From the NCBI GenBank assembly GCA_021786315.1, contig JAJYNN010000002.1, positions 100,160 through 164,159 on the forward strand: a stretch of 64,000 nt of DNA. Direction: 5' to 3'. Under the pieces are notes generated by a model that worked only from the letters and a program-made list of their open reading frames with translations, was not told the DNA's origin and made no database searches. The DNA comes from a bacterium (GTDB lineage Bacteria > Patescibacteriota > Microgenomatia > Daviesbacterales > UBA10151). A program made the translations under genes and the position numbers. How positions within the stretch are numbered: the stretch's first letter is position 1; every line of letters starts with the position of its first letter. This document shows, piece after piece, positions 1 through 64,000 of the stretch.

Positions 1-2
1 TT

Positions 3-863
3 GACAAGGATGGCAGGATTCATTCGACTTTTAATGTTGAAGGTGCGGCTACCGGCAGGCTTTCCTCGGAAAATCCCAATTTACAAAACATCCCCATTAA
101 GGGGGAGATAGGTTCAGAGATCCGCAAGGCTTTTGTGGCGGCCAAAGGTAAGGTACTCCTGGCTGCGGACTACTCCCAAATTGAGTTGCGGATTATGGCC
201 CACTTGGCCGATGATCCGGGGTTAAAGAAAGCCTTTAATGAAGGTTTGGATATTCATACAGCAACCGCTTCCAAGATTTTCAATGTTCCTGTTTCCGAGG
301 TAACGAAGCACCAAAGAATGATCGGCAAAACCATGAATTTTGCTACCCTTTACGGCCAGGGACCGCATGCTTTGTCCCGCCAGCTGGGGGTGGATTATGC
401 CACCGCACAAAACTATATCGCCGAGTACTTTGCTCAGTTTCCCAAGGTCAAAGACTGGATGGCCAGGGTGGTTTCTGATGCCTATACCAAAGGCTATACT
501 GAAACTCTTTGGGGTAGAAAACGGTACTTTCCGGAATTAACCACCGGGGTTAATCGGGCCTTCCGGGCAGCGGGGGAGCGGGCGGCGGTCAACCACCCGG
601 TGCAGGGGACAGCAGCGGATATGATTAAAAAGGCCATGGTGGAGATTGATGAAGAATTAAGAATTAAGAATTCAGAATACAGAATGATTCTTCAGGTGCA
701 CGATGAATTGGTTTTTGAGTGTGACCCCAAGGAGGTAGAAAGTACGGCCAAATTAGTCAAAGAGAAGATGGAAAATGCCTTGAAACTCTCGGTGCCGGTC
801 ATTGCCGAGCTTAAAATTGGCCCCAACTGGGGCGAGATGAAGCCTTTGGATATGCTAAAATAG
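3..863 (+). CDS. polA: DNA polymerase I, C-terminal polymerase domain (5'-partial, starts before window)
   Basis: Frame-3 translation from position 3 reads ...GRLSSENPNLQNIPI...LLAADYSQIELRIMAHL...QVHDELVFE, the classic Pol I family A motifs A, B and C. The ORF is open to the window start. Confidence 0.9.
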   Translation, partial: DKDGRIHSTFNVEGAATGRLSSENPNLQNIPIKGEIGSEIRKAFVAAKGKVLLAADYSQIELRIMAHLADDPGLKKAFNEGLDIHTATASKIFNVPVSEVTKHQRMIGKTMNFATLYGQGPHALSRQLGVDYATAQNYIAEYFAQFPKVKDWMARVVSDAYTKGYTETLWGRKRYFPELTTGVNRAFRAAGERAAVNHPVQGTAADMIKKAMVEIDEELRIKNSEYRMILQVHDELVFECDPKEVESTAKLVKEKMENALKLSVPVIAELKIGPNWGEMKPLDMLK

Positions 864-867
864 ACCC

Positions 868-1188
868 ATGATTGAAATTCCTCCAGGTTTAAATGATTGG
901 TATGAGAAGGAATTACTACATCAAATGATTTCGGATAGTGGCGCCAAATGTCCGTTCGCTAAAAGCTCTCAGTGTGTGATGCAGGAAGGAGCACCTGTCT
1001 GTGATAGATACGATGAGGATGTTAGGGAGTGTGACGTTAGGCAACAGGGGATAGAAGAGTACATTTTACCTCTTCTTAAAAGGCGGGGTCTACACGAAGG
1101 TGATCAATTTTTCGAAGAGATTTGTCGGTCATTTGGAGAAAGAGTGCAAAAAAAGATTGATAAAAACCCTAAAGCACTAGACCACTAG
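868..1188 (+). CDS. hypothetical small Cys-containing protein
   Basis: 106-aa ORF immediately after the polA stop. No recognisable motif. Confidence 0.35.
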   Translation: MIEIPPGLNDWYEKELLHQMISDSGAKCPFAKSSQCVMQEGAPVCDRYDEDVRECDVRQQGIEEYILPLLKRRGLHEGDQFFEEICRSFGERVQKKIDKNPKALDH

Positions 1189-2097
1189 CTTTTTTACTTC
1201 CCGTGTTTCAACCTCATAATGGGTAAACCCGGTTTTTTCCAGGATTAAAAAGATTAATGACAGTAGGGGCGAAAGAAAGATTGAAAGAAGGGAAGAAAAT
1301 GTTTGCAGGGTAAAAAAGAGGATGACAGCCAAAAAGATGGGAATGTATTTTTGATAAGGAGCAATAAAGTTATCAATTTGAGAACGGATCATCGGTTTAA
1401 TTAGTTCCTGGGGTGAAAGCTGGCTTTGGGATTGGCTCTGTGTTTTGATGGTTTCCAAAACTTTGGGATCCAGCCCGAATTGTTTTAAAGCCTGGGGGTT
1501 TTTCTCCAACAGGGCAATTTGTTCGGGGGATAAGGCTGGAAGGTTGTTTTCCGTGCTGCCTACCGCCAATTGGTCTTTAGGGATAAATTGCAGGCTCATA
1601 TCAATTAAAGAATCAGGGAGGGTGAAACCTTTTTGGGTAATGAATTGATCAGCTGCTAGGTAAAACCCCACCGAGGAAATGATAACAAGCAAGGTTATCA
1701 GCTGTTTTGTTTGAGGGGAAAGTAGATTGGAGGCCTGGAAGGTGAGGTAACTTTTTAATTTTTGTAAAAGTAAAAAGGAGACGGCAAATAGGGAAAGCAG
1801 CAATTCCCCGGCAACAATGAAGCTTAACGGTGCCGGTAAAAGAAGGATGGGGGAGATCGCGGCAATGAAAATTACCGGCAGGATATACTTTAAATCGGAG
1901 GTCAAAGTAACAAAAACAATAAATGATAGTCCGGATAAAACAATTAAAGCTGAAAGAATAATTGTTTGAACCAGGATCTTAGTATCTAAGGATAAAACAA
2001 AATTAGGATCCTGGAGAAAGCCACTAAATTGAAGTAAAAACCCACAAAGGAAGAGGATAAAGGGCAGGGCAAAGAAACCTTTTTTTAGAAGATCCAT
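1177..2097 (-). CDS. hypothetical polytopic membrane protein
   Basis: 306-aa ORF with multiple hydrophobic segments and an SQSQSQ low-complexity stretch. Confidence 0.5.
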   Translation of the reverse strand: MDLLKKGFFALPFILFLCGFLLQFSGFLQDPNFVLSLDTKILVQTIILSALIVLSGLSFIVFVTLTSDLKYILPVIFIAAISPILLLPAPLSFIVAGELLLSLFAVSFLLLQKLKSYLTFQASNLLSPQTKQLITLLVIISSVGFYLAADQFITQKGFTLPDSLIDMSLQFIPKDQLAVGSTENNLPALSPEQIALLEKNPQALKQFGLDPKVLETIKTQSQSQSQLSPQELIKPMIRSQIDNFIAPYQKYIPIFLAVILFFTLQTFSSLLSIFLSPLLSLIFLILEKTGFTHYEVETREVKKLVV

Positions 2098-2203
2098 TAA
2101 TCAAGTGTAGCATTTTTAATGCTTGTGGTCATTTTTGGGAGAGCCTTGAGAATTTTATCTTGAGCTGATTGACAATGTTTTTGGATTTACTTATAGTGTT
2201 TTT

Positions 2204-2899
2204 GTGGAAGGTCACGAATTACCTACTAATCAGTCAGGGTCTGCAAGTAATGAACGCATAAGAGCTATTGAGTTTGTTCAAGAACATGCAGTGGGGGAAA
2301 TTCAAGTTGCGAGAGAAAGGCTTGCTGAAGAGCAGAGGAGACTGAGAGCATCTCAGGAGCAGCAGGCTTATCCTACGGAAAGAACTGTGGAAAAAGTTCT
2401 TTATCTGCTGGAATTAGTAGAGCATAGTAAATATCTAAAAGAATATTTCCAAAGGATGGGCACAAAAATAGACTTTACTCCTTGGCGGCCTTCGTCAAGC
2501 CGCGTAGCAATAAGTATAAGCCGTATACCAGGATTAAGAGGGTATGGGAAACCGGAAAGCGAAGTGGAGGGCTTGATAGTGTATCGGGCTGATGAGAATC
2601 AGCTTCGTTTATTTGGAGCCAAGGATCCTCATAGCCAACTTGGACCTAAGTATGGCGGTGCCTATTTACAGCCTGTGACTGCCGAAAGAAGTATTCATGT
2701 ATTGGCGGACAATGGAGATGCGCCGAAAACCCTGAATTATTTGGGAAGCTTGAACAAGGAGGTTATCCTTGAGAAGCTTGAGAAAGCAGTTGATCCGGAG
2801 GGCAAATATCATCAAGATAACCCAGACACTGCCGGTTCGGGGGAAGTTGCAACAGAAGACACCGGGAAACTTCTGCAATTTAAGCCAAGGAATAATTAA
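2204..2899 (+). CDS. hypothetical protein
   Basis: 231-aa ORF with no recognisable domain. Confidence 0.4.
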   Translation: MEGHELPTNQSGSASNERIRAIEFVQEHAVGEIQVARERLAEEQRRLRASQEQQAYPTERTVEKVLYLLELVEHSKYLKEYFQRMGTKIDFTPWRPSSSRVAISISRIPGLRGYGKPESEVEGLIVYRADENQLRLFGAKDPHSQLGPKYGGAYLQPVTAERSIHVLADNGDAPKTLNYLGSLNKEVILEKLEKAVDPEGKYHQDNPDTAGSGEVATEDTGKLLQFKPRNN

Positions 2900-2969
2900 A
2901 AACTAAATTTTAGGTGGTTCTTCATCGCTAAATAGCTTTTTTCGCTCTTTCTGCTAAAATTTATCCATT

Positions 2970-4109
2970 ATGAAAGTAGCGTTGGTTCATGATTATTTAG
3001 TGGAATACGGTGGGGCGGAGATGGTGTTGGAAGACTTGCACCGGATCTTTCCCGATGCTCCCGTGTACGTTTTTTACCTTTACCCGGAAGGTTTGGGGAT
3101 TCATTACCAAAGGATCAAGGATTGGAACATTAAAACTTCCTGGTATCAAAAGATGCCGGGAGCAAGGAAGTTCCTCTCAGCCGCCAGGATGATTGCCCCC
3201 TGGACTTTTGAAAGGTTTGACCTTTCCGGGTTTAATGTGGTTATCTCTTCCTGTAACACCCATTTTTCCAAAGCGGTCAAAACCGGTCCCCATACTTTGC
3301 ATATCAGTTATATCCATACCCCGCCGAAGATGCTTTATGGGTTTACCACCTCCTTTAACTATAAAAAGCACTGGTACACCAAAATTGCGGCGGAAGCAGC
3401 CAACTATCTCTTAAGGATTTGGGATTTTGAGATTTCCCAAAGGCCGGATATCTTGGTGGCCAATTCCAAAAATGTCCAGGCCAGGATTAAAAAGTTCTAC
3501 CGCCGGGAGAGTGAAATCATCTACCCAGGGGTGGATATTAGTGAATACAATAAAGCCAAAAAGATTAAAGGTGATTATTTCCTGGCTTTAAACCGGTTGA
3601 TGAGAGGGAAGGGGACAGAAATTATTGTCGAGGCCTGCACCAGGTTAAACTTGCCCCTAAAAGTTGCCGGATCGGGATGGGAATTGGAAAACCTGAAAAA
3701 GATTGCCGGGAAAAATGTGGAGTTTTTGGGGGCGGTGACTGAAGAAGAAAAGATTAAGCTTTTGGCCGGAGCCAAAGCCTTGATTGTGGCCACGGAACAG
3801 GAGGATTTCGGGATTACTCCGGTGGAAGCCATGGCAGCTGGGACACCGGTAATTGCGGCCAAATCCGGAGGTTATTTAGAAACGGTTGTCGAAGGTAAAA
3901 CCGGGGAATTTTTTGCAGTTTCTCCGGATTTGGGAGGATCGAGAAAATATGTGGATGAAGAATCAGCGGGTCATTTAATGGAAATTTTAAAGGATTTTCA
4001 ACCTGAAAAATACAATCCGGAAGAGTGCCGGAAACAGGCGGAAAAGTTTTCCAAAGAGAGGTTTAGAAAAGAGATTTTAGATTTAATAAAGAAAAATTTG
4101 CCGGGTTGA
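2970..4109 (+). CDS. glycosyltransferase family 4 (GT-B fold)
   Basis: C-terminal EQEDFGITPVEAMAAGTPVIA matches the GT4 E-x7-E donor-binding motif. Confidence 0.8.
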   Translation: MKVALVHDYLVEYGGAEMVLEDLHRIFPDAPVYVFYLYPEGLGIHYQRIKDWNIKTSWYQKMPGARKFLSAARMIAPWTFERFDLSGFNVVISSCNTHFSKAVKTGPHTLHISYIHTPPKMLYGFTTSFNYKKHWYTKIAAEAANYLLRIWDFEISQRPDILVANSKNVQARIKKFYRRESEIIYPGVDISEYNKAKKIKGDYFLALNRLMRGKGTEIIVEACTRLNLPLKVAGSGWELENLKKIAGKNVEFLGAVTEEEKIKLLAGAKALIVATEQEDFGITPVEAMAAGTPVIAAKSGGYLETVVEGKTGEFFAVSPDLGGSRKYVDEESAGHLMEILKDFQPEKYNPEECRKQAEKFSKERFRKEILDLIKKNLPG

Positions 4110-4140
4110 ACTTTTAAAGTTAATCTGAAAAACTAAGGTA

Positions 4141-4428
4141 ATGAGCAGGGTGGAGGAAATATTGGCCAGACAGACAGGCATTGAGGAAAAACTTGGCCTT
4201 CCTCATGGGTATATTAAGGATTGGAGTGTATCCCGGTACCAGCTACTTGAAGCCCAAAGAGATGACGAAAAAGCTTTGGTTCAGGCAGAGGTAGTAGAAA
4301 TTCTAGCTACACCCCCAAAAGACAAAGCCGCAACTAATTGGCCATTGGTGGGAGCAATCAAGCGTTGGCTGGGAACCAAGGCTCAAGAACCTGTACAAGA
4401 CTCTCTGCCATTTCCCTCCCGGTCCTAG
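4141..4428 (+). CDS. hypothetical protein
   Basis: 95-aa ORF with no motif. Confidence 0.3.
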   Translation: MSRVEEILARQTGIEEKLGLPHGYIKDWSVSRYQLLEAQRDDEKALVQAEVVEILATPPKDKAATNWPLVGAIKRWLGTKAQEPVQDSLPFPSRS

Positions 4429-4449
4429 AGTTTGTAGTAAAATGCTTTT

Positions 4450-5310
4450 ATGCCGGAACTTCCCGAAGTCGAGACAATCAAAAGGGGACTGGAGAAAAAG
4501 ATTATCGGATTGTCTTTAGAAAAAGTTGTTATCTTAAACCCGAAAACCTTCCAGGGTGACCCCCAAACACTACAGGGTAAAAAAGTACTCAATATCTTTC
4601 GAAAAGCTAAGATGCTGGGGATAAATCTCTCTGGTGATACAGCTATTGTTTTCCATTTAAAAATGACCGGGCAGTTAATTTTTGTCGGTGATGGGGAAAG
4701 GCTTTTGGGAGGTCATCCAACGGAGGATATGAAGGGGCAGATGCCCAATTTTTCTACCCGGGTAGTCTTTGAATTTAATGATAAATCCAAACTTTACTTT
4801 AATGACCAGCGGAAATTCGGCTGGGTAAAGGTTTTCAAAAGTTCAGAATTAAGAATTAAGAATTATGAATTACTTGGTAAACTGGGACCAGAGCCTTTAG
4901 AGCCGGAATTTACTTGGCAAATTCTTAAATCTAACCTCTTAAATCATAAATCTCAACCTGTAAAGGTTGCTTTGATGGATCAGTCGGTAGTTTCGGGAGT
5001 GGGGAATATTTATGCCTCTGAATCCCTCTTTTTAGCCCGGATTGACCCCCGAAGAAAGGTGTCGACATTAAGTGATGAGGAATTCAAGAAATTACACGAT
5101 GCCATTATTGAATCCCTGGATTCTTCCATTAAAGCCGGAGGTTCCACCCGGGCTCATTTTGTCAATATTGAAGGGGAGAGGGGATACTTTTTAGATTTTG
5201 CCAATGTCTATAACCGTCAGGGCCAAAAGTGTAAGGGTTGTCCGGGTAAGGTAGAAAAGATCGAACAAGCTGGTAGAGGAACATATTTTTGCCCCAGTTG
5301 CCAAAAGTGA
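4450..5310 (+). CDS. mutM: formamidopyrimidine-DNA glycosylase
   Basis: N-terminal MPELPEVE with catalytic Pro2/Glu3. C-terminal zinc finger CKGCPGKV...YFCPSCQ. Confidence 0.9.
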   Translation: MPELPEVETIKRGLEKKIIGLSLEKVVILNPKTFQGDPQTLQGKKVLNIFRKAKMLGINLSGDTAIVFHLKMTGQLIFVGDGERLLGGHPTEDMKGQMPNFSTRVVFEFNDKSKLYFNDQRKFGWVKVFKSSELRIKNYELLGKLGPEPLEPEFTWQILKSNLLNHKSQPVKVALMDQSVVSGVGNIYASESLFLARIDPRRKVSTLSDEEFKKLHDAIIESLDSSIKAGGSTRAHFVNIEGERGYFLDFANVYNRQGQKCKGCPGKVEKIEQAGRGTYFCPSCQK

Positions 5311-5323
5311 ATATAATCAAAAT

Positions 5324-6310
5324 ATGGAAGTTCAGGAAGATTTTATACCAACTCAAGAACAGAATAAACGCCTATATTACACGGAGTTTAAACCTCATGA
5401 ATTTTCCGTTTCAGGTAAGGAAGTAAGGCCGATAATTTCAGCAAATATTATCTATTTTGGTGGAACTTTTGAAACGCCTCACACTCCATCAACTGCAGAT
5501 CTTAGACAGTCTTGGGCTGATTACAGTGGGTCTAACAGTTTTGCTTTCATGCCTACAGAGAATGCGGAAGATGTCCGCCAGTTCATTAAGGGAAGAGGAC
5601 TTAAAAATGTGGTTTTGGCAGGATATTCACAAGGAGCAATGAGGGCAATTGAATTAGCTAAATTAATGCAGGGTGAAGGATCAGAAGCATCTGTTGAGGG
5701 TTTGGTTTTATTGGAACCAACAGGGTTGTACCAGCAGGGAGAATTTGAACTGGCCATGAATTTTGTTCTTGATAGCGCAGTAAAAACTCCATTAGGCCTT
5801 GTAAAAAATCGGGAATACATAAGGAGGGGAATGGGAGTTTTAAGAGAATTTTTACCCAGAGGAGTTCCAACTCCACCGGATGCACCCTTCCTCGACGCAC
5901 CTTCTTTAAGGAAACAGATAGCGGTTATGAGTAAGGTGCATCCAGATTTAGGGGATATTCAGGTGCCGGTTGTACTTATGCAAGGGGAACATGATATTGT
6001 ATCTGCTCATGGAAAGGTTGTGCCCAATGAGGTGGAGGAACAGAATTCTGAGAGAAAAAGCTATATCAATAAGCTTCAAAGTCTCAGACGCCAGTTGGGG
6101 AAAAAATGGAATGAATTTGAGTTTCCTAGGTTTGAAGACTTAAGAGAAACCTTTCTCAAACAGCATATTTTTCCTAAAAGCCCTTATGTAAAGATGATGA
6201 TTCCTGAAAGAGCCGGCCATCACGGAGTGGCGATTTTTAGGCCCGAAGAGGTAGCTAAGACATCTCTTTATATGCTTAGCCGTTGGAGCCGGCAAACCTC
6301 AGAGAAATAA
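5324..6310 (+). CDS. alpha/beta-hydrolase fold protein
   Basis: GYSQG nucleophile elbow (G-x-S-x-G) at ...VVLAGYSQGAMRA. Confidence 0.5.
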   Translation: MEVQEDFIPTQEQNKRLYYTEFKPHEFSVSGKEVRPIISANIIYFGGTFETPHTPSTADLRQSWADYSGSNSFAFMPTENAEDVRQFIKGRGLKNVVLAGYSQGAMRAIELAKLMQGEGSEASVEGLVLLEPTGLYQQGEFELAMNFVLDSAVKTPLGLVKNREYIRRGMGVLREFLPRGVPTPPDAPFLDAPSLRKQIAVMSKVHPDLGDIQVPVVLMQGEHDIVSAHGKVVPNEVEEQNSERKSYINKLQSLRRQLGKKWNEFEFPRFEDLRETFLKQHIFPKSPYVKMMIPERAGHHGVAIFRPEEVAKTSLYMLSRWSRQTSEK

Positions 6311-6364
6311 GTTTTCCTGTGTCTGGTATAATGTCTTTTAGCTTCACCGGAAGCGGGGTGAGTT

Positions 6365-7741
6365 ATGTCGGAAAAGCCAAGTTTTTCCTCGGTCATTGCC
6401 AATAAAGGTTTCCGTTATCTTTGGTTCAACCAGATTCTGGTCCAGCTTGCCTACAACACCCTAAACTTTGCCTTGATTATCTGGGTCTATAAACTGGTTG
6501 GGTCCAATCTGGCCGTTTCTGTCCTGATGCTTTCGATTTACTTCCCGGTAATCTTGTTTGGGATCTTTGCCGGGGTGTTTGTGGATATTGCCGACCGGCG
6601 CAAGATTATCCTGGCGATTGATATCCTGCTTTCAGTAGCCTTTTTACTCTTTATCCTGATTAAACGGTCTTATCCTTTGATCTTACTAAATACATTTCTG
6701 GTCAACTCTTTGGCCCAATTCTTTATGCCTTCGGAAAGTTCGTCGATTCCGATGCTGGTGTCTAAAAAGCAGCTCTTTTTGGCCAATTCCTTGTTTTCGC
6801 TGACCCTTTACGGGGCCTTTATGGTTGGCTTTTCCTTGGGCGGCCCGGTCTTAAACCATCTGGGGATTAATGCTATCTTTTATTTAGGATCGCTGGCGCT
6901 TTTTTCAGCTTTCTTTATGGCCCGGAATCTGCCTTCAATCAAGGTTTCCCGTCCCAAAAAAAGCTTTGGCAATTTACTTTCCTTAAAAAATTTTCGTTTT
7001 ATGGTCAATTTGACCCTCAAAGAGGGTAAAGAGACAATTGAATTTGCCCGGGGTAGAGTAAGGGTGGCGGCAGCAATCGGGTTAATGTCAGCCGTCCAGG
7101 GGGTAATCGGTGTGCTGGCGGTGGCGATGCCGGATTATCTGGAGAGGGTATTAATGATCCACGCCAGCGATTCATCGTACTTTTTGGTGATTCCTTTGGG
7201 GTTAGGAATGATTACCGGGGCCTTAGGGATAGGCCGTTTTCTGCATGGAAAGTCAAAGCGGTCGATTGTTGTTCCGGCTGTAATTGGCACCGGGTTGGTG
7301 TTTTTGTTTATTGGGGCCGTGCCTGCTTTGGCCCATCTTTTACAACTCAAAGACCTTCCGTTTTATATGGGCAAGCCGCGTTACTTTTTCCATGCTCCGT
7401 CCCTTTCCTTCTGGCTGGGAATTGCCTCATTTTTTGTGGGGATTTTCATGGTTTCCATTATTGTCCCTTGCCAGACAGTGTTGCAGGAAAGCACTACTGA
7501 GAGAAACCGGGGAAAGATATTTGCAGTGCTGGCGGTGGTGATGACGGGATTTGCCGCCATTCCTACGGTGGTGGCCGGAGGAATTGCCGATGTAGTGGGG
7601 GTGACCCCTTTAATTACTGCCATGGGAGCGGTAGCTTTTATCTTTGGGATTATCGCCTTGCGTCCGAACTTCTTTTTCCGGGAAAAACACTTACCGTTTA
7701 AACTTAAGGAATTTTTAGGTTTGGGGCACTGGATCCAATAG
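6365..7741 (+). CDS. MFS-type transporter
   Basis: About 12 predicted TM segments. VFVDIADRRKI matches MFS motif A. Confidence 0.6.
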   Translation: MSEKPSFSSVIANKGFRYLWFNQILVQLAYNTLNFALIIWVYKLVGSNLAVSVLMLSIYFPVILFGIFAGVFVDIADRRKIILAIDILLSVAFLLFILIKRSYPLILLNTFLVNSLAQFFMPSESSSIPMLVSKKQLFLANSLFSLTLYGAFMVGFSLGGPVLNHLGINAIFYLGSLALFSAFFMARNLPSIKVSRPKKSFGNLLSLKNFRFMVNLTLKEGKETIEFARGRVRVAAAIGLMSAVQGVIGVLAVAMPDYLERVLMIHASDSSYFLVIPLGLGMITGALGIGRFLHGKSKRSIVVPAVIGTGLVFLFIGAVPALAHLLQLKDLPFYMGKPRYFFHAPSLSFWLGIASFFVGIFMVSIIVPCQTVLQESTTERNRGKIFAVLAVVMTGFAAIPTVVAGGIADVVGVTPLITAMGAVAFIFGIIALRPNFFFREKHLPFKLKEFLGLGHWIQ

Positions 7742-7763
7742 GATTTGTGTTAATATCTTCAGG

Positions 7764-8876
7764 ATGGTTTTAAAAAATCTCACGCTGACTAATTTCCGTA
7801 ATCTTGCCAAGGTGAATTTAGAGTTTTCTCCGGTGACGGTTCTCTTGGGTAAAAATGCCCAGGGCAAGTCCAATATTTTAGAAGGGGCCTATTTTCTGGC
7901 CACCACTAAGTCGCCCCGGGCGGAAAGGGACTCCCAGCTGATTAAACAGGGGGAAGAATTTGCCAGAATCGAAGGTAGCGTGTCAGAGTGTCAGAGTGTC
8001 GGAGCGTCAGAAAATTCTGACATGCAGACACCCCGAAACGCCGATATTCTGAAATTAGAAATTGCTATGCAAAGAAGAGAGGGGATGGAGGGGGTAGAAA
8101 AAAGGGTTAAGGTAAACGGGGTGGCAAAAAGGGTGACGGATTATTTAGGGAATTTAGTGGCGGTCCATTTTGCCCCGGAGGATTTGAATCTGGTTACCGG
8201 ATCGCCGGCTTTGCGGCGCTGGCATGTGGATTTAACCTTGGCCCAGGTTGACCGCCGGTATAAAAACGCCCTGACCCAGTACCATCAAGCCTTGGTTTCC
8301 CGAAACCGGATCTTAAAAAATATCAAGGAAGGGACAGCCAAACTTAATGAACTGGATTACTGGACTAACCTCATAGTTGAATCAGGTGAGGTGGTCAGCG
8401 AGAAACGAAGATCGTTTTTTAAGAGCCTTAATGAGGAAGCGATAACTTTAAATAATTTGGGCGATTTGAGGTTTACCTACGAAGAAAGTGAAATTTCTGC
8501 CCAACGAATCAGGGAATATTTGAGCCGGGAAGTGGCCGCAGCTACGAGTTTAATTGGCCCCCACCGGGATGACTTTATATTTAAACAATCAGGACACGAT
8601 TTGGCCTATTTTGGATCCCGGGGCCAGCAGCGGATTGCGGTTTTAGCCTTAAAACTCTCGGAACTGAAATTTATGCAGACAATTACCGGGATCAAACCGC
8701 TGCTGATTTTGGATGATGTTTTTTCCGAACTGGATGAAGCGGCCCGGGATTTTGTGGCTGAGGTTATCTCAGACCAGCAGGTGATCCTTTCTGCTGTGGA
8801 GAAGGAACATATTCCGGAGAAGCTAAAAGAGGGAGCCAAAATAATCCGGGTGGAGAAGGGGAAAATTATCTCTTAA
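7764..8876 (+). CDS. recF: DNA replication/repair protein RecF (with in-frame repeat insertion)
   Basis: N-terminal Walker A LGKNAQGKSNILEGAYFLATTKSPR. C-terminal LILDDVFSELD (Walker B / D-loop). Confidence 0.85.
   Translation: MVLKNLTLTNFRNLAKVNLEFSPVTVLLGKNAQGKSNILEGAYFLATTKSPRAERDSQLIKQGEEFARIEGSVSECQSVGASENSDMQTPRNADILKLEIAMQRREGMEGVEKRVKVNGVAKRVTDYLGNLVAVHFAPEDLNLVTGSPALRRWHVDLTLAQVDRRYKNALTQYHQALVSRNRILKNIKEGTAKLNELDYWTNLIVESGEVVSEKRRSFFKSLNEEAITLNNLGDLRFTYEESEISAQRIREYLSREVAAATSLIGPHRDDFIFKQSGHDLAYFGSRGQQRIAVLALKLSELKFMQTITGIKPLLILDDVFSELDEAARDFVAEVISDQQVILSAVEKEHIPEKLKEGAKIIRVEKGKIIS
7979..8052. repeat. GC-rich palindromic repeat (core GAGTGTCRG), copy inside recF in frame
   Basis: gtgtcagagtgtcagagtgtcggagcgtcagaaaattctgacatgcagacaccccgaaacgccgatattctga. 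Related copies lie at 38101-38190 and 41947-41988. Confidence 0.7.
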
Positions 8877-9144
8877 CCTTAAAGCGGGAGGCCATCCGGG
8901 AGAGTTGGTAGGTGATAAGGACAGCGAAAGAGGTAATAATTACGGCATAAATTAACCGGGATAAAAGGCCCGATCCGGGAATTCTTGGTTCAACGAATTG
9001 GTTAACGAAATCCTGGATAGCCTGGTTCCAGGCTAGAGCAGCCACTAACCCAAACCCTGAAGTGGCTAGGGTTAGCATCTGGGTAATTAGCTCCTGATGG
9101 AAGGACTTCTCCTTTTCCTTTTGAGTCTGACTTTTCTTGACCAT
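8866..9144 (-). CDS. hypothetical small membrane protein
   Basis: Two hydrophobic helices. The start is chosen at the internal Met (MVKKSQ) to avoid overlap with the downstream gene; the longer ORF would extend to 9279. Confidence 0.4.
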   Translation of the reverse strand: MVKKSQTQKEKEKSFHQELITQMLTLATSGFGLVAALAWNQAIQDFVNQFVEPRIPGSGLLSRLIYAVIITSFAVLITYQLSRMASRFKVKR

Positions 9145-9211
9145 ATGTGAGTTTATTATATCAGAAAGATAACTGCTTGAATTTTGCGGGAAATATGCGA
9201 GAATTAAAGGG

Positions 9212-9928
9212 ATGAAAAAGCCAGCGGCCTTTGCTTTCCTTGACCGTTTACCCTCGCTTTGGCTACCAATTACGCTCATTGTAGTTTATATCCTGGTGGC
9301 TTACCTGACCCGGGATATACTGCCTTCTTCCGAAGAAATAGCCACCAACTTTGCCCGGCTCTTTGCCCGTTATGGGTATGAGATTGTTTTAGTGGGGGCG
9401 TTTTTGGAAGGGGCGTTAATTATTGATATGTTTGTCCCCGGAGGATCAATTGTTTTAGTGGGGGCATACTTTTCCAGTATCGGGGTAATTTCCTATCCGA
9501 TCTTTTTATTATCTTCGGTAACAGGATTTGCAGCCGGATTTTTCCTGGATTTTTTGGTTGGTTACTACGGATGGTCAGATGTTTTGGACAGGGTAGGGTT
9601 GGGAAAACAACTATCCTTGGCCAGGGAAAAGGTCAAAAAACACGAAGGGAAAGCCTTTATCTTAGGTTATATCCACCCCGATTCTTCAACTATTGTGGCG
9701 GCTGCCGCCGGGGCAATAAAGATGGATATCGGACGTTTTGCTTTATATAATGTTTTAGCGACTTTTATCTGGGTGTCTGTTTGGACCGGTTTGGTTTACC
9801 TTTTTGGACCGGTAATCCAGAAGGCTTTTGAAGGCAAAATTGCCTATATTGCAGTTATTCTCTTAGTGATAGCAGCAATTTTGGGGTGGTTTGGGCTAAA
9901 AAAGGTTCAAGATAAGGAGAAGAAGTAA
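9212..9928 (+). CDS. DedA/VTT-family membrane protein (putative)
   Basis: Polytopic protein with Gly-rich VPGGSIVLVGAYF and a YGYEIVLVGAFLEG segment, typical of the DedA family. Confidence 0.5.
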   Translation: MKKPAAFAFLDRLPSLWLPITLIVVYILVAYLTRDILPSSEEIATNFARLFARYGYEIVLVGAFLEGALIIDMFVPGGSIVLVGAYFSSIGVISYPIFLLSSVTGFAAGFFLDFLVGYYGWSDVLDRVGLGKQLSLAREKVKKHEGKAFILGYIHPDSSTIVAAAAGAIKMDIGRFALYNVLATFIWVSVWTGLVYLFGPVIQKAFEGKIAYIAVILLVIAAILGWFGLKKVQDKEKK

Positions 9929-9931
9929 GGT

Positions 9932-11008
9932 ATGTTTGTTCCAAGATACACAATTACCAACCGCATCCTAAAAAATATCGGGGTGATCGATGCTTCCCGG
10001 GAAGTAATTTTGAATTCCCCATTAATTCCGGCTTGGGAGGCTAAATTTAAAAAAGAGGCTTTGGAGCGAAGTGTCCACCATGGAACGCATTTGGAGGGGA
10101 ACAGGTTATCTTTTGAAGAGGCCCAGGAGGTTTTAGACGGGCGGGAAGTTTTAGCCCGGGAACGGGATATTCAGGAAGTCATTAACTACCGCAATGTTTT
10201 AAAGTTTTTGGATGAGCTGGCAGCCCAAATCCGGGCTGATGGCCGGTATACCTTAACCGAGGAAATCCTATTGGGCGTCCACAACTTAGTGGTTGATAAG
10301 ATTGTAATTCCGGAAAAAGCCGGGCAATTCAGGACCCGCCAGGTGGTTTTGAAAAACAGTTTGACCGGGGAGATATCTTATACCCCGCCCCCTGCTGCCG
10401 AAGTTCCTTATTTAGTGGAGGATCTTTTAAATTGGATTAACGGCCCGGAATCTTTGGATGTCCATCCGGTCCTAAAGGCGGGGATAGTCCACTACGAGCT
10501 TTCCCGGATCCATCCTTTTGTGGAAGGTAACGGCCGGACAGCTAGAGCTGTAGCCACCTTACTGATGTTTTTGGATGGCTACGACATTAGAAAGCTATTT
10601 TCCTTGGAGGAATACTTTGACGCCAACCCCATTGATTACTATTCGACATTGCAGGCGGTTTCCAACCAGCTGGTTTTGGATTCCCATGAAAGGGATTTAA
10701 CTCCCTGGCTGGAATATTTTGTGGAAGGGGTAGCCATTGAATTAAACCGGGTCAAGGAAAGGGTGAGGCGGATTTCCATGGATGCCCGGGTCAAGGACAA
10801 ACTAGGGGAGCAGGTGACCTTAAATGAACGGCAGATGCTGATTATGGAGTACCTGCACCGCCACAAGCAGATGCAAAACAAGGATTTCCGGAAGGTTTTC
10901 CCCGATTATTCCGACGATACGGTTTTGCGGGAGCTGCGTTTCTTAAAGCAAAAAGGCCTGATTAAAAAGACCGGTGGTACTAAAATGGCGATGTACGTTT
11001 TAAAGTGA
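9932..11008 (+). CDS. Fic-family protein (AMPylase-type) with C-terminal wHTH
   Basis: Fic motif HPFVEGNGRTAR (HPFx[D/E]GNGR). Confidence 0.8.
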   Translation: MFVPRYTITNRILKNIGVIDASREVILNSPLIPAWEAKFKKEALERSVHHGTHLEGNRLSFEEAQEVLDGREVLARERDIQEVINYRNVLKFLDELAAQIRADGRYTLTEEILLGVHNLVVDKIVIPEKAGQFRTRQVVLKNSLTGEISYTPPPAAEVPYLVEDLLNWINGPESLDVHPVLKAGIVHYELSRIHPFVEGNGRTARAVATLLMFLDGYDIRKLFSLEEYFDANPIDYYSTLQAVSNQLVLDSHERDLTPWLEYFVEGVAIELNRVKERVRRISMDARVKDKLGEQVTLNERQMLIMEYLHRHKQMQNKDFRKVFPDYSDDTVLRELRFLKQKGLIKKTGGTKMAMYVLK

Positions 11009-11662
11009 GGGGGAAGCTGGCTTAGGCTCTGCTGACACTTCTTCGAAAATAACTGTTTGGTTGCGTTGTTGTTTGGCCTGGTAAAGAACCTGGTCTGCCT
11101 TTTGCCTTAAGCTCTCGGCATTGTCTTCTTTTTGGGTTTGAGCAATCCCAATACTGATGGTTTGGTCCCAGGGTAAATTAGGGAAATTCTCTTTGACTGC
11201 CTGAATAATACCCACCCGAATTCTTTCAGCGATAGATTTGGCGCTTTCCAGATCGCAGCCAATTAAAAAGACGGCAAATTCATCTCCTCCCAATCGGCCT
11301 TTCAGGTCGCAATTACGGGTAGACTGGTTAATGACCTCAGCATAGAGTTTAATAAGGTTGTCTCCGGCAATATGGCCTTGGGTATCGTTAAACCTTTTGA
11401 GCTGGTCGATATCTAAAGCCAGAAGCACTGATGGAAGATTTAGCCGGCGGGTTAAATCCAGCCACTTAACTAAGGTTTCGTTGAATCCATGAGAGTTGTA
11501 AAAACTGGTTATTAAGCCATCGCACTGGGCCTTTATCTCCAGGTTTAAATGGATGGAAGCTAAATCCTTGGCAAACTGTTCCAGCGTAACGTTCCCCGAA
11601 AGTAATTCCTGGGCCTTTTTTTGATAATAATCCAATAGATACTGTTGGTGGCTTGTGTCCAT
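11000..11662 (-). CDS. GGDEF-domain diguanylate cyclase
   Basis: RLGGDEFAVFL active-site motif. Confidence 0.75.
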   Translation of the reverse strand: MDTSHQQYLLDYYQKKAQELLSGNVTLEQFAKDLASIHLNLEIKAQCDGLITSFYNSHGFNETLVKWLDLTRRLNLPSVLLALDIDQLKRFNDTQGHIAGDNLIKLYAEVINQSTRNCDLKGRLGGDEFAVFLIGCDLESAKSIAERIRVGIIQAVKENFPNLPWDQTISIGIAQTQKEDNAESLRQKADQVLYQAKQQRNQTVIFEEVSAEPKPASPSL

Positions 11663-11772
11663 TTTTATTTAACTCATAGCGACTATGCCTACTTTCAGCT
11701 TATAGATTGTTTACAGCATAATCAAGCAGGGAATAGTATATCATTTTAGGCCTATAATACACAAATTTTTAC

Positions 11773-11801
11773 TTGTCAAGGTGTTTGGGATAAGCTACAA
11801 T
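11773..11801 (+). promoter_or_regulatory. sigma70-like promoter TTGTCA-17-TACAAT; ligase appears leaderless
   Basis: -35 at 11773-11778 and -10 at 11796-11801. The GTG start at 11809 lies 7 nt after the -10. Confidence 0.45.
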
Positions 11802-11808
11802 CCAAAAT

Positions 11809-13542
11809 GTGACCTTTGCTCAATTTACCCAATTCTTAGAACAGTTAGAAAACACATCCTCCAGGCTGTCCTTGATTGATATTTTATCCCGGCTTTTCCG
11901 GGAGGTTTCCGTTTTAGAGATTACCCAGGTGGTGTATCTAATTCAGGGACGGGTGGCGCCGTTTTATGAACCGATTGAGTTAGGGATGAGTGAAAAGCTG
12001 GTTGCTGCCGCTATCGCCCGAGCGTATGGGGTCGACAAGGAAGAGGTCTTAAAAGAATACGGAAGAGTCGGGGATTTGGGGAAGGTGGCAGAAAAAATAG
12101 CCCAAGATTTAAGAATAAAGAATAAAGATTTAAGAGTAGATGAAGTTTTTAATATTTTACTGCAGATTGCCAAGACTTCAGGGGAGGGGACGGTGGATAG
12201 GAAAGTTACCCTTTTATCCGACCTGCTTAAAGGTATGGATCCAATTTCGGCAAAACATCTAGTGAGGATCCCCTTGGGAACCAGCAGGCTGGGGGTTGGA
12301 GATCCGACGGTTTTGGATGCCTTTGCCCAAAGCAAGTTGGGGGATAGGAAACAGAGAAAGGAGTTGGAGGAAGCCTACAATAGGACTTCGGATTTAGGGC
12401 TAATTGGAGAGACACTTTGGAATCAGGGTTTGGAAGGAGTCAAAAAGCTGGATGTGACTGTTGGCCGGCCAATCAGGCCTCAGCTTGCCGAACGGTTGCC
12501 GACTCCCGAGGCAATCATGGAAAAATTTGGCGGCCGGGCCCATGTCCAGTTTAAATTTGACGGGTTCCGCACCCAAATCCACAAAAACGGTGATGAAGTT
12601 CGGATTTTTTCCCGCAATTTGGAAGAAACCACGGCGATGCTGCCGGAGATTGTCGAGGGGGCCAAAAAACAAATTAAAGCCAAGACCGCAATATTAGATG
12701 CTGAAGCCTTAGCCTTTAATCCTACCTCGGATGAGTTTTTGCCTTTTCAGGAAACTGCTAAACGGAGAAGAAAATATCAGGTGGAGGAGATGGCCCAAAA
12801 GCTTCCCTTAAAGGCCTTTGTTTTTGATGTGATGTATGTGGACGGAAAATCCTATGTGGGGATGCCGCTTTCCGAAAGGATTAAGGAACTGCAAAAGGTT
12901 ATCTCCGGAGATGAGGTTTTAGTGGTCCAACCGGGGGAGTTTACCGATAAAACGGAAAGGATCCAGGAGCTTTTTGATGATGCCATTACCAAAGGTTTGG
13001 AAGGATTGGTGGTTAAAAAACCGGACACTGGGTATGAGGCGGGAGCAAGAAACTTTAACTGGGTCAAACTTAAAAGGCACTCCTCCGGTGAGCTCAAAGA
13101 TACTATTGATGTGGTTTTACTAGGTTACATCTTTGGCCGGGGGAAGCGGGCGGAGTTTGGGGCAGGGTCACTTTTGGTGGGTGTCTATGATAAAGAAAAA
13201 GACGAATTTGTAACGGTGACTAAAATCGGCACCGGGTTATCAGATGAGGAATGGCGGCAGATCCATGCCCGGGCAGATAAAATCCGGGTGGAGAAAAAAC
13301 CGGCGCGGGTCAATGCCATTGTGGAACCTTCGGTGTGGATTAAACCGGAGATTGTTTTGGAGGTTTTGGCTGATGAAATTACTAAAAGCCCGGTACATAC
13401 TGCAGGAAAGGTTGATGGCCAGCCGGGTTATGCCTTAAGATTCCCTAGGTTAGTTAATTTCCGGGATGACAAGAAGCCTGAAGATGCGACAACTGTCAAA
13501 GAGCTAGTCGAAATGTATTCCCAACAGTACAAAAAGGGATAA
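11809..13542 (+). CDS. lig: ATP-dependent DNA ligase (LigB / archaeal-eukaryotic type)
   Basis: Motif I KFDGFR (K-x-D-G-x-R). N-terminal DNA-binding-domain-like MTFAQFTQFLEQLENTSSRL. GTG start. Confidence 0.85.
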   Translation: MTFAQFTQFLEQLENTSSRLSLIDILSRLFREVSVLEITQVVYLIQGRVAPFYEPIELGMSEKLVAAAIARAYGVDKEEVLKEYGRVGDLGKVAEKIAQDLRIKNKDLRVDEVFNILLQIAKTSGEGTVDRKVTLLSDLLKGMDPISAKHLVRIPLGTSRLGVGDPTVLDAFAQSKLGDRKQRKELEEAYNRTSDLGLIGETLWNQGLEGVKKLDVTVGRPIRPQLAERLPTPEAIMEKFGGRAHVQFKFDGFRTQIHKNGDEVRIFSRNLEETTAMLPEIVEGAKKQIKAKTAILDAEALAFNPTSDEFLPFQETAKRRRKYQVEEMAQKLPLKAFVFDVMYVDGKSYVGMPLSERIKELQKVISGDEVLVVQPGEFTDKTERIQELFDDAITKGLEGLVVKKPDTGYEAGARNFNWVKLKRHSSGELKDTIDVVLLGYIFGRGKRAEFGAGSLLVGVYDKEKDEFVTVTKIGTGLSDEEWRQIHARADKIRVEKKPARVNAIVEPSVWIKPEIVLEVLADEITKSPVHTAGKVDGQPGYALRFPRLVNFRDDKKPEDATTVKELVEMYSQQYKKG

Positions 13543-13597
13543 TTTTAAAAGGTGACTGCCTCGCCGGATGGCAGGCGTCACCTTGAGAATTAGAAAG

Positions 13598-13770
13598 GCT
13601 GGATTTTTCTTTTGCGTCTTTTTTGGAAAAAGACGCCCAAAAATCGCCCACAGGAAGTCGGGCTAAATTCTTCCGTTTGTTTACCGGGGGATGGCGCCCC
13701 TTCTGCCTTTCGCTTCGCTACAGCAGGCTCCCCCTGGTGCACTCACTCCAGAATTTTTAACGCCCTTTGA
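13598..13770. other. conserved non-coding element, copy 1 (second copy 51478-51650)
   Basis: Shared blocks gcgtctt...aaagacgcccaaa, [g/a]ctaaatt, ccccct and aatttttaacg in the same order as the copy after the 23S. Confidence 0.4.
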
Positions 13771-13808
13771 TCCTAAGTGGGCAGAGGAAAGAATGTTATA
13801 CTTAATTT

Positions 13809-14366
13809 ATGCAAAGTAAGATTCTCTCAAAAATTAATGAATTGGATAAAAAGCTGGATGCAGTGGAGGATATTGAGGGGCACTTGGAAAAGCTGGTGGA
13901 AAAAGAGGATCAGGAGATCAAAAAGATTGAAAAAGAGGAAACCAAAATTGAGCGGGCAGTCTTTGAGGTTGGGGCTTTCACCATTAAAAAATCCCAGATG
14001 TTGGAGCTGGCCAGGGGGGTGGCGGGTGCCTTTTTGGGTGTAGGGTTAGGCCAGGTTTTAGGGGGAAGTGTCAAAATGGCCGAAACTTTACCCTGGGTCA
14101 ATACTTTGGGGATCCTGCTTTTTATCTTTATTTTGGTAGGTGTCTTGATCTATAAACATGATAAGGATCAAATAACCCAGCATGATTCAGCAGTATTTTA
14201 TATTTTTAAGAGGCTGTTTACTCTTTACTTAATTGCCTTACTGGTGGAACTTTTGGGTCTTGCCTTGTTTAACAATTTTCCCGGTTGGGATACTACGCTC
14301 CTTAAAGCTTTAATTATCGGTTCCTATTCCGCCATGTCCTCGGCAGTAGCCTTTACTTTAATCTAA
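13809..14366 (+). CDS. hypothetical membrane protein with N-terminal coiled coil
   Basis: 185-aa ORF with a charged EK-rich N-terminus followed by TM helices. Confidence 0.4.
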   Translation: MQSKILSKINELDKKLDAVEDIEGHLEKLVEKEDQEIKKIEKEETKIERAVFEVGAFTIKKSQMLELARGVAGAFLGVGLGQVLGGSVKMAETLPWVNTLGILLFIFILVGVLIYKHDKDQITQHDSAVFYIFKRLFTLYLIALLVELLGLALFNNFPGWDTTLLKALIIGSYSAMSSAVAFTLI

Positions 14367-14419
14367 TTCCTGTAACCTAACTTCTAGTAAATTTTTAATA
14401 ACCGTAGTATCTTAATGTC

Positions 14420-15004
14420 ATGAAACTGGTTATTGGTTTAGGAAACCCTGGGAATAAATATGCAGGTACCCGGCACAACTTGGGGTTTGCGGTTTTGGAC
14501 GAATATGCCAAAAAACACCAGGGAAAAGAGGTGGTTTGGACGGAGGATAAAAAGTTCCATGCCGAAATCTTAAAACTCTCTCCGGATTTATGGCTTGTTA
14601 GGCCGCAGACTTATATGAACAATTCCGGGGAGGCGGTTTCCGCGCTTTTGGCGTACTTTAAAGTTGATATTTCCGAGATTATTATCGTTCATGATGAGTT
14701 GGATCTGCCTTTGGGCAAAATCAAGGTCCGTGAAGGCGGAAGCGGGGGAGGGCACCACGGAGTGGAATCTATAATTAGTGCTTTGGGCAGTGACAAGTTT
14801 GTCCGGGTGAGGCTTGGTATAGGTAATTTAAGATCGTTGAGCAGTGAACACGGAGGGCAAAGCTTTAATGTTGAGCATTACGTTTTGGAGCCTTTTACTC
14901 CGGGAGAGAGGCCAAAGGTTAAACAGATGATTAAAAAAGGCATTGATGCTTTGGAAACCTTAATTAATGAAGGTTTGGTTGCCGCCCAGAATCAGTACAA
15001 TTGA
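14420..15004 (+). CDS. pth: peptidyl-tRNA hydrolase
   Basis: MKLVIGLGNPGNKYAGTRHNLGF with catalytic His and Asn, and IVHDELDLPLGK. Confidence 0.9.
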   Translation: MKLVIGLGNPGNKYAGTRHNLGFAVLDEYAKKHQGKEVVWTEDKKFHAEILKLSPDLWLVRPQTYMNNSGEAVSALLAYFKVDISEIIIVHDELDLPLGKIKVREGGSGGGHHGVESIISALGSDKFVRVRLGIGNLRSLSSEHGGQSFNVEHYVLEPFTPGERPKVKQMIKKGIDALETLINEGLVAAQNQYN

Positions 15005-15042
15005 TTGACACTCCACTGCGCTCAGTGTAAACTCTAAAACAC

Positions 15043-15786
15043 ATGCCGACCAGTCCTTCTAAACTGACTATTTCCACACCCACAGCAGTATTAATCGGCA
15101 GCATCTTTATCAGTATCGCCATCTTAATTTCCGGGGGAGTGATTACCGGCAAAAACCTGAATAAGAATACAGCCGGAAGTGGGGCACCTTCTGCCCAAGT
15201 TCCTGCCCAGCAAGCCAAAACTGAAGCTGACATTGTCAAATCCTTAAAAAGTTATGCCGGAAAATTAGGGCTTGACCAAAACAAATTTAATTCCTGTTTG
15301 GATTCCGGACAAAAAGCGGATCTGGTTTCTGCGGATGAAAAAGACGGGACAACAGCCGGGGTGCAGGGAACACCATCTTTCTTTGTTAATGGCCGGCCTT
15401 TAATGATCGGGGCGGCGCCTTTTGATCAATTTAAGAAAGTTATTGATGAAGAGCTTTCCGGATCGGCCGCAGCCGGTACCAAGAGACAGGATGTCTCAGT
15501 CGGCAACCTGCCGGTGCGGGGAGACGCTAATGCCCCTGTTACCTTTATCGAATTTTCTGATTACCAGTGTCCTTTCTGCGGCCGTTTTTATTCCGATGCC
15601 GAGGTCCAAATTCAGAAGGAATATGTTGATACGGGCAAAGTGAAGCTTTATTACCGTGATTACCCTTTGACTCAAATCCATCCGGGGGCGGAAAAAGCTG
15701 CGGAAGCGGCCCGCTGCGCCGGAGACCAGGGCAAGTACTGGGAGTACCACGACTTAATTTTCTCTAACCAGTCCAATATTTTCTAA
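15043..15786 (+). CDS. DsbA-like thiol:disulfide oxidoreductase, membrane anchored
   Basis: N-terminal TM helix. C-P-F-C active site in FSDYQCPFCGRF. Confidence 0.65.
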   Translation: MPTSPSKLTISTPTAVLIGSIFISIAILISGGVITGKNLNKNTAGSGAPSAQVPAQQAKTEADIVKSLKSYAGKLGLDQNKFNSCLDSGQKADLVSADEKDGTTAGVQGTPSFFVNGRPLMIGAAPFDQFKKVIDEELSGSAAAGTKRQDVSVGNLPVRGDANAPVTFIEFSDYQCPFCGRFYSDAEVQIQKEYVDTGKVKLYYRDYPLTQIHPGAEKAAEAARCAGDQGKYWEYHDLIFSNQSNIF

Positions 15787-15791
15787 AATCC

Positions 15792-16325
15792 ATGGCTGAT
15801 CAAATTATTCTCACTTGCGACGATGAAGGTAACTTTTCCGGCGGGTATATCCCCAAAGAGGAGGGCCATACCGGCTCGGGTAAAAGACATCTGGCTATTG
15901 CCGTCCTGCTTTTTAATAAAGCGGGGGAGGTCCTTCTTCAAAAAAGGAAACACCGGATTTTTAACGATATTTGGGACGTTACAGGTGCTACCCATCCCCT
16001 GCACCTGGGAGACGGGAAAGATGAAACTTTTGAGGAAGCTACCTTACGGTGTTTAAAAAGGGAATACAATATTAACCCGGAAGAGGTTAAAGATTTAAAG
16101 AATTTAGGAACTTTTAACTACTTTGCGTCTTACGAAGACGGCCTTTGTGAGAACGAACACTGCGCTATGTTAGTGGGGGAATATAACGGGGAAGTCAAAG
16201 TCAATCCGGAAGTAGGTTATGGCTACAAATGGATGGAAAAAGATGAGTTCTTAAAAGACATTAAAGAAAATCCTCAAAACTATTCTCCCTGGGCGGTGGA
16301 GGGGATAAAAATTTACATCCGGTAA
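15792..16325 (+). CDS. idi: isopentenyl-diphosphate delta-isomerase type 1 (Nudix fold), putative
   Basis: HLAIAVLLFNKAGEVLLQKR...TGATHP resembles Idi-1. It sits beside a polyprenyl synthase. Confidence 0.5.
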   Translation: MADQIILTCDDEGNFSGGYIPKEEGHTGSGKRHLAIAVLLFNKAGEVLLQKRKHRIFNDIWDVTGATHPLHLGDGKDETFEEATLRCLKREYNINPEEVKDLKNLGTFNYFASYEDGLCENEHCAMLVGEYNGEVKVNPEVGYGYKWMEKDEFLKDIKENPQNYSPWAVEGIKIYIR

Positions 16326-16348
16326 TTAAAATAATATAATCTTTCCTT

Positions 16349-17065
16349 ATGATTTCAGGTGTGGAGATTAAAACTCAAGAAATTGCTCAGGTAGCTGACT
16401 ATTTGAAAGATTTGGTAGCTAAACTAGAGCCGAAAATATGCGCTGGGGAATACGATTTGCTGGTGGTGGAAGGTGTAAGCGCCCGTATTCCGGGTACTGT
16501 TGTGCATAGATTAATTAACGAAAGCTATAGAGCGTTAGGCAGAGATGAGGTTGTCCCGATTTACTTAGGCAGGGATAAAAATGGGAATCACTCGCTAGGA
16601 GTAGATGAGTTAGAAGAGAAATATGGGAAAGCGCGGTTGCCGGAGAATGCTCATGCTTTAATCTTAAGCGAGATTATTTACCGCGGAGAAAAGATAGGCC
16701 GCTTAGGCCAATTTTTGGAAAGCAGGGGTGTAACTTACGATGCGGCGGTGGTACAAAGTGCTTACGATGAAGCAGAATACCGCCGGTGGGGCTACGTTTC
16801 GGAAAGAGCAGGTTACTACTCTGGATGGCAGTATCCAAGATCGACTGTTGACTGGGCTGATTTTAATGATCGGGCAGTTTACTCCCCCTTGTATAAGCAG
16901 GATTGGATGAATATAGGGGTATGGAATTTGCTAATGTCGGCTGGGGAAGAATCTGTTCTTGATCCACGAATTCTATCGGTGAAACAAGATCTCAAGACTC
17001 TTCAGGATTGGATTTGGAGAGGCCTTGAATTTCAGCGGGCAATCCACGCACTAGCTTCTGTTTAA
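16349..17065 (+). CDS. hypothetical protein
   Basis: 238-aa ORF with no recognised motif. Confidence 0.4.
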   Translation: MISGVEIKTQEIAQVADYLKDLVAKLEPKICAGEYDLLVVEGVSARIPGTVVHRLINESYRALGRDEVVPIYLGRDKNGNHSLGVDELEEKYGKARLPENAHALILSEIIYRGEKIGRLGQFLESRGVTYDAAVVQSAYDEAEYRRWGYVSERAGYYSGWQYPRSTVDWADFNDRAVYSPLYKQDWMNIGVWNLLMSAGEESVLDPRILSVKQDLKTLQDWIWRGLEFQRAIHALASV

Positions 17066-17088
17066 GGAAAATGCTAAATTTATAAGAC

Positions 17089-18123
17089 ATGGATTTTCAA
17101 GACTTCCTAAAACAATCCGCTCAAGAGATAAATCAAGAGATAGATAGATCATTTGAAAAGTGGAGTCAGGAAGTGGAGTCAGTAAGCCCAAAGCTCACGG
17201 CTTTGAACAAAGCTTTTATCCAGGCCAATGAAGGGGGAAAAAGGATCCGGGGAGCTTTAATTAAACTAGGCTATGAACTTGCCGGGGGGAGTCCCACCAT
17301 GGAAATCCTCAAACCGGCAGCCGCTTTTGAGATTTTTCAGACCGCTATCTTAGCTCATGACGACATAGTTGATCTATCACCACTTCGAAGAGGTAAGCCT
17401 ACTGTCTATAAAGTTCTTGGGGGTAATCATTATGGAATTTCGCAGGCATTAACTTTAGGCGATGCGGGGTTTTTCTTGGCGGTGCGGCTCATTGCCGAAA
17501 CCGACTTTCCCGATTCCCGGAAAAATAAAGCCTTAGCCTTTTTTGCCCAGGCGATGCTGGAGACAGCGCTGGGTCAGATGCTGGATATTGAGTTACCTTA
17601 CCAAAAAGAGACCAGAAAAGAGGTTGACGCCTTAACAATTTTCCGCCTTAAGACAGCCCGCTATACCATTGTTGGCCCATTAGCGCTTGGGGCGATCTTA
17701 GGGGGAGCGGGGAAGAAGTTTTTAGAAGACGTAGAAAAGTTTGGCGAGGCTTTAGGGATAGCTTTTCAGATTCAGGATGACACCTTGGGGGTGTTTGGAG
17801 ATGAAAAAACCATCGGTAAATCTGTTACCTCAGATATTGAAGAGGGGAAAAATACTTTGCTGATTATCTATGCTTTGGACCGGGCGACCAAGGAGCAAAA
17901 GGTAGTACTTGATAAATACTACGGTAAAGGAAAAATTGGGGGAAAAGAGCTGGAAAAAATTAAGCAGGTATTTGTAGACACAGGCGCTTTGGAATATTCC
18001 CGGAAAAAGGCGATGGAATTGGTGACTGAAGCACTTTTGGTGATAGAGGGAATGGATATCTCTCCTGAGTATAAAAAACTACTTACTCAAATGGCAGATT
18101 TTCTAGTCAGAAGAGACAAGTGA
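17089..18123 (+). CDS. polyprenyl diphosphate synthase (trans-IPPS, GGPP/FPP synthase family)
   Basis: First Asp-rich motif LAHDDIVD and second FQIQDDTLG. Confidence 0.8.
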   Translation: MDFQDFLKQSAQEINQEIDRSFEKWSQEVESVSPKLTALNKAFIQANEGGKRIRGALIKLGYELAGGSPTMEILKPAAAFEIFQTAILAHDDIVDLSPLRRGKPTVYKVLGGNHYGISQALTLGDAGFFLAVRLIAETDFPDSRKNKALAFFAQAMLETALGQMLDIELPYQKETRKEVDALTIFRLKTARYTIVGPLALGAILGGAGKKFLEDVEKFGEALGIAFQIQDDTLGVFGDEKTIGKSVTSDIEEGKNTLLIIYALDRATKEQKVVLDKYYGKGKIGGKELEKIKQVFVDTGALEYSRKKAMELVTEALLVIEGMDISPEYKKLLTQMADFLVRRDK

Positions 18124-18669
18124 TTGGGAGTAAACTTCCCTGAAGGCAAGCTTTGCCCGGTAGAGTTTTCCTTCAGCAGCCCGTTCGGATACCCCCAGGA
18201 TTTTGGCAATCTTGGCAGTGGTTAATTCCTGCCAAAACTTTAGGTAAAGCAGCTGGCGTTTTTCTTTGGGTAAAAGCTTTAAACACTCCTTAACGTTTTG
18301 GGTAAGTTCCAAAAGGACAGCTTTTTCTTCCGGATTTAAACTGGGATCTTTGATATTTGCCCACATTTCCAAGGTCGGAACAACCCGGGTGGACCTTTGG
18401 TTAACCTGGTCCCGGTAATAATCCGCCATTTTATTTAAGGCAATCCGGCAGACCCAGGTAAAGAATTGGCTTTTTCCTTCAAAGGTATAAAATCCTTTCC
18501 AGGCAGCAACAATAGTTTGGGAAAAAACTTCCTCGACAGCTTCCTGGTCTCCGCCCATTCTTTTGACTAAGAATTTTGTTAAGGGAAGAGCCCAGTTTTT
18601 ATAGAGGGCGGCGAAACTCTCATGCCTTTGGGCCAGGTTTTTGGGGGAAAAGTGTGGGGTTTTTTCCAT
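18103..18669 (-). CDS. RNA polymerase sigma factor, ECF / sigma-70 family
   Basis: Region 2 (FFTWVCRIALNKMADYYR) and region 4 HTH (LTTAKIAKILGVSERAAEGKLYRAK). Confidence 0.75.
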   Translation of the reverse strand: MEKTPHFSPKNLAQRHESFAALYKNWALPLTKFLVKRMGGDQEAVEEVFSQTIVAAWKGFYTFEGKSQFFTWVCRIALNKMADYYRDQVNQRSTRVVPTLEMWANIKDPSLNPEEKAVLLELTQNVKECLKLLPKEKRQLLYLKFWQELTTAKIAKILGVSERAAEGKLYRAKLAFREVYSQSLVSSD

Positions 18670-18715
18670 AAGTAAGACTAACTATAAAGGGTAAACAAAT
18701 AGTTTACAAGCAAAA

Positions 18716-19249
18716 ATGAAAGCCTATCTTAAAGAAATTAAATTCGAGTCCAAGGATTACGCTTATTTTAAAAACTTAACCGACGAGGTAAAGGAAACTG
18801 TTAAACAATCCGGAGTCAAGCAGGGGATAGTGGTGGTCAATTCCAAACATACAACCTTAACCATCGTGGTTCAGGAAATCTCTGAACCGAATCTTTTAAA
18901 AGACATGCTTAACTTTGCCCTCACTTGTGTTCCCACTGACAGGCGGGCTTGGCAGGCCAAAAAGGAAGGTTTCAAGCACCCGACTTCTGACTATCTCCAC
19001 CGTTGCCAGGACAACCCTTTTTGCAACGAAATTGATGAGGATTACAATGCCCCTTCCCACATTCGCTCCATGCTCTATGGCCATCCTTCGGTTTTTATCC
19101 CCATTCAGGAGGGGAAGCCAGTTTTAGGGAAGTATCAGGAAGTGGCGGCGTTGGAATTTGACGGCCGGGACGGGACGGGTAAAAACCCAGTCCGCCAGAG
19201 AACTGTGCAAATTTGGATCTATCCTTTGGAAGAGGTTGTGACACTCTAA
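18716..19249 (+). CDS. YjbQ/UPF0047-family protein
   Basis: HTTLTIVVQE...PSHIRSMLYGHPSVFIPIQEGKPVLGKYQEV matches the conserved YjbQ core. Confidence 0.65.
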   Translation: MKAYLKEIKFESKDYAYFKNLTDEVKETVKQSGVKQGIVVVNSKHTTLTIVVQEISEPNLLKDMLNFALTCVPTDRRAWQAKKEGFKHPTSDYLHRCQDNPFCNEIDEDYNAPSHIRSMLYGHPSVFIPIQEGKPVLGKYQEVAALEFDGRDGTGKNPVRQRTVQIWIYPLEEVVTL

Positions 19250-21372
19250 GATTGAGATACTTGATAAACTTTGGTTTCCCCGGATTGGAAAATTACCTTG
19301 CCAAGTTCGGCGAACTTACTTTCCTGCAACCGCAGATATTTTTGTCTCTCCAGGGTGCCTATAAAAACGTAGGAAATATTGTATTTCTTAATTAACTCTT
19401 TGGTTAAGTTTAAATCCGGTGTTTCATATAAAGTTGTTACATCTTGTGACCTTCGGCCAGCTTCGTCATAAGAGCCCCGCCAGAGCCATTCATGGACCGG
19501 CCAGCCGATTACAGTTGGCAGTCCGGTATTGGAGGAAACCCGGGCAAAGTCAGTGTAGGAATCCCCCTGGCCCTCTAAAATTACCGGTTGGCCTTTGATA
19601 TTTTCCCGTAGCCACATAACTGCCTGATAATCAGTGGGGTAGAGGGTATAAAGGTAGTTTAAGCCGTTTAAGCCTTGATAATTTTCCAGGCCGCCGTAGT
19701 AGGAATTAACGCCGAAGATTGGGTAAATCCCGACTAAAAGGAAAAGCGGAATAAAGATTATATAGAATAGGATCTTTTTTAGTTCCATTATCCGGGTAAT
19801 CATATACCCGGAAATAAGGCCTAAGATAATGAAAGCCTGGTAACCAAGCTTAAAAACGGTGTTGGCCCGGTAGTGGGCAGGATAGATATCCTTAACGTAG
19901 AAAAACTCCGGGATCAGGATTAGGATAGTTGCCCCTAAAGCTAGGACTAAAACTAGATAATCAGAATTTACAATTTTAAATTTTAAATTTTCAAAGAATT
20001 TTTTAATTCTCAATTTTAAAACTAAGATCATAAAGCTAAAAATGACAAAGTAATAAAATCCCCAAAGAATCATTAACATCCACAGCGGGGATTTCATGCA
20101 GTGGTCAGGTTCAAAAAGAAACGGCCCAAGATGGCCTTTATCAACTAAGAACTGGGGAGCGCACAAGACTCCGATTCCCTGGCCAAAGGGGGCAAAAGCC
20201 AGCCAATAGGGTAGGGAAAAGATTACGGCCAGGAAGCTTAGAGGGATCATGACTTTAAATGTTTGCCAAAGTGATTTTTCTAAAGTATGGCCTTTTAAAG
20301 ATGAGAAGAAAAACAGTAATCCGGACACAAGAAGGTAGATCGGGCCGTCCAAAACGTTGGTCATCAAAGAGATCGATATCAGCAGTCCTAGAAGTAAAAT
20401 ATCCGTCAATCTAATCTTAGATTCAAAGAATATCTTAATGAGTAAGGCGATAGTCAAAAGGACAAAGGGGATATTTAAGACGTGGCCGTGCAAGTCAGCG
20501 ACAATAAATGAGTAGCTGGGGAATTCGTGGATGGTAAAAGGGATAAACCGGGTAGCGTTGGGGTACCAATAACCCTGGAGGTTAAAAGAGAAGGGTAACT
20601 GCCAGAAAGGAACCGGTTTATCGGGGGTGTAACTTTGGAAAAAGATATAAATGGTATGCAGGTTCCCTCCTAAAGTGACCAGGAAAGCGCTTAAAATGCC
20701 TGAAAGGTAGGAAAGTTTAGTAATTTGTGCTTTGAAACTGGAATAAAGGTTAAAACCAATGGAAAATGAGGCCGAAAGGCAGATGCCAAAAAGCGTGGCC
20801 AGAATTAAGTTATAGGAGATGCTGGGATCAAAGCCCGAGATTTTAGTCATGACCGCTCCAACAAGATGCCCGAAGTAATAATAATTAATAGAGAGAGGGG
20901 TCATCCAAAGGTCCCGGGGAGGGAAGTATCCGGTGCGGAGAATGGAATTGATGAAACCAAAGTCCATAAACTTTTCCAAGCCGTGGATGGAGGGTTCGTG
21001 GGCTCGGACAAAAGCCCAGAAGATCAACCCCCCTAAAAATAACCCTTCCTCAAGGGCATAAATCCTAAATTGCCCTAAAAGCGGGGGAAGTTTGAGCCGT
21101 TGTTTTTTTCCTCCCCAGATGATTGCCGAGTTAATCCCGATAAAAACCATCCAAATTAGAAACAACTCTAAGGTATTAAACGAAAAAATCCTTAAGCTTG
21201 AGAGAACCCAGGCGATGTAGCTTATTAACAAAACCCCGAGAATTTTCGATAAAGCATAGCCTTTGTCAAAAAAATTATGGAAGATTAAGCCGGTTAAAGG
21301 GAAAAATACGATACCGATTAAAAACCAAAGCAGCCACCACTGTAAAACATAGAAGACATCACCTAAATTCAT
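19246..21372 (-). CDS. large polytopic membrane protein (DUF2298-like, possible GT-C-type enzyme)
   Basis: 708 aa with more than 15 TM segments. It carries an in-frame AT-rich repeat copy (LKLRIKKFFENLKFKIVN). Confidence 0.5.
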   Translation of the reverse strand: MNLGDVFYVLQWWLLWFLIGIVFFPLTGLIFHNFFDKGYALSKILGVLLISYIAWVLSSLRIFSFNTLELFLIWMVFIGINSAIIWGGKKQRLKLPPLLGQFRIYALEEGLFLGGLIFWAFVRAHEPSIHGLEKFMDFGFINSILRTGYFPPRDLWMTPLSINYYYFGHLVGAVMTKISGFDPSISYNLILATLFGICLSASFSIGFNLYSSFKAQITKLSYLSGILSAFLVTLGGNLHTIYIFFQSYTPDKPVPFWQLPFSFNLQGYWYPNATRFIPFTIHEFPSYSFIVADLHGHVLNIPFVLLTIALLIKIFFESKIRLTDILLLGLLISISLMTNVLDGPIYLLVSGLLFFFSSLKGHTLEKSLWQTFKVMIPLSFLAVIFSLPYWLAFAPFGQGIGVLCAPQFLVDKGHLGPFLFEPDHCMKSPLWMLMILWGFYYFVIFSFMILVLKLRIKKFFENLKFKIVNSDYLVLVLALGATILILIPEFFYVKDIYPAHYRANTVFKLGYQAFIILGLISGYMITRIMELKKILFYIIFIPLFLLVGIYPIFGVNSYYGGLENYQGLNGLNYLYTLYPTDYQAVMWLRENIKGQPVILEGQGDSYTDFARVSSNTGLPTVIGWPVHEWLWRGSYDEAGRRSQDVTTLYETPDLNLTKELIKKYNISYVFIGTLERQKYLRLQESKFAELGKVIFQSGETKVYQVSQS
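19961..20030. repeat. AT-rich palindromic repeat family copy (in frame within membrane-protein gene)
   Basis: tcagaatttacaattttaaattttaaattttcaaagaattttttaattctcaattttaaaac. Confidence 0.55.
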
Positions 21373-21381
21373 GAATACATT

Positions 21382-22002
21382 TTACGGCAAATACCTTTGA
21401 ATTTCTGCAACTTGGGTAACGGGGATAATACCGGAAGGGACACTTGCCATTTTATGGGTTGGGTTGTACCAAAAAAACTTTGTTTTAGGGCAAGTTTTAT
21501 GGAGGTGTTTTAAAAGATCTAAGTCGTCATCAATGTAAAGATTAATTTTTAACCTCTTGATAGCTTTTTCCTTAAAAAGGTGGGGTTGCTCATTTTTGGT
21601 GTTGAGGTTGACTGAGGAAAAAACATCGGCCAGGTGGTATCTTCTTAAAAGCTTGTGGGTAATTTTTTCCAAGAATTTATAGCGGCTGGAAATCAGGTAA
21701 AGGTTATGGTGCTTATGGTTTTGGTGAAGCTCGTAAATAAAATTCGTATTGGTGGAAATCTTGGGCCGGAAAAGGTGGAAATGACTGATTTTACGGAGGG
21801 TCTGTTCGGTTTTGGAATGGGGAATACGGTAAGTCAAAGTTTTTTTATCGTGTCTTCTATATAACCAATCAATTAACCAGGCCGGGACAAAAGGGGGATA
21901 GTTTACTAAAACACGATCGAAGTCAAAACCGATGTTTTGGGGGACAAATCTGGACATATCGTCTTCCCTTTGTTGAGTCTTTTTCCCAGATTGTCCCTTC
22001 AT
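21382..22002 (-). CDS. HAD-superfamily-like hydrolase (putative)
   Basis: GFDFDRVLV (motif I, DxD) and YIDDDLDLL (motif IV-like). Confidence 0.4.
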   Translation of the reverse strand: MKGQSGKKTQQREDDMSRFVPQNIGFDFDRVLVNYPPFVPAWLIDWLYRRHDKKTLTYRIPHSKTEQTLRKISHFHLFRPKISTNTNFIYELHQNHKHHNLYLISSRYKFLEKITHKLLRRYHLADVFSSVNLNTKNEQPHLFKEKAIKRLKINLYIDDDLDLLKHLHKTCPKTKFFWYNPTHKMASVPSGIIPVTQVAEIQRYLP

Positions 22003-22004
22003 AT

Positions 22005-23084
22005 CTATTTCTCGCTTTGGGGATATGCCGTGAATAATTTACCCCAATCGGTTTTCAAAAATCTACCGGTTCTCCACCTGCCGAAGCGGTTCCACCAGTA
22101 CCTGTCATGATAAAAATTGGAGGCAAAATAGCTCCAGGGAACAATGGCTGACTGTAATAAAGCTTTTTCGACCCAAATAGGAGCATGATGGTAGATTAGC
22201 TTTTGGCCTTTGGAGGCTAAGGTATCGCGTTTTTTGTAGTGCCAATTAACTTTAGAGATGTCTTCGCCGACCACTGTAATCTTTTTCGGATCAGCAATTC
22301 CTAAGTTGCCTTCCTGGGCTAATTTTAAATAATCCAGTTTTAAGGGGTTAAAGCCCATCATCTTGGCGGCAATAGCATCAATTGAGACTAAATCCGAACT
22401 TGCCAGAAGGTACCCTTTTTCTTCCCACTCCATTGCCCGGGGTCCGGAACCCTTGCCGACAGTAGTGCCGTCCATAACGGCAAATCTTCCGGGATGGATC
22501 TCTTCCTGGATTGCCAGAAGGTCAACCAAAGTTTCGTGGATATTGCGGTGGGCGTAGTGGCGGGTAGTGCGCAGCATCCCAAAGTAATTTTTCATCGCTC
22601 CGGTGTTGGTGGTAAAGACATGCATCTTCATAGTGGGAAGGTGGATAATATTTTTGCCGACGATAATTTTAGGAAGTGAAATTTTATGGAAAACATTGCC
22701 CATAACCAGCATTTTGGATTTTGGGGTGTAATCCACATAAGGCTCATCGGTCAAAAAGTGCATCTTGACTCCATATTTTTTAAGGACCGGCAGCCATTTA
22801 TTATTAAAGGCGCCTTTTTCCACCTTGGTAACGACAGTGCGGTTTTCTACCGGGATAATATCTTTGGGTTTGACGCCGTCTTCAATTAAAGTTTTTAAGA
22901 CCGCTTCCAGTTGCCAGGGCCAGGAAGAACAAGCCGGATAAAATCTGGTCCAGGAAAGGTTGATTTTAATGACTGTGGGAACGGAAAGGTCGAAAGTTTT
23001 TAAATAGCCGGATTTGCGGAGGAGCTTTTGGTAATCGGAAATGATTGTATTGGGGCTGGCTTTGGAAACGTAAACTTTGCTCAT
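22005..23084 (-). CDS. hypothetical protein (DUF362-like)
   Basis: 359 aa with weak resemblance to DUF362. It lies inside the glycosyltransferase cluster. Confidence 0.35.
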   Translation of the reverse strand: MSKVYVSKASPNTIISDYQKLLRKSGYLKTFDLSVPTVIKINLSWTRFYPACSSWPWQLEAVLKTLIEDGVKPKDIIPVENRTVVTKVEKGAFNNKWLPVLKKYGVKMHFLTDEPYVDYTPKSKMLVMGNVFHKISLPKIIVGKNIIHLPTMKMHVFTTNTGAMKNYFGMLRTTRHYAHRNIHETLVDLLAIQEEIHPGRFAVMDGTTVGKGSGPRAMEWEEKGYLLASSDLVSIDAIAAKMMGFNPLKLDYLKLAQEGNLGIADPKKITVVGEDISKVNWHYKKRDTLASKGQKLIYHHAPIWVEKALLQSAIVPWSYFASNFYHDRYWWNRFGRWRTGRFLKTDWGKLFTAYPQSEK

Positions 23085-23105
23085 AATTTTAGTCTCTAGA
23101 AACTA

Positions 23106-24260
23106 GTGTATCATATACAAGTGCGCTTACTTTTTACAAGCACGTATTATTTGCCTTATATTTCCGGGTTAACGGTTTATATCTCCCGATTATCCGGTGA
23201 ACTAATTAAAAAGGGTTACCAAGTAAACATCCTGGCTTCCCAACATCAAAAAGATTTACCTTCGGAAGAGGATTATCAAGGAATAAAAGTTTTTCGTACT
23301 CCATATTTTTGGAGACTGAGTAAGGGTTTTATCTTACCCCTTTATCCTTACCATGTTTATAAACTTCTGCAAAATAACGATATCCTAATTATCAACCTTC
23401 CTCAATTTGAAGGGTTTGTTTCAGCTTTTATCGCCAAAATCTTAAAGAAAAAAATTATTTGTATTTATAACTGTGAGGTTTATTTGCCCAAGGGATGGGT
23501 AAATAGAGTAATTGAAAAGCTTCTGCTATTATCAACTTGGATCACCCTGCAACTGGCGGATCGTGTGGTAACCTATACCAAAGATTATGCCGAAAGTTCT
23601 AAGTTATTGCCCCAATTCTGGAAGAAAGTAACTTTTCTTTATCCTCCCATTCCGGCACCCAAAATTCAAATCTTGGCGAGAAAGAGGTTACTCAAAGGTA
23701 TTCCTCCGGCAACAAGGTATACCATCGGCTTTGCCGCTCGATTAACTGCTGAGAAAGGAATTGAGTATTTACTGGCTTCCATTCCCGGCTTAAGGAAGCG
23801 ACTAGGGGAAAACTTTATAATTTTATTTATCGGTCCCGAGCATCCGGTAGGGGAGGAGAAGTATTTTCGAAAAATCAAACCCTTAATGGACCAAAATAGA
23901 AAATATCTAAAATTTTTAGGAGTCTTACCGGCGGAGGAGATGGGCTCGTTTTACAGTCTGTTGGATGTGCTTATTTTGCCAAGCGTGAATTCCACAGAAG
24001 CTTTTGGGATGGTTCAGGTAGAGGCAATGATGCTGGGTGTTCCGGTCGTCGCCAGTGATTTGCCGGGTGTCCGTGTTCCCATACAGAAGACAGGTATGGG
24101 AAAAATTATTCCCATTAAAAATACCTCAGCTTTGGTCGAAGCGGTTGTTGATGTGCTTTTGCATAAGGAAAAATTTATTCGCAGCAGGGCAAAGGTGGAG
24201 AGTGAGTTTTCTTTAGACAAAACGATTAGGGATTATTTAGAGATACTGCGGGAAGATTAA
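23106..24260 (+). CDS. glycosyltransferase family 4
   Basis: EAFGMVQVEAMMLGVPVVASD matches the GT4 E-x7-E motif. Confidence 0.75.
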   Translation: MYHIQVRLLFTSTYYLPYISGLTVYISRLSGELIKKGYQVNILASQHQKDLPSEEDYQGIKVFRTPYFWRLSKGFILPLYPYHVYKLLQNNDILIINLPQFEGFVSAFIAKILKKKIICIYNCEVYLPKGWVNRVIEKLLLLSTWITLQLADRVVTYTKDYAESSKLLPQFWKKVTFLYPPIPAPKIQILARKRLLKGIPPATRYTIGFAARLTAEKGIEYLLASIPGLRKRLGENFIILFIGPEHPVGEEKYFRKIKPLMDQNRKYLKFLGVLPAEEMGSFYSLLDVLILPSVNSTEAFGMVQVEAMMLGVPVVASDLPGVRVPIQKTGMGKIIPIKNTSALVEAVVDVLLHKEKFIRSRAKVESEFSLDKTIRDYLEILRED

Positions 24261-26016
24261 TTGGGGCAACTTTTTGGAAAATGATGACCTTGGGGTGATC
24301 GTAAACGGTAAACATTTCATCAGCATAATCATCAATAATGTTTAGGCCAAAGTTGGGGCATGTGCTATTCTGGTGAGCGATAATTCCGTAGTTGGTAAAA
24401 GGCGGCCGTAAACAAATATGCAGAAAGGGAACGGGCAAAACTGGGCGGGAGGTAAATTCTGCCACTTTGGTAAAGCCCAACGATCCATCAAATAATGATT
24501 TATAGAATTGGTTAGTTTGCGGGTATTTTTCCGGTGACCGGGTGATGGAACCATAAAGGCGGTTACTGGACAAAATAATATAATTGGTTTGGTTTAAATT
24601 TTGGGCCATTTGTTCCCATTTCTGGCTGGTCTCAGAATCATAAAGAGGGAAACGGACTCCCTGATAAATGGAGGATGAATGCTGAGGCAGGTTGAGCGGT
24701 AGCGGATCATCCCAATATTCATAGGATATTTGTGAACCAGCAGGAATATTTTTATAGATCCATTCTGATGCCTGGACTCTGGTATGAGGTTGGGTGTAGA
24801 TAGAAACAAAAGATAAGGGCCAGATTAAGGCAAGAATGAGGAAAGATAATTTAATTGGCCTAGACAACTTGAGAGATTCTAAAAAGAAGGCGGTAAGGAT
24901 TAGCAAGGGGGGATAAAGTGGAAGAAAATATCGCATGGCTTTGGCAAACTGAATTCCCTGATAAAAAAAGACTGAGCCGGTAAAAGTTAGGAGCAGAAGG
25001 ATGGAATTTTGGGTAAACGAAAGCCGGAAGACCTGTAATTTAGTAGCAATTAAAACACGGAATGTCTTGATTGTGAGAGCCAGTGTCCCTAAAAAAGCCG
25101 CTATTCCCAGAGGTAAGCCTAAGCCCCAAAAAATAATATCCCGTAGGGGATAAAGAAGTGGTGTGGTGTGAAACCATTGGACAGAGGGAGGGTATGATGA
25201 GCTAGGCGAGGCCAAATTATTCAACTCCATAAGGCTTTTTAAAAGTGGAGTTAACGAGAGGTCAAAGATGGAAGTAGCCGAGAAAGCGTATGGATCGAAA
25301 ATACGGAAAGTAAGAAGCGCCAGTAGAAAAAAGACTGAATAATGGTAAAGAGTTCGGCGGCTGTTTTCTAAAAAAGAAGACAAAGCAACCAGAAGAAAAA
25401 CCGGAAGTAAGAGTAAGGCATTAATTTTAGAGGAAACCCCCAATCCAAATAATATGGCGGAAAAGATAATTAGCCACCAAGAAGGGCGAGTGAGGGTCAG
25501 AAGGAGCAGATAAAAGGCGGCCAGCATAAAAAAATTAGTGAAAGTGTCAACAGTAAAGAAATGAGCTTGTTGGATGGGTAAAACTGCAACGGTGTACAGT
25601 AATGCTGCCAGAAGCCCTGCTTTAGAGGAAAAAGCCTTCTTTCCGATGAGAAAAACTATAACCACTGTTCCTAAATCAAATAAACCGGACAGAGCTCGGC
25701 CCATAAGGACCAGATGGTCATAATCTGTCAAGTTGAGGATTTGAGCCGCCGCTTTAACTAAAAAGAGAGGAAAAGTGCCATAAACAAAGAATGGAAAGTT
25801 TTTATTGGCCGGATTTAAAGGAGAAATCGGGGTAGAAAAATATTCCGGAATACTTTTGGGCCATTCGAGAGCCTCAGTAACCATAGTCAAAAATCTTTCA
25901 TCAGGATGAAGATGCTGGTTTTGGTCCCAATTTAAGCCGTAAAAACGGAGTGTGGCCGCCAGTATCAAAATCAATGAAAGTTGTAAAAGGTGGTTAGTTT
26001 TCCAAAAGTTGGCCAT
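24226..26016 (-). CDS. GT-C fold glycosyltransferase, PMT/ArnT-like (GT39/GT83-type)
   Basis: First-loop LRFYGLNWDQNQHLHPDERF contains the DE motif. More than 10 TM segments plus a C-terminal soluble domain. Confidence 0.55.
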   Translation of the reverse strand: MANFWKTNHLLQLSLILILAATLRFYGLNWDQNQHLHPDERFLTMVTEALEWPKSIPEYFSTPISPLNPANKNFPFFVYGTFPLFLVKAAAQILNLTDYDHLVLMGRALSGLFDLGTVVIVFLIGKKAFSSKAGLLAALLYTVAVLPIQQAHFFTVDTFTNFFMLAAFYLLLLTLTRPSWWLIIFSAILFGLGVSSKINALLLLPVFLLVALSSFLENSRRTLYHYSVFFLLALLTFRIFDPYAFSATSIFDLSLTPLLKSLMELNNLASPSSSYPPSVQWFHTTPLLYPLRDIIFWGLGLPLGIAAFLGTLALTIKTFRVLIATKLQVFRLSFTQNSILLLLTFTGSVFFYQGIQFAKAMRYFLPLYPPLLILTAFFLESLKLSRPIKLSFLILALIWPLSFVSIYTQPHTRVQASEWIYKNIPAGSQISYEYWDDPLPLNLPQHSSSIYQGVRFPLYDSETSQKWEQMAQNLNQTNYIILSSNRLYGSITRSPEKYPQTNQFYKSLFDGSLGFTKVAEFTSRPVLPVPFLHICLRPPFTNYGIIAHQNSTCPNFGLNIIDDYADEMFTVYDHPKVIIFQKVAPINLPAVSLNNP

Positions 26017-27676
26017 TTTTTAAACCCTTTAAGATATCAACTTTTTTAAAGACCCTAATAACCGGGTGGTCAAAGACACTCCAGGTTTCTTCGGCCGTTT
26101 CATCCGGAAACTCTATTTTGTAACCTAAAAGCGAGATGGTGGGATAAGAGGTAAATTCCTTAATTTTGGAAAATCCCAATTGCCCGGAAAAAAGCGCCTG
26201 ATAAAAAGCAGCGGTTTTGGGAAATTTCTTTGGGTTGTGATCCAAAAAGATTCGCCGGCTTTCGATGATTATATAGTCAGCAGTTTGGAGGTCGTCTATT
26301 ACCTGAAACTGGACTTGAGAGTTATTCTCATAGTTATAAAAATTAGCTGAAACCCGCCGGAAGTTACCCTCCAGGGGCAAATCTACCATGTTTCCCTCCT
26401 CCACAAAAAAGGTAGAGTTGGGGTTGGCATGGGAAAGCAGCCAATTGGAGGCGGTAGTTCTGACGTCCTGATTTATATAAATGGAAAAGAAGGCCAACAG
26501 TAAAACCGAATTAAGAATTAGGAATGAAGAATTTAGAATTAGGGAGAAATGTTTGTGGATTTTTAGTTGAGAAAGTTTGTAAAGAAAAAAAGCTGCAAAG
26601 ATAGCGAAAAAGGGGAAAGTGGGGGCAACAAAGCGGGTCCACTTGGCAAAAAGGAAGGCGTTGGGGAGGAAGAGGGATAAGAAGCCAGTAATAAGGAGCA
26701 TGGGATATGTAGTAAGGGATACGGATTTGGATTTGAAGATAGAGTAAATTATTAAGAAAAAGCCAAGGAACCCGAATAAAAGAAGAGGCAGGCCGAGGGC
26801 AAAAGGGTAAATTTTGGTTAGCTGGAAAATTACAGGAGTAGTGCCGATAAATTGCCGGGTGTAAAAGACCGGCAAGCTACCGGCAGCCAAAGAGCTTTCA
26901 TACTTAAAGCTTGATAGAAAATGGGGAAAGTCTAAAAAAAGATAGGGGTCAACTGCGAACAAAATCAGTCCCGTAATAATTACACTTAAAACCAGACCAA
27001 GAATCATTTTGGAAGATTTCGGCCGGTATTTGAGAATAATAGCTAAAGCTAAAGTGATTCCAAAAAATGCTCCGCTTACTTTTACCCCTAAAGCGAGTCC
27101 AAGGAAAATAGAGGCTAAAGCAATAGGGGATAAGGACAGAAATGATATTTGGGAGAACCTGGAAATATGGGAGTCGGGAGTACCGGTAAATTTTAAAAGG
27201 AAGTAGAGGGATGCCAGTAAAAAGAAAATTAGGTTTGATTCCGGGGTGGCAAAGTGGGCTTGTTGGATTAATCCCGGAGTGAGGGCTGTGAGGGTAGCTG
27301 CCAGCAGGGCATAACCTTCGGGAAGAAACTTCCGGCTGATTTTGTAAACCAAAAAGATAGTCAGGGTAGAAAAAAGGGCGGAATAGAAACGCCCGACCAA
27401 AAAATAATTTAAATTGGCAAAATTAGAGTAGAGGGAGGAAAGAAAAGCTTTGGTAAAGTACATTAGATAGATGGTGACAGTGCCATAGGAAAAAAAGTGG
27501 GGGTTCATTTGGGCGGGGAAGGAGAGCTGGTTGGCTGAAATAACCAGGTGGTATTCATCGGGGTGGGTAAATAAACCTTGGCCCCAGTCTAATTTATAAA
27601 ATCTGAGTAATCCTCCCAGAATTAAAATTAGAGCTAAAATTAAGTGGGTTCTGTTAATTTGCCTCATAAATTTCAA
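25994..27676 (-). CDS. GT-C fold glycosyltransferase, PMT/ArnT-like (paralog of upstream gene)
   Basis: LRFYKLDWGQGLFTHPDEYH gives the same architecture. It carries an in-frame AT-rich repeat (FSLILNSSFLILNS). Confidence 0.55.
   Translation of the reverse strand: MKFMRQINRTHLILALILILGGLLRFYKLDWGQGLFTHPDEYHLVISANQLSFPAQMNPHFFSYGTVTIYLMYFTKAFLSSLYSNFANLNYFLVGRFYSALFSTLTIFLVYKISRKFLPEGYALLAATLTALTPGLIQQAHFATPESNLIFFLLASLYFLLKFTGTPDSHISRFSQISFLSLSPIALASIFLGLALGVKVSGAFFGITLALAIILKYRPKSSKMILGLVLSVIITGLILFAVDPYLFLDFPHFLSSFKYESSLAAGSLPVFYTRQFIGTTPVIFQLTKIYPFALGLPLLLFGFLGFFLIIYSIFKSKSVSLTTYPMLLITGFLSLFLPNAFLFAKWTRFVAPTFPFFAIFAAFFLYKLSQLKIHKHFSLILNSSFLILNSVLLLAFFSIYINQDVRTTASNWLLSHANPNSTFFVEEGNMVDLPLEGNFRRVSANFYNYENNSQVQFQVIDDLQTADYIIIESRRIFLDHNPKKFPKTAAFYQALFSGQLGFSKIKEFTSYPTISLLGYKIEFPDETAEETWSVFDHPVIRVFKKVDILKGLKNGQLLEN
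26508..26552. repeat. AT-rich palindromic repeat family copy (in frame, minus-strand gene)
   Basis: gaattaagaattaggaatgaagaatttagaattagggag. Confidence 0.6.
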
Positions 27677-27691
27677 ATTTAAAATTGAAAA

Positions 27692-29044
27692 TTAGTTTTC
27701 ATGGTTTATTAATTCCGCCACCTGTTCACCCATTTCGATGGCGTAGTTTGTCCCCCGGTCCCAAGGATAAACCATATCCATATTGGCGGTATAAACATTT
27801 GGGAGGGGAGAATGAAACTTGGGGATCAGGTCTTGATAGTTAGTGGTGACTACTGGTTGGGCAAAGGGAGCGGGAAAAAGATAGGGGTTAGGGGTTAGTA
27901 GTTGGTAGTTAGGATTAATTTTTTTTAGATATGGATCATAAACTTTTAAGAGCTGTTGGGCGGACATTTTAAGGTAAGGATGATCATTGGGCAGGTAATT
28001 ACCGACATATAAAATATGCTCGTTACTGTAGTTTTTTGGCGACATGAAGTTGGTGTGCTCGGCTAAAACCAGGAAAGGGAAGCTTTTATCGGTGATATTT
28101 AGCCAATATGTATCTTTTAAAAACGGTTTCTTGAGGGTTAAAATAAGGTTTAAGGCAGACAGGTGGGGAATTGATTTGGCCTTGTCCATATATGATTTAG
28201 GCAACCCCGGAGCGATTTTGGTAAAGACCGGAGTGGGTAGGGTGGAAAGGACAATATCCCCGGAAAAGACCCCTTTGTCGGTTAATATCTCGTAGTAATT
28301 TTTCTTGTGCTTAAGCTCCAAAATATCAGCTTTGAGAACAATTTGTCTCCCCAGCTTTTCGATCCTTTGGGCAATCTTATCGGCAAAAACCTGGAATCCT
28401 CCCTCAGGGTAGGCAAGTGACGGAGTGCGTTTTTTAATTCTGGCCCAGAACCACGAAAGAGCAATTTCTTCCTTAAAATCCCCAAATTTACCCTGGAACA
28501 AGGGTTCCCAGATCGTTTCGGTTGATTTTTGGCCCATATACTTTCTTAACCAGGGTAGGGCTTTCCTGCGGCTTAAGCTGTCCGGATTGGCAATATATCT
28601 TAAATAGGCGGTAACCAAACCCATTCTTAACTTATCAATCATTGGCAAGTAGGGGAATTGGAGTATGGAGATAGGGGAATCTAAGGGGAGAAAATTATTC
28701 TGGATATAGACATCAGTGCTGGGTCTGACAGTAATTACCGGGTGGTTTAACTCTTTTGCCAGTCCTAAAGCACAATTGTCGCTGGTAAACCAATGATGGT
28801 AAGCTTTTTCTAAAGTCCAATCCCATCCTGGTTTTTTAAACCCACCGGCTAATCCTCCCACCTCCGGTTCTTTTTCGATGACGGTAACCTCGAAACCTTG
28901 TTGCAGAAGCCGTAAAGCTGCTGTGAGTCCGGTAAACCCTCCACCTAAGATAACCACTTTCATTAAATGTATTGTACCAATTTTTCCCAAGAAATCTTGC
29001 TTATCCTTGTGGTCGGAAACTTTTTTTGGTAGACTGTGGGGCAT
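27692..29044 (-). CDS. FAD-dependent oxidoreductase (amine oxidase / phytoene desaturase superfamily)
   Basis: N-terminal Rossmann VVILGGGFTGLTAALRL...VIEKEPEVGG (GxGxxG...E). Confidence 0.6.
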   Translation of the reverse strand: MPHSLPKKVSDHKDKQDFLGKIGTIHLMKVVILGGGFTGLTAALRLLQQGFEVTVIEKEPEVGGLAGGFKKPGWDWTLEKAYHHWFTSDNCALGLAKELNHPVITVRPSTDVYIQNNFLPLDSPISILQFPYLPMIDKLRMGLVTAYLRYIANPDSLSRRKALPWLRKYMGQKSTETIWEPLFQGKFGDFKEEIALSWFWARIKKRTPSLAYPEGGFQVFADKIAQRIEKLGRQIVLKADILELKHKKNYYEILTDKGVFSGDIVLSTLPTPVFTKIAPGLPKSYMDKAKSIPHLSALNLILTLKKPFLKDTYWLNITDKSFPFLVLAEHTNFMSPKNYSNEHILYVGNYLPNDHPYLKMSAQQLLKVYDPYLKKINPNYQLLTPNPYLFPAPFAQPVVTTNYQDLIPKFHSPLPNVYTANMDMVYPWDRGTNYAIEMGEQVAELINHEN

Positions 29045-29747
29045 GGCTCAACCTAAAACTGACCATATTCCTCAACACATTGCCATTATTATGGACGGCA
29101 ACCGCCGCTGGGCCAGGCTTCGGGGTTTACCGGACACTAGAGGGCATCAGGCAGGGACAGAAGCTTTAGAAAAGACGCTGGAAGCGGCTGCCAAGATAGG
29201 TGTGAAGACACTGACTGTTTATGCACTCTCCACGGAAAATATCCAGGAAAGAGCCAAACGGGAAGTTTCCGGCATCTTTCAAATTTTAAGGAGCGGTTAC
29301 CGGCATAAATTAAAAAAAATGATGCAAAGGGGAGTTAAGGTGGCCATATTAGGGGAGCTTGAAGGCTTACCTTTAACTGTCCGCCGGATTATCGAAGAGA
29401 TTAAAAAAACTGTTATCCAAAATGAATCCATTAAACTCAATATCGCCCTAAATTACGGAGGGAAGAGGGAGTTAATTGAGGCCATTAAAGATATCGTCAA
29501 AGAGGGTGTGGATGTCAGTAGGATTAACGAGAATACAATCGACAACCACCTGTACACTAACGGTCAGTCCGACCCCGAGTTGGTCATCCGGACTGGTGGC
29601 CGTATCAGGTTATCCAACTTTTTGCTTTGGCAAACAGCTTACTCTGAACTCTACTTTACCAAAACACTTTGGCCGGATTTTGGCCCGGCTGATTTGAAAA
29701 AGGCCATTACTTGGTACCAAAAACAAAAAAGAAACTTCGGCAAGTGA
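29043..29747 (+). CDS. uppS: undecaprenyl/polyprenyl diphosphate synthase (cis-IPPS)
   Basis: HIAIIMDGNRRWA...RGH..G...TVYALSTEN. Start set at the Met of MAQPK; the longer ORF from 28878 overlaps the divergent gene. Confidence 0.85.
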   Translation: MAQPKTDHIPQHIAIIMDGNRRWARLRGLPDTRGHQAGTEALEKTLEAAAKIGVKTLTVYALSTENIQERAKREVSGIFQILRSGYRHKLKKMMQRGVKVAILGELEGLPLTVRRIIEEIKKTVIQNESIKLNIALNYGGKRELIEAIKDIVKEGVDVSRINENTIDNHLYTNGQSDPELVIRTGGRIRLSNFLLWQTAYSELYFTKTLWPDFGPADLKKAITWYQKQKRNFGK

Positions 29748-29754
29748 TTTGTCG

Positions 29755-31644
29755 CTACTGGACTTCACTCCAGATTGTCAGGTCCCTGGCAAAAATATCC
29801 TTCAGAATAACCAAATATTTAGGCATGTAATTAATCTGTTCAGCCGGATCAGTATTATGTCCGTTGGAGCGGACAAACTGGGGAGGTTGGTTGGGGTTTA
29901 AAGAAATGACACTTCCGTTAATGGTTAATTGGGGAGCATTGGTACCTGCTGGGACGCAGTTGATGGAAATTAAATTACCGGTAGAGGCGCTACAGAAAGG
30001 TGTAGTAGTGCCGTTACCATAACTAATGAAGAACCCTTCGACTGGTTTAGCGCTCCCGCCCATATTTTTATCAATATAAACGGTGCCTTTGACAACAAAA
30101 ACCAGCCCTGAGGCTCCGCCGCCGTAGACGAATTTATTGCTGGGAGTATTAAGGAGTAAATTGCCATCCACAAAAATGACACCTGTTTTGGTATCGGTTG
30201 CCTGTAACTCGGAATTAACTGTTAGGTTTCCGGTGATATGGTAAAGCTGGTTGCTGCTACTCAAATCAAAAATCCGGTGAGCGTTGTCATAAGATCTATC
30301 TCCGGAGAGGGTGTTGCCTGCCGGGGGGGCGGGTTTGGCTTGGGAATAATAGAGCGAGAGAACCTCGTCGTAGCTGGGTATAGAAAATTGGGGGACGGAA
30401 GCGGGGTTGCCGATAAGGCATCTGGTTGAGGAGAAGTTGTTTTTCTTTGTTGAATCAACTAAAGATAAAAACCCGTTTCCGACTTGAATAGGGGTTGACC
30501 CGCTTGGACAGCTTGGGTCTTGAGGAGCTTGAAAAGGCACAAATGGAGTGGGAGTAGGGGTAGGGGTAGGGGTGGGAGTGGGAGTAGGGGTAGGGGTAGC
30601 ACAAACAGGAATAGAAAAAGAGTTGGAATTACTGTGGGTTCCGTTATAAAGCCTTACATAATAAGTGGCATTGGGTTGGAGGGAAGGGGAACTGCTAAAG
30701 CCGGTAGGGGCTGGGGTACTGCTGCTGCCTGAGACATTTTTATTCCAATAAGAGCTAAAGCTGCTGTTGCTGCTGATATCTGCCCAGCTAACGGGAACTC
30801 CCGGATTAGTCCAGGAGATAGTGACTTGACTCCCGGAGTAGGGTCCGGTGACACAGCTGACGTTTGTTCTAATTGATGGGGTTGGAGGAGCAATCAAAGA
30901 ATAAGAAAAGTTGTAACTGTTGTCTACGGACATATCATTACTGGGGGTAAGGCCACATCCGTCAGGGCTGGCATATTTGCCAGCAATCTGGCATTCGTAA
31001 CTTCTGTTTGGTCCGCCATAGCCGCTTAAAGAGGGGCTCCTCAGGCAGAAACCTAAACCGGCGTTAATGTTTGGGTAGCTGAAGTACCCGCTGGAGTTTG
31101 TTGTGGCCAGGCCAATATTGCACTGAGGCGGTGGCCAAGGGACCCCTGCCCTGAGTTCCGCCCCCTGGTTGATTACTACTCCCCCGATACCATTGCCGGT
31201 GACGGAGTCGGTAACTCTACCGGTTAAAGTTAGGCGGCAACCACTAATGGTTTTTGGTGATCCGCTGATTAGGGCATTATTACCGCTACCAATGTTAATA
31301 CCGTAAGCGTAGATATTGTGGGAGTTACCGTCCTTTAACCAGTCGGGAGTGGTAAAAGTGAAGCCGTGGGCACCGGTGCTTCCACAAACACCGGCATTCA
31401 CCAAATCCTGGCGGAAGATATTGGCTGTGGTTGCGCCTACCCAGGTATTGTTATCTGTGTAAAAGTGGACATCAATAGATTGGTTGTTATTGTCACCATC
31501 GCATGCCCAGCCGGCAAAGTTGGAACAATTGGCAGCGTCTAAATAACCATAAGGATCCGCAGCTAATGCTGGGGTAGGGGAAACGATAAAAAAAGCAGAA
31601 GCTAATATAAAAAATAGAAGTGGCAGAAAAAGGTCAATTTTCAT
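29755..31644 (-). CDS. secreted protein with (PT)n linker
   Basis: Signal peptide MKIDLFLPLLFFILASAFFIVSPTPALA. TPTPTPTPTPTPTPTPTP linker. Gly/Asn-rich beta-type C-terminal region. Confidence 0.55.
   Translation of the reverse strand: MKIDLFLPLLFFILASAFFIVSPTPALAADPYGYLDAANCSNFAGWACDGDNNNQSIDVHFYTDNNTWVGATTANIFRQDLVNAGVCGSTGAHGFTFTTPDWLKDGNSHNIYAYGINIGSGNNALISGSPKTISGCRLTLTGRVTDSVTGNGIGGVVINQGAELRAGVPWPPPQCNIGLATTNSSGYFSYPNINAGLGFCLRSPSLSGYGGPNRSYECQIAGKYASPDGCGLTPSNDMSVDNSYNFSYSLIAPPTPSIRTNVSCVTGPYSGSQVTISWTNPGVPVSWADISSNSSFSSYWNKNVSGSSSTPAPTGFSSSPSLQPNATYYVRLYNGTHSNSNSFSIPVCATPTPTPTPTPTPTPTPTPFVPFQAPQDPSCPSGSTPIQVGNGFLSLVDSTKKNNFSSTRCLIGNPASVPQFSIPSYDEVLSLYYSQAKPAPPAGNTLSGDRSYDNAHRIFDLSSSNQLYHITGNLTVNSELQATDTKTGVIFVDGNLLLNTPSNKFVYGGGASGLVFVVKGTVYIDKNMGGSAKPVEGFFISYGNGTTTPFCSASTGNLISINCVPAGTNAPQLTINGSVISLNPNQPPQFVRSNGHNTDPAEQINYMPKYLVILKDIFARDLTIWSEVQ
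30540..30600. repeat. simple repeat (ggggtaggggtaggggtgggagt...) encoding the PT linker
   Basis: A 6-nt periodic direct repeat is visible in the sequence. Confidence 0.7.
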
Positions 31645-31719
31645 TAGCAGAGTTTAGGTCTGAGACTACTTCATTATGCCAATATATGAAGTTGTTTTGC
31701 AAGCTAAGTTGATCGAAGA

Positions 31720-32625
31720 TTATTGATTTGAATGGACATCTCCGCCTCTAACCTTTAAATAGGCCGGCATAGCTGTTGGGGTTGGGGTGGGTGTCGGGGT
31801 TGGAGTTGGGGTGGGTGTCAGAGTTGGGGTGGGTGTCGGGGTTGGAGTTGGGGTGGGAGCAATGATTTGGTAGGTTGTGGATTTGGAACACAGAGGTGAG
31901 CAATTACTGAAGCTGCCCTGGCAGACTTTCCAGGTATGAGTCCAGGTGTAAGTGCCGGTGATAGACGCCGTACAGGTGGTATTATTCCAAGATCCGCTGC
32001 AATTACTGACTCCCGGACGGGTATCGCCAATCCAGGTAGATGCATCACCGGTGATATTGAAGGTCATATTGCGCCCGGGAGTTTGCGTGTTGGGAGAAAC
32101 GGAGAGGGAAACCTGATTTGTGTTGCAACTAATGCTGGTGGGTTGGGGAGGAGGGCAATCTCCCGAATACCAGACAATAAACCCTTCGGGGATACCACAC
32201 GTCCAGGGACTTTGCCAGTTGCCGCCGTTGCGGCAATTATGGTCAAAGGAGTCAATTTGGTAAGTTCTGCCGCAGGTAGCTCCGGCAAAACTTTGTGAGG
32301 TGCTCCAACTGGATTCATGTTCAGTACAGTTGGTTTGTTTGCCGTTGCACCAATAGAGAACGGTGCTGTTGCCGGTTCCGGAGCGGCTCCAGCAGGTTCC
32401 GCTGCCGAGATTACAGGGAGCGGCACAACCCCCGTTGGCGTTATAGACACCGTTGTCGAAACCGTTGATGTTCCCGTCACCACCACTGCCGTCGTTGGTA
32501 AAACCACAAATTTTAGTGTAGTAGCCGCTACCGTAATTGGTGGTAGCGTAAACTACGCCGATTGAGGCCATCAGTATTAATACTGCCACAGGAATAGAAG
32601 CTAATTTAAAATACTTTTTTAACAT
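31720..32625 (-). CDS. secreted Cys-rich protein with C-terminal (PT)n tail
   Basis: Signal peptide MLKKYFKLASIPVAVLILMASIGVVYA. More than 20 Cys. PTPTPTPTPTPTLTPTPTPTPTPTPTPT. Confidence 0.5.
   Translation of the reverse strand: MLKKYFKLASIPVAVLILMASIGVVYATTNYGSGYYTKICGFTNDGSGGDGNINGFDNGVYNANGGCAAPCNLGSGTCWSRSGTGNSTVLYWCNGKQTNCTEHESSWSTSQSFAGATCGRTYQIDSFDHNCRNGGNWQSPWTCGIPEGFIVWYSGDCPPPQPTSISCNTNQVSLSVSPNTQTPGRNMTFNITGDASTWIGDTRPGVSNCSGSWNNTTCTASITGTYTWTHTWKVCQGSFSNCSPLCSKSTTYQIIAPTPTPTPTPTPTLTPTPTPTPTPTPTPTAMPAYLKVRGGDVHSNQ
31775..31862. repeat. simple repeat encoding the (PT)n tail
   Basis: ggggttggggtgggtgtcggggttggagttggggtgggtgtc... Confidence 0.7.
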
Positions 32626-32627
32626 TT

Positions 32628-33332
32628 TTAAAATCTAAACGTCTCCGGTGTAACTTTTGCCGGCTGCCAACTGACTCCGTTACTTATTTTATAGAGCATA
32701 AAAACAAAAGACTTATTATTAAATTCCGGAATAGGCAAACCGCTGGCAGTCGTGATCTCTTCGGCTGCTTTGACATCTCTTTCCTTAAACTGGACTTTGC
32801 CCCGGATATAATATGTAGCCTGAAGGCCTTTTTGGTTATCAGTTAAAGTCAGGATTGTCATATTGGGAACGTTTTTAAAGGCCGGAAGCTGTTCCAAAGT
32901 GCCATCAAAGGCAGCAAAGATCGGGGTCCCTTTGGCCAATTGCCCGGAAACGGAGCTTTCCCGGTACTCTCCTTTTTGGCAGAAATCAGGAAGAGATGGA
33001 CAAATAAACGGCCCTTTCTGTAAGTTTGCGTCATACCTGCCTGATGGTGTAGGTGCCGGGGTGGTAACTAATTGTTCAGAAGAGGACTTAATTTTAACAG
33101 TATAAAAATAATAAGCCCCTGCCAAAAGAAGCATCATAGAAGCTATTAAAATTAGGGCGGGTTTACTTAAGAAGCGGTTCTTCCCGTCGTTAACATTGTA
33201 ACTTTCAACAACCGGAGGGGTAGGGGGTAGGGATTGAGAAGTGGTATCAGAAGGGACAGGTTGCGGATCCACCTCTTTATGATAGCCATGTCTATGGGTA
33301 TTTTTCAAGTGTTTGGGCGCAGTTTTACTCAT
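32628..33332 (-). CDS. membrane-anchored hypothetical protein (first gene of secreted-protein operon)
   Basis: Single TM helix (ALILIASMMLLLAGAYYFYTV) followed by a periplasmic domain. Confidence 0.45.
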   Translation of the reverse strand: MSKTAPKHLKNTHRHGYHKEVDPQPVPSDTTSQSLPPTPPVVESYNVNDGKNRFLSKPALILIASMMLLLAGAYYFYTVKIKSSSEQLVTTPAPTPSGRYDANLQKGPFICPSLPDFCQKGEYRESSVSGQLAKGTPIFAAFDGTLEQLPAFKNVPNMTILTLTDNQKGLQATYYIRGKVQFKERDVKAAEEITTASGLPIPEFNNKSFVFMLYKISNGVSWQPAKVTPETFRF

Positions 33333-33390
33333 CTTTTATTGTATACAGTCATCGTACATCAACCGCTTATTGGTTTGCAATCAATGACAG

Positions 33391-33945
33391 TTGTCATTAT
33401 CATATAGACTTATGAAAATGAACGCCAAACAGCTACGGAGTAGTCAAAAGCCGGAAACCGGAAGTCGTAAGCCGGAAGCAGGAAACGAGATTTATATTAT
33501 CTTGGATAATGTTTTGGATACCTACAATATCGGGTCGATTTTCCGGCTGGCGGACGGTGCCGGGGTAAAAAAGGTTTATCTTTGCGGACATACTAATACC
33601 CCGCCTAACCCCAGGATCAAGAAGTCTTCTATCAATACTACCGAATGGGTGGATTGGGAATACGCCGAATCAACGGTTGAGTTGATTCGAAATTTAAAAT
33701 TTTCAATTCCCAATTTACAAGTAATTGCGGTTGAGCAGAGCGATGGATCAATTCCTTATGATAAATTTGACTACAAGCAACCTATAGCCCTGGTAGTAGG
33801 GCATGAAACTTATGGAGTTTCCAAAGAAGTTTTGGAGGTGGTAGATGCCACGGTGGAGATCCCCATGTTTGGGGTAAATATTTCCCTAAATGTCATGGTC
33901 TCTTTGGCAATTGTTTTGTATAAAGCCCTCGAAAAAATTGTGTAA
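33391..33945 (+). CDS. SpoU/TrmH-family RNA 2'-O-methyltransferase
   Basis: IILDNVLDTYNIGSIFRLADGAGV matches SpoU motif 1. ALVVGHETYGVS matches motif 2. Confidence 0.7.
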   Translation: MSLSYRLMKMNAKQLRSSQKPETGSRKPEAGNEIYIILDNVLDTYNIGSIFRLADGAGVKKVYLCGHTNTPPNPRIKKSSINTTEWVDWEYAESTVELIRNLKFSIPNLQVIAVEQSDGSIPYDKFDYKQPIALVVGHETYGVSKEVLEVVDATVEIPMFGVNISLNVMVSLAIVLYKALEKIV

Positions 33946-33995
33946 CCGCTCTTATATCTTTTTTTGTGCTTCTGGCGTACCATCTTTAGCTGATT

Positions 33996-34478
33996 ATGAG
34001 CGAAAGGGAAAAGGGGGAAACACCCAAAACAAGAAGACCTAAAAGACCCAAAAAAGTAGCGGTTTCCAGTGAGCCGGCAAATATCTCAACAAGAATCGAA
34101 CAAATAAAGGAGGCTTACACCAAAACCGAGGAGTTTTTAAACGAGAATATTGCCAGCAGGGGAATAAGGGAGGCCTCGGAGCTGGCCCGTCGGGTTTGGG
34201 TGAGTGAACCGGCGGAAAATTTGCGGGACCAAATAGGCGACCAAATTGCCCGGGGAAGAGCCAGGTTCGGGATAAAATTTCCGGCAGCAATCGCCATCGC
34301 TTCCTTTGCTTTGGGAACACTTTATGGAGCCGGCGGAGGTTTTAACGAAACCATGAAAATTGGCGGTTTTGCCTGGAATGCTGCCGGAAATGCCGCTGGT
34401 CCTGTATTTTATGAGATCCGCAAAGACATCGCCGCAACATTGGAAAACGCCGCCAACCGAATTAATCCTCCCCAATAA
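33996..34478 (+). CDS. hypothetical protein (basic N-terminus, Gly/Ala-rich C-terminus)
   Basis: 160-aa ORF. Confidence 0.35.
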   Translation: MSEREKGETPKTRRPKRPKKVAVSSEPANISTRIEQIKEAYTKTEEFLNENIASRGIREASELARRVWVSEPAENLRDQIGDQIARGRARFGIKFPAAIAIASFALGTLYGAGGGFNETMKIGGFAWNAAGNAAGPVFYEIRKDIAATLENAANRINPPQ

Positions 34479-34503
34479 GATTTCTTTTATACCAGTCTTT
34501 CGA

Positions 34504-34532
34504 TTGACACCGAGCTTCCGATTGGGTAGAAT
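34504..34532 (+). promoter_or_regulatory. consensus sigma70 promoter TTGACA-17-TAGAAT upstream of 16S rRNA
   Basis: -35 at 34504-34509 and -10 at 34527-34532, about 350 nt upstream of the 16S 5' end. Confidence 0.6.
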
Positions 34533-34883
34533 ATCCAGGTTAGAGTTTTGGAGTTGAGAGTGACGAGTTTGAATTTTTTGGATATGACATTTAACAAACT
34601 TGAACTTTTAAGTTTTTAGCAGTATCTACTGCCGTCATCTTCTTCCGACTTTAATACCTTTAATTAGCACCTTAATAATTTAACAAATCACTTTTTTGAT
34701 TTTGAAAAAGTGGTGGGTATAGACCTTTAAGTCAAAAAGGTCAAGACAAGAGTGCAAAATCTTTTGTCAATTCTTTGAGTAAAGCTGATGAAGCTTTACG
34801 AGATTTCTTTACAGTGATTTATGTAAAGCCAGTCAGACTTTACTTGAGTGAGCTGAGCGAGCGAAAGCAAGCTTTGCTTATTC

Positions 34884-36341
<1,458 letters not shown>

Positions 36342-36495
36342 GAGATTCGATTAAGCTGGAGGATTCCTTAAACCCGCAAGGGAAGGTAGCCACGGTTTGA
36401 TCCATGATCACCATTTGTATTCTCACGATACGGTGATAGAAGTTGAAGGCTTCTTAAAAAACCTTTCCCACCACTTTTTTGAAATCAAACAACTA

Positions 36496-36526
36496 GCCCC
36501 GTACCGAATGGTTCGGGGTTTTTTGT
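36496..36526 (+). terminator. hairpin plus T-run after 16S
   Basis: ccccgtaccgaatggttcgggg followed by ttttttg. Confidence 0.45.
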
Positions 36527-36568
36527 GGATTGACAAGGCTGGAAGGGGATAGTATCTTGGATACCAGA

Positions 36569-36928
36569 ATGGAAAGACCGTGCTTACAATCATGTCCGGA
36601 AATTTGGTGTATTAATAACGATAAAGAAGGGTGTCCAACATATATTGGAGGTCGCTGCTTCGGCGCTCCGGGTGTTTTAGAAAAGTTTACCGATAGAGTT
36701 TATGAGGCAATAAGAAGTGCTTCACGCAGATCTTTCCAAAGAGCGATGGGGGTAGTGAATATGGAAAATGCATTAATGGCGGAGGGGGTAGTGTCCGCAG
36801 CTACTTTAGTAGCCGGGGCAATTAGCGGCAATGTCTTGATGTTTGCGGGGGGATTTGGCGGAACAGCTTTCTATAATGTGGCTGAAGTTGGCCGCTCCGG
36901 GTGGAAATTCTTAAATTCTCAAAGCTAA
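36569..36928 (+). CDS. hypothetical small Cys-containing protein in the 16S-23S interval (leaderless-like)
   Basis: TTGACA(36530)-17-TATCTT(36553) precedes an ATG at 36569. The 119-aa protein has a Gly/Ala-rich C-terminus. Confidence 0.35.
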   Translation: MERPCLQSCPEIWCINNDKEGCPTYIGGRCFGAPGVLEKFTDRVYEAIRSASRRSFQRAMGVVNMENALMAEGVVSAATLVAGAISGNVLMFAGGFGGTAFYNVAEVGRSGWKFLNSQS

Positions 36929-37037
36929 AGAGGATTAATTTAGTGGGCGCACATGGGATAGGGCTACCTTTTGACTACGTCAAAACGATCCTGTAATTGT
37001 CGCTTCGCTCAAATTATCGAACCATCATAAAAAATTG

Positions 37038-37109
37038 AGGCCTGGGTGGGAATCGAACCCGCGTATAAGAGTTTTGCAGACTCCTGCCTTACCACTTGGC
37101 TACCAGGCC
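37038..37109 (-). tRNA. tRNA-Cys (anticodon GCA)
   Basis: The reverse complement folds as GGCCTGG/CCAGGCC acceptor, anticodon stem GGAGT/ACTCT with loop CTGCAAA, and T-loop TTCGATT. There is one C-A mismatch in the T stem and no encoded CCA. Confidence 0.6.
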
Positions 37110-37204
37110 GTGGAGATATCTTACCATGAATTTAGCCTTGAGGCTAGGACACTGTTAACTTCCCACAAGACAAATTGATCTTAATTTGATAAAATACTCG
37201 GGTT

Positions 37205-37379
37205 ATGGGAATAGTGGAAAATCTTAAGGAACGAGGTAAACAGGTATTGTTTTCCTTCGGGGAAATGGGTTTGGGTGTTCTTTTGTTGGAGGGTTTCCCG
37301 GTTGTTATTCCCACAGTTGCTGCTATAGTAGCTATTACTAGGGGAGGAAATAGGTTTAAGAGAGCGTTAAGTTTTTAAT
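37205..37379 (+). CDS. hypothetical 58-aa small membrane protein
   Basis: ATG...TAA frame reading MGIVENLKERGKQVLFSFGEMGLGVLLLEGFPVVIPTVAAIVAITRGG... (my own reading; it is below the ORF-track cut-off). Confidence 0.25.
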
Positions 37380-37382
37380 TTT

Positions 37383-37457
37383 GGGCGCATGGCTCAGTGG
37401 TAGAGCGCGTCACTGATAATGACGAGGTCCATGGTTCGATCCCATGTGCGCCCACCA
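37383..37457 (+). tRNA. tRNA-Ile (anticodon GAT), CCA encoded
   Basis: GGGCGCA/TGCGCCC acceptor, D-arm GCTCAGTGGTAGAGC, anticodon loop CTGATAA, T-loop TTCGATC, then ACCA. Confidence 0.85.
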
Positions 37458-37699
37458 GAGAGGATTGGTCAGGGGCAGCCCCTGATAGCTAGACGAATAA
37501 AACAAGCTGCTGGAAAATGGCTACAGTAAAAAGCAGGCTAAAGAAAGACTTAAGCTTTCTCCTGGGAGTAGAGTTTAGCCAGCTGTGAGTGCAACTCTCA
37601 CTCCTCTCACATACTTTGATCCATTCTTCTGACCTTGTTCTTACTCTATTTTTGTTGTTCTCTTAAGCATAAAAGTTAATATTTGCTCAATAATCAATT

Positions 37700-37957
37700 A
37701 TGAATATCTTAGCTTGGATTGTATTTGGACTAATAGTTGGAGCAATTGCTCACTACCTCTATCCACGACCTTCTCAAGGCGGGTTGCTCGGAACCATTCT
37801 TCTTGGTATTTTGGGAGCATTGCTGGGAGGTTTTATCGGGGACCTGCTTTTCGGGGTTGCTGTTACCGGATTTAACCTTTCTTCATTTATAGTGGCGGTT
37901 ATTGGATCCTTGGTGTTACTGTTTGTTAGCAGGGCTTTCTTAAGTAGTGCGCGTTGA
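37700..37957 (+). CDS. GlsB/YeaQ/YmgE-family stress-response membrane protein
   Basis: MNILAWIVFGLIVGAIAHYL...GGLLGTILLGILGALLGGFIGDLLFG is a typical Gly-zipper transglycosylase-associated protein. Confidence 0.7.
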   Translation: MNILAWIVFGLIVGAIAHYLYPRPSQGGLLGTILLGILGALLGGFIGDLLFGVAVTGFNLSSFIVAVIGSLVLLFVSRAFLSSAR

Positions 37958-38100
37958 CTCTTTAAGAGACCTCTACTTGCAAAAGTAGAATCAGGATTGG
38001 GGGTAGGAGTGAAAAACTTTGCCGGGGGCTTGATAATTGAGGGCTCACACTAAGTTGTAATATTGTCCCAAAATTCCTCGGCCCTACCCCTCAACTGGTC

Positions 38101-38190
38101 GGAGTATCGGCATATCAGAGTGTCGGTGCACCAGAATATCAAATTTTCAGATACTCTGACACTCCGAAACACTGACATTCTGATCCGGAG
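38101..38190. repeat. GC-rich palindromic repeat (core GAGTGTCRG), intergenic hairpin copy
   Basis: Left arm cagagtgtcgg and right arm ctctgacactccg are inverted repeats. It shares ccgaaac...ga[c/t]attctga with the recF copy. Confidence 0.7.
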
Positions 38191-38325
38191 CAGGGGATTA
38201 TGGCGGTATTAAAATCCAAACTTCATAGATATCTAGATCAATTCCTTCCTGAAAACGGTTTGGTGAAACAATTCATTTATCTTCTAACTTCAGCACCGGT
38301 AGAATAATTAACCCAGATTTAAGAA

Positions 38326-38393
38326 TTAAGATTTAGGATTTAAGAGGGAATTTTGTGACTCTTAAATCTAGATTCCTAAATCTTAAATCCTTA
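38326..38393. repeat. AT-rich palindromic repeat family, intergenic full hairpin copy
   Basis: atttaagaattaagatttaggatttaagag...ctcttaaatctagattcctaaatcttaaatcc are near-perfect inverted arms. Confidence 0.75.
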
Positions 38394-38611
38394 CGCAACC
38401 CTTACACCGCCAGCCTTGAATCCTTACATTGTGCGACTTGACACGCACCACTTCTTCTGCTAATATTCTCACCGCAACCGTAAAGCTGCAGGTCCGCCAA
38501 TAGGGCGGATTCTTATATTTCCAACGTTTGCATTCTTGGGGTTTTTGCGGGTCTTTTTCTGAAATATCAGAGATCCTGTAACTTCTCTCCGGCAAAAGCC
38601 GGGCAGAACTT

Positions 38612-39913
38612 ATGGATAAACTGCCTTATATTAACCTATCATTCTTAAAAAAGAACGACAAAGTAAAACTATTTCTAGATTCTGCTACTACTTTCTTCTC
38701 GAAATTTTTCAAGAGGGGGGTACCGGTTTTTACCAGTTTAATGGTGATGATGGCTATTACTATTAACGGAATAGGAACACCTTTAATACAAGTTTCGCCT
38801 CTGGTCTCTCCTTTACAGCCCTTAGTGGACCAAAAGAGCCAAAAAGAGGTTTTCGGCTTTGCGCCTTATTGGACCTTTAATAAGTTGGACAAGGTAGATT
38901 TTGATACCCTGACAACTATTGCCTACTTTGGGGTTCCTGTACTCTCGGATGGCACTTTGGATAAAACCGACCAGGGATATATTACTTTTGAGTCCCACCA
39001 GGCCACCCAGCTTTTCCAAAAGGCCCATCAGCACGGAACCAGGGTAGTTTTAACCTTGACCCAGATGAATAACTGGCCGATTCAGGCTATTTTGGATGAC
39101 CCTAATGCTACCCAAAATGTGATAAATCAGGGAGTTGATGCTGTCCAGTCCAGAGGGATTGACGGAATCAATGTTGATTTTGAGTATCAAGGTGACCCTG
39201 GACAAGACTATCGGGATAAATTTACCCATTTTATAGACCAGTTGACCCAGGCAATGCATAAAGCCAACCCTAATGCCAAAGTGACCGTTTCAGTTTATGC
39301 GGCATCTGTCAAAGATCCTAAAATTTATGATGTTGGGGCTTTGGCTAAAGTTTCTGACGGGATCTTTATGATGGCTTATGATTTTGCCAACTCCTCTTCG
39401 GATGTGGCGATGCCGACAGCCCCGCTTTTTGGAGCTTCCGATGGAACTTATTGGTATGACGTATCCACCGCTGTCAACGACTTTTTGCGGGTGATGCCGG
39501 CCAATAAGCTGATTTTGGGGGTACCTTGGTATGGGTATAACTATTCAGTAGGACAACCTCAGGTTAAAGCTTTAACTGGGTGGGGTGGAGGAGTCTCCCA
39601 GCCTTACTCGGTAGCCAAAGATAGCATCCAGCCTGATGCCACCGGTTGGGATAACGAAGGCAAGGTAGGCTGGGAAGCCTACCAAACTTGGGGCGGCTGG
39701 AGGATGATCTTTGTTGAAGATGCCAAATCTTTAGGGTTAAAGTATGACTTTGCCAAGAGCAAAAACCTTGAGGGTATTGGGATTTGGGCTTTGGGATTTG
39801 ATGACGGAAAACCGGAGATGTGGAGTACCTTAAAAAGTAAGTTTACCGGTTTAGTGAAAGACACTGCAGTTTTGGCCAAAGCTATTAAGGAGGTGCCGGA
39901 AAACGACATATGA
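38612..39913 (+). CDS. glycoside hydrolase family 18 (chitinase-like), secreted/membrane-anchored
   Basis: N-terminal TM helix. DGINVDFEY matches the GH18 DxxDxDxE catalytic motif. Confidence 0.65.
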   Translation: MDKLPYINLSFLKKNDKVKLFLDSATTFFSKFFKRGVPVFTSLMVMMAITINGIGTPLIQVSPLVSPLQPLVDQKSQKEVFGFAPYWTFNKLDKVDFDTLTTIAYFGVPVLSDGTLDKTDQGYITFESHQATQLFQKAHQHGTRVVLTLTQMNNWPIQAILDDPNATQNVINQGVDAVQSRGIDGINVDFEYQGDPGQDYRDKFTHFIDQLTQAMHKANPNAKVTVSVYAASVKDPKIYDVGALAKVSDGIFMMAYDFANSSSDVAMPTAPLFGASDGTYWYDVSTAVNDFLRVMPANKLILGVPWYGYNYSVGQPQVKALTGWGGGVSQPYSVAKDSIQPDATGWDNEGKVGWEAYQTWGGWRMIFVEDAKSLGLKYDFAKSKNLEGIGIWALGFDDGKPEMWSTLKSKFTGLVKDTAVLAKAIKEVPENDI

Positions 39914-41046
39914 TTGATGATTTAATCTTAACCTTTAAGACCCGCTGGAAAGTTTTTTTACTCAGTTTAGGGATCCAGCTTTTGATTACCACTTTGCTGC
40001 GGGTAGGGGTGCATGCCCCGAAAATTTTTGATGCTTTACTTCTGTCTAACCTGACCCGTCAGGTACAGACTTTAAGTTCTCCTGTACCGTCCAAACCTGA
40101 TGTTTTTGGAAGTGTGAAGCCAAAGTTGGAGCAAAAAGAGAATACTTTTGAGATTAAAAAAGACACCAGTTGGGCCCCACCTGCCCTGGACCCAGTTCCT
40201 GCCTTGGCTGCAACCGGCGTGAATTTACCTACTGACTACAACCAGGCATCGGGCTTTACAGTCATTGATTTAGACACCGGCAAGGTTTTACTGGAAAAAA
40301 ATGGCGATAAAAAGCTGCCGATTGCGTCGCTTACTAAGATTATGACCGCCGTTGTCGCTTCCGACTTGGCCAATTCTTCGGACACTTTTACTGCCTCCAA
40401 AAAGGCGGCCAATGTCGAGCCGACCCGGATGGGGGTAACTGACGGAGAAAAAGTGGGGCTTAATGAACTATTGCACGCGCTTTTGATGACTTCCGCCAAC
40501 GATAGCGCCCAGATGATTAAAGAGGGGATTGACCAAAAATACGGCAGCGAAATCTTTGTCCGGGCGATGAATGAGAAGGCCAAATTTTTGGGGTTAAAAA
40601 ATACCCATTTTGCCAATCCCCAGGGTTTTGATTCTCCTGATAATTACAGCAGCGCGGATGATCTGGCCGTGCTTTCCCAATATGCCCTGCAAAACTATCC
40701 GGCCATTAAAGATGTTGTCCAGCAGGATTATCAACATTACGATGCCAATACTAACCACCCCCAAATTGACCTCTATAATTGGAATGGGCTTTTAGATGTG
40801 TACCCCGGGGTTTACGGGGTCAAAATCGGCAATACTAACAAGGCTGGGTATACGACAGTAGTTGCCTCTGAACGAAACGGTCATCATCTTTTGACGGTAG
40901 TTTTAGGCGCCCCCGGGGTGTTACAGCGGGATATGTGGGCAGCAGAAGCTTTGGACCAAGGTTTTGCCAAGTATGGCTTGGATCCAGTAAGTGTAACTGA
41001 GGTCCAACTTCAAGCTAAATACGCTACCTGGAAATATTGGAACTAG
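39910..41046 (+). CDS. dacA: D-alanyl-D-alanine carboxypeptidase (peptidase S11 / low-MW PBP)
   Basis: SLTK (SxxK) in ASLTKIMTA. SAND (SxN) in LLMTSANDSAQ. KIGNTNKAG (KTG-like). Confidence 0.75.
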   Translation: MIDDLILTFKTRWKVFLLSLGIQLLITTLLRVGVHAPKIFDALLLSNLTRQVQTLSSPVPSKPDVFGSVKPKLEQKENTFEIKKDTSWAPPALDPVPALAATGVNLPTDYNQASGFTVIDLDTGKVLLEKNGDKKLPIASLTKIMTAVVASDLANSSDTFTASKKAANVEPTRMGVTDGEKVGLNELLHALLMTSANDSAQMIKEGIDQKYGSEIFVRAMNEKAKFLGLKNTHFANPQGFDSPDNYSSADDLAVLSQYALQNYPAIKDVVQQDYQHYDANTNHPQIDLYNWNGLLDVYPGVYGVKIGNTNKAGYTTVVASERNGHHLLTVVLGAPGVLQRDMWAAEALDQGFAKYGLDPVSVTEVQLQAKYATWKYWN

Positions 41047-41810
41047 ATAGGCTGAGGCAGGGGTTGATTTTCATAACCGCTGTAGTCTTTTATTTGGTCT
41101 AACCAGCTGTGCCGGGGGAAGAAGTGCTCCGGGTGAGCTAAATATTCATAAAAAGCATAAGGGCTGCCTTCGTGTGCCGGATAGGGGCTTTGAAATTGAG
41201 AGAAGGCAAAAAGATGGAACCGCTTGCCGGCACCTTCCAGATTAACCTGTAAATTATCCAGCAGACCAGTAAGAACTTTAGGGGACCGGGCATAATAGCT
41301 GACCCGGTGGGTCAAAGACCGGTATTTATTGCGTAAACGGTTAACTAAAGGTTGATTAATCATAATGTTTCCATGGATGGTGGCCAGAACCAACCCTTCC
41401 GGAGTTAGTGTTCGTTCAACTTCCCGGAAAAACTTCTTGGTCTGTTCATCATCCATAAAATCCAAAGTGTGATCCAAAACAATTAAATCCAATGAGCTGT
41501 CGGAAAAAGGGAGCTCCTCCAAACGTCCCTGAACTTTATGATGGGAGGAAAAAGTACCCATTGGTTCGTCATTCATATCCATAAGAATGAGATTATTTTG
41601 GGGATTAGGGTGAAGGTAACGGCAAAAATCAGAAAAACCGGAGGCGGTTCCTGAGAAGGCATGAAACCCCCCCAAAAGAGCATTGATTTTCTCTTTACCT
41701 AAAAAGCCCGGTTGCTGTCTGGTTAAGATATCAACTGCCCACGTATAGGCGAAGCCCTGTTCCCCAAGGCTCACCGGTTGAACAAAACGGTAATATTCCT
41801 GCCATCCCAT
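41043..41810 (-). CDS. class I SAM-dependent methyltransferase (putative)
   Basis: Central ...LDLIVLDHTLDFMDDEQ...PEGLVLATIHG resembles MTase motifs II-IV. Weak call. Confidence 0.4.
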   Translation of the reverse strand: MGWQEYYRFVQPVSLGEQGFAYTWAVDILTRQQPGFLGKEKINALLGGFHAFSGTASGFSDFCRYLHPNPQNNLILMDMNDEPMGTFSSHHKVQGRLEELPFSDSSLDLIVLDHTLDFMDDEQTKKFFREVERTLTPEGLVLATIHGNIMINQPLVNRLRNKYRSLTHRVSYYARSPKVLTGLLDNLQVNLEGAGKRFHLFAFSQFQSPYPAHEGSPYAFYEYLAHPEHFFPRHSWLDQIKDYSGYENQPLPQPI

Positions 41811-41875
41811 AATGGCTGGAATTATACATCATTGAGGGCTTTTAGTCCCGCGGAAGTTTATAGTACTATGAATCT

Positions 41876-42895
41876 ATGCAAGTGGTTTCTGCCCAGCTTG
41901 TTTCCGGCAAAAAAGTTTTAATCAGACTTGATATTGACGTTCCGATCGGAGTGTCGGAGCATCAGAGTGTCAGTGGGTCAGAAAAAGGCAAGTTGGTGGT
42001 TTTGGATGATTTTAGGTTGAAGGCTGGATTAGGTACTTTAAAGTTGTGTTTAGAAAATGCTTCGGAGGTTATAGTGATGGGACATCTTGGCCGGCCGAAA
42101 GGGGAGGACAAAAAACTTTCCGTAGCTCCGATTTATACCTGGCTGGAGAACCAAGGTTTTGCCGGTGACCTGGAAAGCGGAAAGCTGCAGCTTTTGGAAA
42201 ACCTCAGATTTGAGGAAGGGGAAGATAGCTGTGACCTCAATTATGCCAAAGAGTTGGCTGCATTAGGTGAGATATATATAAATGAAGCTTTCGCTGCCCA
42301 CCATCCGGCGGCCTCAACTACAGTTTTGCCGACACTTTTACCCCATGCGGCAGGATTACGCTTTGCTGAGGAAGTGAAGACTTTATCTGAAATCCAGGAC
42401 AACCCCCAAAGGCCGCTCATCGCTGTTGTCGGAGGCGCCAAGATAGAAGACAAATTACCGGCAGTAAGAGTTTTATCTAAAATTGCTGATGTGGTGTTAG
42501 TTGGAGGCAAGATATCCCAGGAGCTGGAAAAAGACCCGGGGATTTTAAAAGAATTAGGGGAGGGGGTAGTCTTGGGCGAGCTGAATAAAGATAAAACGGA
42601 TCTCACCCCTGAAACGATCCAGGTTTGGAAAGAGATTATCCTGCACCATTCAAAATCGGTAATCTGGAACGGCCCTTTGGGGAAAATAGAGGATCCTCAA
42701 AATAACCAAAGCAAGTATCTGGCAGAAGCTATTATCGAATCGGGAGCAAAAAGTGTTGTTGGCGGCGGAGATACTGTATCAGCGCTTGATAAATGGAATC
42801 TTTTGGATAAATTCAATTTTGTTTCAACTGGCGGAGGAGCAATGCTGGAATTTTTAACAGAGGGAACTTTACCTGCAATTGAAGCTCTTTCTTAA
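41876..42895 (+). CDS. pgk: phosphoglycerate kinase (short form, with in-frame repeat insertion near N-terminus)
   Basis: GHLGRPKG, VVGGGDTVSALDKW and STGGGAMLEFLTEG motifs. Confidence 0.85.
   Translation: MQVVSAQLVSGKKVLIRLDIDVPIGVSEHQSVSGSEKGKLVVLDDFRLKAGLGTLKLCLENASEVIVMGHLGRPKGEDKKLSVAPIYTWLENQGFAGDLESGKLQLLENLRFEEGEDSCDLNYAKELAALGEIYINEAFAAHHPAASTTVLPTLLPHAAGLRFAEEVKTLSEIQDNPQRPLIAVVGGAKIEDKLPAVRVLSKIADVVLVGGKISQELEKDPGILKELGEGVVLGELNKDKTDLTPETIQVWKEIILHHSKSVIWNGPLGKIEDPQNNQSKYLAEAIIESGAKSVVGGGDTVSALDKWNLLDKFNFVSTGGGAMLEFLTEGTLPAIEALS
41947..41988. repeat. GC-rich repeat (core GAGTGTCRG) copy inside pgk, in frame
   Basis: cggagtgtcggagcatcagagtgtcagtgggtcagaaaaa encodes GVSEHQSVSGSEK, which is absent from canonical PGK N-termini. 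Confidence 0.65.
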
Positions 42896-42935
42896 ATTGA
42901 CATCTCCCCAAAATCCATCTAATCTGGATATATCG

Positions 42936-45200
42936 ATGCAAAGATATTCCGAACGCGGTGTTGCCCATATTTTTGCCTTAATTCTGCTTCTTGTAGGAAT
43001 TGCTGTCGGGGTTTACCTGATACAAAACCCGCAGTTCCTCAATTCCTTTGCCGGTAATCCTCCGATTGTTATTAAAGGGGCGGATGGCAGCCAGCTGTCT
43101 CCAAACAAGGACGGTGTTCCCTCGACCGCTTCCACAAAAATTGTGGTGGAACTTAACTCTCCTCTGGGGCCGGCGGGGGTAAAAACTGATACTACTTTAC
43201 AGGCATCTCCGTCACCTACAGTCAATTATTCATTAACTGGTCTGAAGAAAGCTTATGGCGCCAAAAGAGGCCAGCCCAAATATGACCCCCAATACGATTT
43301 AAATAATGACGGAGTGATCAATATCATCGATTTTGCCCTCTTAATTCCCAAGCTTCAAAGCAAGCCGGAACCAAAAACCAAACCCCAAACGACGACGGTT
43401 TCTTACAGGCTGACCGAGGATGCCTTAAATATTAATCAGCTGCCGTTTGTTCCCTATACCGCTGATCCGATGGTGGTAAATTACGAATTCAGGGATAAAA
43501 AACCGGGCAAAAAGTTTATCTGGGTGGATTTCCAGGATTCCAAAGGCAAGATCCAGCGCCGCTCAACTCCGGTAGAAATTACCGCTCCGGCAGTGCCGGC
43601 ATCGGCTTGCGGAGCCGACCTTTCCTATACCTGTACTTCTTCCGGAAACCGTCTGACTGTCAACTGGAGCTTAAAAAATAAATACGGAGGCAATAGCTGT
43701 AATATTTTTCTTAAGGACAGCAGGGGGGACCATCAGATAAACGGCTCAAACTATGCCGGCCCTTGTTCGGGGTCGTGGTCGGACACTTCCCTAGACGGCA
43801 GAACCGTCAGTATCGGGGATCGCTACCAGCTTTTCGTCAGCAACGGTGACCCTGCCGGAGGGTGTTACAACCAGCAAAAAGGGGACACCACCTTGGTTTG
43901 TGTGACCCCCACCGCCACCCCAACCCCAATTCCGACTGCCGTCCCCGATCAAGGCGGTTTTGAGGTAGGGCTGGAGGCGGGTGAGCAACACGACACCAGC
44001 CGGGTCAACCTGGTGGCCGAGAGCGGAGCTAAGTGGGTGAGATTGAATTTTGTGGGCTCGAATTGGGCAGCCGGTTCTTCCGACGTCAATACTTACAACA
44101 ACATTATTAATGCCTACCGCAATAAAAATATTAAGATTATTGGCTTAATTGGTATTCAATCGGTTTCGGGGGGGTATGACAGGAACCATCCGGAAAACTT
44201 CACCCAAAAGTTTACTGATACGGCTTCTGATATTGTGGCCCGCTTTGGGGACAGGGTAAAAGTTTATGAACTATTTAACGAGCCGAATGATTGGGCCGGG
44301 GGATCGAGTTCCCAGGTTCCGGAAAAGTACTTTGCCACTTATCTTGCCAGCATTTACCAAAGGATTAAAATTGACCAGGGGAGAGGGGACATTTTCCTAA
44401 ACTCCGGGCCGCTTTTTTCCTTTGATTTAAACAACGGCTCCAGCTATCTGCAAAATACCTACAATGAAGGTAAAAACTTGAGTGGTTCCTTAAACTGGAA
44501 TACTATCAAGTCTAAGACCGGGAGCTATCCTTTGGATGGGGTAGGTTACCATATCTACGTGGCCCAGGGTGGTGGAGACCAATCCCAGGTTGAGACTAAA
44601 GTTAAAGCAAACCTGGATTCCATTAAGAGTGTCTTAAACCGGGTGGATAGCGGCAAAAAGATGTGGATTACCGAATTTGGGTGGGGAACAGGATTAGGGG
44701 GCATGAATGAAACTATTCAGGCTTCGAACCTAGAAAAGGCTTATTCTGTCTTTAAAAACTACCCGGCGGTAAGAATGGCGATGTGGTTTACCCTCCAGGA
44801 TTTTGACGGCAGTAAGTGGGGCCTCGTAAAAGGTGACGGCGGGAAAAAATCGGCCTGGTACGCTTTCCAGAGAGCGGGAAGCAACACCAATACGTGTTCG
44901 GCCAGCATAGATTATAGCTGTAGCGTTTCAGATAATAAGTTAAATGTCAGCTGGAACTTAACTAACAAATATGGAGGTAATAGCTGTAATATCTATATCA
45001 AGGATAACCGGGGGGATCATCAGATAAACGGCTCAAACTACAGCGGGCCGTGTTCCGGCAGCTGGTCAAGCAATACTTTGGACGGCAGCGCAGTTTCTGG
45101 AGGCGGGCGTTACCAGCTTTTTGTCAGCAACGGCGACCCTTCAGGCGGGTGCTATAATCAACCCAGAGGAGATGTTACTTTAAATTGTAACTACCAATAG
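42936..45200 (+). CDS. secreted glycoside hydrolase (GH5-like) with dockerin-like motif and duplicated Cys-rich flanking modules
   Basis: TM/signal segment HIFALILLLVGIAVGVYL. Dockerin-like DLNNDGVINIIDFALLI. Catalytic-type YELFNEPN and WITEFGWG motifs. Two copies of about 100 aa reading C..SY.C...N.L.V.W.L.NKYGGNSCNI..KD.RGDHQINGSNY.GPCSGSW. Confidence 0.55.
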   Translation: MQRYSERGVAHIFALILLLVGIAVGVYLIQNPQFLNSFAGNPPIVIKGADGSQLSPNKDGVPSTASTKIVVELNSPLGPAGVKTDTTLQASPSPTVNYSLTGLKKAYGAKRGQPKYDPQYDLNNDGVINIIDFALLIPKLQSKPEPKTKPQTTTVSYRLTEDALNINQLPFVPYTADPMVVNYEFRDKKPGKKFIWVDFQDSKGKIQRRSTPVEITAPAVPASACGADLSYTCTSSGNRLTVNWSLKNKYGGNSCNIFLKDSRGDHQINGSNYAGPCSGSWSDTSLDGRTVSIGDRYQLFVSNGDPAGGCYNQQKGDTTLVCVTPTATPTPIPTAVPDQGGFEVGLEAGEQHDTSRVNLVAESGAKWVRLNFVGSNWAAGSSDVNTYNNIINAYRNKNIKIIGLIGIQSVSGGYDRNHPENFTQKFTDTASDIVARFGDRVKVYELFNEPNDWAGGSSSQVPEKYFATYLASIYQRIKIDQGRGDIFLNSGPLFSFDLNNGSSYLQNTYNEGKNLSGSLNWNTIKSKTGSYPLDGVGYHIYVAQGGGDQSQVETKVKANLDSIKSVLNRVDSGKKMWITEFGWGTGLGGMNETIQASNLEKAYSVFKNYPAVRMAMWFTLQDFDGSKWGLVKGDGGKKSAWYAFQRAGSNTNTCSASIDYSCSVSDNKLNVSWNLTNKYGGNSCNIYIKDNRGDHQINGSNYSGPCSGSWSSNTLDGSAVSGGGRYQLFVSNGDPSGGCYNQPRGDVTLNCNYQ

Positions 45201-45201
45201 T

Positions 45202-45795
45202 ATGAGTTTGGTGGAAACTAATATTTACCTCTTTGTCATGGCCACGGTTCTGGCCGTCTTGGAGATCCAGATAGAAGGGGAACACGGCTGGGCGAAAAAT
45301 TTGCCTACCTGGAGGCCGAAAAACCCCACCTGGTACTCAAAAACCTACCAGAGAGTTATGAGCGGGAAAGAGATGACCGGGTATCACCTTTCCATGTTTG
45401 GCTTTGTACTTCTAATCCTTTGTTTGCCCTTTGTTTTTGGGCTGCCCCTAACGCTGGGGAATGCCTTAAGGATTGCTATCTTTTACTTCCTGTTTTCGGC
45501 GATGTGGGACTTTTTGTGGTTTGTCTTAAACCCTTATTATCCATTGAAAAAGTTTAAGGCTGAGTACCTTTCCTTTCACCACAAAAGCTGGCTTTTAGGC
45601 GTACCCACTGACTATTGGGGAGCCTTAATTCTGACTTTAATCCTCTCGGTACTTGGCCAATTTGTTTTGCATATGCCCAATTTGGTAGCCTGGTGGGGGA
45701 CAAACGTAGCTTTATTCCTATTCCAGGTATTCTTGATGATCCTCTTTTCTTTATATGTTTTAAAGATTGATAATTGGCATCCCTCTAAAAAATAA
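45202..45795 (+). CDS. hypothetical membrane protein
   Basis: 197 aa with 4-5 TM segments. Confidence 0.4.
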   Translation: MSLVETNIYLFVMATVLAVLEIQIEGEHGWAKNLPTWRPKNPTWYSKTYQRVMSGKEMTGYHLSMFGFVLLILCLPFVFGLPLTLGNALRIAIFYFLFSAMWDFLWFVLNPYYPLKKFKAEYLSFHHKSWLLGVPTDYWGALILTLILSVLGQFVLHMPNLVAWWGTNVALFLFQVFLMILFSLYVLKIDNWHPSKK

Positions 45796-46068
45796 GACTC
45801 TTTATTTGATTTCCCCTAGAGGTTGTGGTACTACATGCATATGACTGTTGAAAGTAGAGAGAATCATACATCTGAGGATACATCCAGTGATGAACATTTA
45901 AAACTAGGAATGGAGCTGTTGGGGTTAATTACTGCGGCTACTATTATAGCCGGATTATTAGGCAGTAGTGATGATGGGGCTGTAAGTGCTGTAAGACAAT
46001 ATTTCTTTGATAATTTATCCCGAATATTTCATTGACATCACTGCATTGTGCAAGTTACGATAGGTTTA

Positions 46069-47124
46069 ATGCTCAAAGTTGCCATTAATGGCTTTGGCCG
46101 GATTGGCCGGGCCGCCTTTAAGATTGCTTTAGAAAAGTTTCCCCAGGAGGTTGAAGTTGTGGCCATCAACGATTTAACCGATCCTCACATTTTAGCCCAT
46201 CTTCTCCAATTCGACAGCGCCTTTGGCCGCTGGGATAAAGAGGTTTTTGCAGACGATAATTCCATTACAGTTGATGGTAAACAATACCCAATATTTGCTG
46301 AAAAGGTCCCTGCAAACATCCGATGGGGCGATATAGGGGCGGAAATTGTCATTGAAAGTACCGGGAAATTTGTCGACGAGGAGGGGATGAAACAGCATCT
46401 TTTAGGGGGAGCAAAGAAGGTGGTTCTTTCTGCGCCTTGCAAGACCGGCAATGTTCCAACTTATATTATTGGAGTTAACCACTTCCGCTACCAGGGTGAA
46501 CCGCTAATTAATAACGGATCCTGTACCACCAACTGTGTGGCCCCGATTGCCGCCATTATGGATGAAAAGTTTGGGGTTTTAAAGGCTTTGATGACCACTA
46601 CCCATGCAGTCACGGCGGAACAAAACTTGGTTGACGGCCCGCCTCCGGGAGGCAAATCTCAGGATCTCCGCCGGGCCCGGGCAGCCTATACCAACATTAT
46701 TCCCACTACCACCGGGGCGGCGGTGGCTACCACTGAAGCTATCCCGACTTTAAAAGGACTTTTTGATGGCCGGGCCTTAAGGGTTCCGGTAATTGACGGC
46801 TCGATTACTGACTTTACTTTCCTGGTAAAAAAGAAAACCACAGTTGAGGAAGTTAATCAGGCCTTTAAAGATGCGGCGGGGGGAGAGAGGTGGCAGGGGA
46901 TTATTACCTGGAGTGACGATTCGTTAGTCTCCTCGGATATTATCGGCAAAAGTGAGTCGGCCATAGTTGATTTGCCTTTAACCCAGGTAGTTGACGGGGA
47001 CTTAATCAAGATTTTGGCTTGGTATGACAACGAATGGGGCTATTCCAACAGGCTAGTGGAACAGGTAATAAATATTGGGAAGGTTAAAGATACTCCATTA
47101 TCAGCTCCAGCCACTCCTGATTGA
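46069..47124 (+). CDS. gap: glyceraldehyde-3-phosphate dehydrogenase
   Basis: MLKVAINGFGRIGR, active-site SCTTNCVAP and WYDNEWGYS. Start set at the second Met; the longer ORF begins at 46048. Confidence 0.9.
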   Translation: MLKVAINGFGRIGRAAFKIALEKFPQEVEVVAINDLTDPHILAHLLQFDSAFGRWDKEVFADDNSITVDGKQYPIFAEKVPANIRWGDIGAEIVIESTGKFVDEEGMKQHLLGGAKKVVLSAPCKTGNVPTYIIGVNHFRYQGEPLINNGSCTTNCVAPIAAIMDEKFGVLKALMTTTHAVTAEQNLVDGPPPGGKSQDLRRARAAYTNIIPTTTGAAVATTEAIPTLKGLFDGRALRVPVIDGSITDFTFLVKKKTTVEEVNQAFKDAAGGERWQGIITWSDDSLVSSDIIGKSESAIVDLPLTQVVDGDLIKILAWYDNEWGYSNRLVEQVINIGKVKDTPLSAPATPD

Positions 47125-47149
47125 CAATCCGAGCTCACTTTGATAAACT
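47121..47149 (+). promoter_or_regulatory. candidate promoter TTGACA-17-TAAACT upstream of tRNA-Ala/23S
   Basis: -35 at 47121-47126 and a weak -10 at 47144-47149. Confidence 0.35.
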
Positions 47150-47303
47150 TGGCTTCTAGTGAGCAGATCACTTTTAATGAGAAGCAACGCACTTACATCT
47201 TAAAACCCTTGCGCTAAGGTCTTCCGAGGTAGCGAGGAAGCCAAGACCTTTAGCGTTGTATCCCTCAATTACTTACATTTAAATAGTTTTGGACAGGAGC
47301 GAC

Positions 47304-47376
47304 GGGCCCGTAGTTCACCCGGTAGAACGCATCATTTGCAATGATGAGGTAAGCGGTTCGAGTCCGCTCGGGTCCA
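47304..47376 (+). tRNA. tRNA-Ala (anticodon TGC)
   Basis: GGGCCCG/CGGGTCC acceptor (one G-U), anticodon loop TTTGCAA, T-loop TTCGAGT. No encoded CCA. Confidence 0.8.
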
Positions 47377-47486
47377 CAGGTGAAACGGAGTTTCACAGAG
47401 TCTAGACTCTAGAATCTAGAGACTAGTCACTGTGAGCCTCTGGCTCACATTTGCACTTTGAAATGTGAATACGATGTATGAAGGCC

Positions 47487-47566
47487 AAATTCGAATTAAG
47501 AATTAGGAATTATGAATGATGAATGAAAATTCTGAATTCTAAATTCTACATTCTAAATTCATGAAA
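47487..47566. repeat. AT-rich palindromic repeat family, hairpin copy between tRNA-Ala and 23S
   Basis: gaattaagaattaggaattatgaatgatgaatg...cattctaaattctacattctaaattcatg. Confidence 0.7.
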
Positions 47567-48072
47567 TAGCCAAAAGATACTCAACAAAAAGGCATACGGT
47601 GAATGCCTTGGTCGAAAGTACCGATGAAGGACGTACTAGGCGACGATACTCTGCGAGGAGCTGCCAAGAAGCTTTGATCCGCAGGTTTCCGAATGGAGCA
47701 ATCCACTCTGGTTAATCCCAGAGGACCCATAAGTAAATACATAGCTTATGGGAGGGCACGCGCTGAACTGAAACATCTAAGTAAGCGCAGGAAGAGAAAT
47801 CAATTAGAGATTCCCCCAGTAGCGGCGAGCGAAAAGGGAAGAGCCCAAACCACGCATCACCTTAGGCAGCAATGCTTAAGACGCGTGGGGTTGTAGGACT
47901 GACAGTAGCGAGTAGCGAGGATAGCTGAAGACTCTGGAAAGAGTTGCCAAAGAGGGTGATAGCCCTGTAAGCGAAATCCAAACTGCCGTGGTCAGATTCC
48001 TGAGTACCCTAGGACACGTGTAATCCTGGGTGAATCTACGTCGACCATGACGTAAGGCTAAATATACTTTCG

Positions 48073-48112
<40 letters not shown>

Positions 48113-48845
48113 AAGAGCGGAACGCTCAGTGAAATAGTACCTGAAACCGTATGTTGACAAGCTGTGGAACTCGCGATTTATCGCGAGAACCGCGTGCCTA
48201 TTGAAGAATGAGCCGGTGAGTTACTTTGCATTCCAAGTTTAAGTGCCGTAAGGCGCGAAGGCGTAGTGAAAGCGAGCCTGAATGAGCGAAAGCTCCTGTC
48301 TTTGACAGTAGGGCGTTTAGGAGTGCACAGTAGACCCGAAACCGTGTGAGCTATCCATGTCCAGGGTGAACTTCTGCGAAAGCAGGAGGGAGGCCCGAAC
48401 CCGTTACTGTAGCAATAGTTTGGGATGAGATGTGGTTAGAGGTGATATGCCTAACGAACACGGAGATAGCTGGTTCTCCCCGAAATATATCTAGGTATAG
48501 CCCTGTGCAAGTTTGTAGGGGGTAGAGCTCTGGCTGGAACTAGGTGGCGCAAGCTATCTATTCCAATCAAACTTCAAATACTTACAAACGTAGCAGGAGT
48601 CAGTCCGATCCGGCTAAGCGGAGCGGGCTCGAGGGAAACATCCCGAACCGACAGTTAAGGTCCCTAAATACAGACTAAGTGTTAAAGGATGTAAAGTTCC
48701 TTAGACAGCCAGGAAGTTGGCTTAGAAGCAGCCATCTTTTAAAGAAAGCGTAACAGCTCGCTGGTCTACTACGGAATTTTGCGCCGACAATGAATCGGGG
48801 CTCAAGTCTGTTACCGAAACTACGGGTGCTTGTCCGTTGGACAAG

Positions 48846-48963
48846 AATTTTCAAGTACCAATTACCAATTTACAATGAATTTTCAATGACCAAATGTTTT
48901 AAACATTTGAAAATTTAGACATTGAGATTTGTTTGAAAATTGAAAATTGAAAATTGGAATTTC
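48846..48963. repeat. AT-rich repeat insertion within 23S rRNA (between ...GTCCGTTGGACAAG and TCGTCCTTCGGACGAG...)
   Basis: gaaaattgaaaattgaaaattgg repeats plus the palindrome caaatgttttaaacatttg interrupt an otherwise conserved 23S helix. Confidence 0.6.
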
Positions 48964-49794
48964 TCGTCCTTCGGACGAGTGCGGTAGGGGAGCGTTCTGG
49001 AGGGAGTGAAGCTCATGGTGTAAACCAGGGTGGACCGTCCAGAAGTGAGAATGCCGGTATGAGTAACGAAATTCCAGTGAGAAACTGGAACACCGAAAGC
49101 CCAAGGTTTCCGATCCAATGTTAATCAGGGTCGGGTTAATCGGCACCTAAGACGAGGCCAGATGGCGTAGTCGATGGAAGACCCGTCAAAATTCGGGTAT
49201 TAGGCTTTTCTGATAAAAACTTTACGGGTGGACAAAGTGGGAATAACCCAGTCCTCTATATGGGGATTTAAGCAACGAATTAGTGGGTGTAGGAAAATCC
49301 GCACCAGCTTTCCAAGAACGACTTAAGTCACTTATGTGGCTTAAGCTATCTTAAGTGATTTATCGTTTAAGGGAGCTAATCACGTTTGAAGTGAGTTGCG
49401 ACGACGTAAGTGGGTGATTTTCTGTTTTCAGGAAAAGACTCGTAAAGGAGAAAAGTTATAGCCGTACCATAAACCGACACAGGTGGGCGAGTTGAGTATA
49501 CACAGGTGATCGAGAGAACTATCCTTAAGGAACTCGGCAATACAGCTGGACGTAAGTTAGCAAGATGTCCCGCCCTAGACCGCAAGGTTGTGGGGTTGCA
49601 ACAAAAGACGCTGAGCGACTGTTTAACAAAAACACAGGTCCGTGCCAAAGCGAAAGCTGATGTATACGGGCTGACACCTGCCCAGTGCCAGTAATTTAAA
49701 ACTGTCTTTGACTCCTTGGAGCAATCCTTGGACGAGGAGGTGGTCTAAGATCTGGTGAACGGCAGCAGTAACTATAACTGTTCTATGGTAAGAT

Positions 49795-50443
49795 TCGTTG
49801 CCTTAGAAGGTGGTGTGTTTTGGATAATTCTGCTATATGCTGGAAAATCTGAGAATCCGGTGCTACTATGGTGTAATCTTCCCATAGATATGCCGAGTAA
49901 CAATGTATCCGGTGCAGAAAATCAGCAGGAAAGACTTAAGATTTGTGGCTGGATAGTTGGTTTTACTGATGGGGAAGGGTGTTTTTCCGTTTCCATCTTT
50001 AAAAACAGGACAACCAAGAGCGGATTTCAGGTAATGCCTGAATTTGTGATTACCCAAGGTCAAAAAAGTTTGAGCTCCTTAGAGCTTGTTAAAAACTTCT
50101 TTGGTTGTGGCGCTATTTATGTAAATAGACGCCACGATAATCACACGGAGAATATCTACCGCTATTGCGTCCGTTCAATTAAAGATTTGCAGGAGAAAAT
50201 AATACCTTTTTTCAAAGAAAATCAGCTAAGAACCAGCAAAAAAGAGGACTTTAACTTATTTTGTAGGGCAGTGGAGATGGTTTTAAATCGTCAACACTTA
50301 ACCGCAGAAGGTTTAAAGATTCTTCAAGATCTTAAGAATCCTCAGAAACCACACGCAGAACCCTGAAATTTCAGGGAAGATATGGTTCGAACTATGTGGC
50401 GACACATAGGATTTAGATCAAAGGAAGTCTAATAATAAAATGT
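49795..50443 (+). mobile_element. group-I-type intron in 23S rRNA (inserted in the GGTAAG|GCGAAATTCC region, E. coli ~1917-1931 equivalent). Boundaries are approximate.
   Basis: Exon sequence GTAACTATAACTGTTCTATGGTAAG resumes at GCGAAATTCCTTGTC after about 650 nt that contain a LAGLIDADG ORF. Confidence 0.6.
49890..50366 (+). CDS. LAGLIDADG homing endonuclease (intron-encoded)
   Basis: ICGWIVGFTDGEGCFSVSI matches the LAGLIDADG motif, with a second half-motif LVKNFFGCGAIYVN. Start set at the internal Met because the upstream part of the ORF is 23S exon. Confidence 0.65.
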   Translation: MPSNNVSGAENQQERLKICGWIVGFTDGEGCFSVSIFKNRTTKSGFQVMPEFVITQGQKSLSSLELVKNFFGCGAIYVNRRHDNHTENIYRYCVRSIKDLQEKIIPFFKENQLRTSKKEDFNLFCRAVEMVLNRQHLTAEGLKILQDLKNPQKPHAEP

Positions 50444-50914
50444 TGAGCGAAATTCCTTGTCTGGTGAGTTCAGACCCGCACGAAAGGTAGAACGACTTAG
50501 CGACTGTCTTGAGGATAGACTCGGTGAAATTGCAGTGGCTGTGAAGATGCGGCCTTCCCATACTTGGACAAAAAGACCCCGTGGAGCTTTACTGCAGCTT
50601 GGCCCTGATTTGAAAACTTAACTGTGTAGTGTAGGAGGGAGATTCGTCGTCAATGAAACACCTCTCTTTTAAGTTTTTAAGTCTCAACCTTAGCCATAAA
50701 CTGGCAAGGCGACAAGGTCTGGCGGGCAGTTTAACTGGGACGGTTTCCTCCAAAAACGTAACGGAGGAGTACAAAGGTGCACTTAGATCGGATGGCAATC
50801 GATCGTAAAGCGTAAAAGTAAAGAGTGCGCTTGACTGTGAGACCTACAAGTCGAGCAGGTGCGAAAGCAGGTTTTAGTGATCCCTACTTACCTCATGGGA
50901 GGGAGTAGGCTTAT

Positions 50915-50948
<34 letters not shown>

Positions 50949-51223
50949 GATACCCAACAGTCCACAAGGACGGTATCGTTCGGCACCTCGATGTCGGCTC
51001 ATCGCAGCGTGGGGCTGTAGAAGGTCCCAAGCGTCTGGCTGTTCGCCAGTTAAAGCGGTACGCGAGCTGGGTTCAAACCGTCGTAAGACAGGTTGGACTC
51101 TATCCAGTATGGGCGTTTGAAACTTGAGGGGAGTTATCTTTAGTACGAGAGGACCGAGATGAGGAAACCTCTAGTGTGCCAGTTGTCCCAAAAGGGCAGC
51201 GCTGGGTAGCTACGTTTCTTTAT

Positions 51224-51254
<31 letters not shown>

Positions 51255-51424
51255 AGACCCCAAGATTAGGTTTCTTTATTAGACCCCTGGAAGACTACCA
51301 GGTTGATAGGTTGCCGGTGTAAGCATAGCAATGTGTTTAGCCTAGCAATACTAATGGTCAAAGTTGAGATTTTTTGGCTTGAAGCCTTTAGAAGTCGTAT
51401 TCACATTTTGAAGTAGCAAAGAAA

Positions 51425-51447
51425 AGCACCCCGTAAGGGGTGTTTTT
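51425..51447 (+). terminator. rho-independent terminator after 23S
   Basis: gcaccccgtaaggggtg followed by tttttt. Confidence 0.6.
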
Positions 51448-51477
51448 TGTGCCTAAAACAAAGAAAAGGTATGGTTT

Positions 51478-51650
51478 TTTAGTATGCGTCTTTGGTGGCA
51501 AAGACGCCCAAAGCCACTTTGACGGGAACGAGACCTAAATTTGTCTTGTTGCTAGTCGGGGCTCACCCCCTCGGAAATTCCCTTCGGTCAGTTTCCGGTT
51601 CCCCCTGACAGCAACTTCGTCAAATTTTTAACGGTCTCCTGTTCCAAGTC
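51478..51650. other. conserved non-coding element, copy 2 (see 13598-13770)
   Basis: gcgtctttggtggcaaagacgcccaaa...acctaaatt...ccccct...aatttttaacg. Confidence 0.4.
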
Positions 51651-51683
51651 AAAGAAAGAGGGGATAGATGATATACTAGATTT

Positions 51684-52262
51684 ATGTCTGCTCGAAACCG
51701 TGGTTTTACTCTGATAAGTCTACTTTTGCGACGCAAAAGATCTTGTCAAGGTTTCACCTTGATTGAACTCTTAGTTGTTATTTGTATTGTGGCAATCCTT
51801 GGTACCGTTGCTTTATTGGTTTATACCAATACTTTAAAAAGTGCCAGAATGGCAAAGAGAATTGGGGATTTGCAAAGTATTAATACGGCAATTGAATTGT
51901 ACCGGGATGAGAACAATCATTACCCAATTGCTACTAATTGGCGCTCTGAGTGTGCCAAAGGTGGTAATTTAAACCCCGATGATGTTGTCCCCGGATTAGT
52001 CCCTAAATATACCCGGATATTTCCTTCTGATCCCTTAATGGTTAAAAACACCAACTCTTCCTGTTATATGTATATCTCCAATGAAGATGGATCGGGATAT
52101 AAACTTTTGGATTATCAAATCAGTGAATTTACCCCCGCTGATTACTTAAAGGAGAGGGGGCTAATAGATCCGGCCCGGGATGGGGGATCGGATCCCTGCA
52201 AGGTGGACGGAGATTCACCGGAGGCCTGGGGTTTTTATACCTATAATGCCTGTGCCCTTTAA
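51684..52262 (+). CDS. type IV pilin / pseudopilin-like protein (prepilin N-terminal domain)
   Basis: QGFTLIELLVVICIVAILG matches the class III signal G|FTLIE. An upstream partial duplicate GFTLISLLL is present. Confidence 0.6.
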   Translation: MSARNRGFTLISLLLRRKRSCQGFTLIELLVVICIVAILGTVALLVYTNTLKSARMAKRIGDLQSINTAIELYRDENNHYPIATNWRSECAKGGNLNPDDVVPGLVPKYTRIFPSDPLMVKNTNSSCYMYISNEDGSGYKLLDYQISEFTPADYLKERGLIDPARDGGSDPCKVDGDSPEAWGFYTYNACAL

Positions 52263-52312
52263 AAGATTTAAGAATCTTAAATCTGCATTCCTAAATCTTA
52301 AATCTAGCTTAT
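52262..52312. repeat. AT-rich palindromic repeat family, half copy
   Basis: cttaaatctgcattcctaaatcttaaatctagc is nearly identical to the right arm of the 38326-38393 copy. Confidence 0.7.
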
Positions 52313-52375
52313 TTCAAGGAATGGTTTAGGATTAAATTACCCTTGATAATTGCCCAAAAGTTTGGTACACTAAAT

Positions 52376-52493
52376 GTCCGGTGATTTGAGCGGTGCGGAA
52401 CCACCCTTTCCCATTCCGAACAGGGTCGTGAAACACACCAGCGCAGACGATACTAGGGTCGAAAGGCCTCGGGACAATATGTCATTGCCGGGA
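52376..52493 (+). rRNA. rrf: 5S ribosomal RNA (3' boundary uncertain; a duplicated 3'-end segment follows)
   Basis: TGTCCGGTGATTTGAGCGGTGCGGAACCACCC...CCCATTCCGAACAGGGTCGTGAAAC aligns with the bacterial 5S 5' half. GTCATTGCCGGGA occurs at 52481 and again at 52569. Confidence 0.5.
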
Positions 52494-52590
52494 TTATCAT
52501 CAAATTTTCCCTAAAGGAAAATTAGATGTCTGGCAATGCCATGCGAGAACTAAAATCGTTCTCTAAAGTCATTGCCGGGATATACAAATA

Positions 52591-52620
52591 AACCTCCTAA
52601 ACGGAGGTTTTTTGTTCTTT
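52591..52620 (+). terminator. rho-independent terminator after 5S
   Basis: cctcc-taaac-ggagg hairpin followed by ttttttgttcttttt. Confidence 0.6.
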
Positions 52621-52631
52621 TTAAACCCTTG

Positions 52632-52739
52632 TATAAGCAGAGCTTGAAATCTTTGCTTCTCAAAAATTATAAGCAGAGCTTGAAATCTTTGCTTCTCAAA
52701 AATTATAAGCAGAGCTTGAAATCTTTGCTTCTCAAAAAT
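52632..52739. repeat. perfect tandem repeat, 36 bp x 3
   Basis: tataagcagagcttgaaatctttgcttctcaaaaat repeated three times with no spacers. Not CRISPR-like. Confidence 0.9.
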
Positions 52740-52740
52740 T

Positions 52741-53082
52741 ATGGAAGACTTGCCCAAAACATCCCTAGAATGTAATAAACTTGCCCCCAATATTGCCAGG
52801 GTGGTAAAACAGGTAGAAACAGCAACCATCTCCTTGGCTGAGCTTGCCCAAAAAGAAGGGGTCGATATGGGTGTTTTGGTAAAAATCTGGGCCAATTTGC
52901 CCCTGGATGAATCCCAGGGTATGACCTATCTGGAAATGGCTGGACAATGTATCCTGGAAGTTTCCGGAGCAGTCGATAAAGCTTTTCCCGGCCTATCTTA
53001 TGAGGAAAAGATCATTAAGAAATTTGAGCTGATGGCCGGGCTGCTCCTTTTAAAAGCTGAGCAGGTGAAACAAATCCGCTAG
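52741..53082 (+). CDS. hypothetical protein
   Basis: 113-aa ORF starting immediately after the tandem repeat. Confidence 0.35.
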   Translation: MEDLPKTSLECNKLAPNIARVVKQVETATISLAELAQKEGVDMGVLVKIWANLPLDESQGMTYLEMAGQCILEVSGAVDKAFPGLSYEEKIIKKFELMAGLLLLKAEQVKQIR

Positions 53083-53147
53083 GGCTTGAGAAATAATCCT
53101 GAACTTGTTACAATCTCCCCATCAAAACAAGAAAGAGGACTACATGA

Positions 53148-54245
53148 ATGAGCATGACCATGGCCGAGCTCTTGGCCAAAAACAATTCTAAACCTGTCAC
53201 TTTACACCGCGGGGAAGAGGTTGAAGGTAAAGTCATTAATATCACCCAAGATGAGATTATCCTTGATTTAGGCGCCAAAGCCGAAGGTGTTTTAAATAAA
53301 AAAGATCTCAATGCCGAAGATTTGGAGAAACTTAAAGTTGGCGATAAATTAAAGGCTTTTGTCAGCTCTCCCGAAACAGAATCCGGACAAGTTATCTTAA
53401 CCTTACACAAAGCCCTGACCCAACAGGGAGGAAAAAGGTTTACCGAAACCCTAAAGAGGTGGCAAAAGTTCTTAACCGCTGCCGGTAAACAGACTACCTT
53501 AACCGGCCAGGTGGTTGATTTGAACAAGGGTGGTTTGGTGGTGGATATTGACGGTATCCGGGGCTTTTTACCTGCTTCCCAGGTAGGGGTGGAAAATATG
53601 GGCGAAGAAGGTGCAGGGCTTTCCGGGATGGTGGGCAAGGACGTAACGGTTAATGTCATTGAGGCCGATCCGGCCAAAGGACGGTTAATCCTTTCCACCC
53701 GCAAGAAGCTATCCGAGGAAGCCCAGGCGAAATTGGCAAACTATAAACCGGGAGAGAAAGTGTCCGGTAAAGTTGCCGGGATTGTACCGTTTGGGCTTTT
53801 AATTAATTTAGATGGAGTTGAAGGGGTAGTCTATACCCAGGAAATTTCCTGGGAAGGTGATTTTTCCGGGGAAGGGGCGGAAGGGAAACTGGCGGAACAA
53901 TTCAAGGTTGGTCAAGAAATTGAAGCCAAAGTTTTAGGGGTGGATGAGGTTTTGGGAAGGGTTAAACTTTCTATTAAACAATTAACTGAAGACCCAATGG
54001 CCAAAATGCTGGAAAAATACCAGACTGATGACGTGGTTTCCGGGGAAATTACGGATGTAAACCAACAGGGTGTAACAGTTAAATTAAAAGACGGGGTAGA
54101 GGGGGTGCTTCCTGCTTCCAAGATGAAGGGGGAGTATGCAGTCGGACAAACAATGAACTTTTTGGTTGACAGCGTTGATGCCGGCAGACGCCGGGTAAAT
54201 CTGACTCCATTTATTACCTCCACTGAAGGCCTCATCTACAAATAA
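53148..54245 (+). CDS. rpsA: 30S ribosomal protein S1 (short, four S1 domains)
   Basis: Repeated S1 (OB-fold) modules of type GEEVEGKV...GxxGxL, GQVVDLNKGGLVVDIDGIRGFLPASQV and GEKVSGKVAGIVPFGLLINLDGVEG. Confidence 0.75.
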   Translation: MSMTMAELLAKNNSKPVTLHRGEEVEGKVINITQDEIILDLGAKAEGVLNKKDLNAEDLEKLKVGDKLKAFVSSPETESGQVILTLHKALTQQGGKRFTETLKRWQKFLTAAGKQTTLTGQVVDLNKGGLVVDIDGIRGFLPASQVGVENMGEEGAGLSGMVGKDVTVNVIEADPAKGRLILSTRKKLSEEAQAKLANYKPGEKVSGKVAGIVPFGLLINLDGVEGVVYTQEISWEGDFSGEGAEGKLAEQFKVGQEIEAKVLGVDEVLGRVKLSIKQLTEDPMAKMLEKYQTDDVVSGEITDVNQQGVTVKLKDGVEGVLPASKMKGEYAVGQTMNFLVDSVDAGRRRVNLTPFITSTEGLIYK

Positions 54246-54275
54246 TTTTAAATTTTAAAACTCAAATTTTAAAAT
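54243..54275. repeat. AT-rich repeat (aattttaaattttaaaactcaaattttaaaa) flanking the four-helix-bundle gene
   Basis: A partner copy cttaaaatttaaaatttagattta lies at 54648-54682 in inverted orientation. Confidence 0.55.
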
Positions 54276-54299
54276 AAACCTCAAAAAGGATGTCTAAAA

Positions 54300-54641
54300 T
54301 TATTTACTCTTTTCGACGATTTTAGAAAAAATGAGCGTCAATTCATGGGCTTCTGCCCAAAGTTCTCGGCATTCTGTTGTAAGACCTTCTTCTGTTTTTG
54401 CCAGGATTCTTAACCAGTATTTTGTTTCTCGGCATTCTTTGCGGCAAATACAAGCCTTATTATTAAAATCTCTCTTTGAAGAAGCCCCGTTTGCTTCCAT
54501 ATAATTTGCACCGATACTAGTTCCTGACCGTACTAATTGACTAATAATAGGAGTGACTATGGTATTTTTCGGAGCTCTTTTGCACAGTCCAATTACTTTT
54601 TCTGCAAAAACAGCACATCTTTCTTCCAGGTCATATTTCAT
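54300..54641 (-). CDS. four-helix-bundle protein (23S rRNA-intervening-sequence protein family, TIGR02436-like)
   Basis: SGTSIGANYMEANGASSKRDFNNKACICRKECRETKYWLRIL matches the conserved core of this family. Confidence 0.6.
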   Translation of the reverse strand: MKYDLEERCAVFAEKVIGLCKRAPKNTIVTPIISQLVRSGTSIGANYMEANGASSKRDFNNKACICRKECRETKYWLRILAKTEEGLTTECRELWAEAHELTLIFSKIVEKSK

Positions 54642-54647
54642 AGACTT

Positions 54648-54682
54648 ATTTTATAACTTAAAATTTAAAATTTAGATTTATC
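54648..54682. repeat. AT-rich repeat, inverted partner of 54243-54275
   Basis: cttaaaatttaaaatttagatttatc. Confidence 0.55.
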
Positions 54683-57600
54683 ATGGTTTACTGTCCACGA
54701 TCCACCAGTCGAAGGTGATGTCCTGGGCTTGGGCCTGGTTAAGCTGGACTGTAAATGACTGGCCAACACTCTTGGAGGAAACACCCAGGGTTACCGGCTG
54801 GTGGGGGGTGAGGAAGATCCTGGAAGTGGCGGTAACCTGGTCGGTATTTACAATCAGGGTTGTTTGTCCGGCAGGGATAGTGGCAGTGGACAAAGTTTGG
54901 GAGGAGACCTCTACTTTTTGAACACTTATCTTACCCGTATTGTCGATTTGGGCTTTCCCATTGAAGAAATCAACCAGCGTTGCCAACGGTGAATTCTGGA
55001 TAAACAAGGCGCCGATGGAGTTGACGGAGTTGCCGGTCAAAGACATTGTTCCGTCAACTGTGAAATCGCCGGCAATAGTGGTGCTGGCCAAAGAGGTAGT
55101 ACCCAAAGATTTGAAGGTATCGGAGATTGTCGCCTGGTAGGCGGTCAGTTGTCCGGAGATTGTTGCCTCGGAAGCCACTGAAAGGTTAGCCAAAACAGCG
55201 GAACCGGTGGCCAGCAGCACATCCGGGGAGGTCAGCTTTAAGTTATCGACATCGGATTGGACTTTGGCCAATTGGGCGGAAGTTGAGGCCAGCTGAGCGG
55301 AGTTGGAAGCCAACTGGGCAGAAGTGGAAGCAATTTGGGCCGAGGAGGAAGCAATTTGGGCTGATAACACATCCGCTTGGGCTTGAACCGCGGCCAGTTG
55401 GGTATCAATGGTCTTTAAGGTGGAAGCTACCTCAATATAGTTGGTTCCTGCCTGGTACTGGATGGCGGAAGTGGAGGCAACCGGCTGGCCGGAAGCAGTT
55501 AAGCCTGAGGAATCCAGGGAGTTGTCGGCCACCTTAAGTTCGCCTGAAATGGTCGCTTCACTGGTGACTGCAATCTGGTCTACCTTAAGAGACGGGGTTT
55601 GCAGTGACCCATTGGTATTGACACTTAAGTTGAAGCTGGAGACTTGGGCCACGTAGCTGTTAATCTCATCCTGTTGTTCTTTAACTGAATTAATAAGCCC
55701 AAAAGTCAAGGCTCCGTAGTTTACCTCTTTCACCTGGGTTAGAGTTGTATCGGTCGGATAAAGTTGTACCTCCCTGGTGCTTACAAGTTGGGGCGCCACC
55801 TGTTCTACCTGCTGGGCAATAAGACCTGATTTGATATTCCCGTCGTCAAGCGTTCCCCCAAGGCCGTTGTATTGGAAAGTTACGGGGTTGAGGCCGAGTA
55901 TTTCTTTCAGGCCGAGGTTAACGGGATTAATGTTCTTTTTCAGCCTGATATCAGATAAACAGGCTCCTAATGTCCCGCCGTTGTAAGTAAGGCATCCCTG
56001 GATGGATCCATTTCCTGCAGAATCTACGATAAACCGATTTGTGCCGTTTATTTGCATGATAATTTGTCCGCTGGCATTTCCATTGGCTATATACCAAAGA
56101 CTTCTTTCTGTTCCAATGCCGGCACCGTTTACCCTGGTTTCACCCTGAGAGTCATGGACAACAAGCGGCGCTACTGCATTCGGCATTGTTGTTCCGATAT
56201 AAACATTTCCGGAGGCATAAGCATTTCCGCTGACGTTAAGGCCGGCGGAATTTACTACGCCATTCTTTTGTACTGTGAACGGGTAAGAGTTCCAGGCGGC
56301 GTTACCGAGGGTAATGGCGTTATACGTTGGATTAGTGTCATTGCCGGGCTGGATGCGGATAATATCTGTTCCGGTGTTGTTGTAGGCATAAAGGGATGTT
56401 GCCCTGGCTGTTCCGGCTACATCTAGTGCAGTTCCCGGAGTTCCTACTCCGATACCTACACCTCCTGTGCCGCCACTGGTTTGGAGTAACAAATAGCCTG
56501 CACCTTTTGAATCAAGCATAAGGTTATTGGTTGCATTGGTACCACTCTCATAAATATGGTTATATCCAATGTTTACTGATTGGGTTGAATTAAGGGGCAG
56601 GACTGATAAGTAAGCTTCAGTCCCATTAGTTGGGCTTTGAATTGTCAGTACTGATCCCGGATTGGTAGTCCCAATACCCACATTACCTGAGTTTTTGAAT
56701 GTTACCTTATCTGACCACCCTCCGCCATCTGTACGGATTGCGACGTCATTGCCGTTACCCAGTATTTTTGTTACTCCACCTTCTATACCAAATTGAGCAT
56801 ACTTAGTTGCATTATTAGAATCATGTAACCGGATCCAGTTATCTCCAGTAAAGGACAAATCTAGTTTGTAGCCTGGACTAGTTGTCCCGATACCCACATT
56901 GCCCCCGGCAGCTATTGTCATCTTGATTGAATCATTGGTTCCGATATTGACAGGGTGGTTGCTGTAAGTCCAAAGATTCATGGCTCCTGGGCCCAGTCCG
57001 TCAGTACCGCCGTTAAGAGACAGGTATCCATTAATTGTGCCGGTGGTACTATAGAGGTGCATTTGCGAGTACTGGCTGGTTGGACCCTGGACATAAATGG
57101 CATCGTTTGAATCCACAGATGACCGGGTTGTTCCTCCAAACATAGCAAGTCCGTTAACATTAAATTTGACCAGAGGGCTCGTTGTTCCAATACCCACATT
57201 CCCGGTAAAGTAGGAGTTGCCACTGCCGCTAACAGCCAGTGTCCCGCCGACGGTTAAATTACCGGAGTTAGATAGGGACATAATCGCGTTATCCAGATTT
57301 CCGGCTGTCCCATCCACCCAGCGGAAGCCTGCGCTGGAAGTTTCACCGCTGACAAATGATAACCAGTCAGCCCTGTTGCTGTATACACCTATAAATGGTG
57401 TGCCCCAACTGGAAGTGGGGAATTTGATATAGTTCAGGTTATCAACCCTGATATTCCCATTAACTTCCAGCTTCTCTCCAGGACTGGTTGTCCCAATACC
57501 CACATTGCCAGCAAATGAGCTGCTGCCTGACCCTTGAACTGTAAGTGTACCAAGTAAAGTTGCATTTCCTTGAGTTCCGGCATTGTAATCAGTGCTGACA

Positions 57601-60600
57601 CTAAATACAGTTGATTGTGAACTACCGTTATTCCCCCGGAATTGAATCTTAGTTCCGCTACCATAAACTCCATTATCAAGATCCAAGTAATTAGAGCTAT
57701 CAAAGGTTAATACGTTTCGGGCGATAGCATCTGATCCTTTCCACTGAATGGGTTGGTTATTATCAAGTAGCAAAGCCCCTCCTACAACCTGAAGCTTAGT
57801 TGTGGGACTTGTTGTCCCGATACCAACATTACCATTGGTAAGTCTCATTACCTCGGCCGAGTTGGCTTTAAGCGCTAGGGCTGTATTGTTATTGCCGATA
57901 TCACCAATACCAATTGGCCCTCCTCCGGGGAAGTTAAGGACACCTCCGCCGTTGACGTTGAGTTGGGTGCTAGCATTGATGGTCCCCTTGACATCCAAGG
58001 CAACCTGAGGACTGGTTGTCCCAATACCCACATTGCCGCTGCTGGTAATTCTAAGCCGTTCATGTTGGCTATTATCTTGGTCTACATTAAAAGACATAAA
58101 TGTATCTATATTGGAACCGGTTCCCCAATCAGCAGCCTCTTTTCCTACTCTTATCCATGCCCCGTTTAGTTGTCTTGTATCGGGCGAAAACTGAATTCCT
58201 GCTGTCTGAGTGGTGGTGTTGGATTGGTCTGAATTAGCTATACGGATACCACTAACATTGCCTGTTGCTGTATTGGTTATATCGAGAAATTGTCCCGGAC
58301 TGGTTGTCCCAATACCCACATTGCCGCTGATATACATTTGAGGATCCGCATTGTAGGCAGTGGTAACTTTGAAGTAGCCGTTGCCGGAAGATCCGGTGGC
58401 GGAGATTAAATTACCCGTATTGGCTGAGGAAAGAACGATGTTGGCTCCCGTATTTGTTCCGGCGCCGGTAGCAATATACAAACCGCTCATATTGCCGCTG
58501 CCCGGACCACTTATCCTAAGCGCATAACCGGAAGAGTTGTTGCCCAGGATATCTAATACCGCTCCCGGGCTGGTTGTGCCTATACCTACATTACCGTTAC
58601 CCTGAACAAGAAACTTTGTGTCGGGAGTTCCGTCTGCATCAACTGTCAGTTTTAGGAGATTAAAGGCTGAGCTGGCTGTTCTGTAGGCTTCGCCTCGGAT
58701 CAGGTCGCTGGCAAATGCCGAGCCGTCAGTAGCAATTACCTGTAGTCCGGGATTACCTTGCCCACTAAACACAGAGATCAAAGGAGCAACAGAGATGGTG
58801 GAAGGCTCCGTAGTTTGGGTAGTGGCAATTAAACTCTTACCGGCTGAGTCATAGAAGTTACTTGTACCCACCACATCTAATTTGTAACTTGGGTTGGTTG
58901 TCCCGATACCCACATTGCCGTTTGTATCTACCCTCATTCTTTCTGCAGCCACTCCACCGTTGTTTGTATTGAAGATAAGGTTTGAGATACCGGAACTATA
59001 TCCGATATTAAGGTTTGATCCGTTAAGTTCAAGCGAACCAATTTCCGCTAGCCTTAGTAGTCCGCTGCCTCCGGAAGTTCCCACATTGATGATGTCGTTG
59101 CCCCGTACATCAAGCGTGTAGGTTGGGTTGGTTGTCCCGATACCCACACTACCACCTGTTTTGATATACATACTAGCAGAGGTACCTTCTTTAAATTGCA
59201 TATCTTTACCTGAAGCGGTAATGAGAGTGGTAATATCGCTGGTATCTTTTCCAAGTAGAGCCCTGATAGTCCCGCCACTATCTTTAGCTCCGTAGTAATT
59301 TCCATTAGCTATAACTAAAGAGTTGGCGTCAGCTCCTCCGGTAGCCAGTTCCAGTTTGGCCAAGGGTGCAGTTGTGCCTATACCTACATTACCTGATTTA
59401 ATAATCCTGATCCTATCCTGAAGACTTGAACCATCTGTTAAGGATAAAGAGATATATGGTTCATCAGGAACAGCTCCAGTTGGCCTTCCGTAGGCTTTAA
59501 ACTGAGCCATAGCGGTACCGCTGGAACTAAAATTAATTGTTTTTGGCGATTCGCCATAATCATTATCAATAGTTAAAGTTGTGCCTGATGTAGTAGCGGC
59601 TCCTTTTAGGTGTAGTAGGCTTGTTGGTGCAGTTGTGCCTATACCCACATTACCACCAGATTTAATAATCATGTTAGTAACTGTTCCTCCGCCTCCACCC
59701 TGGAAATAAACATCATTTGCAAAATCTCTTCCGAAATAGATTGGGTTACTACTTGGATTATCGATGTTAAATCCATTACTCCAAGCCCTAAATCTACCTT
59801 GATCTACATCGGAATTGTTAGCAACAAATACGTCACCTCTATTTACTCTTAGGGCAGAAACTCCTGAGGTGCCCAATACTTGCAAATTTGAATTCGGTCC
59901 AGTTGTCCCAATACCCACATTCCCATATCTATCGATAACCATTCTGGGAGAGGGTGTAGTCAGGCCAGTGGCAAGGACAATATCCCTATTGTAGGTAGTA
60001 ACCCGGGGCTGGATAATGAGATTCCCGCTTTCTGCAAAAGGATAACTTGAACCGTTACCAGCTGAGTTATAAATCAAAGGAGCAACACTGGTGTTGTATG
60101 AGCTGGTGGAACCAGTTAGCTGAAGGTAACCATTAGCATTTATATTCCCATTTACATCAAGATTGTATCCCGGATTAGTTGTACCAATACCTACATTCCC
60201 GTTGTCCATGATGACAAATTTATCAACGCTATTGTTGTCCTGGGTGCGGAAAGTAAAGCCTGTGGTGGTGCCGGCACCCTTAACTTGTAACTTGGCAGTT
60301 GCATCACCTGAACCGGCACCGCCTACCATTACATTGTTGGCTGAGCCAATGGAGATTGCCCCCTGGTTGCTGGAGGCGGTGTAGGTGAGGTTTAATCCAT
60401 AACCGTTGGTAAAAATATCACCCCGTTGGGTAGTATTATCGATAAAGACTATCTGGGAGCTGTCGCTTGTGCTGGCTGAGTTGATAGTGATTCGGGGATC
60501 ACTGCCCTTTAGGAGTATCCCGGCATTTCTATTAGCGTTTACTACATGAAGAGTATCAGTAGGACTGGTTGTCCCAATACCTACATTACCAGCTGAGGTT

Positions 60601-63600
60601 AGAGTCATGCCAACTGCTGAATTTCCGCCTAATTCAAGATTTCCTACACCAACAACTCTTAAGTCATTAGAGGCAGTGCCTGCACCTATACTTCCTCTGT
60701 TAGTCAAAATATAGGAAGTATCATTTCTGATAGAACCACCCACTACGTGTAGTAAAGCTGAAGGAGCAGTTGTGCCTATACCAACATTTCCGTTGCTGCT
60801 TTGGATAAACATTCTACTAACGTTGGCCGGGGCAAAGGAAATATCTCCATCTCCACCTCCACCTCCATTGCCTGTAACAAGCCTTAAGTCACCAGTAGTT
60901 TCTATTTCCTGATGGCCTGCACTTAAACCATCGTTAGTGTTATTTATACTGGGGGACATCTTTAGTGCTCTACTTACATCAGAACGGACCAGACGGAAGT
61001 AAATAGAATCAGCATTGGCTGCATCCATCTCTAGTTTTGCTAAAGGACTGGTTGTCCCAATACCTACATTGCCACCAGTGGCATTTAACAAGGTATTATT
61101 GCCTCCATAATTAATGGCTAGAGGCTGGGAATCATAGGATTGGATAAGCTTAAATGAATCAAGTTTTCCAATTAATAACCCAACCCCCACGCTTCCTTGC
61201 GCTGGGACGCTTGTCCCAAAGGAAGTTGTATTGATACCAACATCTGTTCCTACCGAAAGAAGAACTTTTGGATTGGTGTTTCCGATACCAATGTTGCCGG
61301 CGGAGTTAATTCTCATTCTTTCGGTTACATTGGTATCCCCGGGGGCTGTAGTGCGGAAGACTATGGCTCCAGGCATGGAAGTGGCTGAAGTAACCCCGTC
61401 TATATCAAAGTCTATTCTGGCTGCGGACAGGAAACTGCTAACACCGTCACTTCCTCTACCAATCAACATCATGATGTGGCTGTTGGCTGCGGGTAACGCG
61501 TGAACGCCTTCGGTGTCGCTTGCCGATTTATTAAATACCAAAACCGCGCTGCCGGTGTTGTTCCACCAGTTGTTCATGGCTATTCCGCCATAAGTGGTGG
61601 GTTGATTATTAAGTTCCATTAGCTCTGATAGCCCTCCTGTACTGTATTTTTGATTTCCATTGATAAACACATTACCGGAAGAATTAACCTGGAATAAATT
61701 ATTTGTTCCGACCGAGAGGAGACTTCCGGGGCTTGTTGTCCCAATACCCACATTACCGGTTGCATCTATAGCTAACCGGGATGCATCGTTGGTGGCCAGG
61801 ATTAAGGAATTACTGTCTGCAGTGCCAACTGCTAAAGTAGCAGCACCACTGGTTATGAAAGCGTTGCCAGCTTTATTTATGCCAAGACTCGTTCCGGCGT
61901 AGGAGGCGCCGTAGACATTTTGATTAAGGTATGCACTAGTGGAGTATTGAACTGAAGTGCTGGCAAATCCAGAAGCGTTATCGTTTTGTACCTTAGATCT
62001 GACCACATCAGCCGTGTTTCCATAAACTTGGAGTTGGTAAGCTGGGCTGGTTGTTCCAATACCTATATTACCATTGGAGGCAATCCTCATTTGCTCAGTA
62101 CCCCCGGTGGCAAGGTTTAAAGTATTAGCTTCTGAGGTGAAGATTCCTGTGTCTGTGTCACTGCTGAAGGTAAAGGTTGGGACTGATGCAGAACCGTTGC
62201 CTGCTCTTAGTGCGTTGGCAAGCGTTGCATAGCCGTCTTTTCTAACGGCAAATTGGGTAGCGCTTCCTACCTGCAAATCAATAAGATTGGAAGCAGCTCC
62301 GGAGGATGTATCAGTAACATTTAGTTTGATGCCGTTTTTAGTACCTGCATCGTTCCAGGTTACAGTGGCATTCATGACTGGGATATCTGAGGTGATGGTA
62401 CCTAAAGCAATATCCAGCTTTGCTCCCGGACTTGTTGTCCCGATACCCACATTACCTGATCCGATACCATTTGTTATAGAAAGACCGGAATTGAGAGTGA
62501 ATTGTTTGTTGGTAATATCCCAACTCATTAGGGCGTTGGGGGTGGCAGTCCCTCTCTCGAAGATCAGGTTCATCGCCTCAGCGTCATCCGTAGCATTATC
62601 AGCATTAATAGTCCAATCGTTGGAGTTGGTACTCCCGCCGACAACTACACCGATCAAGGAAGTGGCGTTGACAGTATCCGCATAAACCGTGCCAAACTTG
62701 GTGCCGGCATCACCGATATTGATGTTGCCGGTGGAGGCGGTAATGGCTCCGGTTACCTGGGTGGCTCCCAGCCGGGCATTGCCGTTGACATCCAGTTTAT
62801 AAATTGGGGCGGTGGTGGCAATGCCGATATTGCCGTTACTCTCTATTGTGATACCATTTGTTGCGGAACCTCCGGTGGTAAGCCTTAATGTATTACCGGT
62901 AAGTCGGTATAGCCCGGTATCGGTGTCTCCGGTAAAAGATAGGGCGGGTGTGGATGCTGTTCCGTCAGGTAAAAGGGTATAGCCGGAGGAATTAACCTGG
63001 AACAGGTCTCCGTTTCCTACTACGAATAAAGCAGCTGGGGAACTGTCGTTAATTCCCACATTTCCGGCTCCGGTAATAGTCATTCGGGTATTGCCTGTCT
63101 GGGTGGTGTTGTTAGTAGCGGTATTAAAGTTAATATTGGTAACGGCATTCATGGTGTTTCTGCCTCCGCCCAAAGTCATTGCTCCGTTATCAGAAAAGAC
63201 CAGACCGTAAGGCTCTTCTCCGGCAAGATTATGCCTGGCAGCAAGACCGCCCCATCTGCTAGTTCCGTCACCAGCAGCTCCGCTGCCGACTGTCAAAACG
63301 GGGGTGCCGTTGGGGTTGTAAATAATCGGGTCAGCACTGATATCGATCACCGTTTGGTTATCTGACCTTTTAATGAGGCCGGTGGAGATTTGGATGCTGC
63401 CTATAACATGCAGAGCAGAAGATGGCGAAGTGGTACCTACCCCGACGTTGCCGGTAAAGTAGGAGGCTCCGGAGCCGTTAACGTTTAGCACTCCGGCAAC
63501 TTGGGTGATAGCGTTGTTGATGGTAGCGGTGCCAGTTGCGGCTCCCAGGGAGATGGAAGTGGCCGCACCGCCGATATTGAGGGCAGTGGCGTTGGCATTA

Positions 63601-64000
63601 AACAAACTGGCGGTGGCGGCAGTAGTGGAAAGCGTTCCGCCGCTTACTGCTAGGTTTTCGGAAAAGGTGCCCGATCCGGTGATATCCAAGGCGGTTGCGG
63701 GGGAGGTGGTTCCAATACCGACGTTACCGCTGGTGTTAATGGTCACTCCGTTGCCGGCAGTACCCCCGGTAATTAAGGCGATGGTGTTGGAATCCAGCCT
63801 GTATAACCCGGAATCGGTGTCGTTGGTAAACCTTAGTGCCGGGGAGGCAGCTGTACCGTCAGGTAGGGAAACAAAATTTCTGAACCTGGTGGATCCGGCA
63901 ATATCCAGATTGTTATTGATTGTTGTAGTTCCTGAAGAAGCCCCGATATTTACCGCGGTAGCGGCTCCACCGAAATTGATGGTGGTAGCAGTATCGTTGA
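54681..64000 (-). CDS. giant repetitive surface/fibre protein (more than 3,100 aa, 5'-partial). 40 or more NVGIGTTSP-type repeats, an internal Peptidase_S74-like intramolecular chaperone motif, a SAQIAS coiled coil and a C-terminal domain.
   Basis: The ORF stays open to the window end. The annotated M at 63746 is an in-frame GTG inside the repeat series. The S74 signature ACLSDIRLKKNINPV is encoded at about 55925-55965. The coiled coil reads AQADVLSAQIASSSAQIASTSAQLASNSAQLASTSAQLA. Confidence 0.7.
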   Translation of the reverse strand, partial: NDTATTINFGGAATAVNIGASSGTTTINNNLDIAGSTRFRNFVSLPDGTAASPALRFTNDTDSGLYRLDSNTIALITGGTAGNGVTINTSGNVGIGTTSPATALDITGSGTFSENLAVSGGTLSTTAATASLFNANATALNIGGAATSISLGAATGTATINNAITQVAGVLNVNGSGASYFTGNVGVGTTSPSSALHVIGSIQISTGLIKRSDNQTVIDISADPIIYNPNGTPVLTVGSGAAGDGTSRWGGLAARHNLAGEEPYGLVFSDNGAMTLGGGRNTMNAVTNINFNTATNNTTQTGNTRMTITGAGNVGINDSSPAALFVVGNGDLFQVNSSGYTLLPDGTASTPALSFTGDTDTGLYRLTGNTLRLTTGGSATNGITIESNGNIGIATTAPIYKLDVNGNARLGATQVTGAITASTGNINIGDAGTKFGTVYADTVNATSLIGVVVGGSTNSNDWTINADNATDDAEAMNLIFERGTATPNALMSWDITNKQFTLNSGLSITNGIGSGNVGIGTTSPGAKLDIALGTITSDIPVMNATVTWNDAGTKNGIKLNVTDTSSGAASNLIDLQVGSATQFAVRKDGYATLANALRAGNGSASVPTFTFSSDTDTGIFTSEANTLNLATGGTEQMRIASNGNIGIGTTSPAYQLQVYGNTADVVRSKVQNDNASGFASTSVQYSTSAYLNQNVYGASYAGTSLGINKAGNAFITSGAATLAVGTADSNSLILATNDASRLAIDATGNVGIGTTSPGSLLSVGTNNLFQVNSSGNVFINGNQKYSTGGLSELMELNNQPTTYGGIAMNNWWNNTGSAVLVFNKSASDTEGVHALPAANSHIMMLIGRGSDGVSSFLSAARIDFDIDGVTSATSMPGAIVFRTTAPGDTNVTERMRINSAGNIGIGNTNPKVLLSVGTDVGINTTSFGTSVPAQGSVGVGLLIGKLDSFKLIQSYDSQPLAINYGGNNTLLNATGGNVGIGTTSPLAKLEMDAANADSIYFRLVRSDVSRALKMSPSINNTNDGLSAGHQEIETTGDLRLVTGNGGGGGDGDISFAPANVSRMFIQSSNGNVGIGTTAPSALLHVVGGSIRNDTSYILTNRGSIGAGTASNDLRVVGVGNLELGGNSAVGMTLTSAGNVGIGTTSPTDTLHVVNANRNAGILLKGSDPRITINSASTSDSSQIVFIDNTTQRGDIFTNGYGLNLTYTASSNQGAISIGSANNVMVGGAGSGDATAKLQVKGAGTTTGFTFRTQDNNSVDKFVIMDNGNVGIGTTNPGYNLDVNGNINANGYLQLTGSTSSYNTSVAPLIYNSAGNGSSYPFAESGNLIIQPRVTTYNRDIVLATGLTTPSPRMVIDRYGNVGIGTTGPNSNLQVLGTSGVSALRVNRGDVFVANNSDVDQGRFRAWSNGFNIDNPSSNPIYFGRDFANDVYFQGGGGGTVTNMIIKSGGNVGIGTTAPTSLLHLKGAATTSGTTLTIDNDYGESPKTINFSSSGTAMAQFKAYGRPTGAVPDEPYISLSLTDGSSLQDRIRIIKSGNVGIGTTAPLAKLELATGGADANSLVIANGNYYGAKDSGGTIRALLGKDTSDITTLITASGKDMQFKEGTSASMYIKTGGSVGIGTTNPTYTLDVRGNDIINVGTSGGSGLLRLAEIGSLELNGSNLNIGYSSGISNLIFNTNNGGVAAERMRVDTNGNVGIGTTNPSYKLDVVGTSNFYDSAGKSLIATTQTTEPSTISVAPLISVFSGQGNPGLQVIATDGSAFASDLIRGEAYRTASSAFNLLKLTVDADGTPDTKFLVQGNGNVGIGTTSPGAVLDILGNNSSGYALRISGPGSGNMSGLYIATGAGTNTGANIVLSSANTGNLISATGSSGNGYFKVTTAYNADPQMYISGNVGIGTTSPGQFLDITNTATGNVSGIRIANSDQSNTTTQTAGIQFSPDTRQLNGAWIRVGKEAADWGTGSNIDTFMSFNVDQDNSQHERLRITSSGNVGIGTTSPQVALDVKGTINASTQLNVNGGGVLNFPGGGPIGIGDIGNNNTALALKANSAEVMRLTNGNVGIGTTSPTTKLQVVGGALLLDNNQPIQWKGSDAIARNVLTFDSSNYLDLDNGVYGSGTKIQFRGNNGSSQSTVFSVSTDYNAGTQGNATLLGTLTVQGSGSSSFAGNVGIGTTSPGEKLEVNGNIRVDNLNYIKFPTSSWGTPFIGVYSNRADWLSFVSGETSSAGFRWVDGTAGNLDNAIMSLSNSGNLTVGGTLAVSGSGNSYFTGNVGIGTTSPLVKFNVNGLAMFGGTTRSSVDSNDAIYVQGPTSQYSQMHLYSTTGTINGYLSLNGGTDGLGPGAMNLWTYSNHPVNIGTNDSIKMTIAAGGNVGIGTTSPGYKLDLSFTGDNWIRLHDSNNATKYAQFGIEGGVTKILGNGNDVAIRTDGGGWSDKVTFKNSGNVGIGTTNPGSVLTIQSPTNGTEAYLSVLPLNSTQSVNIGYNHIYESGTNATNNLMLDSKGAGYLLLQTSGGTGGVGIGVGTPGTALDVAGTARATSLYAYNNTGTDIIRIQPGNDTNPTYNAITLGNAAWNSYPFTVQKNGVVNSAGLNVSGNAYASGNVYIGTTMPNAVAPLVVHDSQGETRVNGAGIGTERSLWYIANGNASGQIIMQINGTNRFIVDSAGNGSIQGCLTYNGGTLGACLSDIRLKKNINPVNLGLKEILGLNPVTFQYNGLGGTLDDGNIKSGLIAQQVEQVAPQLVSTREVQLYPTDTTLTQVKEVNYGALTFGLINSVKEQQDEINSYVAQVSSFNLSVNTNGSLQTPSLKVDQIAVTSEATISGELKVADNSLDSSGLTASGQPVASTSAIQYQAGTNYIEVASTLKTIDTQLAAVQAQADVLSAQIASSSAQIASTSAQLASNSAQLASTSAQLAKVQSDVDNLKLTSPDVLLATGSAVLANLSVASEATISGQLTAYQATISDTFKSLGTTSLASTTIAGDFTVDGTMSLTGNSVNSIGALFIQNSPLATLVDFFNGKAQIDNTGKISVQKVEVSSQTLSTATIPAGQTTLIVNTDQVTATSRIFLTPHQPVTLGVSSKSVGQSFTVQLNQAQAQDITFDWWIVDSKP
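56880..63740. repeat. intragenic imperfect tandem repeats (period about 250-330 nt) with a recurring conserved ~24-mer ggttgtcccgatacccacattgcc
   Basis: The 24-mer and close variants recur at roughly 56886, 57190, 57490, 57822, 58020, 58308, 58900, 59132, 59905, 60180, 60570, 61050, 61738, 62052 and 62432. Confidence 0.75.

Follow-up and report, generated by a model that had tools for sequence, protein, structure and literature searches.

Repeats with a unit length that is not a multiple of three are normally excluded from coding DNA. Cyanobacterial STRR heptamer repeats and the heptanucleotide long simple sequence repeats (LSSRs) of prokaryotes are close known systems to the repeats described here. 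As Mrazek et al. (2007) are cited in PMC4679880, heptanucleotides are the commonest 5–11-nt simple repeat in prokaryotes, and polymerase-footprint slippage has been proposed to explain their excess; these LSSRs are 7-nt tandem arrays with genome-characteristic units, and period 7 is favoured over other periods. TAACTGA direct repeats occur in marine Beggiatoaceae, cyanobacteria and Bacteroidetes as one heptamer in 2–6 tandem copies scattered through the genome; the unit, conserved across phyla and mostly located just upstream of start codons, has a stop in every frame, a few copies fall within ORFs where the position tolerates them, and inverted pairs are almost absent (one indirect repeat per 170 sets) (MacGregor 2015, PMC4679880). 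Rickettsia palindromic elements (RPEs) are ~100–150 bp palindromic repeats that lie in frame in unrelated housekeeping genes, RNA genes and intergenic DNA; each family has a conserved consensus and peptide, and the residues added to host proteins are tolerated (PMC10969869). RAYT-mobilised REP/REPIN sequences are short dispersed palindromic repeats that evolve within a genome, and are extragenic and GC-rich with a GTAG or CGTC tag and a RAYT gene present (PMC3116915).

We analysed a 64-kb stretch of DNA (the window) from a Daviesbacteria-like CPR bacterium, in which what repeats is the heptanucleotide GAWTTAR, arranged in tandem in three to five copies. It shares tandem 7-nt arrays, the preference for period 7, genome-characteristic units and a proposed slippage origin with LSSRs; scattered short tandem sets, a unit with stops in every frame and ORF copies at tolerant positions with TAACTGA repeats; in-frame, RNA-gene and intergenic placement with RPEs; and short dispersed palindromes that evolve within a genome with REPs. 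In contrast to LSSRs and STRRs, the repeats here lie in frame within essential genes at clade-shared sites and also form hairpins with heptamer arms, one of them inserted in 23S rRNA. Unlike TAACTGA repeats, the clade has many units, its sites are internal protein loops, and inverted pairs are frequent. Unlike RPEs, the 7-mer alone is conserved, sequences at one site vary between genomes, and the genic copies in the window are direct tracts of 28–35 nt with no net insertion. The extragenic restriction, GC-richness, conserved GTAG or CGTC tag and RAYT gene that mark REPs were not seen here.

A sequence-only reading had described at least 12 related elements built on a 19-nt palindromic core. 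The shuffled-sequence comparison that it proposed gives similarity far above expectation, with 14 matches to the core (≤3 mismatches) against 0.07 expected, but a family profile search of the window assigns only nine arms at seven loci to the GAWTTAR family. An unbiased lag scan identifies the tandem heptamer, not the 19-mer, as the repeating unit: it finds 9–13 period-7 tracts in the window, 0–3 tracts at each other period between 3 and 12, and no period-7 tract in shuffled window sequence. GAWTTAR is the dominant unit in this genome at present, yet its density is low (~7 loci in 64 kb) and at least six further period-7 tracts are built on other units; those in a DUF2298 gene (AAATTTT), in 23S rRNA (GAAAATT/CCAATTA) and at 54646–54680 have no family-profile match. 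Runs of four GAWTTAR units also occur in 103 unrelated viral contigs, which suggests that this unit arises readily. Intergenic DNA makes up 8.4% of the window but holds 5 of the 14 tract loci (P ~0.004). The earlier observation is thus partly confirmed, as a real but mis-described repeat: its coordinates were right or nearly so for the polA, mutM, ligase and GT-C tracts and for the three intergenic copies (IG1–IG3), the reading frame is kept in every intragenic copy as it stated, the AT-rich repeats that span coding, rRNA and intergenic DNA are non-random, and a search of the literature on CPR bacteria found no comparable repeat family.

Chance, as an outcome of AT-rich codon usage (Glu-Leu-Arg-Ile-Lys-Asn codons) and low-complexity sequence, would account for the AT-richness of the units, for the overlap of some tracts with conserved peptides (LILNSxFLILN in GT-C) and for an apparent second mutM arm that is conserved coding sequence. 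It is nevertheless so improbable that we rejected it in practice, based on the shuffle count, the lag scans and the PolA-loop comparison below: period 7 alone is enriched although codon structure favours multiples of three, the copies extend to intergenic DNA and rRNA, and the pattern holds in dozens of independent assemblies.

Only two intergenic copies and the 23S rRNA insert form hairpins in the window, whereas the genic copies are direct tracts that are not palindromic (folding z ~0). IG1 (38316–38389) has 31-nt inverted arms (38316–38346 and 38359–38389) of four heptamers each, which are 81% complementary around a 12-nt loop and fold at −24.7 kcal/mol (z −3.80), a stability that none of 200 shuffles reached. 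IG2 (47493–47560) also has heptamer arms (z −3.71; again unmatched in 200 shuffles). It follows a tRNA, and its end is 16 nt short of the 23S rRNA 5′ end (47576); a palindromic period-7 tract of CTAGAGT type (47396–47431) lies between IG2 and the tRNA. Both had been recognized as full hairpins, and IG3 (52262–52312, minus strand) as a near-identical half copy. IG3 consists of a single arm (52272–52304; profile E 7e-7) with a mini-hairpin (fold z −2.9), has a pilin-like ORF on one side and 5S rRNA on the other, and matches the IG1 right arm over ~33 nt with two mismatches and an identical irregular order of unit variants.

Intervening sequences are found in 23S rRNA at helix 25 and helix 45 in Salmonella, Leptospira, Campylobacter and others. 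Like these, the 136-nt insert in the window (48839–48974, plus strand; −35.3 kcal/mol, z −4.06) has the sequence and predicted fold of a ~100–150 nt AT-rich hairpin that replaces a helix tip; unlike these, its arms are tandem heptamers. It forms the tip of the 23S hairpin at Rfam LSU model positions 1206–1226, between positions 1218 and 1219, a site that we take to be helix 45 from the flanking GGUAGGGGAGCGUUC sequence. The earlier claim of a copy in a 23S helix therefore stands for the hairpin but not for family membership: the period-7 arms are built of CCAATTA-type units and three GAAAATT units, which differ from GAWTTAR.

Given where IG2, IG3 and the 23S insert lie, their hairpins are probably transcribed and may serve as substrates for RNases. 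These positions also favour an interpretation of the heptamers as functional words under selection or drive, which may be binding-site arrays, rRNA-processing or terminator hairpins, or words akin to uptake signals, propagated through recombination and a bias in DNA uptake. Three host genes in the window are genome-maintenance genes, a gene class in which uptake sequences are reported. For the heptamer repeats of Beggiatoaceae and Nostoc, a part in regulation has been put forward (PMC4679880; 10.1101/2022.06.06.494920). We regard such function as improbable because no single word is conserved, units vary by genome at the same site with several per genome, GAWTTAR loci are sparse, and glycosyltransferases, an oxidase and a methylase are among the host genes too. 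Genic copies are unfolded, and no strand asymmetry points to RNA-level structure; the hairpins have no bias between sense and antisense stability, which fits a DNA-level palindrome. No function need be assumed for the tracts.

The genic peptides had been taken for insertions that lack counterparts in homologues, which does not hold for PolA, MutM, the ligase or the GT-C protein, all of which have equal-length homologues. The polA tract (654–688, plus strand; profile E 3e-6) has five units (GAATTAA, GAATTAA, GAATTCA, GAATACA, GAATGAT) and encodes ELRIKNSEYRM immediately upstream of motif C (QVHDE). Window PolA aligns with E. coli Klenow without a gap, its 15-aa loop is as long as in outgroups, and the tract forms no hairpin (z −0.28). 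The mutM tract (4846–4873, plus strand), four units that follow an AGTTCAG, encodes ELRIKNYEL within the linker that joins the N-terminal and H2TH domains. Window MutM exceeds that of Geobacillus by 2 aa and is equal in length to its closest relatives, L094 and L095 (81% and 75% identity), which have the same codon number but no periodicity at the tract position, so that a patch of ~36 nt was replaced in the window gene. The apparent second mutM arm (4918–4952, minus strand) was rejected because it encodes the conserved peptide ILKSNLLNHKS and has a non-significant E of ~3. The ATP-dependent DNA ligase tract (12106–12140, plus strand; GATTTAA, GAATAAA, GAATAAA, GATTTAA, GAGTAGA) encodes DLRIKNKDLRV; window ligase aligns with that of P. 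furiosus without a gap and is shorter than that of S. solfataricus. Five units on the template strand (26508–26542, plus strand) of a GT-C/PMT-family glycosyltransferase gene (25994–27676, minus strand) translate as SLILNSSFLILNS, do not fold into a hairpin, and align with an LILNSxFLILN-type segment of equal length in orthologues, so that this tract is not an insertion. The exception is the DUF2298 gene, where a period-7 tract (19959–19996, minus strand) in a variable inter-helix loop (peptide ...KKFFENLKFKIVN) accompanies ~7 aa that are extra relative to many orthologues; its AAATTTT unit removes it from the family to which it had been assigned.

Relatives have period-7 tracts or heptamer-arm hairpins in the same PolA, MutM, ligase and SMC-like ATPase loops, with genome-specific units. 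The 42 related loci (414 kb) contain 44 period-7 tracts and at most 8 at every other period, compared to 13 and at most 3 in outgroup loci. The PolA loop is 10–34 aa long in 38 non-redundant clade sequences, against 14–15 aa in 25 outgroup sequences; lag-7 identity in the clade is 0.46 versus 0.22–0.30 at other lags, an excess absent from the outgroup loops. In-frame hairpins of 40–60 nt add up to 19 aa to the loop in relatives, and 9 of 16 such inserts fold with z of −3.2 to −7.4. Their arms begin on conserved Glu-Leu codons, and the A-rich hairpin loop corresponds to the ancestral Gly-Lys-Asn codons, as in ELGKNC of L054 versus ELG[SRSEDLG]K[KKPSSKFLVPSS]C of L028. L018 has both arms, and L021 and L040 have the right arm alone, which suggests that half copies derive from full hairpins. 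The MutM linker site contains four to five units in one register across genomes: AATTAAG in the window, and ATTCAGA, GTGCAAA, GTTCGGA or GTTCATA elsewhere; in L004 and L008–L011 the units at this site differ from that of the window. The ligase site has CGACTAC units in L002 (+12 aa) and AAAGTCA units in L004, has grown in two relatives (by 7 or 12 aa), and is matched in its period-7 behaviour by the SMC-like ATPase site. The clade as a whole thus has fast-evolving period-7 repeats at shared gene positions. The repeats of the window genome are not Rickettsia-style inserted elements, but in-frame RPE-like hairpin inserts do occur in relatives, so that the earlier interpretation, of selfish palindromic elements inserted into ORFs, is partly supported: its central inference fails in the window but finds some support in the ligase and PolA inserts of relatives.

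We lean, with restrained confidence, towards heptanucleotide repeats that arise by slippage and template switching, evolve in concert and are filtered by selection to tolerant loops. Their class would then be, somewhat more probably than anything else, that of the LSSRs, in which 7 nt is favoured in many prokaryotes, here with additional inverted pairs that produce hairpins. Enrichment of period 7 alone in the window and the 42 related loci, occupation of the same sites by different units in different genomes, and the equal-length replacement in window mutM point to this explanation. Heptamer arms with genome-specific units seeded on Glu-Leu codons argue for in-place slippage and template switching over RPE-type transposition. 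A local 7-mer, often seeded on codons for Glu-Leu or Asp-Leu (GAATTA and GAACTA are examples), would be duplicated in tandem by replication slippage, and intra-strand template switching across a short A-rich spacer could then produce an inverted arm and hence a heptamer-arm hairpin. Units turn over rapidly within tracts while the 7-nt period is kept, probably by converting one another, and sharing of units between loci may reflect occasional ectopic conversion or copying. Selection would purge versions that break the frame, create stops or disturb folds, and what survives occupies intergenic DNA, the tip of an rRNA helix and a small set of tolerant protein loops common across the clade. The genic copies in the window may be remnant or converted direct tracts of unchanged net length.

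The main competing explanation, which we consider possible but rather unlikely, treats the tracts as palindromic mini-elements that are mobile but non-autonomous, like MITEs or RPEs, and whose heptamer-arm hairpins transpose, for example via a single-stranded hairpin intermediate; they would land in ORFs and survive where in frame, stop-free and in tolerant loops, with the window genic copies as decayed half-elements. The PolA hairpins of relatives and the length gains in ligase and DUF2298 fit this explanation. It is also favoured by evidence of copying between loci, which slippage alone is insufficient to explain. Units recur at several loci per genome: same-genome locus pairs that share a unit number 13 against 3.7 expected with the window excluded (matched in 1 of 5000 permutations), and sharing with the window included is 19.9% of within-genome versus 5.6% of between-genome pairs, although genome-specific base composition may inflate this test. 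The near-identity of IG1 and IG3, 20 identical nt common to the polA and mutM tracts, and 30 of 36 positions alike between the window mutM stretch and a tract in a different L095 gene also require copying, as do L039 and L040, with entirely different PolA-loop tracts between flanks that are 93% identical. A further point in its favour is that L095, L003, L017, L022 and L030 have GAWTTAR tracts at sites that are not orthologous. Inter-locus copying is mobile-element behaviour, so that the boundary between the two explanations is not sharp. Against transposition, the sequences have no consensus longer than the 7-mer, neither defined termini nor target-site duplications were observed, the 19 window ORFs scanned include no member of a transposase or reverse-transcriptase family, four of five window host genes have no net insertion, the mutM patch is of equal length, arm units at one site vary by genome and are seeded on local Glu-Leu codons, and period-7 tracts with unrelated units lie side by side within each genome.

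L008 and L019 have three differences over 12.8 kb (99.98% identity), two of them within the 35-nt mutM tract; one of these two renders a unit identical to the adjacent unit. This clustering (P ~2e-5 as a post-hoc estimate) suggests that tracts are mutation hot spots. Across the tracts, three independent assemblies of the window species agree completely (100% identity), so that ongoing instability is not visible in this population. Further period-7 tracts in the window comprise TAGGGGT/TAGTAGT units inside an amine-oxidase-family gene (27879–27914, minus strand); AAATTTn units that span the GT-C gene 5′ end and the spacer before the amine-oxidase ORF (27664–27696; ORF 27692–29044); AAAATTT units between a PF05635 gene and a 3021-aa ORF (54646–54680); and weak tracts of GGGATTT in a GH18 gene (39771–39801, plus strand) and CCGGAAn in a SpoU methylase gene (33451–33486, plus strand).

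Similarity among the AT-rich copies exceeds chance, as the sequence-only reading had proposed: its 19-mer core has 14 matches in the window at ≤3 mismatches compared to 0.07 expected. Inspection of these matches shows that what actually repeats is a heptanucleotide, GAWTTAR, present as 3-5 consecutive copies. An unbiased self-similarity scan of the window over lags of 3 to 12 nt, with cut-offs of 18/21 or 17/21 matches and a block-shuffle control, recovers 9 period-7 tracts (runs self-similar at a 7-nt lag) at 18/21 and 13 at 17/21, against 0-3 tracts for every other period and none in block shuffles. With at least three head-to-tail 7-nt units, above chance and above other periods, these tracts are heptanucleotide repeats. 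A family profile made from the GAWTTAR arms identifies 9 arms at 7 loci (E ≤ 8e-5), which is expected by construction for its source loci: polA (654-688), mutM (4846-4873), the ATP-dependent DNA ligase gene (12106-12140), a GT-C glycosyltransferase gene (26508-26542), and the intergenic copies IG1 (both arms, 38316-38389), IG2 (both arms, 47493-47560) and IG3 (a single arm, 52272-52304). Its informative outcome is that the window contains no match beyond these seven. Other period-7 tracts are built from other units, including AAATTTT in the DUF2298 gene, GAAAATT / CCAATTA in an insert of the 23S rRNA gene, and TAGGGGT, GGGATTT and CTAGAGT elsewhere; the tract at 54646-54680 is also of non-GAWTTAR type. 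Intergenic DNA is enriched, with 5 of 14 tract loci in 8.4% of the sequence; eight tract loci are coding, and their positions are conserved across the clade. Copies thus occur in frame in ORFs, in an RNA gene and in intergenic DNA, as expected for Rickettsia palindromic elements (RPEs), the parallel first proposed. Copy similarity reduces to the heptamer unit, with no longer consensus found among the copies, and ELRIKN recurs through the same reading phase in all three plus-strand copies. About 33 nt are common to IG3 and one IG1 arm, with the same irregular order of units.

Several minor features accompany the tracts. The purine-rich strand is the plus strand in all four direct genic GAWTTAR tracts, regardless of gene orientation; GC skew is positive nearly throughout positions 1-56000 and negative near 56-62 kb. 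Telomere-like units occur in an amine-oxidase gene of the window (TTAGGGG, 27879-27914) and in one locus of a related genome (TTTAGGG, L051), a likeness that is probably coincidental. Quadruplex-forming heptamer repeats are known from Xanthomonas and Nostoc (PMC4692102). A G-rich period-6 tract (GGAGTG / GGGGTA, 30544-30600) lies in a 629-aa minus-strand ORF (29755-31644) with no Pfam match.

The copies had also been described as palindromic, which holds for part of them. Folding stability against 200 shuffles gives z-scores of -3.8 for IG1, -3.7 for IG2 and -4.06 for the 23S insert, the only three that outfold all shuffles; the IG3 fold is weak (z -2.9). The IG1 and IG2 hairpins measure 68-74 nt. 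Copies in polA, mutM, GT-C and ligase are direct tracts of 28-35 nt that do not fold (z -0.3 to +0.6). A full mutM hairpin, with a plus arm at 4846-4873 and a minus arm at 4918-4952, was considered and rejected: conserved LGPEPL lies between the arms, the minus arm encodes conserved ILKSNLLNHKS and matches the profile with an E of about 3, and the fold has a z of -0.28. No strand asymmetry that would point to selection for RNA structure of the sense strand via G-U pairing was found: of 20 hairpins (17 PolA-loop inserts of relatives plus IG1, IG2 and the 23S insert), 11 fold more stably in the sense and 9 in the antisense orientation.

The 23S insert (48839-48974, 136 nt) lies within the apical loop of a 23S hairpin (Rfam LSU model positions 1206-1226), immediately 5' to conserved GGUAGGGGAGCGUUC. 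It has the form of a 23S intervening sequence, in which an extended hairpin takes the place of a helix tip (helix 25 or 45). We take the site to be helix 45, the classic position of such sequences. The 23S gene (47576-51374) is 3799 nt long compared to a 2925-nt model and contains, in addition to the 136-nt hairpin, a LAGLIDADG endonuclease ORF (49755-50366), presumably carried by a group I intron. The rRNA genes do not form a linked cluster: 16S (34884-36338) is set apart from 23S by two tRNAs and some 11 kb of protein genes (GH18, GAPDH and others), and between 23S and 5S (52377-52493) there is a pilin-like ORF (51684-52262) that bears an N_methyl motif.

The genic copies had been regarded as inserted peptides without counterparts in homologues. 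This is refuted for four of the five genes because alignments of PolA, ligase, MutM and GT-C reveal no gain. Window PolA aligns with E. coli Klenow without gaps across ELRIKNSEYRM (0 aa gained), and the ligase aligns without gaps with the P. furiosus enzyme (0 aa) and is shorter here than that of S. solfataricus. MutM exceeds Geobacillus MutM by two residues and matches virtually all of its 47 close homologues in length (0 aa gained against close relatives). The GT-C peptide SLILNSSFLILNS has similar same-length counterparts in orthologues of 55-65% identity (PLILNSTFLILNF, SLILNSLFLILTI and others; 0 aa gained). DUF2298 is the only host with a gain, about 7 aa, in an inter-helix loop of widely varying length. 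Window mutM has the same number of codons as its closest relatives, L094 (81% identity) and L095 (75%), which show no periodicity at this site; the window tract therefore replaced about 36 nt without a change in length. In a perfect array of GAATTAA units, TAA would fall in frame every 21 nt, and, as read from the sequence, exactly that TAA-bearing unit is changed in each coding copy: to TCA in polA, TAT in mutM, AAA in ligase and TTCATTC in GT-C.

Comparison with 95 loci of related genomes (L001-L095) reveals that the sites persist with different units. The closest named genomes belong to Candidatus Daviesbacteria (Microgenomates group, CPR), with ≤67% MutM identity to the window. The MutM linker holds 4-5 units in one register, with a unit specific to the genome: AATTAAG in the window, ATTCAGA in L004, GTGCAAA in L008 and L009, GTTCGGA in L010 and GTTCATA in L011. 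A second recurrent MutM tract site occurs at residues about 78-86 of the window protein, where relatives have in-frame inserts of at least 5-7 aa built from ACGAGAA, CCACGAA or GAATTCA (L095 252-283; L010 2310-2339; L011 7479-7507; L004 1455-1491); the window has no tract there (FVGDGERLLGG). At the ligase site, L002 has CGACTAC (+12 aa), L004 has AAAGTCA and L003 gains 7 aa. An SMC/RecF-like ATPase ORF of the window (7764-8876) contains a period-8 tract, GTGTCAGA x4, with a small palindrome (7976-8030), and in the same loop L095 has GAGTTAA / GAATTAA heptamers (peptide SSELRVKNEELRE) and L011 an insert of 25 aa.

Flanked by ADMIKKAM and ILQVHDE, the PolA loop is 14-15 aa long in 25 non-redundant outgroup sequences and 10-34 aa in 38 clade sequences, in which lag-7 identity is 0.46 compared to 0.22-0.30 at other lags. 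Longer versions are hairpins of 40-60 nt, with a heptamer arm, an A-rich loop and an inverted heptamer arm, that add up to 19 aa and use the units GAACTAG, TCAGTCG, AACGATA, CGAGAAA, CGAATAA, GAAAATT and AACCTAA. Among 16 PolA-loop inserts of relatives, nine fold (z -3.2 to -7.4). Arms start on conserved Glu-Leu codons, and the hairpin loop matches ancestral Gly-Lys-Asn codons. One arm is present in L021 and L040 and both arms in L018; window polA, with the ancestral 15 aa, represents a direct-tract state like that of the one-arm genomes. A second, unrelated PolA-loop insert occurs in six relatives (L027, L031, L032, L035, L047 and L071) as a GC-richer palindrome (GTCATTGCGAGCGAAGCGA...) that encodes SSVIASEAKQS; it is also found elsewhere in those loci (L032 6530-6548, L051 12840-12858) and is absent from the window.

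Period 7 predominates across the clade. The clade set (42 loci with ≥61% PolA identity, 414 kb) has 44 period-7 tracts and ≤8 of any other period, and the outgroup (38 loci, 312 kb) has 13 and ≤3, respectively. According to the account of Mrazek (2007) given in PMC4679880, heptanucleotides are the commonest simple repeat of 5-11 nt in prokaryotes, and polymerase slippage has been proposed as their origin; the clade-wide excess is in line with the preference described there. GAWTTAR tracts are also found in relatives and in one outgroup, where they occupy non-orthologous sites. A four-unit GAWTTAR pattern scan of IMG/VR returned 103 scattered viral contigs, giant-virus bins among them, which provided no informative link to a phage origin, and this candidate was set aside.

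Orthologous sites show unit turnover, and the mutability of tracts may be raised. L008 and L019 have three differences in 12.8 kb, two of them inside the 35-nt mutM tract, and one of these makes a unit identical to its neighbours. In L039 and L040, the flanks of the PolA loop are 93% identical and the tracts are unrelated and differ by 54 nt. The window species showed no strain polymorphism: two further assemblies of it, L092 and L093, match the window at 100% identity (13.6 kb and 3.3 kb compared). No unit-number polymorphism was observed. Units are shared between loci within a genome more often than between genomes (19.9% versus 5.6%, window included). With the window excluded, 13 within-genome pairs share a unit compared to 3.7 expected, a count matched in 1 of 5000 permutations.

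These data are best accounted for by heptanucleotide simple-sequence repeats. Heptamer repeats would arise in place by slippage, and tracts would grow into palindromes through template switching; concerted evolution would follow, within each tract and partly also between loci, and selection would confine them to tolerant positions. Unit sharing between loci is the main observation beyond the reach of pure slippage, and it makes a mobile-element or conversion component plausible. A conserved RPE-like element inserted in ORFs, as originally envisaged, does not describe the window, where genic copies are direct tracts of 28-35 nt instead of ~100-150 bp with inverted arms and where residues are added only in DUF2298. 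In relatives, PolA and ligase do gain residues, and the in-frame hairpin inserts there resemble RPEs (PMC10969869) in their effect on host proteins, but they have no conserved consensus and are built from locally seeded heptamers. The initial observation is thus partly confirmed and its interpretation partly supported. A bolder reading, which we consider unlikely, is that Daviesbacteria-like CPR bacteria have an active, lineage-specific process that rewrites heptamer arrays and hairpins in the same essential-protein loops and in rRNA, homogenised across loci, with period and position kept and sequence replaced. If so, it would write into loops of PolA, Fpg (MutM), DNA ligase and the SMC-like ATPase, protein surface loops would be continually remodelled, and dedicated trans-acting machinery or an unusual property of the replicative polymerase would be implied; candidates would be a single-strand transposase specific for hairpins, a templated polymerase or a replisome that realigns in a 7-nt step.

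Repeats with a unit length not divisible by three, such as 7 nt, would be expected to be eliminated from coding sequence, yet throughout the clade 7-nt tracts or hairpins occupy identical loops in essential enzymes of replication and repair, and the repeat sequence is constantly replaced. Interest in the system is moderate to high because these repeats in essential genes are clade-wide, site-conserved and frame-compatible. They offer a natural system in which to study how slippage, palindrome formation and between-locus conversion make and erase protein loop sequence in very small genomes, and a concrete source for the rRNA expansions and lineage-specific indels that are frequently described from the CPR. 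They also carry a warning for annotation: ELRIKN, KCKVQSE, ELGSRSEDLG and similar peptides are products of DNA repeats and not conserved motifs. The long-unexplained prokaryotic preference for heptanucleotides is extended to a group in which comparison of orthologous sites can test mechanisms.

A literature search for heptamer, palindromic or in-frame repeats in CPR/Patescibacteria found nothing relevant. The nearest described systems are TAACTGA repeats (PMC4679880), Nostoc heptamer repeats (10.1101/2022.06.06.494920), quadruplex-forming heptamers (PMC4692102) and RPEs (PMC10969869). An uptake-signal word (USS/DUS), which would be one lineage-conserved word of 9-12 nt at about 1 per kb, was rejected: each genome has several units, units differ between genomes at one site, and only ~7 GAWTTAR loci occur in 64 kb. 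REP/REPIN elements are extragenic GC-rich palindromes with a GTAG or CGTC tag and a RAYT gene; the tracts found here lack a tag, are rich in AT and lie partly within genes, and no Y1-transposase family occurs among the 19 window ORFs scanned. A diversity-generating retroelement or reverse transcriptase beside the Avd-like PF05635 gene was also dismissed, since the adjacent gene encodes ribosomal protein S1 and the ORFs scanned include no reverse-transcriptase family. The PF05635 gene ('23S rRNA intervening sequence protein', a four-helix bundle) is free-standing on the minus strand (54300-54641), and a homologue directly follows polA in L011 (3559-3921). A 3021-aa minus-strand ORF (54681-63746) has a predicted product that is tailspike-like, with a domain of the Peptidase_S74 type (endosialidase chaperone) as well as a weak K1-lyase C-terminal match.

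Follow-up and report, generated by a model that had tools for sequence, protein, structure and literature searches.

A small GC-rich repeat built of octamers is present at three unrelated loci in a Candidatus Daviesbacteria bacterium (CPR), and at two of these it lies in frame within a housekeeping gene. The copies, A in recF, B in an intergenic spacer and C in pgk, were found in one 64-kb stretch of DNA, referred to below as the window (Table 1). All three contain five degenerate octamers (TCRGAGTG) in a colinear array, which in A and B is followed by its own inverse complement, resulting in an imperfect hairpin of 24 pairs. Taken as a whole, this is an in-frame hairpin repeat family resembling the Rickettsia palindromic elements (RPE), an already known kind of element in a new variant. 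On balance we favour the explanation that A, B and C are members of a single old family of small dispersed repeats that form hairpins and consist of an octamer arm and an inverse-complement arm, and that this family was copied between loci.

Table 1. Repeat copies, their host genes and phased arrays, with positions in the window.
Feature	Position	Strand	Basis
Copy A, full hairpin element in recF	7975..8052	+	core, TRF, 8-nt phasing, alignment
Copy B, full hairpin element, intergenic	38099..38190	+	core, 8-nt phasing, alignment
Copy C, left arm only, inside pgk	41946..41985	+	core, TRF, 8-nt phasing, alignment
recF, 370 aa, hosts copy A	7764..8876	+	Pfam SMC_N E 2e-20; homologues named RecF, Candidatus Daviesbacteria
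pgk, 339 aa (relatives typically 322 aa), hosts copy C	41876..42895	+	Pfam PGK E 3e-71
Forward phased TC[AG]G arrays	7983-8014, 38099-38130, 41946-41985		8-nt phasing scan
Reverse phased TC[AG]G arrays	8029-8052, 38152-38183		8-nt phasing scan

A first-pass annotation had recognised a GC-rich family by its core, GAGTGTCRG, and the counts of this core, the 8-nt phasing and the alignment of the left arms bear it out. The core occurs six times in the 64-kb window against an expectation of 0.44, a number reached in none of 100 shuffles, and all six occurrences lie inside the three copies. Likewise, at least three TC[AG]G units at an exact 8-nt phase are found in the window only at A, B and C, and TRF detects period 8 at 7980-8011 and 41949-41982 (4 copies); as tandem repeats with a unit of 5-11 nt, the octamer arrays are longer than expected by chance. 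The left arms align in register with 68-79% identity, and an nhmmer profile of the left arm matches copy C (E 2e-10) and, in reverse orientation, the right arms (E 1e-4 and 0.02). The block CCGAAAC[G/A]C[C/T]GA[T/C]ATTCTGA of the right arm, already reported as common to the recF and intergenic copies, is indeed shared by A and B, with 17 of 20 positions identical. Scans of the 64-kb window with a covariance model and nhmmer yielded no copies beyond A, B and C. A CRISPR array is ruled out, because the 8-mers are contiguous and have no spacers.

In copy A, the octamers GTAGCGTG TCAGAGTG TCAGAGTG TCGGAGCG TCAGAAAA form the left arm (7975-8014), and the right arm (8015-8052) is an inverse-complement array ending in CCGAAACGCCGATATTCTGA. 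Copy B is located in a spacer of 655 nt that separates a Transgly_assoc gene (37700-37957) from a GH18 gene (38612-39913), and it comprises a left arm (38099-38138), a loop (~38139-38151) and a right arm (38152-38183) followed by a closing stem. Copy A folds as RNA into an imperfect hairpin with a z-score of -3.2, and B reaches -3.0 on the plus and -4.4 on the minus strand; the covariance model scores the two at 94 and 85.8 bits, respectively. Searches of Rfam returned no family for B, only sub-threshold matches to generic hairpins. The arms of B had been described as inverse complements, and they do form a hairpin, but their perfect complement spans only 7 bp (GAGTGTC/GACACTC) within a longer imperfect stem. 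Copy C consists of the five octamers TCGGAGTG TCGGAGCA TCAGAGTG TCAGTGGG TCAGAAAA; its right arm is absent, and it has neither a hairpin nor an RNA fold. In the 24-pair consensus hairpin, 89% of the cells are paired, and sliding the partner lowers this to 25-43%. Four pairs carry changes on both sides, a number reached by 9 of 500 shuffles for a structure derived from the same three sequences.

Copy A encodes residues ~71-97 of RecF (SVSECQSVGASENSDMQTPRNADIL), of which about 25 are added, and copy C encodes residues ~24-37 of PGK (IGVSEHQSVSGSEK), adding about 13 between DIDVP and DDFRL. All three frames are open in the forward array, and the reverse array carries TGA; the insert of copy A is in frame without a stop, and both remaining TGAs fall into one unused frame. 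The residues of copy A are missing from insert-free RecF orthologues and from the solved RecF 5Z67, and neither T. maritima PGK 1VPE nor most Daviesbacteria PGKs have the 13 residues of copy C. The in-frame additions to RecF and PGK that had been read from the DNA are thus confirmed by the frame, by insert-free orthologues and by solved structures, and the comparison with such orthologues, which had been proposed as a check, identifies the inserts as extra residues. Contrary to the first description, however, the PGK insert does not lie just before the GHLGRPKG motif but ~30 residues upstream of it. The AlphaFold models of RecF and PGK have a mean pLDDT of 88.6 and 89.4, and the inserts are their only segments below 50 (residues 77-92 and 30-35, respectively), each between two strands at the tip of a beta-hairpin. 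Both genic inserts are therefore predicted by these models to occupy fold-compatible surface sites. Pfam searches detected no additional domain, such as an intein or endonuclease, in RecF or PGK.

The insertion in recF is not recent, because a homologous octamer element occupies the same recF site in another species (L044) whose RecF is only 62% identical. Judged from this comparison, the recF copy is old and predates the split between the two species. Copy A and the L044 orthologue are identical at 58 of 87 DNA positions (67%), compared with 34% at 73 four-fold sites in the two recF genes. Copies A, B and C align colinearly with the RecF insert of L044; A, B and L044 also share the non-repetitive right arm, and copy C and the recF element of L044 have 15 nt in common (TCAGTGGGTCAGAAA). 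A homologue at the same position in a distant RecF had been named beforehand as evidence against a repeat. Such a homologue was found, and it points to great age, with the repeat family still standing. Copies A and B are 65% identical and thus no more alike than A and the orthologue from the other species, so there is no sign of recent transposition. Target-site duplications were sought at A (...GAAGGTAGC / AATTAGAAA...), B (...CAACTGG / CAGGGGATT...) and C (...GTTCCGA / AGGCAAGTT...), and no direct repeat was found at any of the three, whose element boundaries are uncertain; nor do A, B or C have termini distinct from the palindrome itself. Inspection of the major ORFs and domain searches revealed no transposase, integrase or reverse transcriptase in the 64-kb window. 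We infer mobility only from the sequence common to the three loci.

In many Daviesbacteria, the same loops of RecF and PGK are hot-spots for indels and contain hairpins built from short sub-repeats. In relatives, these loops are either empty or filled with other hairpins of 7-base sub-repeats. Hairpins with other units occupy the RecF site in L005, L006 and L043, the PGKs of other species carry (GTCATCA)4 or GTCGTCA arrays at the position of copy C, and strains that are 99.9% identical have entirely different RecF inserts. Elsewhere in Candidatus Daviesbacteria the units are mostly of 7 nt, such as TCAGTCG, TCAGTCA and TCAGCTA, and arrays also occur in PolA, Fpg, Pth, GT4, SpoU, RadA and rRNA regions; one relative has seven of them in 21 kb (SpoU, PGK, RadA and rRNA regions). 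Altogether 17 arrays of period 7 or 8 were found in 146 kb of Daviesbacteria DNA, and the 64-kb window contains one of period 8 and six of period 7, compared with none in block shuffles of the window. All genic inserts examined here and in relatives are multiples of 3 and stop-free in the frame of their host (39, 57, 66-78, 141 nt and others). These sequences indicate that the octamer family is the local form of a superfamily that is present throughout Candidatus Daviesbacteria. The initial suggestion of RPE-like repeats tolerated inside essential genes holds with respect to the in-frame insertions and the intergenic hairpin, and is strengthened by the RecF and PGK loops of the relatives. Octamer arrays of the form (GTGTCAGA)n are also found in Omnitrophota, Nitrospirota, Lentisphaeria and Verrucomicrobiota.

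A second, AT-rich family is built like the octamer family, with one arm of T[C/A]AGAAT heptamers and then the inverse-complement arm, and the final units of the octamer arrays are TCAGAAT-like. Because of this common architecture and these end units, the AT-rich and GC-rich families, once regarded as two independent ones, are probably not independent. The AT-rich family, and hairpins related to the octamer elements in relatives, are located in rRNA gene regions. The window's 23S rRNA gene is ~870 nt longer than the model and contains a LAGLIDADG ORF and a hairpin insert. A tandem repeat in the polyprenyl synthase gene (17158-17186) had been proposed as a degenerate relative of the octamer family, but it is not a member: its period is 13 (2.2 copies, TRF), it shows no TCRG phasing, and neither the covariance model nor nhmmer matches it. 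The nearest covariance-model match (17284-17314, E 9.8) lies ~100 nt downstream.

If slippage at hypervariable surface loops built arrays of 7-8 nt separately at each locus, the copies would be purely local simple-sequence repeats, and copying between loci would not be needed. This origin would be in line with the dominance of period-7 arrays in the window and in relatives, where many units are seen once, and with the species-specific units at orthologous sites (RecF loop, PGK loop, PolA C-terminal region). Moreover, heptamers are the most abundant repeat class, for which slippage has been proposed (Mrazek 2007, as summarised in PMC4679880). The many arrays with unique units in relatives, as local slippage would give, are a point against the inter-locus copying favoured here. 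We nevertheless regard a purely local origin as unlikely, since five non-identical octamers occur in the same order in A, B and C, the right arm common to A, B and L044 is non-repetitive, and C shares 15 nt with the recF element of another species at a place where the PGKs of other species hold heptamers. Furthermore, an inverse-complement second arm is not produced by slippage alone, and the conservation of copy A (67% versus 34% at neutral sites) is not expected of free-running slippage.

Alternatively, the hairpin or the phased TCAG array may act in RNA or DNA, for example as an array to which an RNA-binding protein attaches, as a site of processing, or as an element for pausing or stability, and the genic copies could be kept for this function. 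Such selection is a minor possibility that deserves to be taken seriously, because the insert is much better conserved than neutral sites, the octamer array is present in several phyla, and the untranslated copy B retains its hairpin with compensatory changes (in the three sequences from which the structure was derived). For TAACTGA arrays (reverse complement TCAGTTA) in other phyla, binding of the S1, Csp or CsrA type has been proposed (PMC4679880). However, many close RecF and PGK orthologues do without the inserts, which are thus dispensable, near-identical strains differ completely in the insert, and the hairpin is lost in C. There is also no Rfam match and no consistent placement with respect to promoters, terminators or start codons. 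Insertions in rRNA are known in CPR bacteria, and the long 23S rRNA gene with its LAGLIDADG ORF and hairpin insert indicates that this organism carries intervening sequences in its rRNA. By the same token, the inserts in recF and pgk might be cut from the mRNA or the protein, leaving normal mature enzymes. This is very improbable, because removed DNA would not be constrained to lengths that are multiples of 3 and free of stops, as all genic inserts examined are; in addition, RecF and PGK lack Pfam intein or endonuclease domains, and an intein or a group I or group II intron would be far larger than the inserts.

According to the favoured explanation of one dispersed family, a DNA-level process acting on the hairpin or the array would have copied the sequence among recF, pgk and the spacer. 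Candidate processes are REP/RAYT-type single-strand hairpin transposition, short-patch templated repair and gene conversion. Slipped-strand expansion and contraction may have generated the sub-repeat structure, and the copying process, or a sequence-specific reader, would hold the copies near a genome-specific consensus. Copies would be retained only at sites that tolerate a floppy loop, and the frame and the stop codons suggest that the inserts are translated within RecF and PGK and looped out. A bolder scenario, which we regard as a long shot, is that Daviesbacteria, and perhaps other phyla, possess a trans-acting machinery with sequence specificity by which TCAG-phased 7-8-nt arrays and their inverse complements are written, copied or corrected. 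This machinery would work at fixed permissive sites, among them loops of essential enzymes and rRNA, with one genome-specific unit per genome (the octamer here, heptamers in relatives), and whole inserts would be swappable between near-identical strains. A single-strand transposase that is specific for hairpins and has co-evolving specificity might provide it, or else an enzyme that adds repeats from a template; the machinery would also account for the TAACTGA-type arrays of Beggiatoaceae and Cyanobacteria and for the (GTGTCAGA)n arrays in four groups.

Several known systems resemble the octamer family in part. REP/REPIN sequences are short imperfect palindromes whose inverted doublets form hairpins and are mobilised by RAYTs (IS200/IS605-like Y1 transposases). 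They likewise form genome-specific families, are conserved beyond neutral expectation and have no coding capacity. However, REPINs are extragenic whereas two of the three octamer copies are intragenic, and REPs lack tandem sub-repeats; no Y1 transposase or RAYT gene was found in the 64-kb window. MITEs are small, non-autonomous, hairpin-capable repeats that give rise to in-frame fusions when landing in genes (PMC10969869), features that the octamer family shares. It was not assigned to them, as it has no target-site duplication, no distinct terminal inverted repeats around a core and no parent IS or transposase among the ORFs of the window. Small hairpins in compact genomes are also described from organelles, namely as inverted repeats within protein-coding genes of Nematomorpha mitochondria, where both arms are coding (PMC6649704), and as repetitive hairpin-forming elements in intergenic regions of sponge mitochondria (PMC2800124). 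These elements are organellar, not bacterial, and the two abstracts describe no tandem sub-repeat architecture.

The TAACTGA repeats of Beggiatoaceae, Cyanobacteria and Bacteroidetes (MacGregor 2015) are similar in their tandem unit of 7-8 nt with a CTGA/TCAG core. In both kinds of array, stops occur in all frames of one orientation and all frames of the other are open, and occasional in-ORF copies yield repeat peptides (LSVISYQ and VSECQSVR, respectively); TAACTGA arrays and long simple sequence repeats (Mrazek 2007) are also patchy across phyla, like the octamer family. Yet most TAACTGA arrays consist of direct repeats immediately before a start codon, and only one inverted case has been reported, whereas the 8-nt unit of the octamer family is paired with its inverse complement and lies inside essential enzymes. 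Membership in the TAACTGA type was rejected, because the unit TCRGAGTG (reverse complement CACTCYGA) has only the CTGA core in common with it and no copy is at a start codon. The closest likeness is to RPE, palindromic dispersed repeats that occur between genes and in frame in housekeeping genes, where they are read as extra peptide at fold-compatible sites (PMC10969869). RPE are ~100-150 nt long, and the octamer elements, at ~40-90 nt, are smaller and built of tandem 7-8-nt sub-repeats; only three copies are seen here, and different species re-use the same protein loops for other units. Membership in the RPE proper of Rickettsia (RPE-1 to RPE-10) is not claimed, since the host is Candidatus Daviesbacteria, a member of the Patescibacteria/CPR, and the likeness is one of architecture, not of compared sequences. 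In this architecture the two agree: both are small and palindromic, encode no transposase, and lie between genes as well as in frame in unrelated housekeeping genes. The features of an RPE-like class are accordingly found in the octamer family, with related genic and intergenic copies at three unrelated loci in 64 kb, hairpin formation in A and B (C fails in this respect), and stop-free residues added in frame at sites predicted to be compatible with the fold.

The first-pass annotation had proposed a GC-rich repeat family with the core GAGTGTCRG, and this proposal holds: the window contains the core six times (0.44 expected), always within the three loci named for it, A (7975-8052, in recF), B (38099-38190, intergenic), and C (41946-41985, in pgk). 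RecF and PGK homologues assign the window to Candidatus Daviesbacteria (Microgenomates, CPR). According to a phasing analysis, the true repeat unit is an octamer and not this core alone. Runs of at least three TC[AG]G units at an exact 8-nt phase were confined to the same loci in a scan of the window (see table), and Tandem Repeats Finder called a period of 8 at 7980-8011 and 41949-41982. At its left end, each element has five degenerate octamers, always in the same sequence (TCGGAGTG TCGGAGCA TCAGAGTG TCRGNGNN YCAGAAAA). In A and B, these octamers are followed by a short loop and an inverse-complement array ending CCGAAAC[G/A]C[C/T]GA[T/C]ATTCTGA; C ends precisely where the left arm ends. When the left arm served as a profile, the right arms were recovered from the other strand (E 1e-4 and 0.02). 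Imperfect hairpins are found in A (RNA z-score -3.2) and B (-3.0; minus strand -4.4), and RNA folding gave no fold for C. B matched no Rfam family, and a promoter and terminator scan detected no T-tract in it. These features are best read as a family of small hairpin repeats of the RPE (Rickettsia palindromic element), REPIN, or MITE kind.

Unfiltered searches with a covariance model and nhmmer profiles retrieved no further copies within the 64 kb. Extended to the window plus 92 kb of relatives, the covariance model R1, which in its full length is blind to the half copy C, and the nhmmer arm profiles found no new members; their weak matches (E 0.008-0.9) coincide with other hairpin inserts. 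A supposed degenerate relative at 17161-17186 does not belong to the family, as this 13-nt duplication (17158-17186) has another period, shows no TCRG phasing, and matches no profile. A CRISPR array was likewise rejected for the octamer elements, which are without spacers. In a genome collection lacking the source genome, TCRGAGTGTCRGNGNNYCAGAA had 34 matches (about 35 expected by our own estimate) and none was a family member; approximately 14 of them are genuine (GTGTCAGA)n arrays from other phyla, outside the octamer family. The pattern TCAGNNTNTCRGNGNNNCAGAAN{15,40}CCGAAAC gave 12 matches and no family member in a metagenome collection that also lacks the source genome, ten being chance occurrences in GC-rich coding DNA and two unrelated TCAG-type arrays. 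Concatenated element translations, used as a protein query, recovered no source-genome protein, RecF and PGK included, and returned only (VSECQSVR)n open reading frames on short contigs. Short metagenome contigs often carry such ORFs, and the (GTGTCAGA)n array, mostly with an inverse-complement partner, is present in several unrelated phyla. In the Omnitrophota MAG JAHJBY01 it stands at the head of a dispersed repeat, conserved and about 140 nt long, with nine matches. Judging from the flanking sequence, several of these repeats adjoin divergent genes at their apparent ribosome-binding sites and start codons.

Features of the window and of related or compared sequences (L numbers, contigs of Daviesbacteria relatives or, for (GTGTCAGA)n arrays, of other phyla)
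Feature	Source	Positions	Strand	Remark
Forward TC[AG]G octamer arrays	Window	7983-8014, 38099-38130, 41946-41985	forward	8-nt phasing
Reverse TC[AG]G octamer arrays	Window	8029-8052, 38152-38183	reverse	8-nt phasing
AT-rich copy	Window	649-685		PolA C-terminus
AT-rich copy	Window	4838-4872 with 4915-4952		Fpg
AT-rich copy	Window	12093-12157		DNA ligase
AT-rich copy	Window	26502-26541		PMT-like gene
AT-rich copies	Window	38316-38389, 47372-47560, 52267-52305, 54242-54281, 54646-54681		
16S rRNA gene	Window	34884-36338		
tRNA-Ile	Window	37383-37457		
tRNA-Ala	Window	47304-47377		
23S rRNA gene	Window	47576-51374		3.8 kb
LAGLIDADG endonuclease ORF	Window	49755-50366		Within 23S rRNA gene
5S rRNA gene	Window	52377-52493		
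RecF site	L005			GATGGAA-type heptamer hairpin, DNA level
RecF site	L006			(GTCGTCA)4 and CCGAAAA-type right arm, DNA level
RecF site	L043			GTCGTCA-type hairpin, DNA level
PGK loop	L041			(GTCATCA)4
PGK loop	L042			GTCGTCA units
TCAG-phased heptamer arrays	L041	823-850, 6167-6194, 10082-10109, 13203-13272, 16392-16423, 19998-20025, 20222-20256		
(GTGTCAGA)n array contigs	JAHJBY01 (Omnitrophota MAG)			L009, L012, L015, L019, L030, L031, L033
(GTGTCAGA)n array contigs	Others			L022, L023, L024, L026, L027, L038

RecF gains about 25 residues from A, between RIEGSV and KLEI, and PGK gains 13 residues from C, between DIDVP and DDFRL. The latter insert had been placed just before the GHLGRPKG motif; it actually lies about 30 residues upstream of it. 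The comparison with orthologues that had been suggested as a check was run, and many Daviesbacteria RecF and PGK proteins are empty at the insert positions. The solved structures 5Z67 (RecF) and 1VPE (PGK) are also without the inserted segments. In the AlphaFold models (mean pLDDT 88.6 for RecF and 89.4 for PGK), values below 50 occur solely at RecF residues 77-92 and PGK residues 30-35, and both low-confidence segments are predicted at the tip of a hairpin between two beta-strands. The forward octamer array contains no stop codon in any frame, and the reverse array contains TGA; the two TGAs left in A are both in one unused frame. A, C, and the orthologous insert of the relative L044 use the element frame identically. 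An intein or intron was rejected for the inserts, which are too small and always in frame, and neither RecF nor PGK has a Pfam intein or endonuclease domain.

Although the RecF of L044 is only 62% identical, the matching site holds the same octamer element, in colinear order with A and B including the right arm. A and the L044 insert are identical at 58 of 87 positions (67%), compared with 66% for the whole gene and 34% for 73 four-fold sites. The recF copy is thus ancient, inherited vertically, and under some constraint at the DNA level. B, which is untranslated, shares 65% identity with A and has retained the hairpin. In a consensus of the three sequences, 89% of cells are paired versus 25-43% with a slid partner, and four pairs show changes on both sides; with three sequences, this evidence of compensatory pairing is only suggestive. 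C and the recF element of L044 have TCAGTGGGTCAGAAA in common, and PGKs of other species have heptamers there; this sharing is not easily accounted for unless sequence was copied from one locus to another. The strains L004 and L005 are 99.9% identical over about 7 kb (6 kb on the upstream and 1.1 kb on the downstream side of the RecF loop). Their RecF inserts are wholly unlike (L004, 6043-6099, 57 nt; L005, 9767-9907, 141 nt), and the differences extend 15-25 nt into the conserved codons flanking the insert, which looks like short-patch replacement. The only likely RecF-PGK pair for a test of concerted evolution is P0011 and P0129, proteins that likely stem from one genome according to their neighboring accession numbers; the RecF site of P0011 is filled and the PGK site of P0129 is empty.

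Across the Daviesbacteria lineage, the RecF and PGK loops are hot-spots of indels. Period-7 arrays are in strong excess, with six in the window and none in shuffled sequences. A total of 17 arrays with a period of 7 or 8 were found in 146 kb of Daviesbacteria DNA; many have an inverse-complement partner close by, with PolA, Fpg, Pth, and a glycosyltransferase as hosts. The Daviesbacteria MAG GCA_028715175.1 (L041) has seven TCAG-phased heptamer arrays within 21 kb. Those in SpoU, in PGK, and at two places in RadA are in frame; the others are in gaps that presumably contain the 16S and 23S rRNA genes. Their peptides (SSVVSRQSSDKDK…SLIAD…) reappear in RecF and PGK inserts of other species. An RPE-like habit is thus real for the lineage as a whole; copies in the present genome were counted within 64 kb. 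The L041 array at 13203-13272 is a clamped TCAG-heptamer hairpin in the presumed 23S region, where no genes are called, and resembles the clamped hairpin inside the 23S rRNA gene of the window (48826-48982). Relatives also show other insert families at the protein level. The RecF loop of P0045 holds a GC-rich peptide, LPTxLxSAGPHxGAxR, which recurs at a different PGK site in P0151 and P0158, and SFDTAQDK occupies a third PGK site in P0133, P0208, and P0227.

The AT-rich family of the window consists of T[C/A]AGAAT or AGATTTA heptamer arrays followed by their inverse complement, the same architecture as in the octamer family, and several of its copies are intragenic. The first-pass annotation took the two families as independent. 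Since the octamer arrays end in TCAGAAT-like sequences, they are probably related. The 23S rRNA gene call exceeds the Rfam model by about 870 nt, and inside it lies a 157-nt hairpin (48826-48982) with 63-nt arms of AT-rich heptamers and GC-rich closing clamps. The rRNA operon is split, with about 10 kb of protein genes (GH18, peptidase, pgk, gap, and others) separating 16S and tRNA-Ile from tRNA-Ala, 23S, and 5S; B and C are in this interval. The interval separating the 5S rRNA gene from the gene for the S1 protein contains 3.1 copies of a 36-nt unit (TATAAGCAGAGCTTGAAATCTTTGCTTCTCAAAAAT) at 100% identity (52632-52742); it is not a CRISPR array because it has no spacers. In a 3021-aa ORF on the minus strand (54681-63746), a conserved motif of about 59 nt recurs at least 18 times at intervals of 200-770 nt; no recorded protein matches this ORF with that exact start. 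Two further minus-strand ORFs, without a Pfam match, carry G-rich tandem repeats of 6, 12, and 24 nt (GTAGGG, GTTGGGGTGGGT; 30541-30606 and 31762-31881), which probably encode Pro/Thr-rich linkers.

Pure local slippage would explain part of this pattern, namely the heptamer bias and the one-off units, but leaves the ordered octamers, the shared right arm, and the inverse arm unaccounted for. Conservation of the inserts would agree with a selected RNA or DNA function, although inserts that are dispensable and variable fit such a function poorly. The inserts are unlikely to be excised from RNA or protein, since each genic insert examined has a length divisible by three and no stop codon. In the preferred reading, the hairpin family consists of slippage-prone sub-repeats, and some DNA-level process may copy or correct the elements between loci. 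Frame and stop codons suggest that genic copies are translated; they would then be looped out, and copies would be retained at permissive sites only.

CPR genomes are about 1 Mb in size and spare DNA is scarce. Despite this compactness, hairpin repeats are found inside essential enzymes (RecF, PGK, PolA, Fpg, RadA) and rRNA genes of the lineage. Genome-wide confirmation would make these repeats a second example, independent of Rickettsia and in a very different lineage with reduced genomes, of the "selfish DNA in protein-coding genes" known there. Unusual features are the slippage-prone sub-repeats, the re-use of the same protein loops across species, and a conservation far above the neutral expectation. 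Many of the length differences and low-complexity peptides seen in protein families of CPR bacteria are explained by the inserts, which also serve as strain-level markers and mark enzyme loops that tolerate 13-45 extra residues. The inserts may also provide a link to the long-unexplained heptamer arrays in other phyla.

Full-text literature searches, incomplete in their coverage, found no description of such elements in CPR bacteria, and the 64-kb window encodes no transposase, integrase, or reverse transcriptase. The elements are without target-site duplication and thus fall outside the MITEs, and they do not keep to the extragenic location of REPINs. For the effect on proteins, the nearest analogue is the RPE (PMC10969869). 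For the sub-repeat, it is the TAACTGA heptamer arrays of Beggiatoaceae, Cyanobacteria, and Bacteroidetes, which have the CTGA core, the orientation-dependent asymmetry of stop codons, and the repeat peptides in common with the elements described here (PMC4679880).

Follow-up and report, generated by a model that had tools for sequence, protein, structure and literature searches.

The DNA analysed here, a stretch of 64,000 nt that we refer to as the window, carries a split rRNA operon. A short 16S rRNA gene of 1455 nt (34884-36338) is followed by genes for tRNA-Cys (37037-37109, minus strand) and tRNA-Ile (37383-37457). About 10 kb of protein genes then lie between tRNA-Ile and tRNA-Ala (47304-47377), encoding a GH18 protein, an S11 peptidase, a methyltransferase, PGK, a 773-aa ORF and GAPDH. 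The 23S rRNA gene comes after tRNA-Ala, and the split between 16S and 23S spans 36338-47576. The PGK ORF (41876-42895) encodes 339 aa, and its best Pfam match reaches only from position 6 to position 220 of a 379-position profile; the ORF is followed by the overlapping 773-aa ORF.

The 23S rRNA gene occupies 47576-51374 on the plus strand and matches Rfam RF02541 over its full length with 2317 bits. It is 3799 nt long, as against 2925 positions in the Rfam LSU model, and is 66.6% identical to E. coli rrlB in a pairwise alignment. Besides the AT-rich insert in helix 45 that is the subject of this work, the gene carries an insertion of 656 nt (49790-50445) after E. coli position 1931. An ORF at 49755-50366 encodes a LAGLIDADG_1 homing endonuclease (Pfam, 5e-26), which has hundreds of homologues in 23S genes of the Candidate Phyla Radiation (CPR). 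No group I intron was matched by Rfam in this insertion, even at E <= 1. In addition, a domain-III helix is extended by 65-72 nt after E. coli 1502-1522 (49304-49388). This extension is a strong hairpin, CTTAAGTCACTTA.../...TAAGTGATTTA, which is not AT-poor and lies outside the sequence family described below. Helix 25 of the gene is plain.

Downstream of the 23S gene there is a terminator-like hairpin, GCACCCCGTAAGGGGTG, with a T run (51426-51448). A pilin-like gene with an N-terminal methylation motif (51684-52262) lies between the 23S gene and the 5S gene (52377-52493). The same order of 23S, pilin-like gene and, further downstream, a ribosomal protein S1 gene is found in a related locus (L024), where four other ORFs separate the pilin-like gene from the S1 gene. 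Between the 5S and S1 genes of the window, a perfect 36-nt tandem repeat of TATAAGCAGAGCTTGAAATCTTTGCTTCTCAAAAAT is present in 3.1 copies that are 100% identical (52632-52742). A CRISPR array was considered here and rejected, since there are no spacers. On the minus strand, an ORF of 3021 aa (54681-63746) contains a conserved motif of 39-54 nt, GGnCTnGTTGTCCCAATACCCACATTnCC, in about 20 copies at intervals of 200-500 nt; the ORF probably encodes a large repetitive surface protein.

The closest 23S sequence to that of the window comes from a Ca. Daviesbacteria metagenome-assembled genome (L015), at about 77-89% identity per BLAST segment. The best homologue of ribosomal protein S1 is 58% identical, and the next-best named match (56%) is labelled Ca. 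Daviesbacteria. On these comparisons, we place the host, an uncultured ultra-small bacterium, in the Microgenomates group of the CPR/Patescibacteria, without a close relative in the collections. The universal primer sites of the 16S gene are altered, reading GTGCCAGAAGCCTCGGTAA in the 515F region and ATTAGAGACCTGCGTAGTCC in the 806R region, and the organism would be missed by standard amplicon surveys. Arrays of 7-nt units, often intergenic and in inverted pairs, are known in cyanobacteria as STRR-type repeats, and the heptamers of the window had suggested a cyanobacterial host. We rejected this, as the CYA359 signature is absent, the 16S primer sites are CPR-like and the nearest 23S is that of Ca. 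Daviesbacteria. The resemblance to STRR is one of periodicity only: the host is not cyanobacterial and there is no sequence relationship.

The helix-45 insert and its fold

The flank GGGTGCTTGTCCGTTGGACAAG stops at 48845, an AT-rich stretch occupies 48846-48963, and TCGTCCTTCGGACGAGTGCGGTAGGGGAGCGTTCTGG follows. In the Rfam LSU alignment, about 135 extra bases are inserted into the loop of the helix formed by model positions 1206-1226, directly upstream of the universal GGUAGGGGAGCGUUC. In the pairwise alignment to E. coli rrlB, these bases fall within helix 45, after E. coli 1167 and 1181. The GC content is 0.22 in the insert, compared with 0.49 in the 23S core, and the insert is without an ORF. 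A preliminary description of this DNA had claimed an AT-rich insert of about 118 nt at the tip of a 23S helix and had named alignment to the Rfam LSU model as a check. The letters are as it quoted them, the Rfam and E. coli alignments agree, and the former confirms the insertion in the helix loop. The components that it listed are also present, namely GAAAATTGAAAATTGAAAATTGG at 48935-48957 and the palindrome CAAATGTTTTAAACATTTG at 48891-48909.

The bounds of the insert are wider than had been described. The AT-rich interval 48846-48963 stands as given, while the 17-nt GC-rich hairpins at its flanks, previously called 23S blocks, belong to the element. This is because a profile derived solely from the five capped copies of other genomes has a full-length, plus-strand match at exactly 48829-48979, with E = 5.1e-11. 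The element, hereafter the cassette, is thus 151 nt long including both flanking hairpins. Judging from the alignments, it has taken the place of nearly the whole of the original helix 45, of which about 3 bp (GUG/UGC) are left.

The cassette opens with a 7-bp hairpin closed by a triloop, CTTGTCC-GTT-GGACAAG (48829-48845, plus strand), which is a conserved terminus. Its pairs are preserved across copies with compensatory CG<->GC changes. The interior (48846-48963, plus strand, 118 nt, 22% GC) is a long imperfect stem by composition and fold. Its 5' arm (48852-48889) has a 7-nt periodicity, with CAATTAC x2.7 and AATTTACAATG x2.1 reported by TRF, and pairs with the 3' arm in both the inverted-repeat search and the minimum free energy (MFE) fold. 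At the tip of the hairpin is the apical palindrome CAAATGTTT-T-AAACATTTG (48891-48909), the terminal stem in the MFE fold. The 3' arm contains a perfect heptamer array, (TTGAAAA) x3.4, with 100% matches in TRF (48933-48956). Since the homologous stretch in a related cassette (L043) is an imperfect period-7 run, the TTGAAAA array looks like local homogenisation or slippage. A second conserved 7-bp hairpin with a triloop, CTCGTCC-TTC-GGACGAG (48963-48979, plus strand), closes the cassette. It is 100% paired in four copies, with two compensatory pairs. Each terminus is palindromic, and the two also form an inverted repeat with one another.

The insert and its flanks fold as one long imperfect hairpin with an MFE of -56.1 kcal/mol. 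The 200 dinucleotide shuffles gave -30.7 +/- 3.8 (z = -6.6), and none of them was as stable. When the cassette is folded in isolation, two predicted forms emerge. One is a single rod of about 55 bp, and the other has a small cap hairpin on either side of a long AT-rich hairpin. Every capped copy folded alone yields a rod of 47-65 pairs. For the termini in four sequences, a model of two local hairpins has 98% of cells paired and five compensatory cells, whereas a continuous rod has 89% paired and an invariant A.C mismatch. The covariation thus slightly favours local cap hairpins over the continuous rod, in a set of four sequences that cannot decide between them. The sense orientation, i.e., the rRNA strand, folds better than the antisense in all six capped copies, by 5.5-21.8 kcal/mol, which indicates selection on the RNA. 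G.U pairs are more numerous in the sense orientation for five of these six; the window copy has three per orientation. A search of the cassette against Rfam at permissive thresholds gave only matches to generic long hairpins (miRNA precursors), far below their thresholds, and no intron or other RNA family.

Could the insert be an assembly artefact or a chimera of the metagenome-assembled genome? Logan short-read contigs with proteins identical to those of the window do end at or before the 23S gene: L001 reaches 57 nt into it, and L005 has only the gene downstream of 23S. This fits such an artefact, which we nevertheless regard as hardly credible, since colinear 23S sequence borders the insert on both sides in the Rfam alignment and homologous cassettes occupy the same site in independent assemblies (the three records L044, L045 and L046).

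A cassette family in rRNA operons

The 23S loci used for comparison came from two flank-pattern scans, from the neighbours of homologues of the LAGLIDADG protein of the 1931 insertion and from the neighbours of S1 genes. The S1-neighbour contigs end before the rRNA, and the 5'-flank scans of genome and metagenome contigs returned only distant taxa (Acidobacteria, a MAG labelled Armatimonadia and Daviesbacteria). Measured from anchor to anchor, the span across helix 45 is 161 nt in the window. It is 25 nt in the Daviesbacteria loci, 32 nt in L024 and 38 nt in L021, and it is short and without an insert in L023 and L040. Loci L025-L027 have an AT-rich hairpin of 99 nt, which is unrelated to that of the window (alignment z = 0.6). 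L043 has about 140 nt that are clearly similar.

The distribution of the insert is sporadic. In domain III of 23S, the Daviesbacteria loci are 80% and L024 is 77% identical to the window, and both are without the insert. Homologous inserts occur in L043 (67%) and L044, hosts that are only 64-67% identical. Because near relatives are free of the insert and distant ones have a homologue, it is not a lineage-wide expansion segment, and its distribution departs from the rRNA phylogeny. The preliminary description had reasoned that unrelated inserts at this site in all relatives would point to a generic expansion segment. What we find is different: there is no insert in most relatives, an unrelated one in a single relative and a homologous one in each of two.

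The family was defined from L043 and L044 by a 5' terminus, CTTGnnCGnnGnACAAG-AA, and a 3' terminus, TTT-CTCGnnnTTCGnACGAG, around an AT-rich inverted repeat. The window cassette has both termini, as found by regular expression and by profile at both ends, with leave-one-out terminus HMMs giving E = 4e-5 for the 5' end and E = 1.1e-4 for the 3' end. The 5' ends of the helix-45 inserts read GCTTGTCCGTTGGACAAGAAT in the window and GCTTGTGCGTTGCACAAGAAT in L043, and the 3' ends read ATTTCTCGTCCTTCGGACGAG and ATTCTCGCGCAGCGCGTGAG, respectively. The interiors of these two inserts are 57% identical (z = 3.5), a score that none of 1000 shuffles reached.

Three hosts with seven copies, six capped and one uncapped, form the basis of the family. 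A search of the fetched loci for the terminus pattern gave three matches in L043 alone, all of them in a single 23S gene. There the cassettes lie in the variable hairpin near E. coli 272-292 (1725-1887; hereafter Ec280), in helix 25 at E. coli 543 (2188-2338) and in helix 45 (2996-3126). To our knowledge, the helix-25 and helix-45 intervening sequences (IVSs) of enterobacteria are unrelated to each other. The third host is from groundwater and is represented by three different records, L044, L045 and L046, in which the helix-45 cassette is the same. In L044, one capped copy is in helix 45 (1831-1991) and another begins 8 nt past the 23S 3' end (4757-4875), while an uncapped copy of the AT-rich interior (4097-4192) sits in an intron-like insertion near E. 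coli 2500. The 3' hairpin motif also closes the L043 and L044 copies, and the 19-mer CTTGTCCGTTGGACAAGAA at the 5' terminus of the window cassette is identical to the start of the helix-25 copy of L043.

The relationships among the copies are not those of their hosts. The best match of the window copy is the helix-25 copy of L043 (66%), followed by the helix-45 copy of L043 (61%). For the helix-45 copy of L044, the identity is 76% to the Ec280 copy of L043, 68% to the L043 helix-25 copy and only 57% to the L043 helix-45 copy. By comparison, the host 23S identity is 0.76 between L043 and L044 and 0.64-0.66 between the window and either. Judged by these identities, the copies group neither by site nor by host, a pattern that indicates movement between sites and between lineages.

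We considered whether the flanking 17-nt hairpins are a duplicated helix-45 tip, i.e., a target-site duplication, and rejected this. The same hairpins flank the copies at helix 25, at Ec280 and in the trailer, and the native helix-25 tip of a relative (L023), TCCCGATTTATCGGGA, is unrelated to them. We therefore assign the GC-rich hairpins to the cassette itself and not to a duplication of its target. No direct repeat flanks the six capped copies; the flanks pair as the host helix instead. There is no transposase among the window ORFs scanned, and neither cassette terminus had a match in viral contigs.

In principle, helix 45 could have lengthened in place by replication slippage of heptamers, with no transfer of sequence. 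The perfect TTGAAAA array in the 3' arm and the heptamer arrays that are common in this genome are what such growth would leave behind. Slippage, however, accounts for local homogenisation of one arm only. Homologues of the whole cassette, both terminal hairpins included, occur at other sites and in hosts with 64-67% identical 23S, and closer relatives are without it. Convergence of the termini from a helix-45 context is also opposed by the copies at helix 25, at Ec280 and in the trailer. We consider growth in place very improbable.

Heptamer arrays and the question of a wider repeat

The preliminary description had assigned the insert to a repeat family and held that the same element invades protein genes. 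Membership of a repeat family is right; the family is a different one, specific to rRNA operons and seen in other CPR genomes. The claim of invasion is not supported, as the termini and the palindrome occur only at helix 45 within the 64-kb window.

The corresponding explanation is a genome-wide mobile palindromic repeat of MITE or RPE type, which also enters protein genes and for which rRNA is one landing site. It draws on the abundance of AT-rich 7-nt arrays, the predominant kind of tandem repeat in the window (25 of 58 TRF rows), on the inverted array pairs in the rRNA spacers, and on the inverted-repeat termini of the cassette. The best other match to the insert in the window also lies in an ORF (19964-20021; 45 of 58 nt; 48 bits versus at most 31 for shuffles). 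However, this match is AAAATT-type low-complexity sequence that encodes a Lys/Ile/Phe-rich loop, KIKKFFENLKFKI, of a DUF2298 membrane protein. Compared with the Pfam profiles, the ORFs for PolA, DNA ligase and Fpg are not lengthened by the heptamer arrays that they contain. The profile search found no capped copy in the window ORFs and no other significant match anywhere in the 64 kb, the next distinct locus having E = 0.74. All seven family copies found are within rRNA operons, and the target-site duplications and transposase expected of a mobile repeat of this kind were not found in the searches described above. We regard this explanation as improbable. What the cassette shares with other loci is style only, namely AT-rich arms, 7-nt periodicity and inverted pairs.

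Like MITEs, REP/BIME, Correia elements and Rickettsia palindromic elements, the cassette is small, non-coding, multicopy and patchy, and has terminal inverted repeats and a hairpin fold. MITEs are dispersed through a genome in many copies and mobilised by a transposase in trans. The window, the only part of this genome considered here, has one cassette copy in 64 kb. Unlike these elements, the cassette has no target-site duplication, was not seen outside rRNA operons or in-frame in proteins, and folds with a strand asymmetry that points to selection on RNA. It is best read as a mobile family specific to rRNA operons, as far as the copies at hand indicate.

Two spacers of the rRNA operon contain AT-rich hairpins made of inverted heptamer arrays (GAATTAA/AAATTCT and AGATTTA/TAAATCT), at 47487-47570 and 38316-38389; the former lies directly 5' of the 23S gene. 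These hairpins may be processing or terminator stems in the same style as the cassette arms. The stretch 38352-38389 is 87% identical to 52267-52304, within a related AT-rich stretch that spans 52267-52305. The rRNA loci of L043, L044, L025, L040 and L023 also have many heptamer arrays, which are rare in the Daviesbacteria loci. A literature search on heptamer hairpins in Patescibacteria found nothing relevant. The window also has octamer arrays resembling GTGTCAGA, in the 5' part of the PGK ORF (41946-41986) and in a RecF-like ORF (7980-8011).

Fate and origin of the insert

Bacterial IVSs are extended stem-loops at the tips of helices 9, 25 or 45 that RNase III removes without religation (PMC4990558). 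The insert described here lies in the loop of helix 45, forms an extended stem-loop, is distributed sporadically and has no match to a self-splicing intron. Its location, its architecture, the lack of a ribozyme or ORF and its patchy distribution match the bacterial IVS class. We suggest, with a probability of roughly 0.6, that the feature is an IVS cassette of the RNase III type in the 23S rRNA of a CPR bacterium, where it replaces the tip of helix 45.

The closest parallels are the helix-45 IVSs of Salmonella, Yersinia, Campylobacter and Helicobacter, which are about 90-180 nt long, have no ORF and are excised by RNase III (PMC4990558; see also PMC2801512). As in those genera, an AT-rich stem-loop of similar length replaces the helix tip at the same site (E. 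coli ~1170), is without an ORF and occurs sporadically among relatives. In contrast, this cassette has conserved GC-rich palindromic caps and arms with a 7-nt periodicity, and its sister copies are found at helix 25, in the ~280 hairpin, in an intron-like insertion and in the 23S trailer. Excision is established for the IVSs of the four genera and would be expected by analogy for the cassette. The IVSs of Coxiella burnetii and Leptospira also lie in helix 45 and have terminal inverted repeats, which form the cleaved stem there. They are much longer than the cassette (about 430-760 nt) and encode S23p/IVP-type ORFs, and horizontal acquisition has been proposed for them (PMC4990558).

Within the CPR, rRNA insertions in general are often intron-like and protein-coding and are removed from transcripts, according to Tsurumaki et al. 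2024 (PMC11270868). The same paper reports many short non-intron inserts in CPR 23S at IVS-equivalent sites, which are probably of the same IVS type; those named 23IS2 and 23IS4 are under 200-250 bp, and their sites are equated with known IVS sites. The insert resembles these in the following respects: it is in a CPR host, is shorter than 250 bp, has no ORF and no Rfam intron match or other intron similarity, and lies at a known IVS site. The likeness to 23IS4 follows that account's wording of an IVS-equivalent site, as distinct from a numeric 23IS4 coordinate. A short IVS-like insert at the helix-45 site in CPR is thus already in the literature. Unlike the accessible text of that account, the present work describes sequence families, conserved termini, and cross-site and spacer copies.

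The preliminary description had named two fates for the insert, excision as an IVS or retention as an expansion segment, and these are the right alternatives. Excision by RNase III is the most likely fate, at somewhat better than even odds by analogy with known IVSs. In this scheme, the cassette would be transcribed within the pre-23S rRNA, and RNase III would cut its long double-stranded stem, the AT-rich interior being the presumed substrate, and leave the ends unjoined. The mature 23S would then be divided into two fragments, of about 1.27 kb and about 1.75 kb, that are held together in the ribosome; these sizes assume removal of the separate 1931 insertion. More speculatively, the GC-rich terminal segments may remain as a short clamp resembling helix 45. 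Alternatively, the terminal segments might fold back as hairpins and shield the newly made 3' and 5' ends from exonucleases as caps, a speculation that we raise because these hairpins are conserved. In L044, the trailer copy that begins 8 nt past the 23S 3' end lies where the RNase III processing stems of pre-rRNA normally sit. No RNase III gene (rnc) is present within the 64-kb window, which is uninformative for a genome of about 0.94 Mb.

Retention would mean that the cassette escapes cleavage and extends helix 45 at the surface of the mature 23S, in the form of a rod or of a junction of three hairpins. Such a structured junction could indeed be a sign of retention, and an extension is physically possible because insertions are tolerated at the solvent-exposed tip of this helix. 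The local cap hairpins are preserved by compensatory changes, as expected for a structured RNA element, and the better folding of the sense strand would fit any role at the RNA level. On the other hand, an expansion segment is conserved across the lineage that carries it, whereas the nearest relatives of the host have a short helix 45 and the cassette is patchy across hosts. All of the characterised bacterial helix-45 inserts of this size named in PMC4990558 are excised by RNase III. Furthermore, the interior is an AT-rich duplex without conserved sequence, with 57% identity between helix-45 copies, and a sister copy in a transcribed spacer cannot be mature rRNA. We therefore consider retention unlikely, though it is the main competitor of the excision that we favour.

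The origin and spread of bacterial IVSs have been debated since 1990, with a transposon remnant and a mobile element among the hypotheses (PMC4990558). We tentatively propose a further step beyond the assignment to the IVS class, which is possible but which we would not yet bet on. The cassette might be a self-contained mobile module for cutting and capping RNA, in which the GC-rich palindromic clamps and the AT-rich heptamer duplex make up a portable RNase III site and the stable hairpins cap the cut ends. Such a module would hop, at the DNA or the RNA level, between the hairpin tips of highly transcribed structured RNAs, and would spread between distant CPR lineages. Its landing sites would comprise helices 25 and 45 of 23S, the ~280 hairpin, an intron loop and the 23S 3' trailer. 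If this is true, IVSs and the processing stems of pre-rRNA spacers are interchangeable members of one element family, and bacterial IVSs have a concrete origin.

Taken alone, the feature in the window is one more helix-45 IVS in a clade rich in insertions, and is ordinary in kind. Its interest is that the insert, far from being loose AT-rich filler, is a cassette of 151 nt with definite bounds and with palindromic caps that are conserved, and that near-identical termini and arms recur in other CPR genomes at other helices, in an intron-like insertion and past the 23S 3' end, independently of host phylogeny and site. As far as the accessible texts go, the bounded capped cassette, its recurrence at several helices, its intron-like and trailer copies and its incongruence with host phylogeny are new, on the basis of three hosts and seven copies. 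Recognisable ends and a position in spacer processing make the origin of IVSs searchable across genomes and testable by RNase III assays. Cassettes of this kind also make CPR 23S genes longer and probably fragmented, and short-read assemblies break at the rRNA operon because of them.

Other AT-rich hairpins occupy comparable places in the related loci. One equivalent spot, within the insertion near E. coli 2500, holds different heptamer-array hairpins in L044 (4097-4192; (AAGTTAA)n/(TTTTGCA)n), L043 (5225-5310; (CTAGAAA)n) and L025 (5215-5345; (TAGTGAG)n/(CTACAAC)n). By sequence, heptamer-array modules appear to be exchanged where hairpins of structured RNAs have their tips. In CPR, IVSs recur at helix 25 as well as at helix 45. 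At the helix-25 sites of L044 (1088-1205) and L025 (about 2350-2450) there are other AT-rich hairpin inserts, with GC-rich bases and different sequences.

Follow-up and report, generated by a model that had tools for sequence, protein, structure and literature searches.

Introns at position 1931 of the 23S rRNA gene (L1931) that carry a gene for a single-motif LAGLIDADG endonuclease are already known in CPR bacteria, Simkania, Thermotoga, cyanobacteria, organelles, and archaea. In CPR bacteria, LAGLIDADG_1 ORFs at position 1931 constitute a recurrent insertion class, designated 23IS7, and I-ShaI, the endonuclease of a CPR rRNA intron, was shown to cleave its own site and to dimerise (Tsurumaki et al. 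2024, PMC11270868). The L1931 introns of Simkania, Thermotoga, and Synechococcus are 654-700 nt long, lack P2, have a complex P5, and encode single-motif endonucleases of 143-167 aa in ORFs that reach into the core; L1931 introns with single-motif endonuclease genes are also present in organelles (PMC1995217). These bacterial introns were described as IC1-like without P2 (Haugen et al., PMC1995217). The archaeal LSU/1931 introns type as IB4, and the Rfam model RF00028 was reported to miss rRNA introns of the IB4/IA3 type (PMC6125680).

The window, which is the whole stretch of 64,000 nt that was analysed, contains an intron at L1931 that interrupts the only 23S rRNA gene of a small, uncultured CPR bacterium from the Microgenomates group. 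Very probably, positions 49790-50445 are a group I intron that is mobile and belongs to the established L1931 lineage, without P2, with an extended P5, IB4-like, and encoding a homing endonuclease; as such the finding is correct but ordinary. The CPR 23IS7 insertions agree with it in host clade, gene, position class, and Pfam family, as well as in the single-domain protein and the group-I-like flanks, although the survey that defined them sorted insertions by coarse alignment and by an Rfam model that the window intron fails (PMC11270868). When the locus is likened, by published description, to the introns of Simkania, Thermotoga, and Synechococcus, the site is identical, the size (656 nt) and endonuclease length (158 aa) are similar, and the lack of P2, the complex P5, and the ORF that starts in a loop at the periphery and reaches the core are shared; the host phylum differs, and in the subclade of the window intron the canonical guanosine-binding pair is A-U. 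The archaeal LSU/1931 and LSU/1923 IB4 introns, some of which carry LAGLIDADG genes, are invisible to RF00028 as is the window intron, which shares the LSU/1931 site; their hosts, however, are archaea, and their subtypes were assigned with GISSD covariance models (Nawrocki et al. 2018, PMC6125680).

Insertion site and intron boundaries

A complete bacterial 23S rRNA was located by Rfam search at 47576-51374 (2317 bits), and alignment with the E. coli 23S rRNA using MAFFT placed a single insertion of 656 nt directly 3' of E. coli U1931. The 3' exon begins at A50446 (AGCGAAAUUCC), and the ligated exons read GGU followed by AGCGAAAUUCC, the same as in E. coli. The same L1931 junction was found at 20 further loci. 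The insertion and ORF signals are beyond chance. A preliminary description of this DNA had read the insertion as a group I intron in the 1917-1931 hotspot; L1931 falls within that range by alignment, and the intron type is borne out by the splice-site signatures, P1-P10, the P3/P7 pseudoknot, and covariation across 21 introns. The insertion itself stands, but the limits then given, 49795-50443, miss the true ends by 5 nt and 2 nt. The 5' exon stops at 49789, and the AAG that was assigned to it belongs to the intron. The coordinates of all features are given in Table 1.

Table 1. Coordinates of the L1931 intron, its structural elements, its endonuclease gene, and the flanking exon ends in the window.
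Feature	Position	Strand	Basis
5' exon, last 7 nt (CUAUGGU), ending at E. coli U1931; 5' strand of P1	49783..49789	+	E. coli 23S alignment
Group I intron, 656 nt, 23S position L1931	49790..50445	+	insertion relative to E. coli; covariation-backed fold
Internal guide sequence: UUCGUU (49794-49799) predicted to form P10 with AGCGAA (50446-50451), 6 bp; GCCUUAG (49800-49806) predicted to form P1	49794..49806	+	
P3 5' strand UUCUGC, pairs with GCAGAA (50355-50360)	49828..49833	+	100% paired in 21 introns; compensatory changes in 5 of 6 pairs
P4 5' strand (P element AUGCUGGAAA), pairs with 49922-49927 (Q element AAUCAGCAGG)	49838..49843	+	invariant, 100% paired
Extended P5 domain: P5 49848-51/49915-18, P5a 49857-60/49909-12, P5b hairpin 49866-71/49882-87	49848..49918	+	
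Homing endonuclease gene, 158 aa, single LAGLIDADG_1 domain	49890..50366	+	Pfam, 5.3e-26
P6 5' strand CUUAAG, pairs with CUUAAG (50331-50336)	49935..49940	+	97.6% paired; 2 pairs with compensatory changes
LAGLIDADG motif IVGFTDGEG, acidic E29 at the catalytic position	49953..49979	+	aligned to GFTSGEG / GFVDAEG of solved LAGLIDADG enzymes
R element / P7 5' strand CAGAAACCA, pairs with UGGUUC(G) (50383-50389); pseudoknot with P3	50343..50351	+	96-98% paired; 3 pairs covary
P8 hairpin CCCUGA-AAUU-UCAGGG	50361..50376	+	95% paired; all scored pairs covary
J8/7 and S element (AAGAUA UGGUUC G), P7 3' strand	50377..50389	+	Rfam model alignment to AAGAUAUAGUC consensus
3' domain: P9.0 (A50390-U50444, A50391-U50443); P9 hairpin 50392-98/50403-09 with GCGA tetraloop; P9.1 hairpin 50413-18/50427-32	50390..50444	+	
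Terminal (omega) G; 3' splice site directly after	50445..50445	+	G in 17 of 21 family members
3' exon, first 6 nt AGCGAA (E. coli 1932-1937); 3' strand of P10	50446..50451	+	alignment, covariation

Intron fold and subgroup

Pairing was scored in a set of 21 homologous introns, including that of the window, with endonuclease identities of 45-76%. Paired cells amounted to 92.9%, versus 33-39% in slid controls; compensatory changes were present in 36 of the 66 pairs, and the observed pairing and covariation values were reached by none of 500 shuffles. The splice-site pair of P1 (U49789.G49800 in the window) is U.G in all 21 aligned introns, with 87% of cells paired in P1 as a whole and 79% in P10. 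Between P1 and P3 of the window intron P2 is absent. Its P, Q, R, and S elements can all be read from the sequence, and we take P and Q to fit the classical consensus under the conventions of Burke et al. (1987). Within the extended P5 domain, 96% of P5 was paired with three of four pairs covarying, 97.5% of P5a with all four covarying, and 72% of P5b; compensatory change in P6 is exemplified by CUAAAAA/UUUUUAG in the relative L016. P9 was 100% paired (5/7 pairs covarying), P9.1 88%, and P9.0 81% (both pairs covarying). The P3/P7 pseudoknot was needed, as only 13% of P3 and 2% of P7 were paired when scored without crossing. The group I fold, with its P3-P9 core and this pseudoknot, is supported by the covariation.

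On the window intron RF00028 scored 15.5 bits (E 0.29) and did not reach its gathering cut-off of 50 bits, and a search of eight relatives with this model gave no match either. Since these relatives and the IB4/IA3 introns are missed likewise, the result is attributed to insensitivity of the model and taken as no more than weak counter-evidence on the family; the RF00028 comparison that the preliminary description had recommended was thus sub-threshold, for a reason that lies in the reach of the model. Because published typings of L1931 introns differ (IB4 in archaea, IC1-like in bacteria), the subgroup is kept at a provisional IB4-like.

Homing endonuclease gene

The endonuclease ORF extends from ATG 49890 to TGA 50364-50366, contains IVGFTDGEGCFSVSI, and is intact, with no frameshift. 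No Shine-Dalgarno-like sequence was present upstream of ATG 49890, a point that counts against the preferred reading. An upstream in-frame start, GTG 49755 (203 aa), was rejected, as it lies within the exon and the homologues start at MPS(N/K)N. The Pfam scan was run with the 203-aa version as the query, in which LAGLIDADG_1 matched residues 67-172; these correspond to residues 22-127 of the 158-aa protein, in one stretch (91.9 bits, E 5.3e-26, cut-off 23.1). The 158-aa ORF with a LAGLIDADG motif that had been noted earlier is accordingly confirmed, and at full length.

The 158-aa protein has 2926 homologues, many of which cover 100% of the query, and GFxDGEGCF is invariant among the endonuclease homologues. 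Named relatives are mostly from Patescibacteria-type MAGs and include proteins of Daviesbacteria, Gottesmanbacteria, Levyibacteriota, and Woesebacteria MAGs. Together with the neighbouring GAPDH gene, these relatives point to a Microgenomates-group CPR bacterium, in line with the CPR affiliation proposed at the outset. The Pacearchaeota locus L029 encodes an endonuclease that is 37% identical to the window protein, and identity with I-ShaI is 36%. The synthetic target used for I-ShaI had its centre some 7 nt upstream of 1931, an offset that may place I-ShaI in the adjacent L1923 / I-CeuI-like group.

Matches in the PDB were to each half of the I-OnuI-family enzymes (E 8e-44), with the GxxDGEG motif aligned. 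Each domain of I-OnuI, I-SmaMI, I-LtrI, and I-PanMI (PDB 3QQY, 4LOX, 3R7P, and 5ESP, among others) aligns to the whole window protein at E 1e-16 to 1e-25, and the alignment takes in both the GxxDGEG motif and a C-terminal KxxDFxxFxxxxxLxxxxxHLTxEGL. Members of the I-OnuI family are pseudo-dimeric monomers of about 300 aa from fungal mitochondria, found mostly in protein-coding genes, whereas the window protein consists of a single domain and would therefore have to dimerise. By these alignments it is a single-motif LAGLIDADG endonuclease and a putative homodimer. When the surroundings of the insertion site were searched for a pseudo-palindromic homodimer target, no more than 5 of 11 positions were symmetric.

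Overlap of the gene with the ribozyme core

The ORF starts just 3' of P5b in the P5 extension, its body forms the P6 loop, and its stop codon UGA lies inside P8. Owing to this course, the N-terminal NQQERLK and the C-terminal LKNPQKPHAEP are encoded by P5', P4', P6, P6', P7, P3', and P8, with the L-K of the former specified by the P6 5' strand. Invariant third codon positions made up 41% in the codons that overlap the core and 2.2% elsewhere in the ORF. The core overlap places a dual constraint on ORF and ribozyme, and the third positions within it are frozen.

Guanosine-binding pair of P7 and the question of self-splicing

In the canonical register of P7, which is that of the Rfam alignment, the place of the guanosine-binding G-C (homologous to Tetrahymena G264-C311) is occupied by A50347-U50387. 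This pair is G-C in 15 of the 21 introns and A-U in five (the window and four relatives), and the A-U variant occurs in 5 of the top 120 homologues. In Tetrahymena, a change of G264-C311 to A-U reportedly abolishes normal G-dependent splicing unless the omega G is changed too (Michel et al. 1989; Been and Perrotta 1991); the window intron keeps its omega G alongside A50347-U50387. Viral contigs scanned for the R element of the A-U variant (GAATCCTCAGAAACCA) gave nothing but unrelated or chance hits, none of which had an S element close by.

Most relatives have a P7 of GACUA/UAGUC with a bulged A, identical to that of Tetrahymena, whereas the P7 of the window intron is GAAACCA/UGGUUC, in which the equivalent of G264-C311 is A-U unless the site shifts one step toward J6/7. 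In that alternative register G50345-C50388, which is G-C in 20 of the 21 introns, lies under C50343-G50389 with A50344 bulged, an arrangement that mimics the guanosine site of Tetrahymena, C262-G312 / A263 / G264-C311 / A265-U310 (PMC10020454). The alternative register also fits P9.0 better, with 81% paired and double changes, versus 71% paired and none in the canonical register. A shifted register that retains G-C is plausible on this covariation.

The A-U pair bears on whether the element is group I by descent with self-splicing lost. In that case the mature 23S rRNA would retain the intron, or host factors would remove or fragment it, and the fold would serve only to keep the insert clear of the ribosome and to allow endonuclease expression. 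Such a loss would be in keeping with A-U at the canonical pair in the window and four relatives, with the finding that G264A or a 264:311 swap kills the Tetrahymena ribozyme (PMC2860135), with the splice-site decay evident in the four L1931 introns (of 22 related ones) that have no G at omega, and with the title of Everett et al. 1999, as cited in PMC1995217, in which the Simkania L1931 intron is called 'unspliced'. The change from G-C to A-U is, however, exactly compensatory and stable across five diverged members, which retain the omega G, U.G, P10, P9.0, and all core helices, with more compensatory changes, and the alternative register, with which the P9.0 covariation agrees better, preserves G50345-C50388. 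On balance, loss of self-splicing is considered unlikely, and a mobile group I intron is the preferred reading. The A-U members represent a small, evolutionarily stable L1931 subclade of five sequenced introns, in which a compensatory double change has replaced a G-C pair that is nearly universal elsewhere and the omega G is kept. There is a slim chance that they are functional ribozymes with a nucleoside site that has either been re-specified, for ligands such as adenosine or ones resembling 2-aminopurine (a specificity also engineered in a Tetrahymena mutant), or been moved along the helix by one step.

It is extremely improbable that the insert is an IVS processed by RNase III and excised without ligation, leaving the 23S rRNA fragmented. 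IVSs occur frequently in bacterial 23S genes and among CPR (PMC11270868), and the helix-45 extension in the same 23S gene resembles one. The first and last 60 nt of the insert, however, form a duplex of -19.1 kcal/mol, against -19.4 +/- 3.5 kcal/mol for shuffles and -40.0 kcal/mol for the ends of the helix-45 insert, and for want of a terminal stem the IVS reading is rejected; the complete group I core and its covariation speak against it as well. To our knowledge position 1931 is not an IVS site, and this was counted against an IVS too. A group II or other intron, for example of the archaeal bulge-helix-bulge type, in which the LAGLIDADG gene is incidental, as occurs at CPR 16S position 1400, is scarcely credible: LAGLIDADG-encoding group II-like insertions are known in CPR 16S genes (PMC11270868), but no group II family was among the Rfam matches even at E <= 10, the sole ORF of the insert is the LAGLIDADG gene and not one for a reverse transcriptase, and P/Q/R/S, the P3/P7 pseudoknot, U.G, and the omega G are group I hallmarks. 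An RNase III-excised IVS and a group II intron had both been raised in the preliminary description as possible alternatives, and neither is supported.

Predicted splicing and homing

As a mobile group I intron, the element would act in two ways. Its RNA would fold into the P3-P9 core, the guide would bind the 5' exon through P1 (U1931.G) and afterwards the 3' exon through P10, and two guanosine-dependent transesterifications would remove the intron and rejoin the rRNA between GGU and AGCGAA. A homodimer of the 158-aa endonuclease would cut intron-less 23S rDNA near position 1931, the putative target being DNA carrying CTATAACTGTTCTATGGTAGCGAAATTCCTTGTC, and repair of the cut site would copy the intron in (homing). 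We infer splicing, translation, cleavage, and homing only from the sequence. Intron-less alleles, which the preliminary description had proposed to look for, are abundant: the intron-less junction is present in at least 120 metagenome contigs, the closest among the matches listed being 87.7% identical over 986 nt.

Significance

The genome carries a typical CPR hallmark, an rRNA gene split by a selfish intron/endonuclease pair, and the element is a clean case in which protein gene and ribozyme core share nucleotides. The exact splice junctions matter for rRNA annotation, for phylogenetic placement, and for removal of the spurious 203-aa protein call that begins in the exon. The A-U at the canonical guanosine pair in a stable subclade is the sole point that may matter beyond annotation; if true, a re-specified or relocated site would amount to a natural experiment on the active site of group I introns.

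rRNA genes, insertion site and exon junctions

The rRNA genes were located with Rfam models, and the 23S rRNA gene spans 3799 nt, versus 2925 nt for its model. In a global alignment with the E. coli 23S rRNA gene (L001), a single large insertion lies directly 3' of E. coli U1931, in agreement with the 1917-1931 hotspot named in the preliminary description, and several short expansions are also present. The 5' exon ends in ...GUAACUAUAACUGUUCUAUGGU (49789) and the 3' exon starts with AGCGAAAUUCCUUGUC (50446), which is exactly where the Rfam LSU model resumes; exon ligation would give back the E. coli sequence GGUAGCGAAAUUCC. The insertion reported earlier is real, but its boundaries (49795-50443) were wrong by 5 nt and 2 nt because the exon/intron junctions lie at 49789 and 50446.

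Coordinates of features in the window
Feature	Position	Strand	Remarks
16S rRNA gene	34884-36338		Rfam
GAPDH gene	46048-47124		between 16S and 23S
23S rRNA gene	47576-51374		complete, bacterial; Rfam, 2317 bits
23S expansion	47875-47926		52 nt
23S expansion	48280-48305		26 nt
Helix 45 extension	48826-48978		~136 nt
23S expansion	49304-49388		21+44 nt
23S expansion	49699-49710		12 nt
Intron	49790-50445		656 nt
Endonuclease ORF	49890-50366		158 aa; ATG 49890, TGA 50364-50366
Pilin-like gene	51684-52262		between 23S and 5S
5S rRNA gene	52377-52493		Rfam
Tandem DNA repeat	~52600-52720		short; just downstream of 5S
Repeat-rich ORF	54681-63746	-	3021 aa

Relative to E. coli, the 23S rRNA gene also has deletions at E. 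coli positions 1708-1717, 2132-2158, and 2794-2809. Helix 45 (E. coli ~1162-1179) is extended by one long hairpin (-60.6 kcal/mol, z = -6.9; duplex of its ends, -40 kcal/mol) that in both position and shape matches intervening sequences processed by RNase III. The rRNA genes do not form a compact operon: 16S and 23S are separated by 11 kb that contain tRNAs and protein-coding genes, including one for a 773-aa glycosyl-hydrolase/dockerin-like protein. The pilin-like gene carries an N-terminal methylation motif (Pfam 2.5e-10), and the same order of 23S followed by an N_methyl gene was found at L152, the locus of a relative. The tandem repeat encodes a peptide threefold in both overlapping ORFs (IIFEKQRFQALL / YKQSLKSLLLKN). 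The 3021-aa ORF consists of dozens of GNVGIGTTSP-containing repeats, and its C-terminal part resembles the peptidase S74-like, intramolecular-chaperone terminus found in tail-fibre proteins or large surface proteins.

Ribozyme fold and covariation

The P, Q, R, and S elements were assigned by the Burke/Cech conventions. P1 is formed by the 5' exon CUAUGGU with GCCUUAG and has a U.G wobble at the splice site; a 6-bp P10 pairs the 3' exon AGCGAA with UUCGUU, the latter immediately 5' of the P1 guide; and G50445 is the last intron nucleotide. For covariation analysis, relatives of the encoded protein were collected in one genome-collection scan (30 loci, in 16 of which the gene lies within an intron at this junction), and four more introns were added through exact-protein look-ups, which gave a 21-sequence alignment; for scoring, P7 was treated as a pseudoknot and P10 was given its own layer. 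A 17-sequence version of the test was also run.

Core elements and helices of the intron (21-sequence alignment)
Element	Sequence	Cells paired	Covariation
P element	CUAUAUGCUGGAAAA
Q element	AAUCAGCAGG
R element	UCAGAAACCACACG
S element	AAGAUAUGGUUC
P3		100%	5/6 pairs
P4			invariant
P5		96%	3/4 pairs
P5a		97.5%	4/4 pairs
P6		97.6%	2/6 pairs
P7		96-98%	3 pairs
P8		95%	4/4 pairs
P9		100%	5/7 pairs; GCGA tetraloop conserved
P9.1		88%	5/5 pairs

Standard pairs filled 92.9% of cells, versus 33-39% with the 3' partners slid by 1-3 columns; compensatory changes occurred in 36 of 66 pairs, and none of 500 column shuffles matched the observed values. As nested helices, P3 and P7 were only 13% and 2% paired, so the data require the crossing arrangement of P3 and P7 by which group I introns are defined. 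The group I fold that had been proposed is supported by its splice-site signatures, core helices, and covarying pseudoknot; the intron is IB4-like, with IB4 as its probable subgroup. The window intron has no P2, in the place of which some relatives have a hairpin, and its P5 is extended.

The check suggested earlier, a search with the generic Rfam group I model RF00028, gave 15.5 bits (E 0.29) on 50251-50409, below the gathering score of 50, although the alignment still places the S element and the P8 and P9 hairpins. The model was also sub-threshold on eight relatives, in line with the report that it misses every IB4/IA3 rRNA intron detected by subtype-specific models (PMC6125680).

Two other classes of insertion were considered and rejected. 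An RNase III-type intervening sequence would need a terminal stem, and none was found (end-to-end duplex -19.1 kcal/mol versus a shuffle mean of -19.4); no group II family appeared in the Rfam results even at E <= 10.

Endonuclease and its overlap with the ribozyme core

The predicted 158-aa LAGLIDADG ORF is present and intact and contains IVGFTDGEGCFSVSI; Pfam LAGLIDADG_1 matches it as one domain (91.9 bits, E 5.3e-26). The public gene call (P0001) is a 203-aa version from GTG 49755 (49755-50366), which was rejected as an ORF-calling artefact: its start lies in the 23S 5' exon, and homologues start at MPS(N/K)N..., the conserved start being the ATG. Compared with known structures, the protein aligns over its full length with either half of the two-domain enzymes of the I-OnuI, I-SmaMI, I-LtrI, and I-PanMI family (full-sequence E down to 8e-44), with GFTDGEG on GFTSGEG / GFVDAEG and a conserved C-terminal block KKEDFxLFxxAVEMxxNxxHLTxEGL; single-domain entries (5GKK, I-Vdi141I) and I-CeuI also match. 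A large protein database contained 2926 homologues, the best being 60-82% identical, 150-195 aa long, and all LAGLIDADG_1, with 'Candidatus Daviesbacteria' and 'Patescibacteria group' as the named ones. The protein is a single-motif LAGLIDADG enzyme and, by analogy with its family, would be expected to work as a homodimer. I-ShaI, a CPR 23S-intron endonuclease for which site cleavage and a cross-linked dimer were demonstrated (PMC11270868), shares 36% identity with it.

The ATG lies 3 nt 3' of the P5b hairpin. From there the ORF crosses P5a', P5', P4' (Q element AAU CAG CAG, N-Q-Q), and the P6 5' strand (CUU AAG, L-K), occupies the P6 loop with its body, and then crosses P6' (CUU AAG, L-K), J6/7, the P7 5' strand (CAG AAA CCA, Q-K-P), and P3' (GCA GAA, A-E) to a UGA stop inside P8. 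NQQERLK and LKNPQ(R/K) are the best-conserved peptides among the family's proteins because they are encoded by ribozyme core strands. This dual protein/ribozyme constraint is measurable at third codon positions, where mean column identity is 0.868 (41% invariant) in core-overlapping codons and 0.642 (2.2% invariant) in the remaining ORF. ORFs that run from peripheral loops into the core are known for bacterial L1917, L1931, and L2593 introns (PMC1995217), and the window ORF extends into the core likewise.

Guanosine-binding pair of P7

The P7 of most relatives, G-A(bulge)-GACUA / UAGUC-C, equals, except for the orientation of the first pair, that of Tetrahymena (C262-G312 / A263 / G264-C311 / A265-U310 / C266-G309 / U267-A308 / A268-U307; layers described in PMC10020454). 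The Tetrahymena guanosine-binding pair, G264-C311, is the sole P7 pair of identity considered fixed, and G264A or a pair swap abolishes activity (PMC2860135). The window P7 is GAAACCA / UGGUUC, and the homologous register makes A50347-U50387 the binding pair, an exactly compensatory change from G-C; the Rfam alignment also sets these nucleotides opposite the model's G and C. Four relatives (L152-L155) share CAGAAACCA / UGGUUCG, so the A-U pair is not a one-off error. Their endonucleases are ~72% identical, and together with the window they form a stable subclade in which the C-terminus NPQKPHAE, the A-U pair, and omega G (G50445 in the window) are kept; in the four, compensatory changes have also arisen independently in P8, P9, and P9.1. 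The diagnostic K occurs in 5 of the 120 top homologues.

The most probable account, at somewhat less than an even chance, shifts the G site by one step, to C50343-G50389 / bulged A50344 / G50345-C50388 / A50346-U50387. This register reproduces the Tetrahymena C-A-G-A / U-C-G arrangement, with G50345-C50388 as G-C in 20 of 21 sequences and C50343-G50389 as C-G in 17 of 21. In Tetrahymena, P9.0 stacks directly on the P7 top pair (PMC10020454). Pairing of the two nucleotides before omega G with 50390-50391 as P9.0 is maintained at 81% with both pairs compensated (A-U 13/G-C 5; A-U 11/U-A 5), versus 71% and no double changes one nucleotide earlier, and all five A-U members agree better with the shifted register; as the helices have only 2 bp, this support is no more than suggestive.

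A weakened A-U site that is still used, in the homologous register, is rather unlikely, and a non-splicing intron, after the Simkania precedent, is improbable. In Tetrahymena the double change reportedly gives 2-aminopurine/adenosine specificity and blocks exon ligation unless omega G is changed to A (Michel et al. 1989, Nature 342:391; Been & Perrotta 1991, Science 252:434); a nucleoside re-specified at the A-U site is very improbable for the window intron.

Elsewhere in the family, omega is A or C in 4 of 22 L1931 introns (L002, L014, L026, and L023:3629), which may be defective in splicing or in decay; in L014, moreover, the two upper pairs of P7 are both flipped to C-G. The R element GAATCCTCAGAGACYANACG was found on 24 IMG/VR viral contigs (L174-L197) that have no 23S exon sequence, with an S element within ~60 nt downstream in 17 and the canonical G-C pair in all; they look like phage group I introns with this same core.

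Empty sites, host and relation to known introns

An exact scan found at least 120 metagenome contigs with the uninterrupted junction TAACTGTTCTAWGGTAGCGAARTTCCTTG, which carries the H69 sequence variant typical of the window's lineage. The closest among the matches listed, L108, shares 87.7% identity with the window's ligated exons over 986 nt; a second contig reaches 85%. The intron-less alleles sought in relatives, and therefore empty target sites, do exist, a pattern that a patchily distributed homing element would be expected to show. At L109 (11988-12407), also intron-less at 1931 and 87.7% identical to the window upstream, similarity is lost ~24 nt downstream of the junction, so that organism may carry another insertion around E. 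coli 1951-1955. In an Acidimicrobiia MAG (OZ244163.1, L023:2577-3629), two introns are separated by 8 nt: a group I intron of ~252 nt without an ORF lies after GTAACTATAACGGT (~E. coli 1923), and then come the exon CCTAAGGT and an L1931 intron with the LAGLIDADG gene.

Judged from sequence relationships, the host is a Microgenomates-group CPR bacterium, as the preliminary description had held for CPR: the nearest genome hits of the endonuclease include Gottesmanbacteria, Daviesbacteria, Levyibacteriota, Paceibacterota, and Woesebacteria MAGs, and named relatives of the neighbouring GAPDH (~70-75% identity) are Daviesbacteria, Microgenomates, and Patescibacteria. The label 'uncultured Gammaproteobacteria' on several of the closest endonuclease records, the best hit among them, is one that we regard as erroneous.

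Insertions occur in 82% of CPR 23S genes, and CPR LAGLIDADG_1 ORFs are concentrated at 23S positions 1917, 1931, 1952, 2593, 2604, and 2657 (Tsurumaki et al. 2024, PMC11270868). The L1931 introns of Haugen et al. (2007, PMC1995217), from Simkania, Thermotoga, and Synechococcus, are 654-700 nt long, encode 143-167-aa single-motif LAGLIDADG proteins, lack P2, and have a complex P5 and ORFs entering the core; the same kind occurs in green-algal organelles and Acanthamoeba mitochondria (PMC1995217), and archaeal LSU/1931 introns were typed as IB4 (Nawrocki et al. 2018, PMC6125680). The window element fits this lineage on every tested feature: length (656 nt), protein size (158 aa), site (L1931), lack of P2, an extended P5, and an ORF that passes through the core. 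The original finding was correct in substance, and the exact junctions, the fold, and the ORF/core overlap are now defined. The element is a further L1931-lineage intron, of an ordinary kind for CPR genomes that published surveys already include, and the A-U at the canonical guanosine-binding pair is its only feature of interest to a ribozyme specialist.
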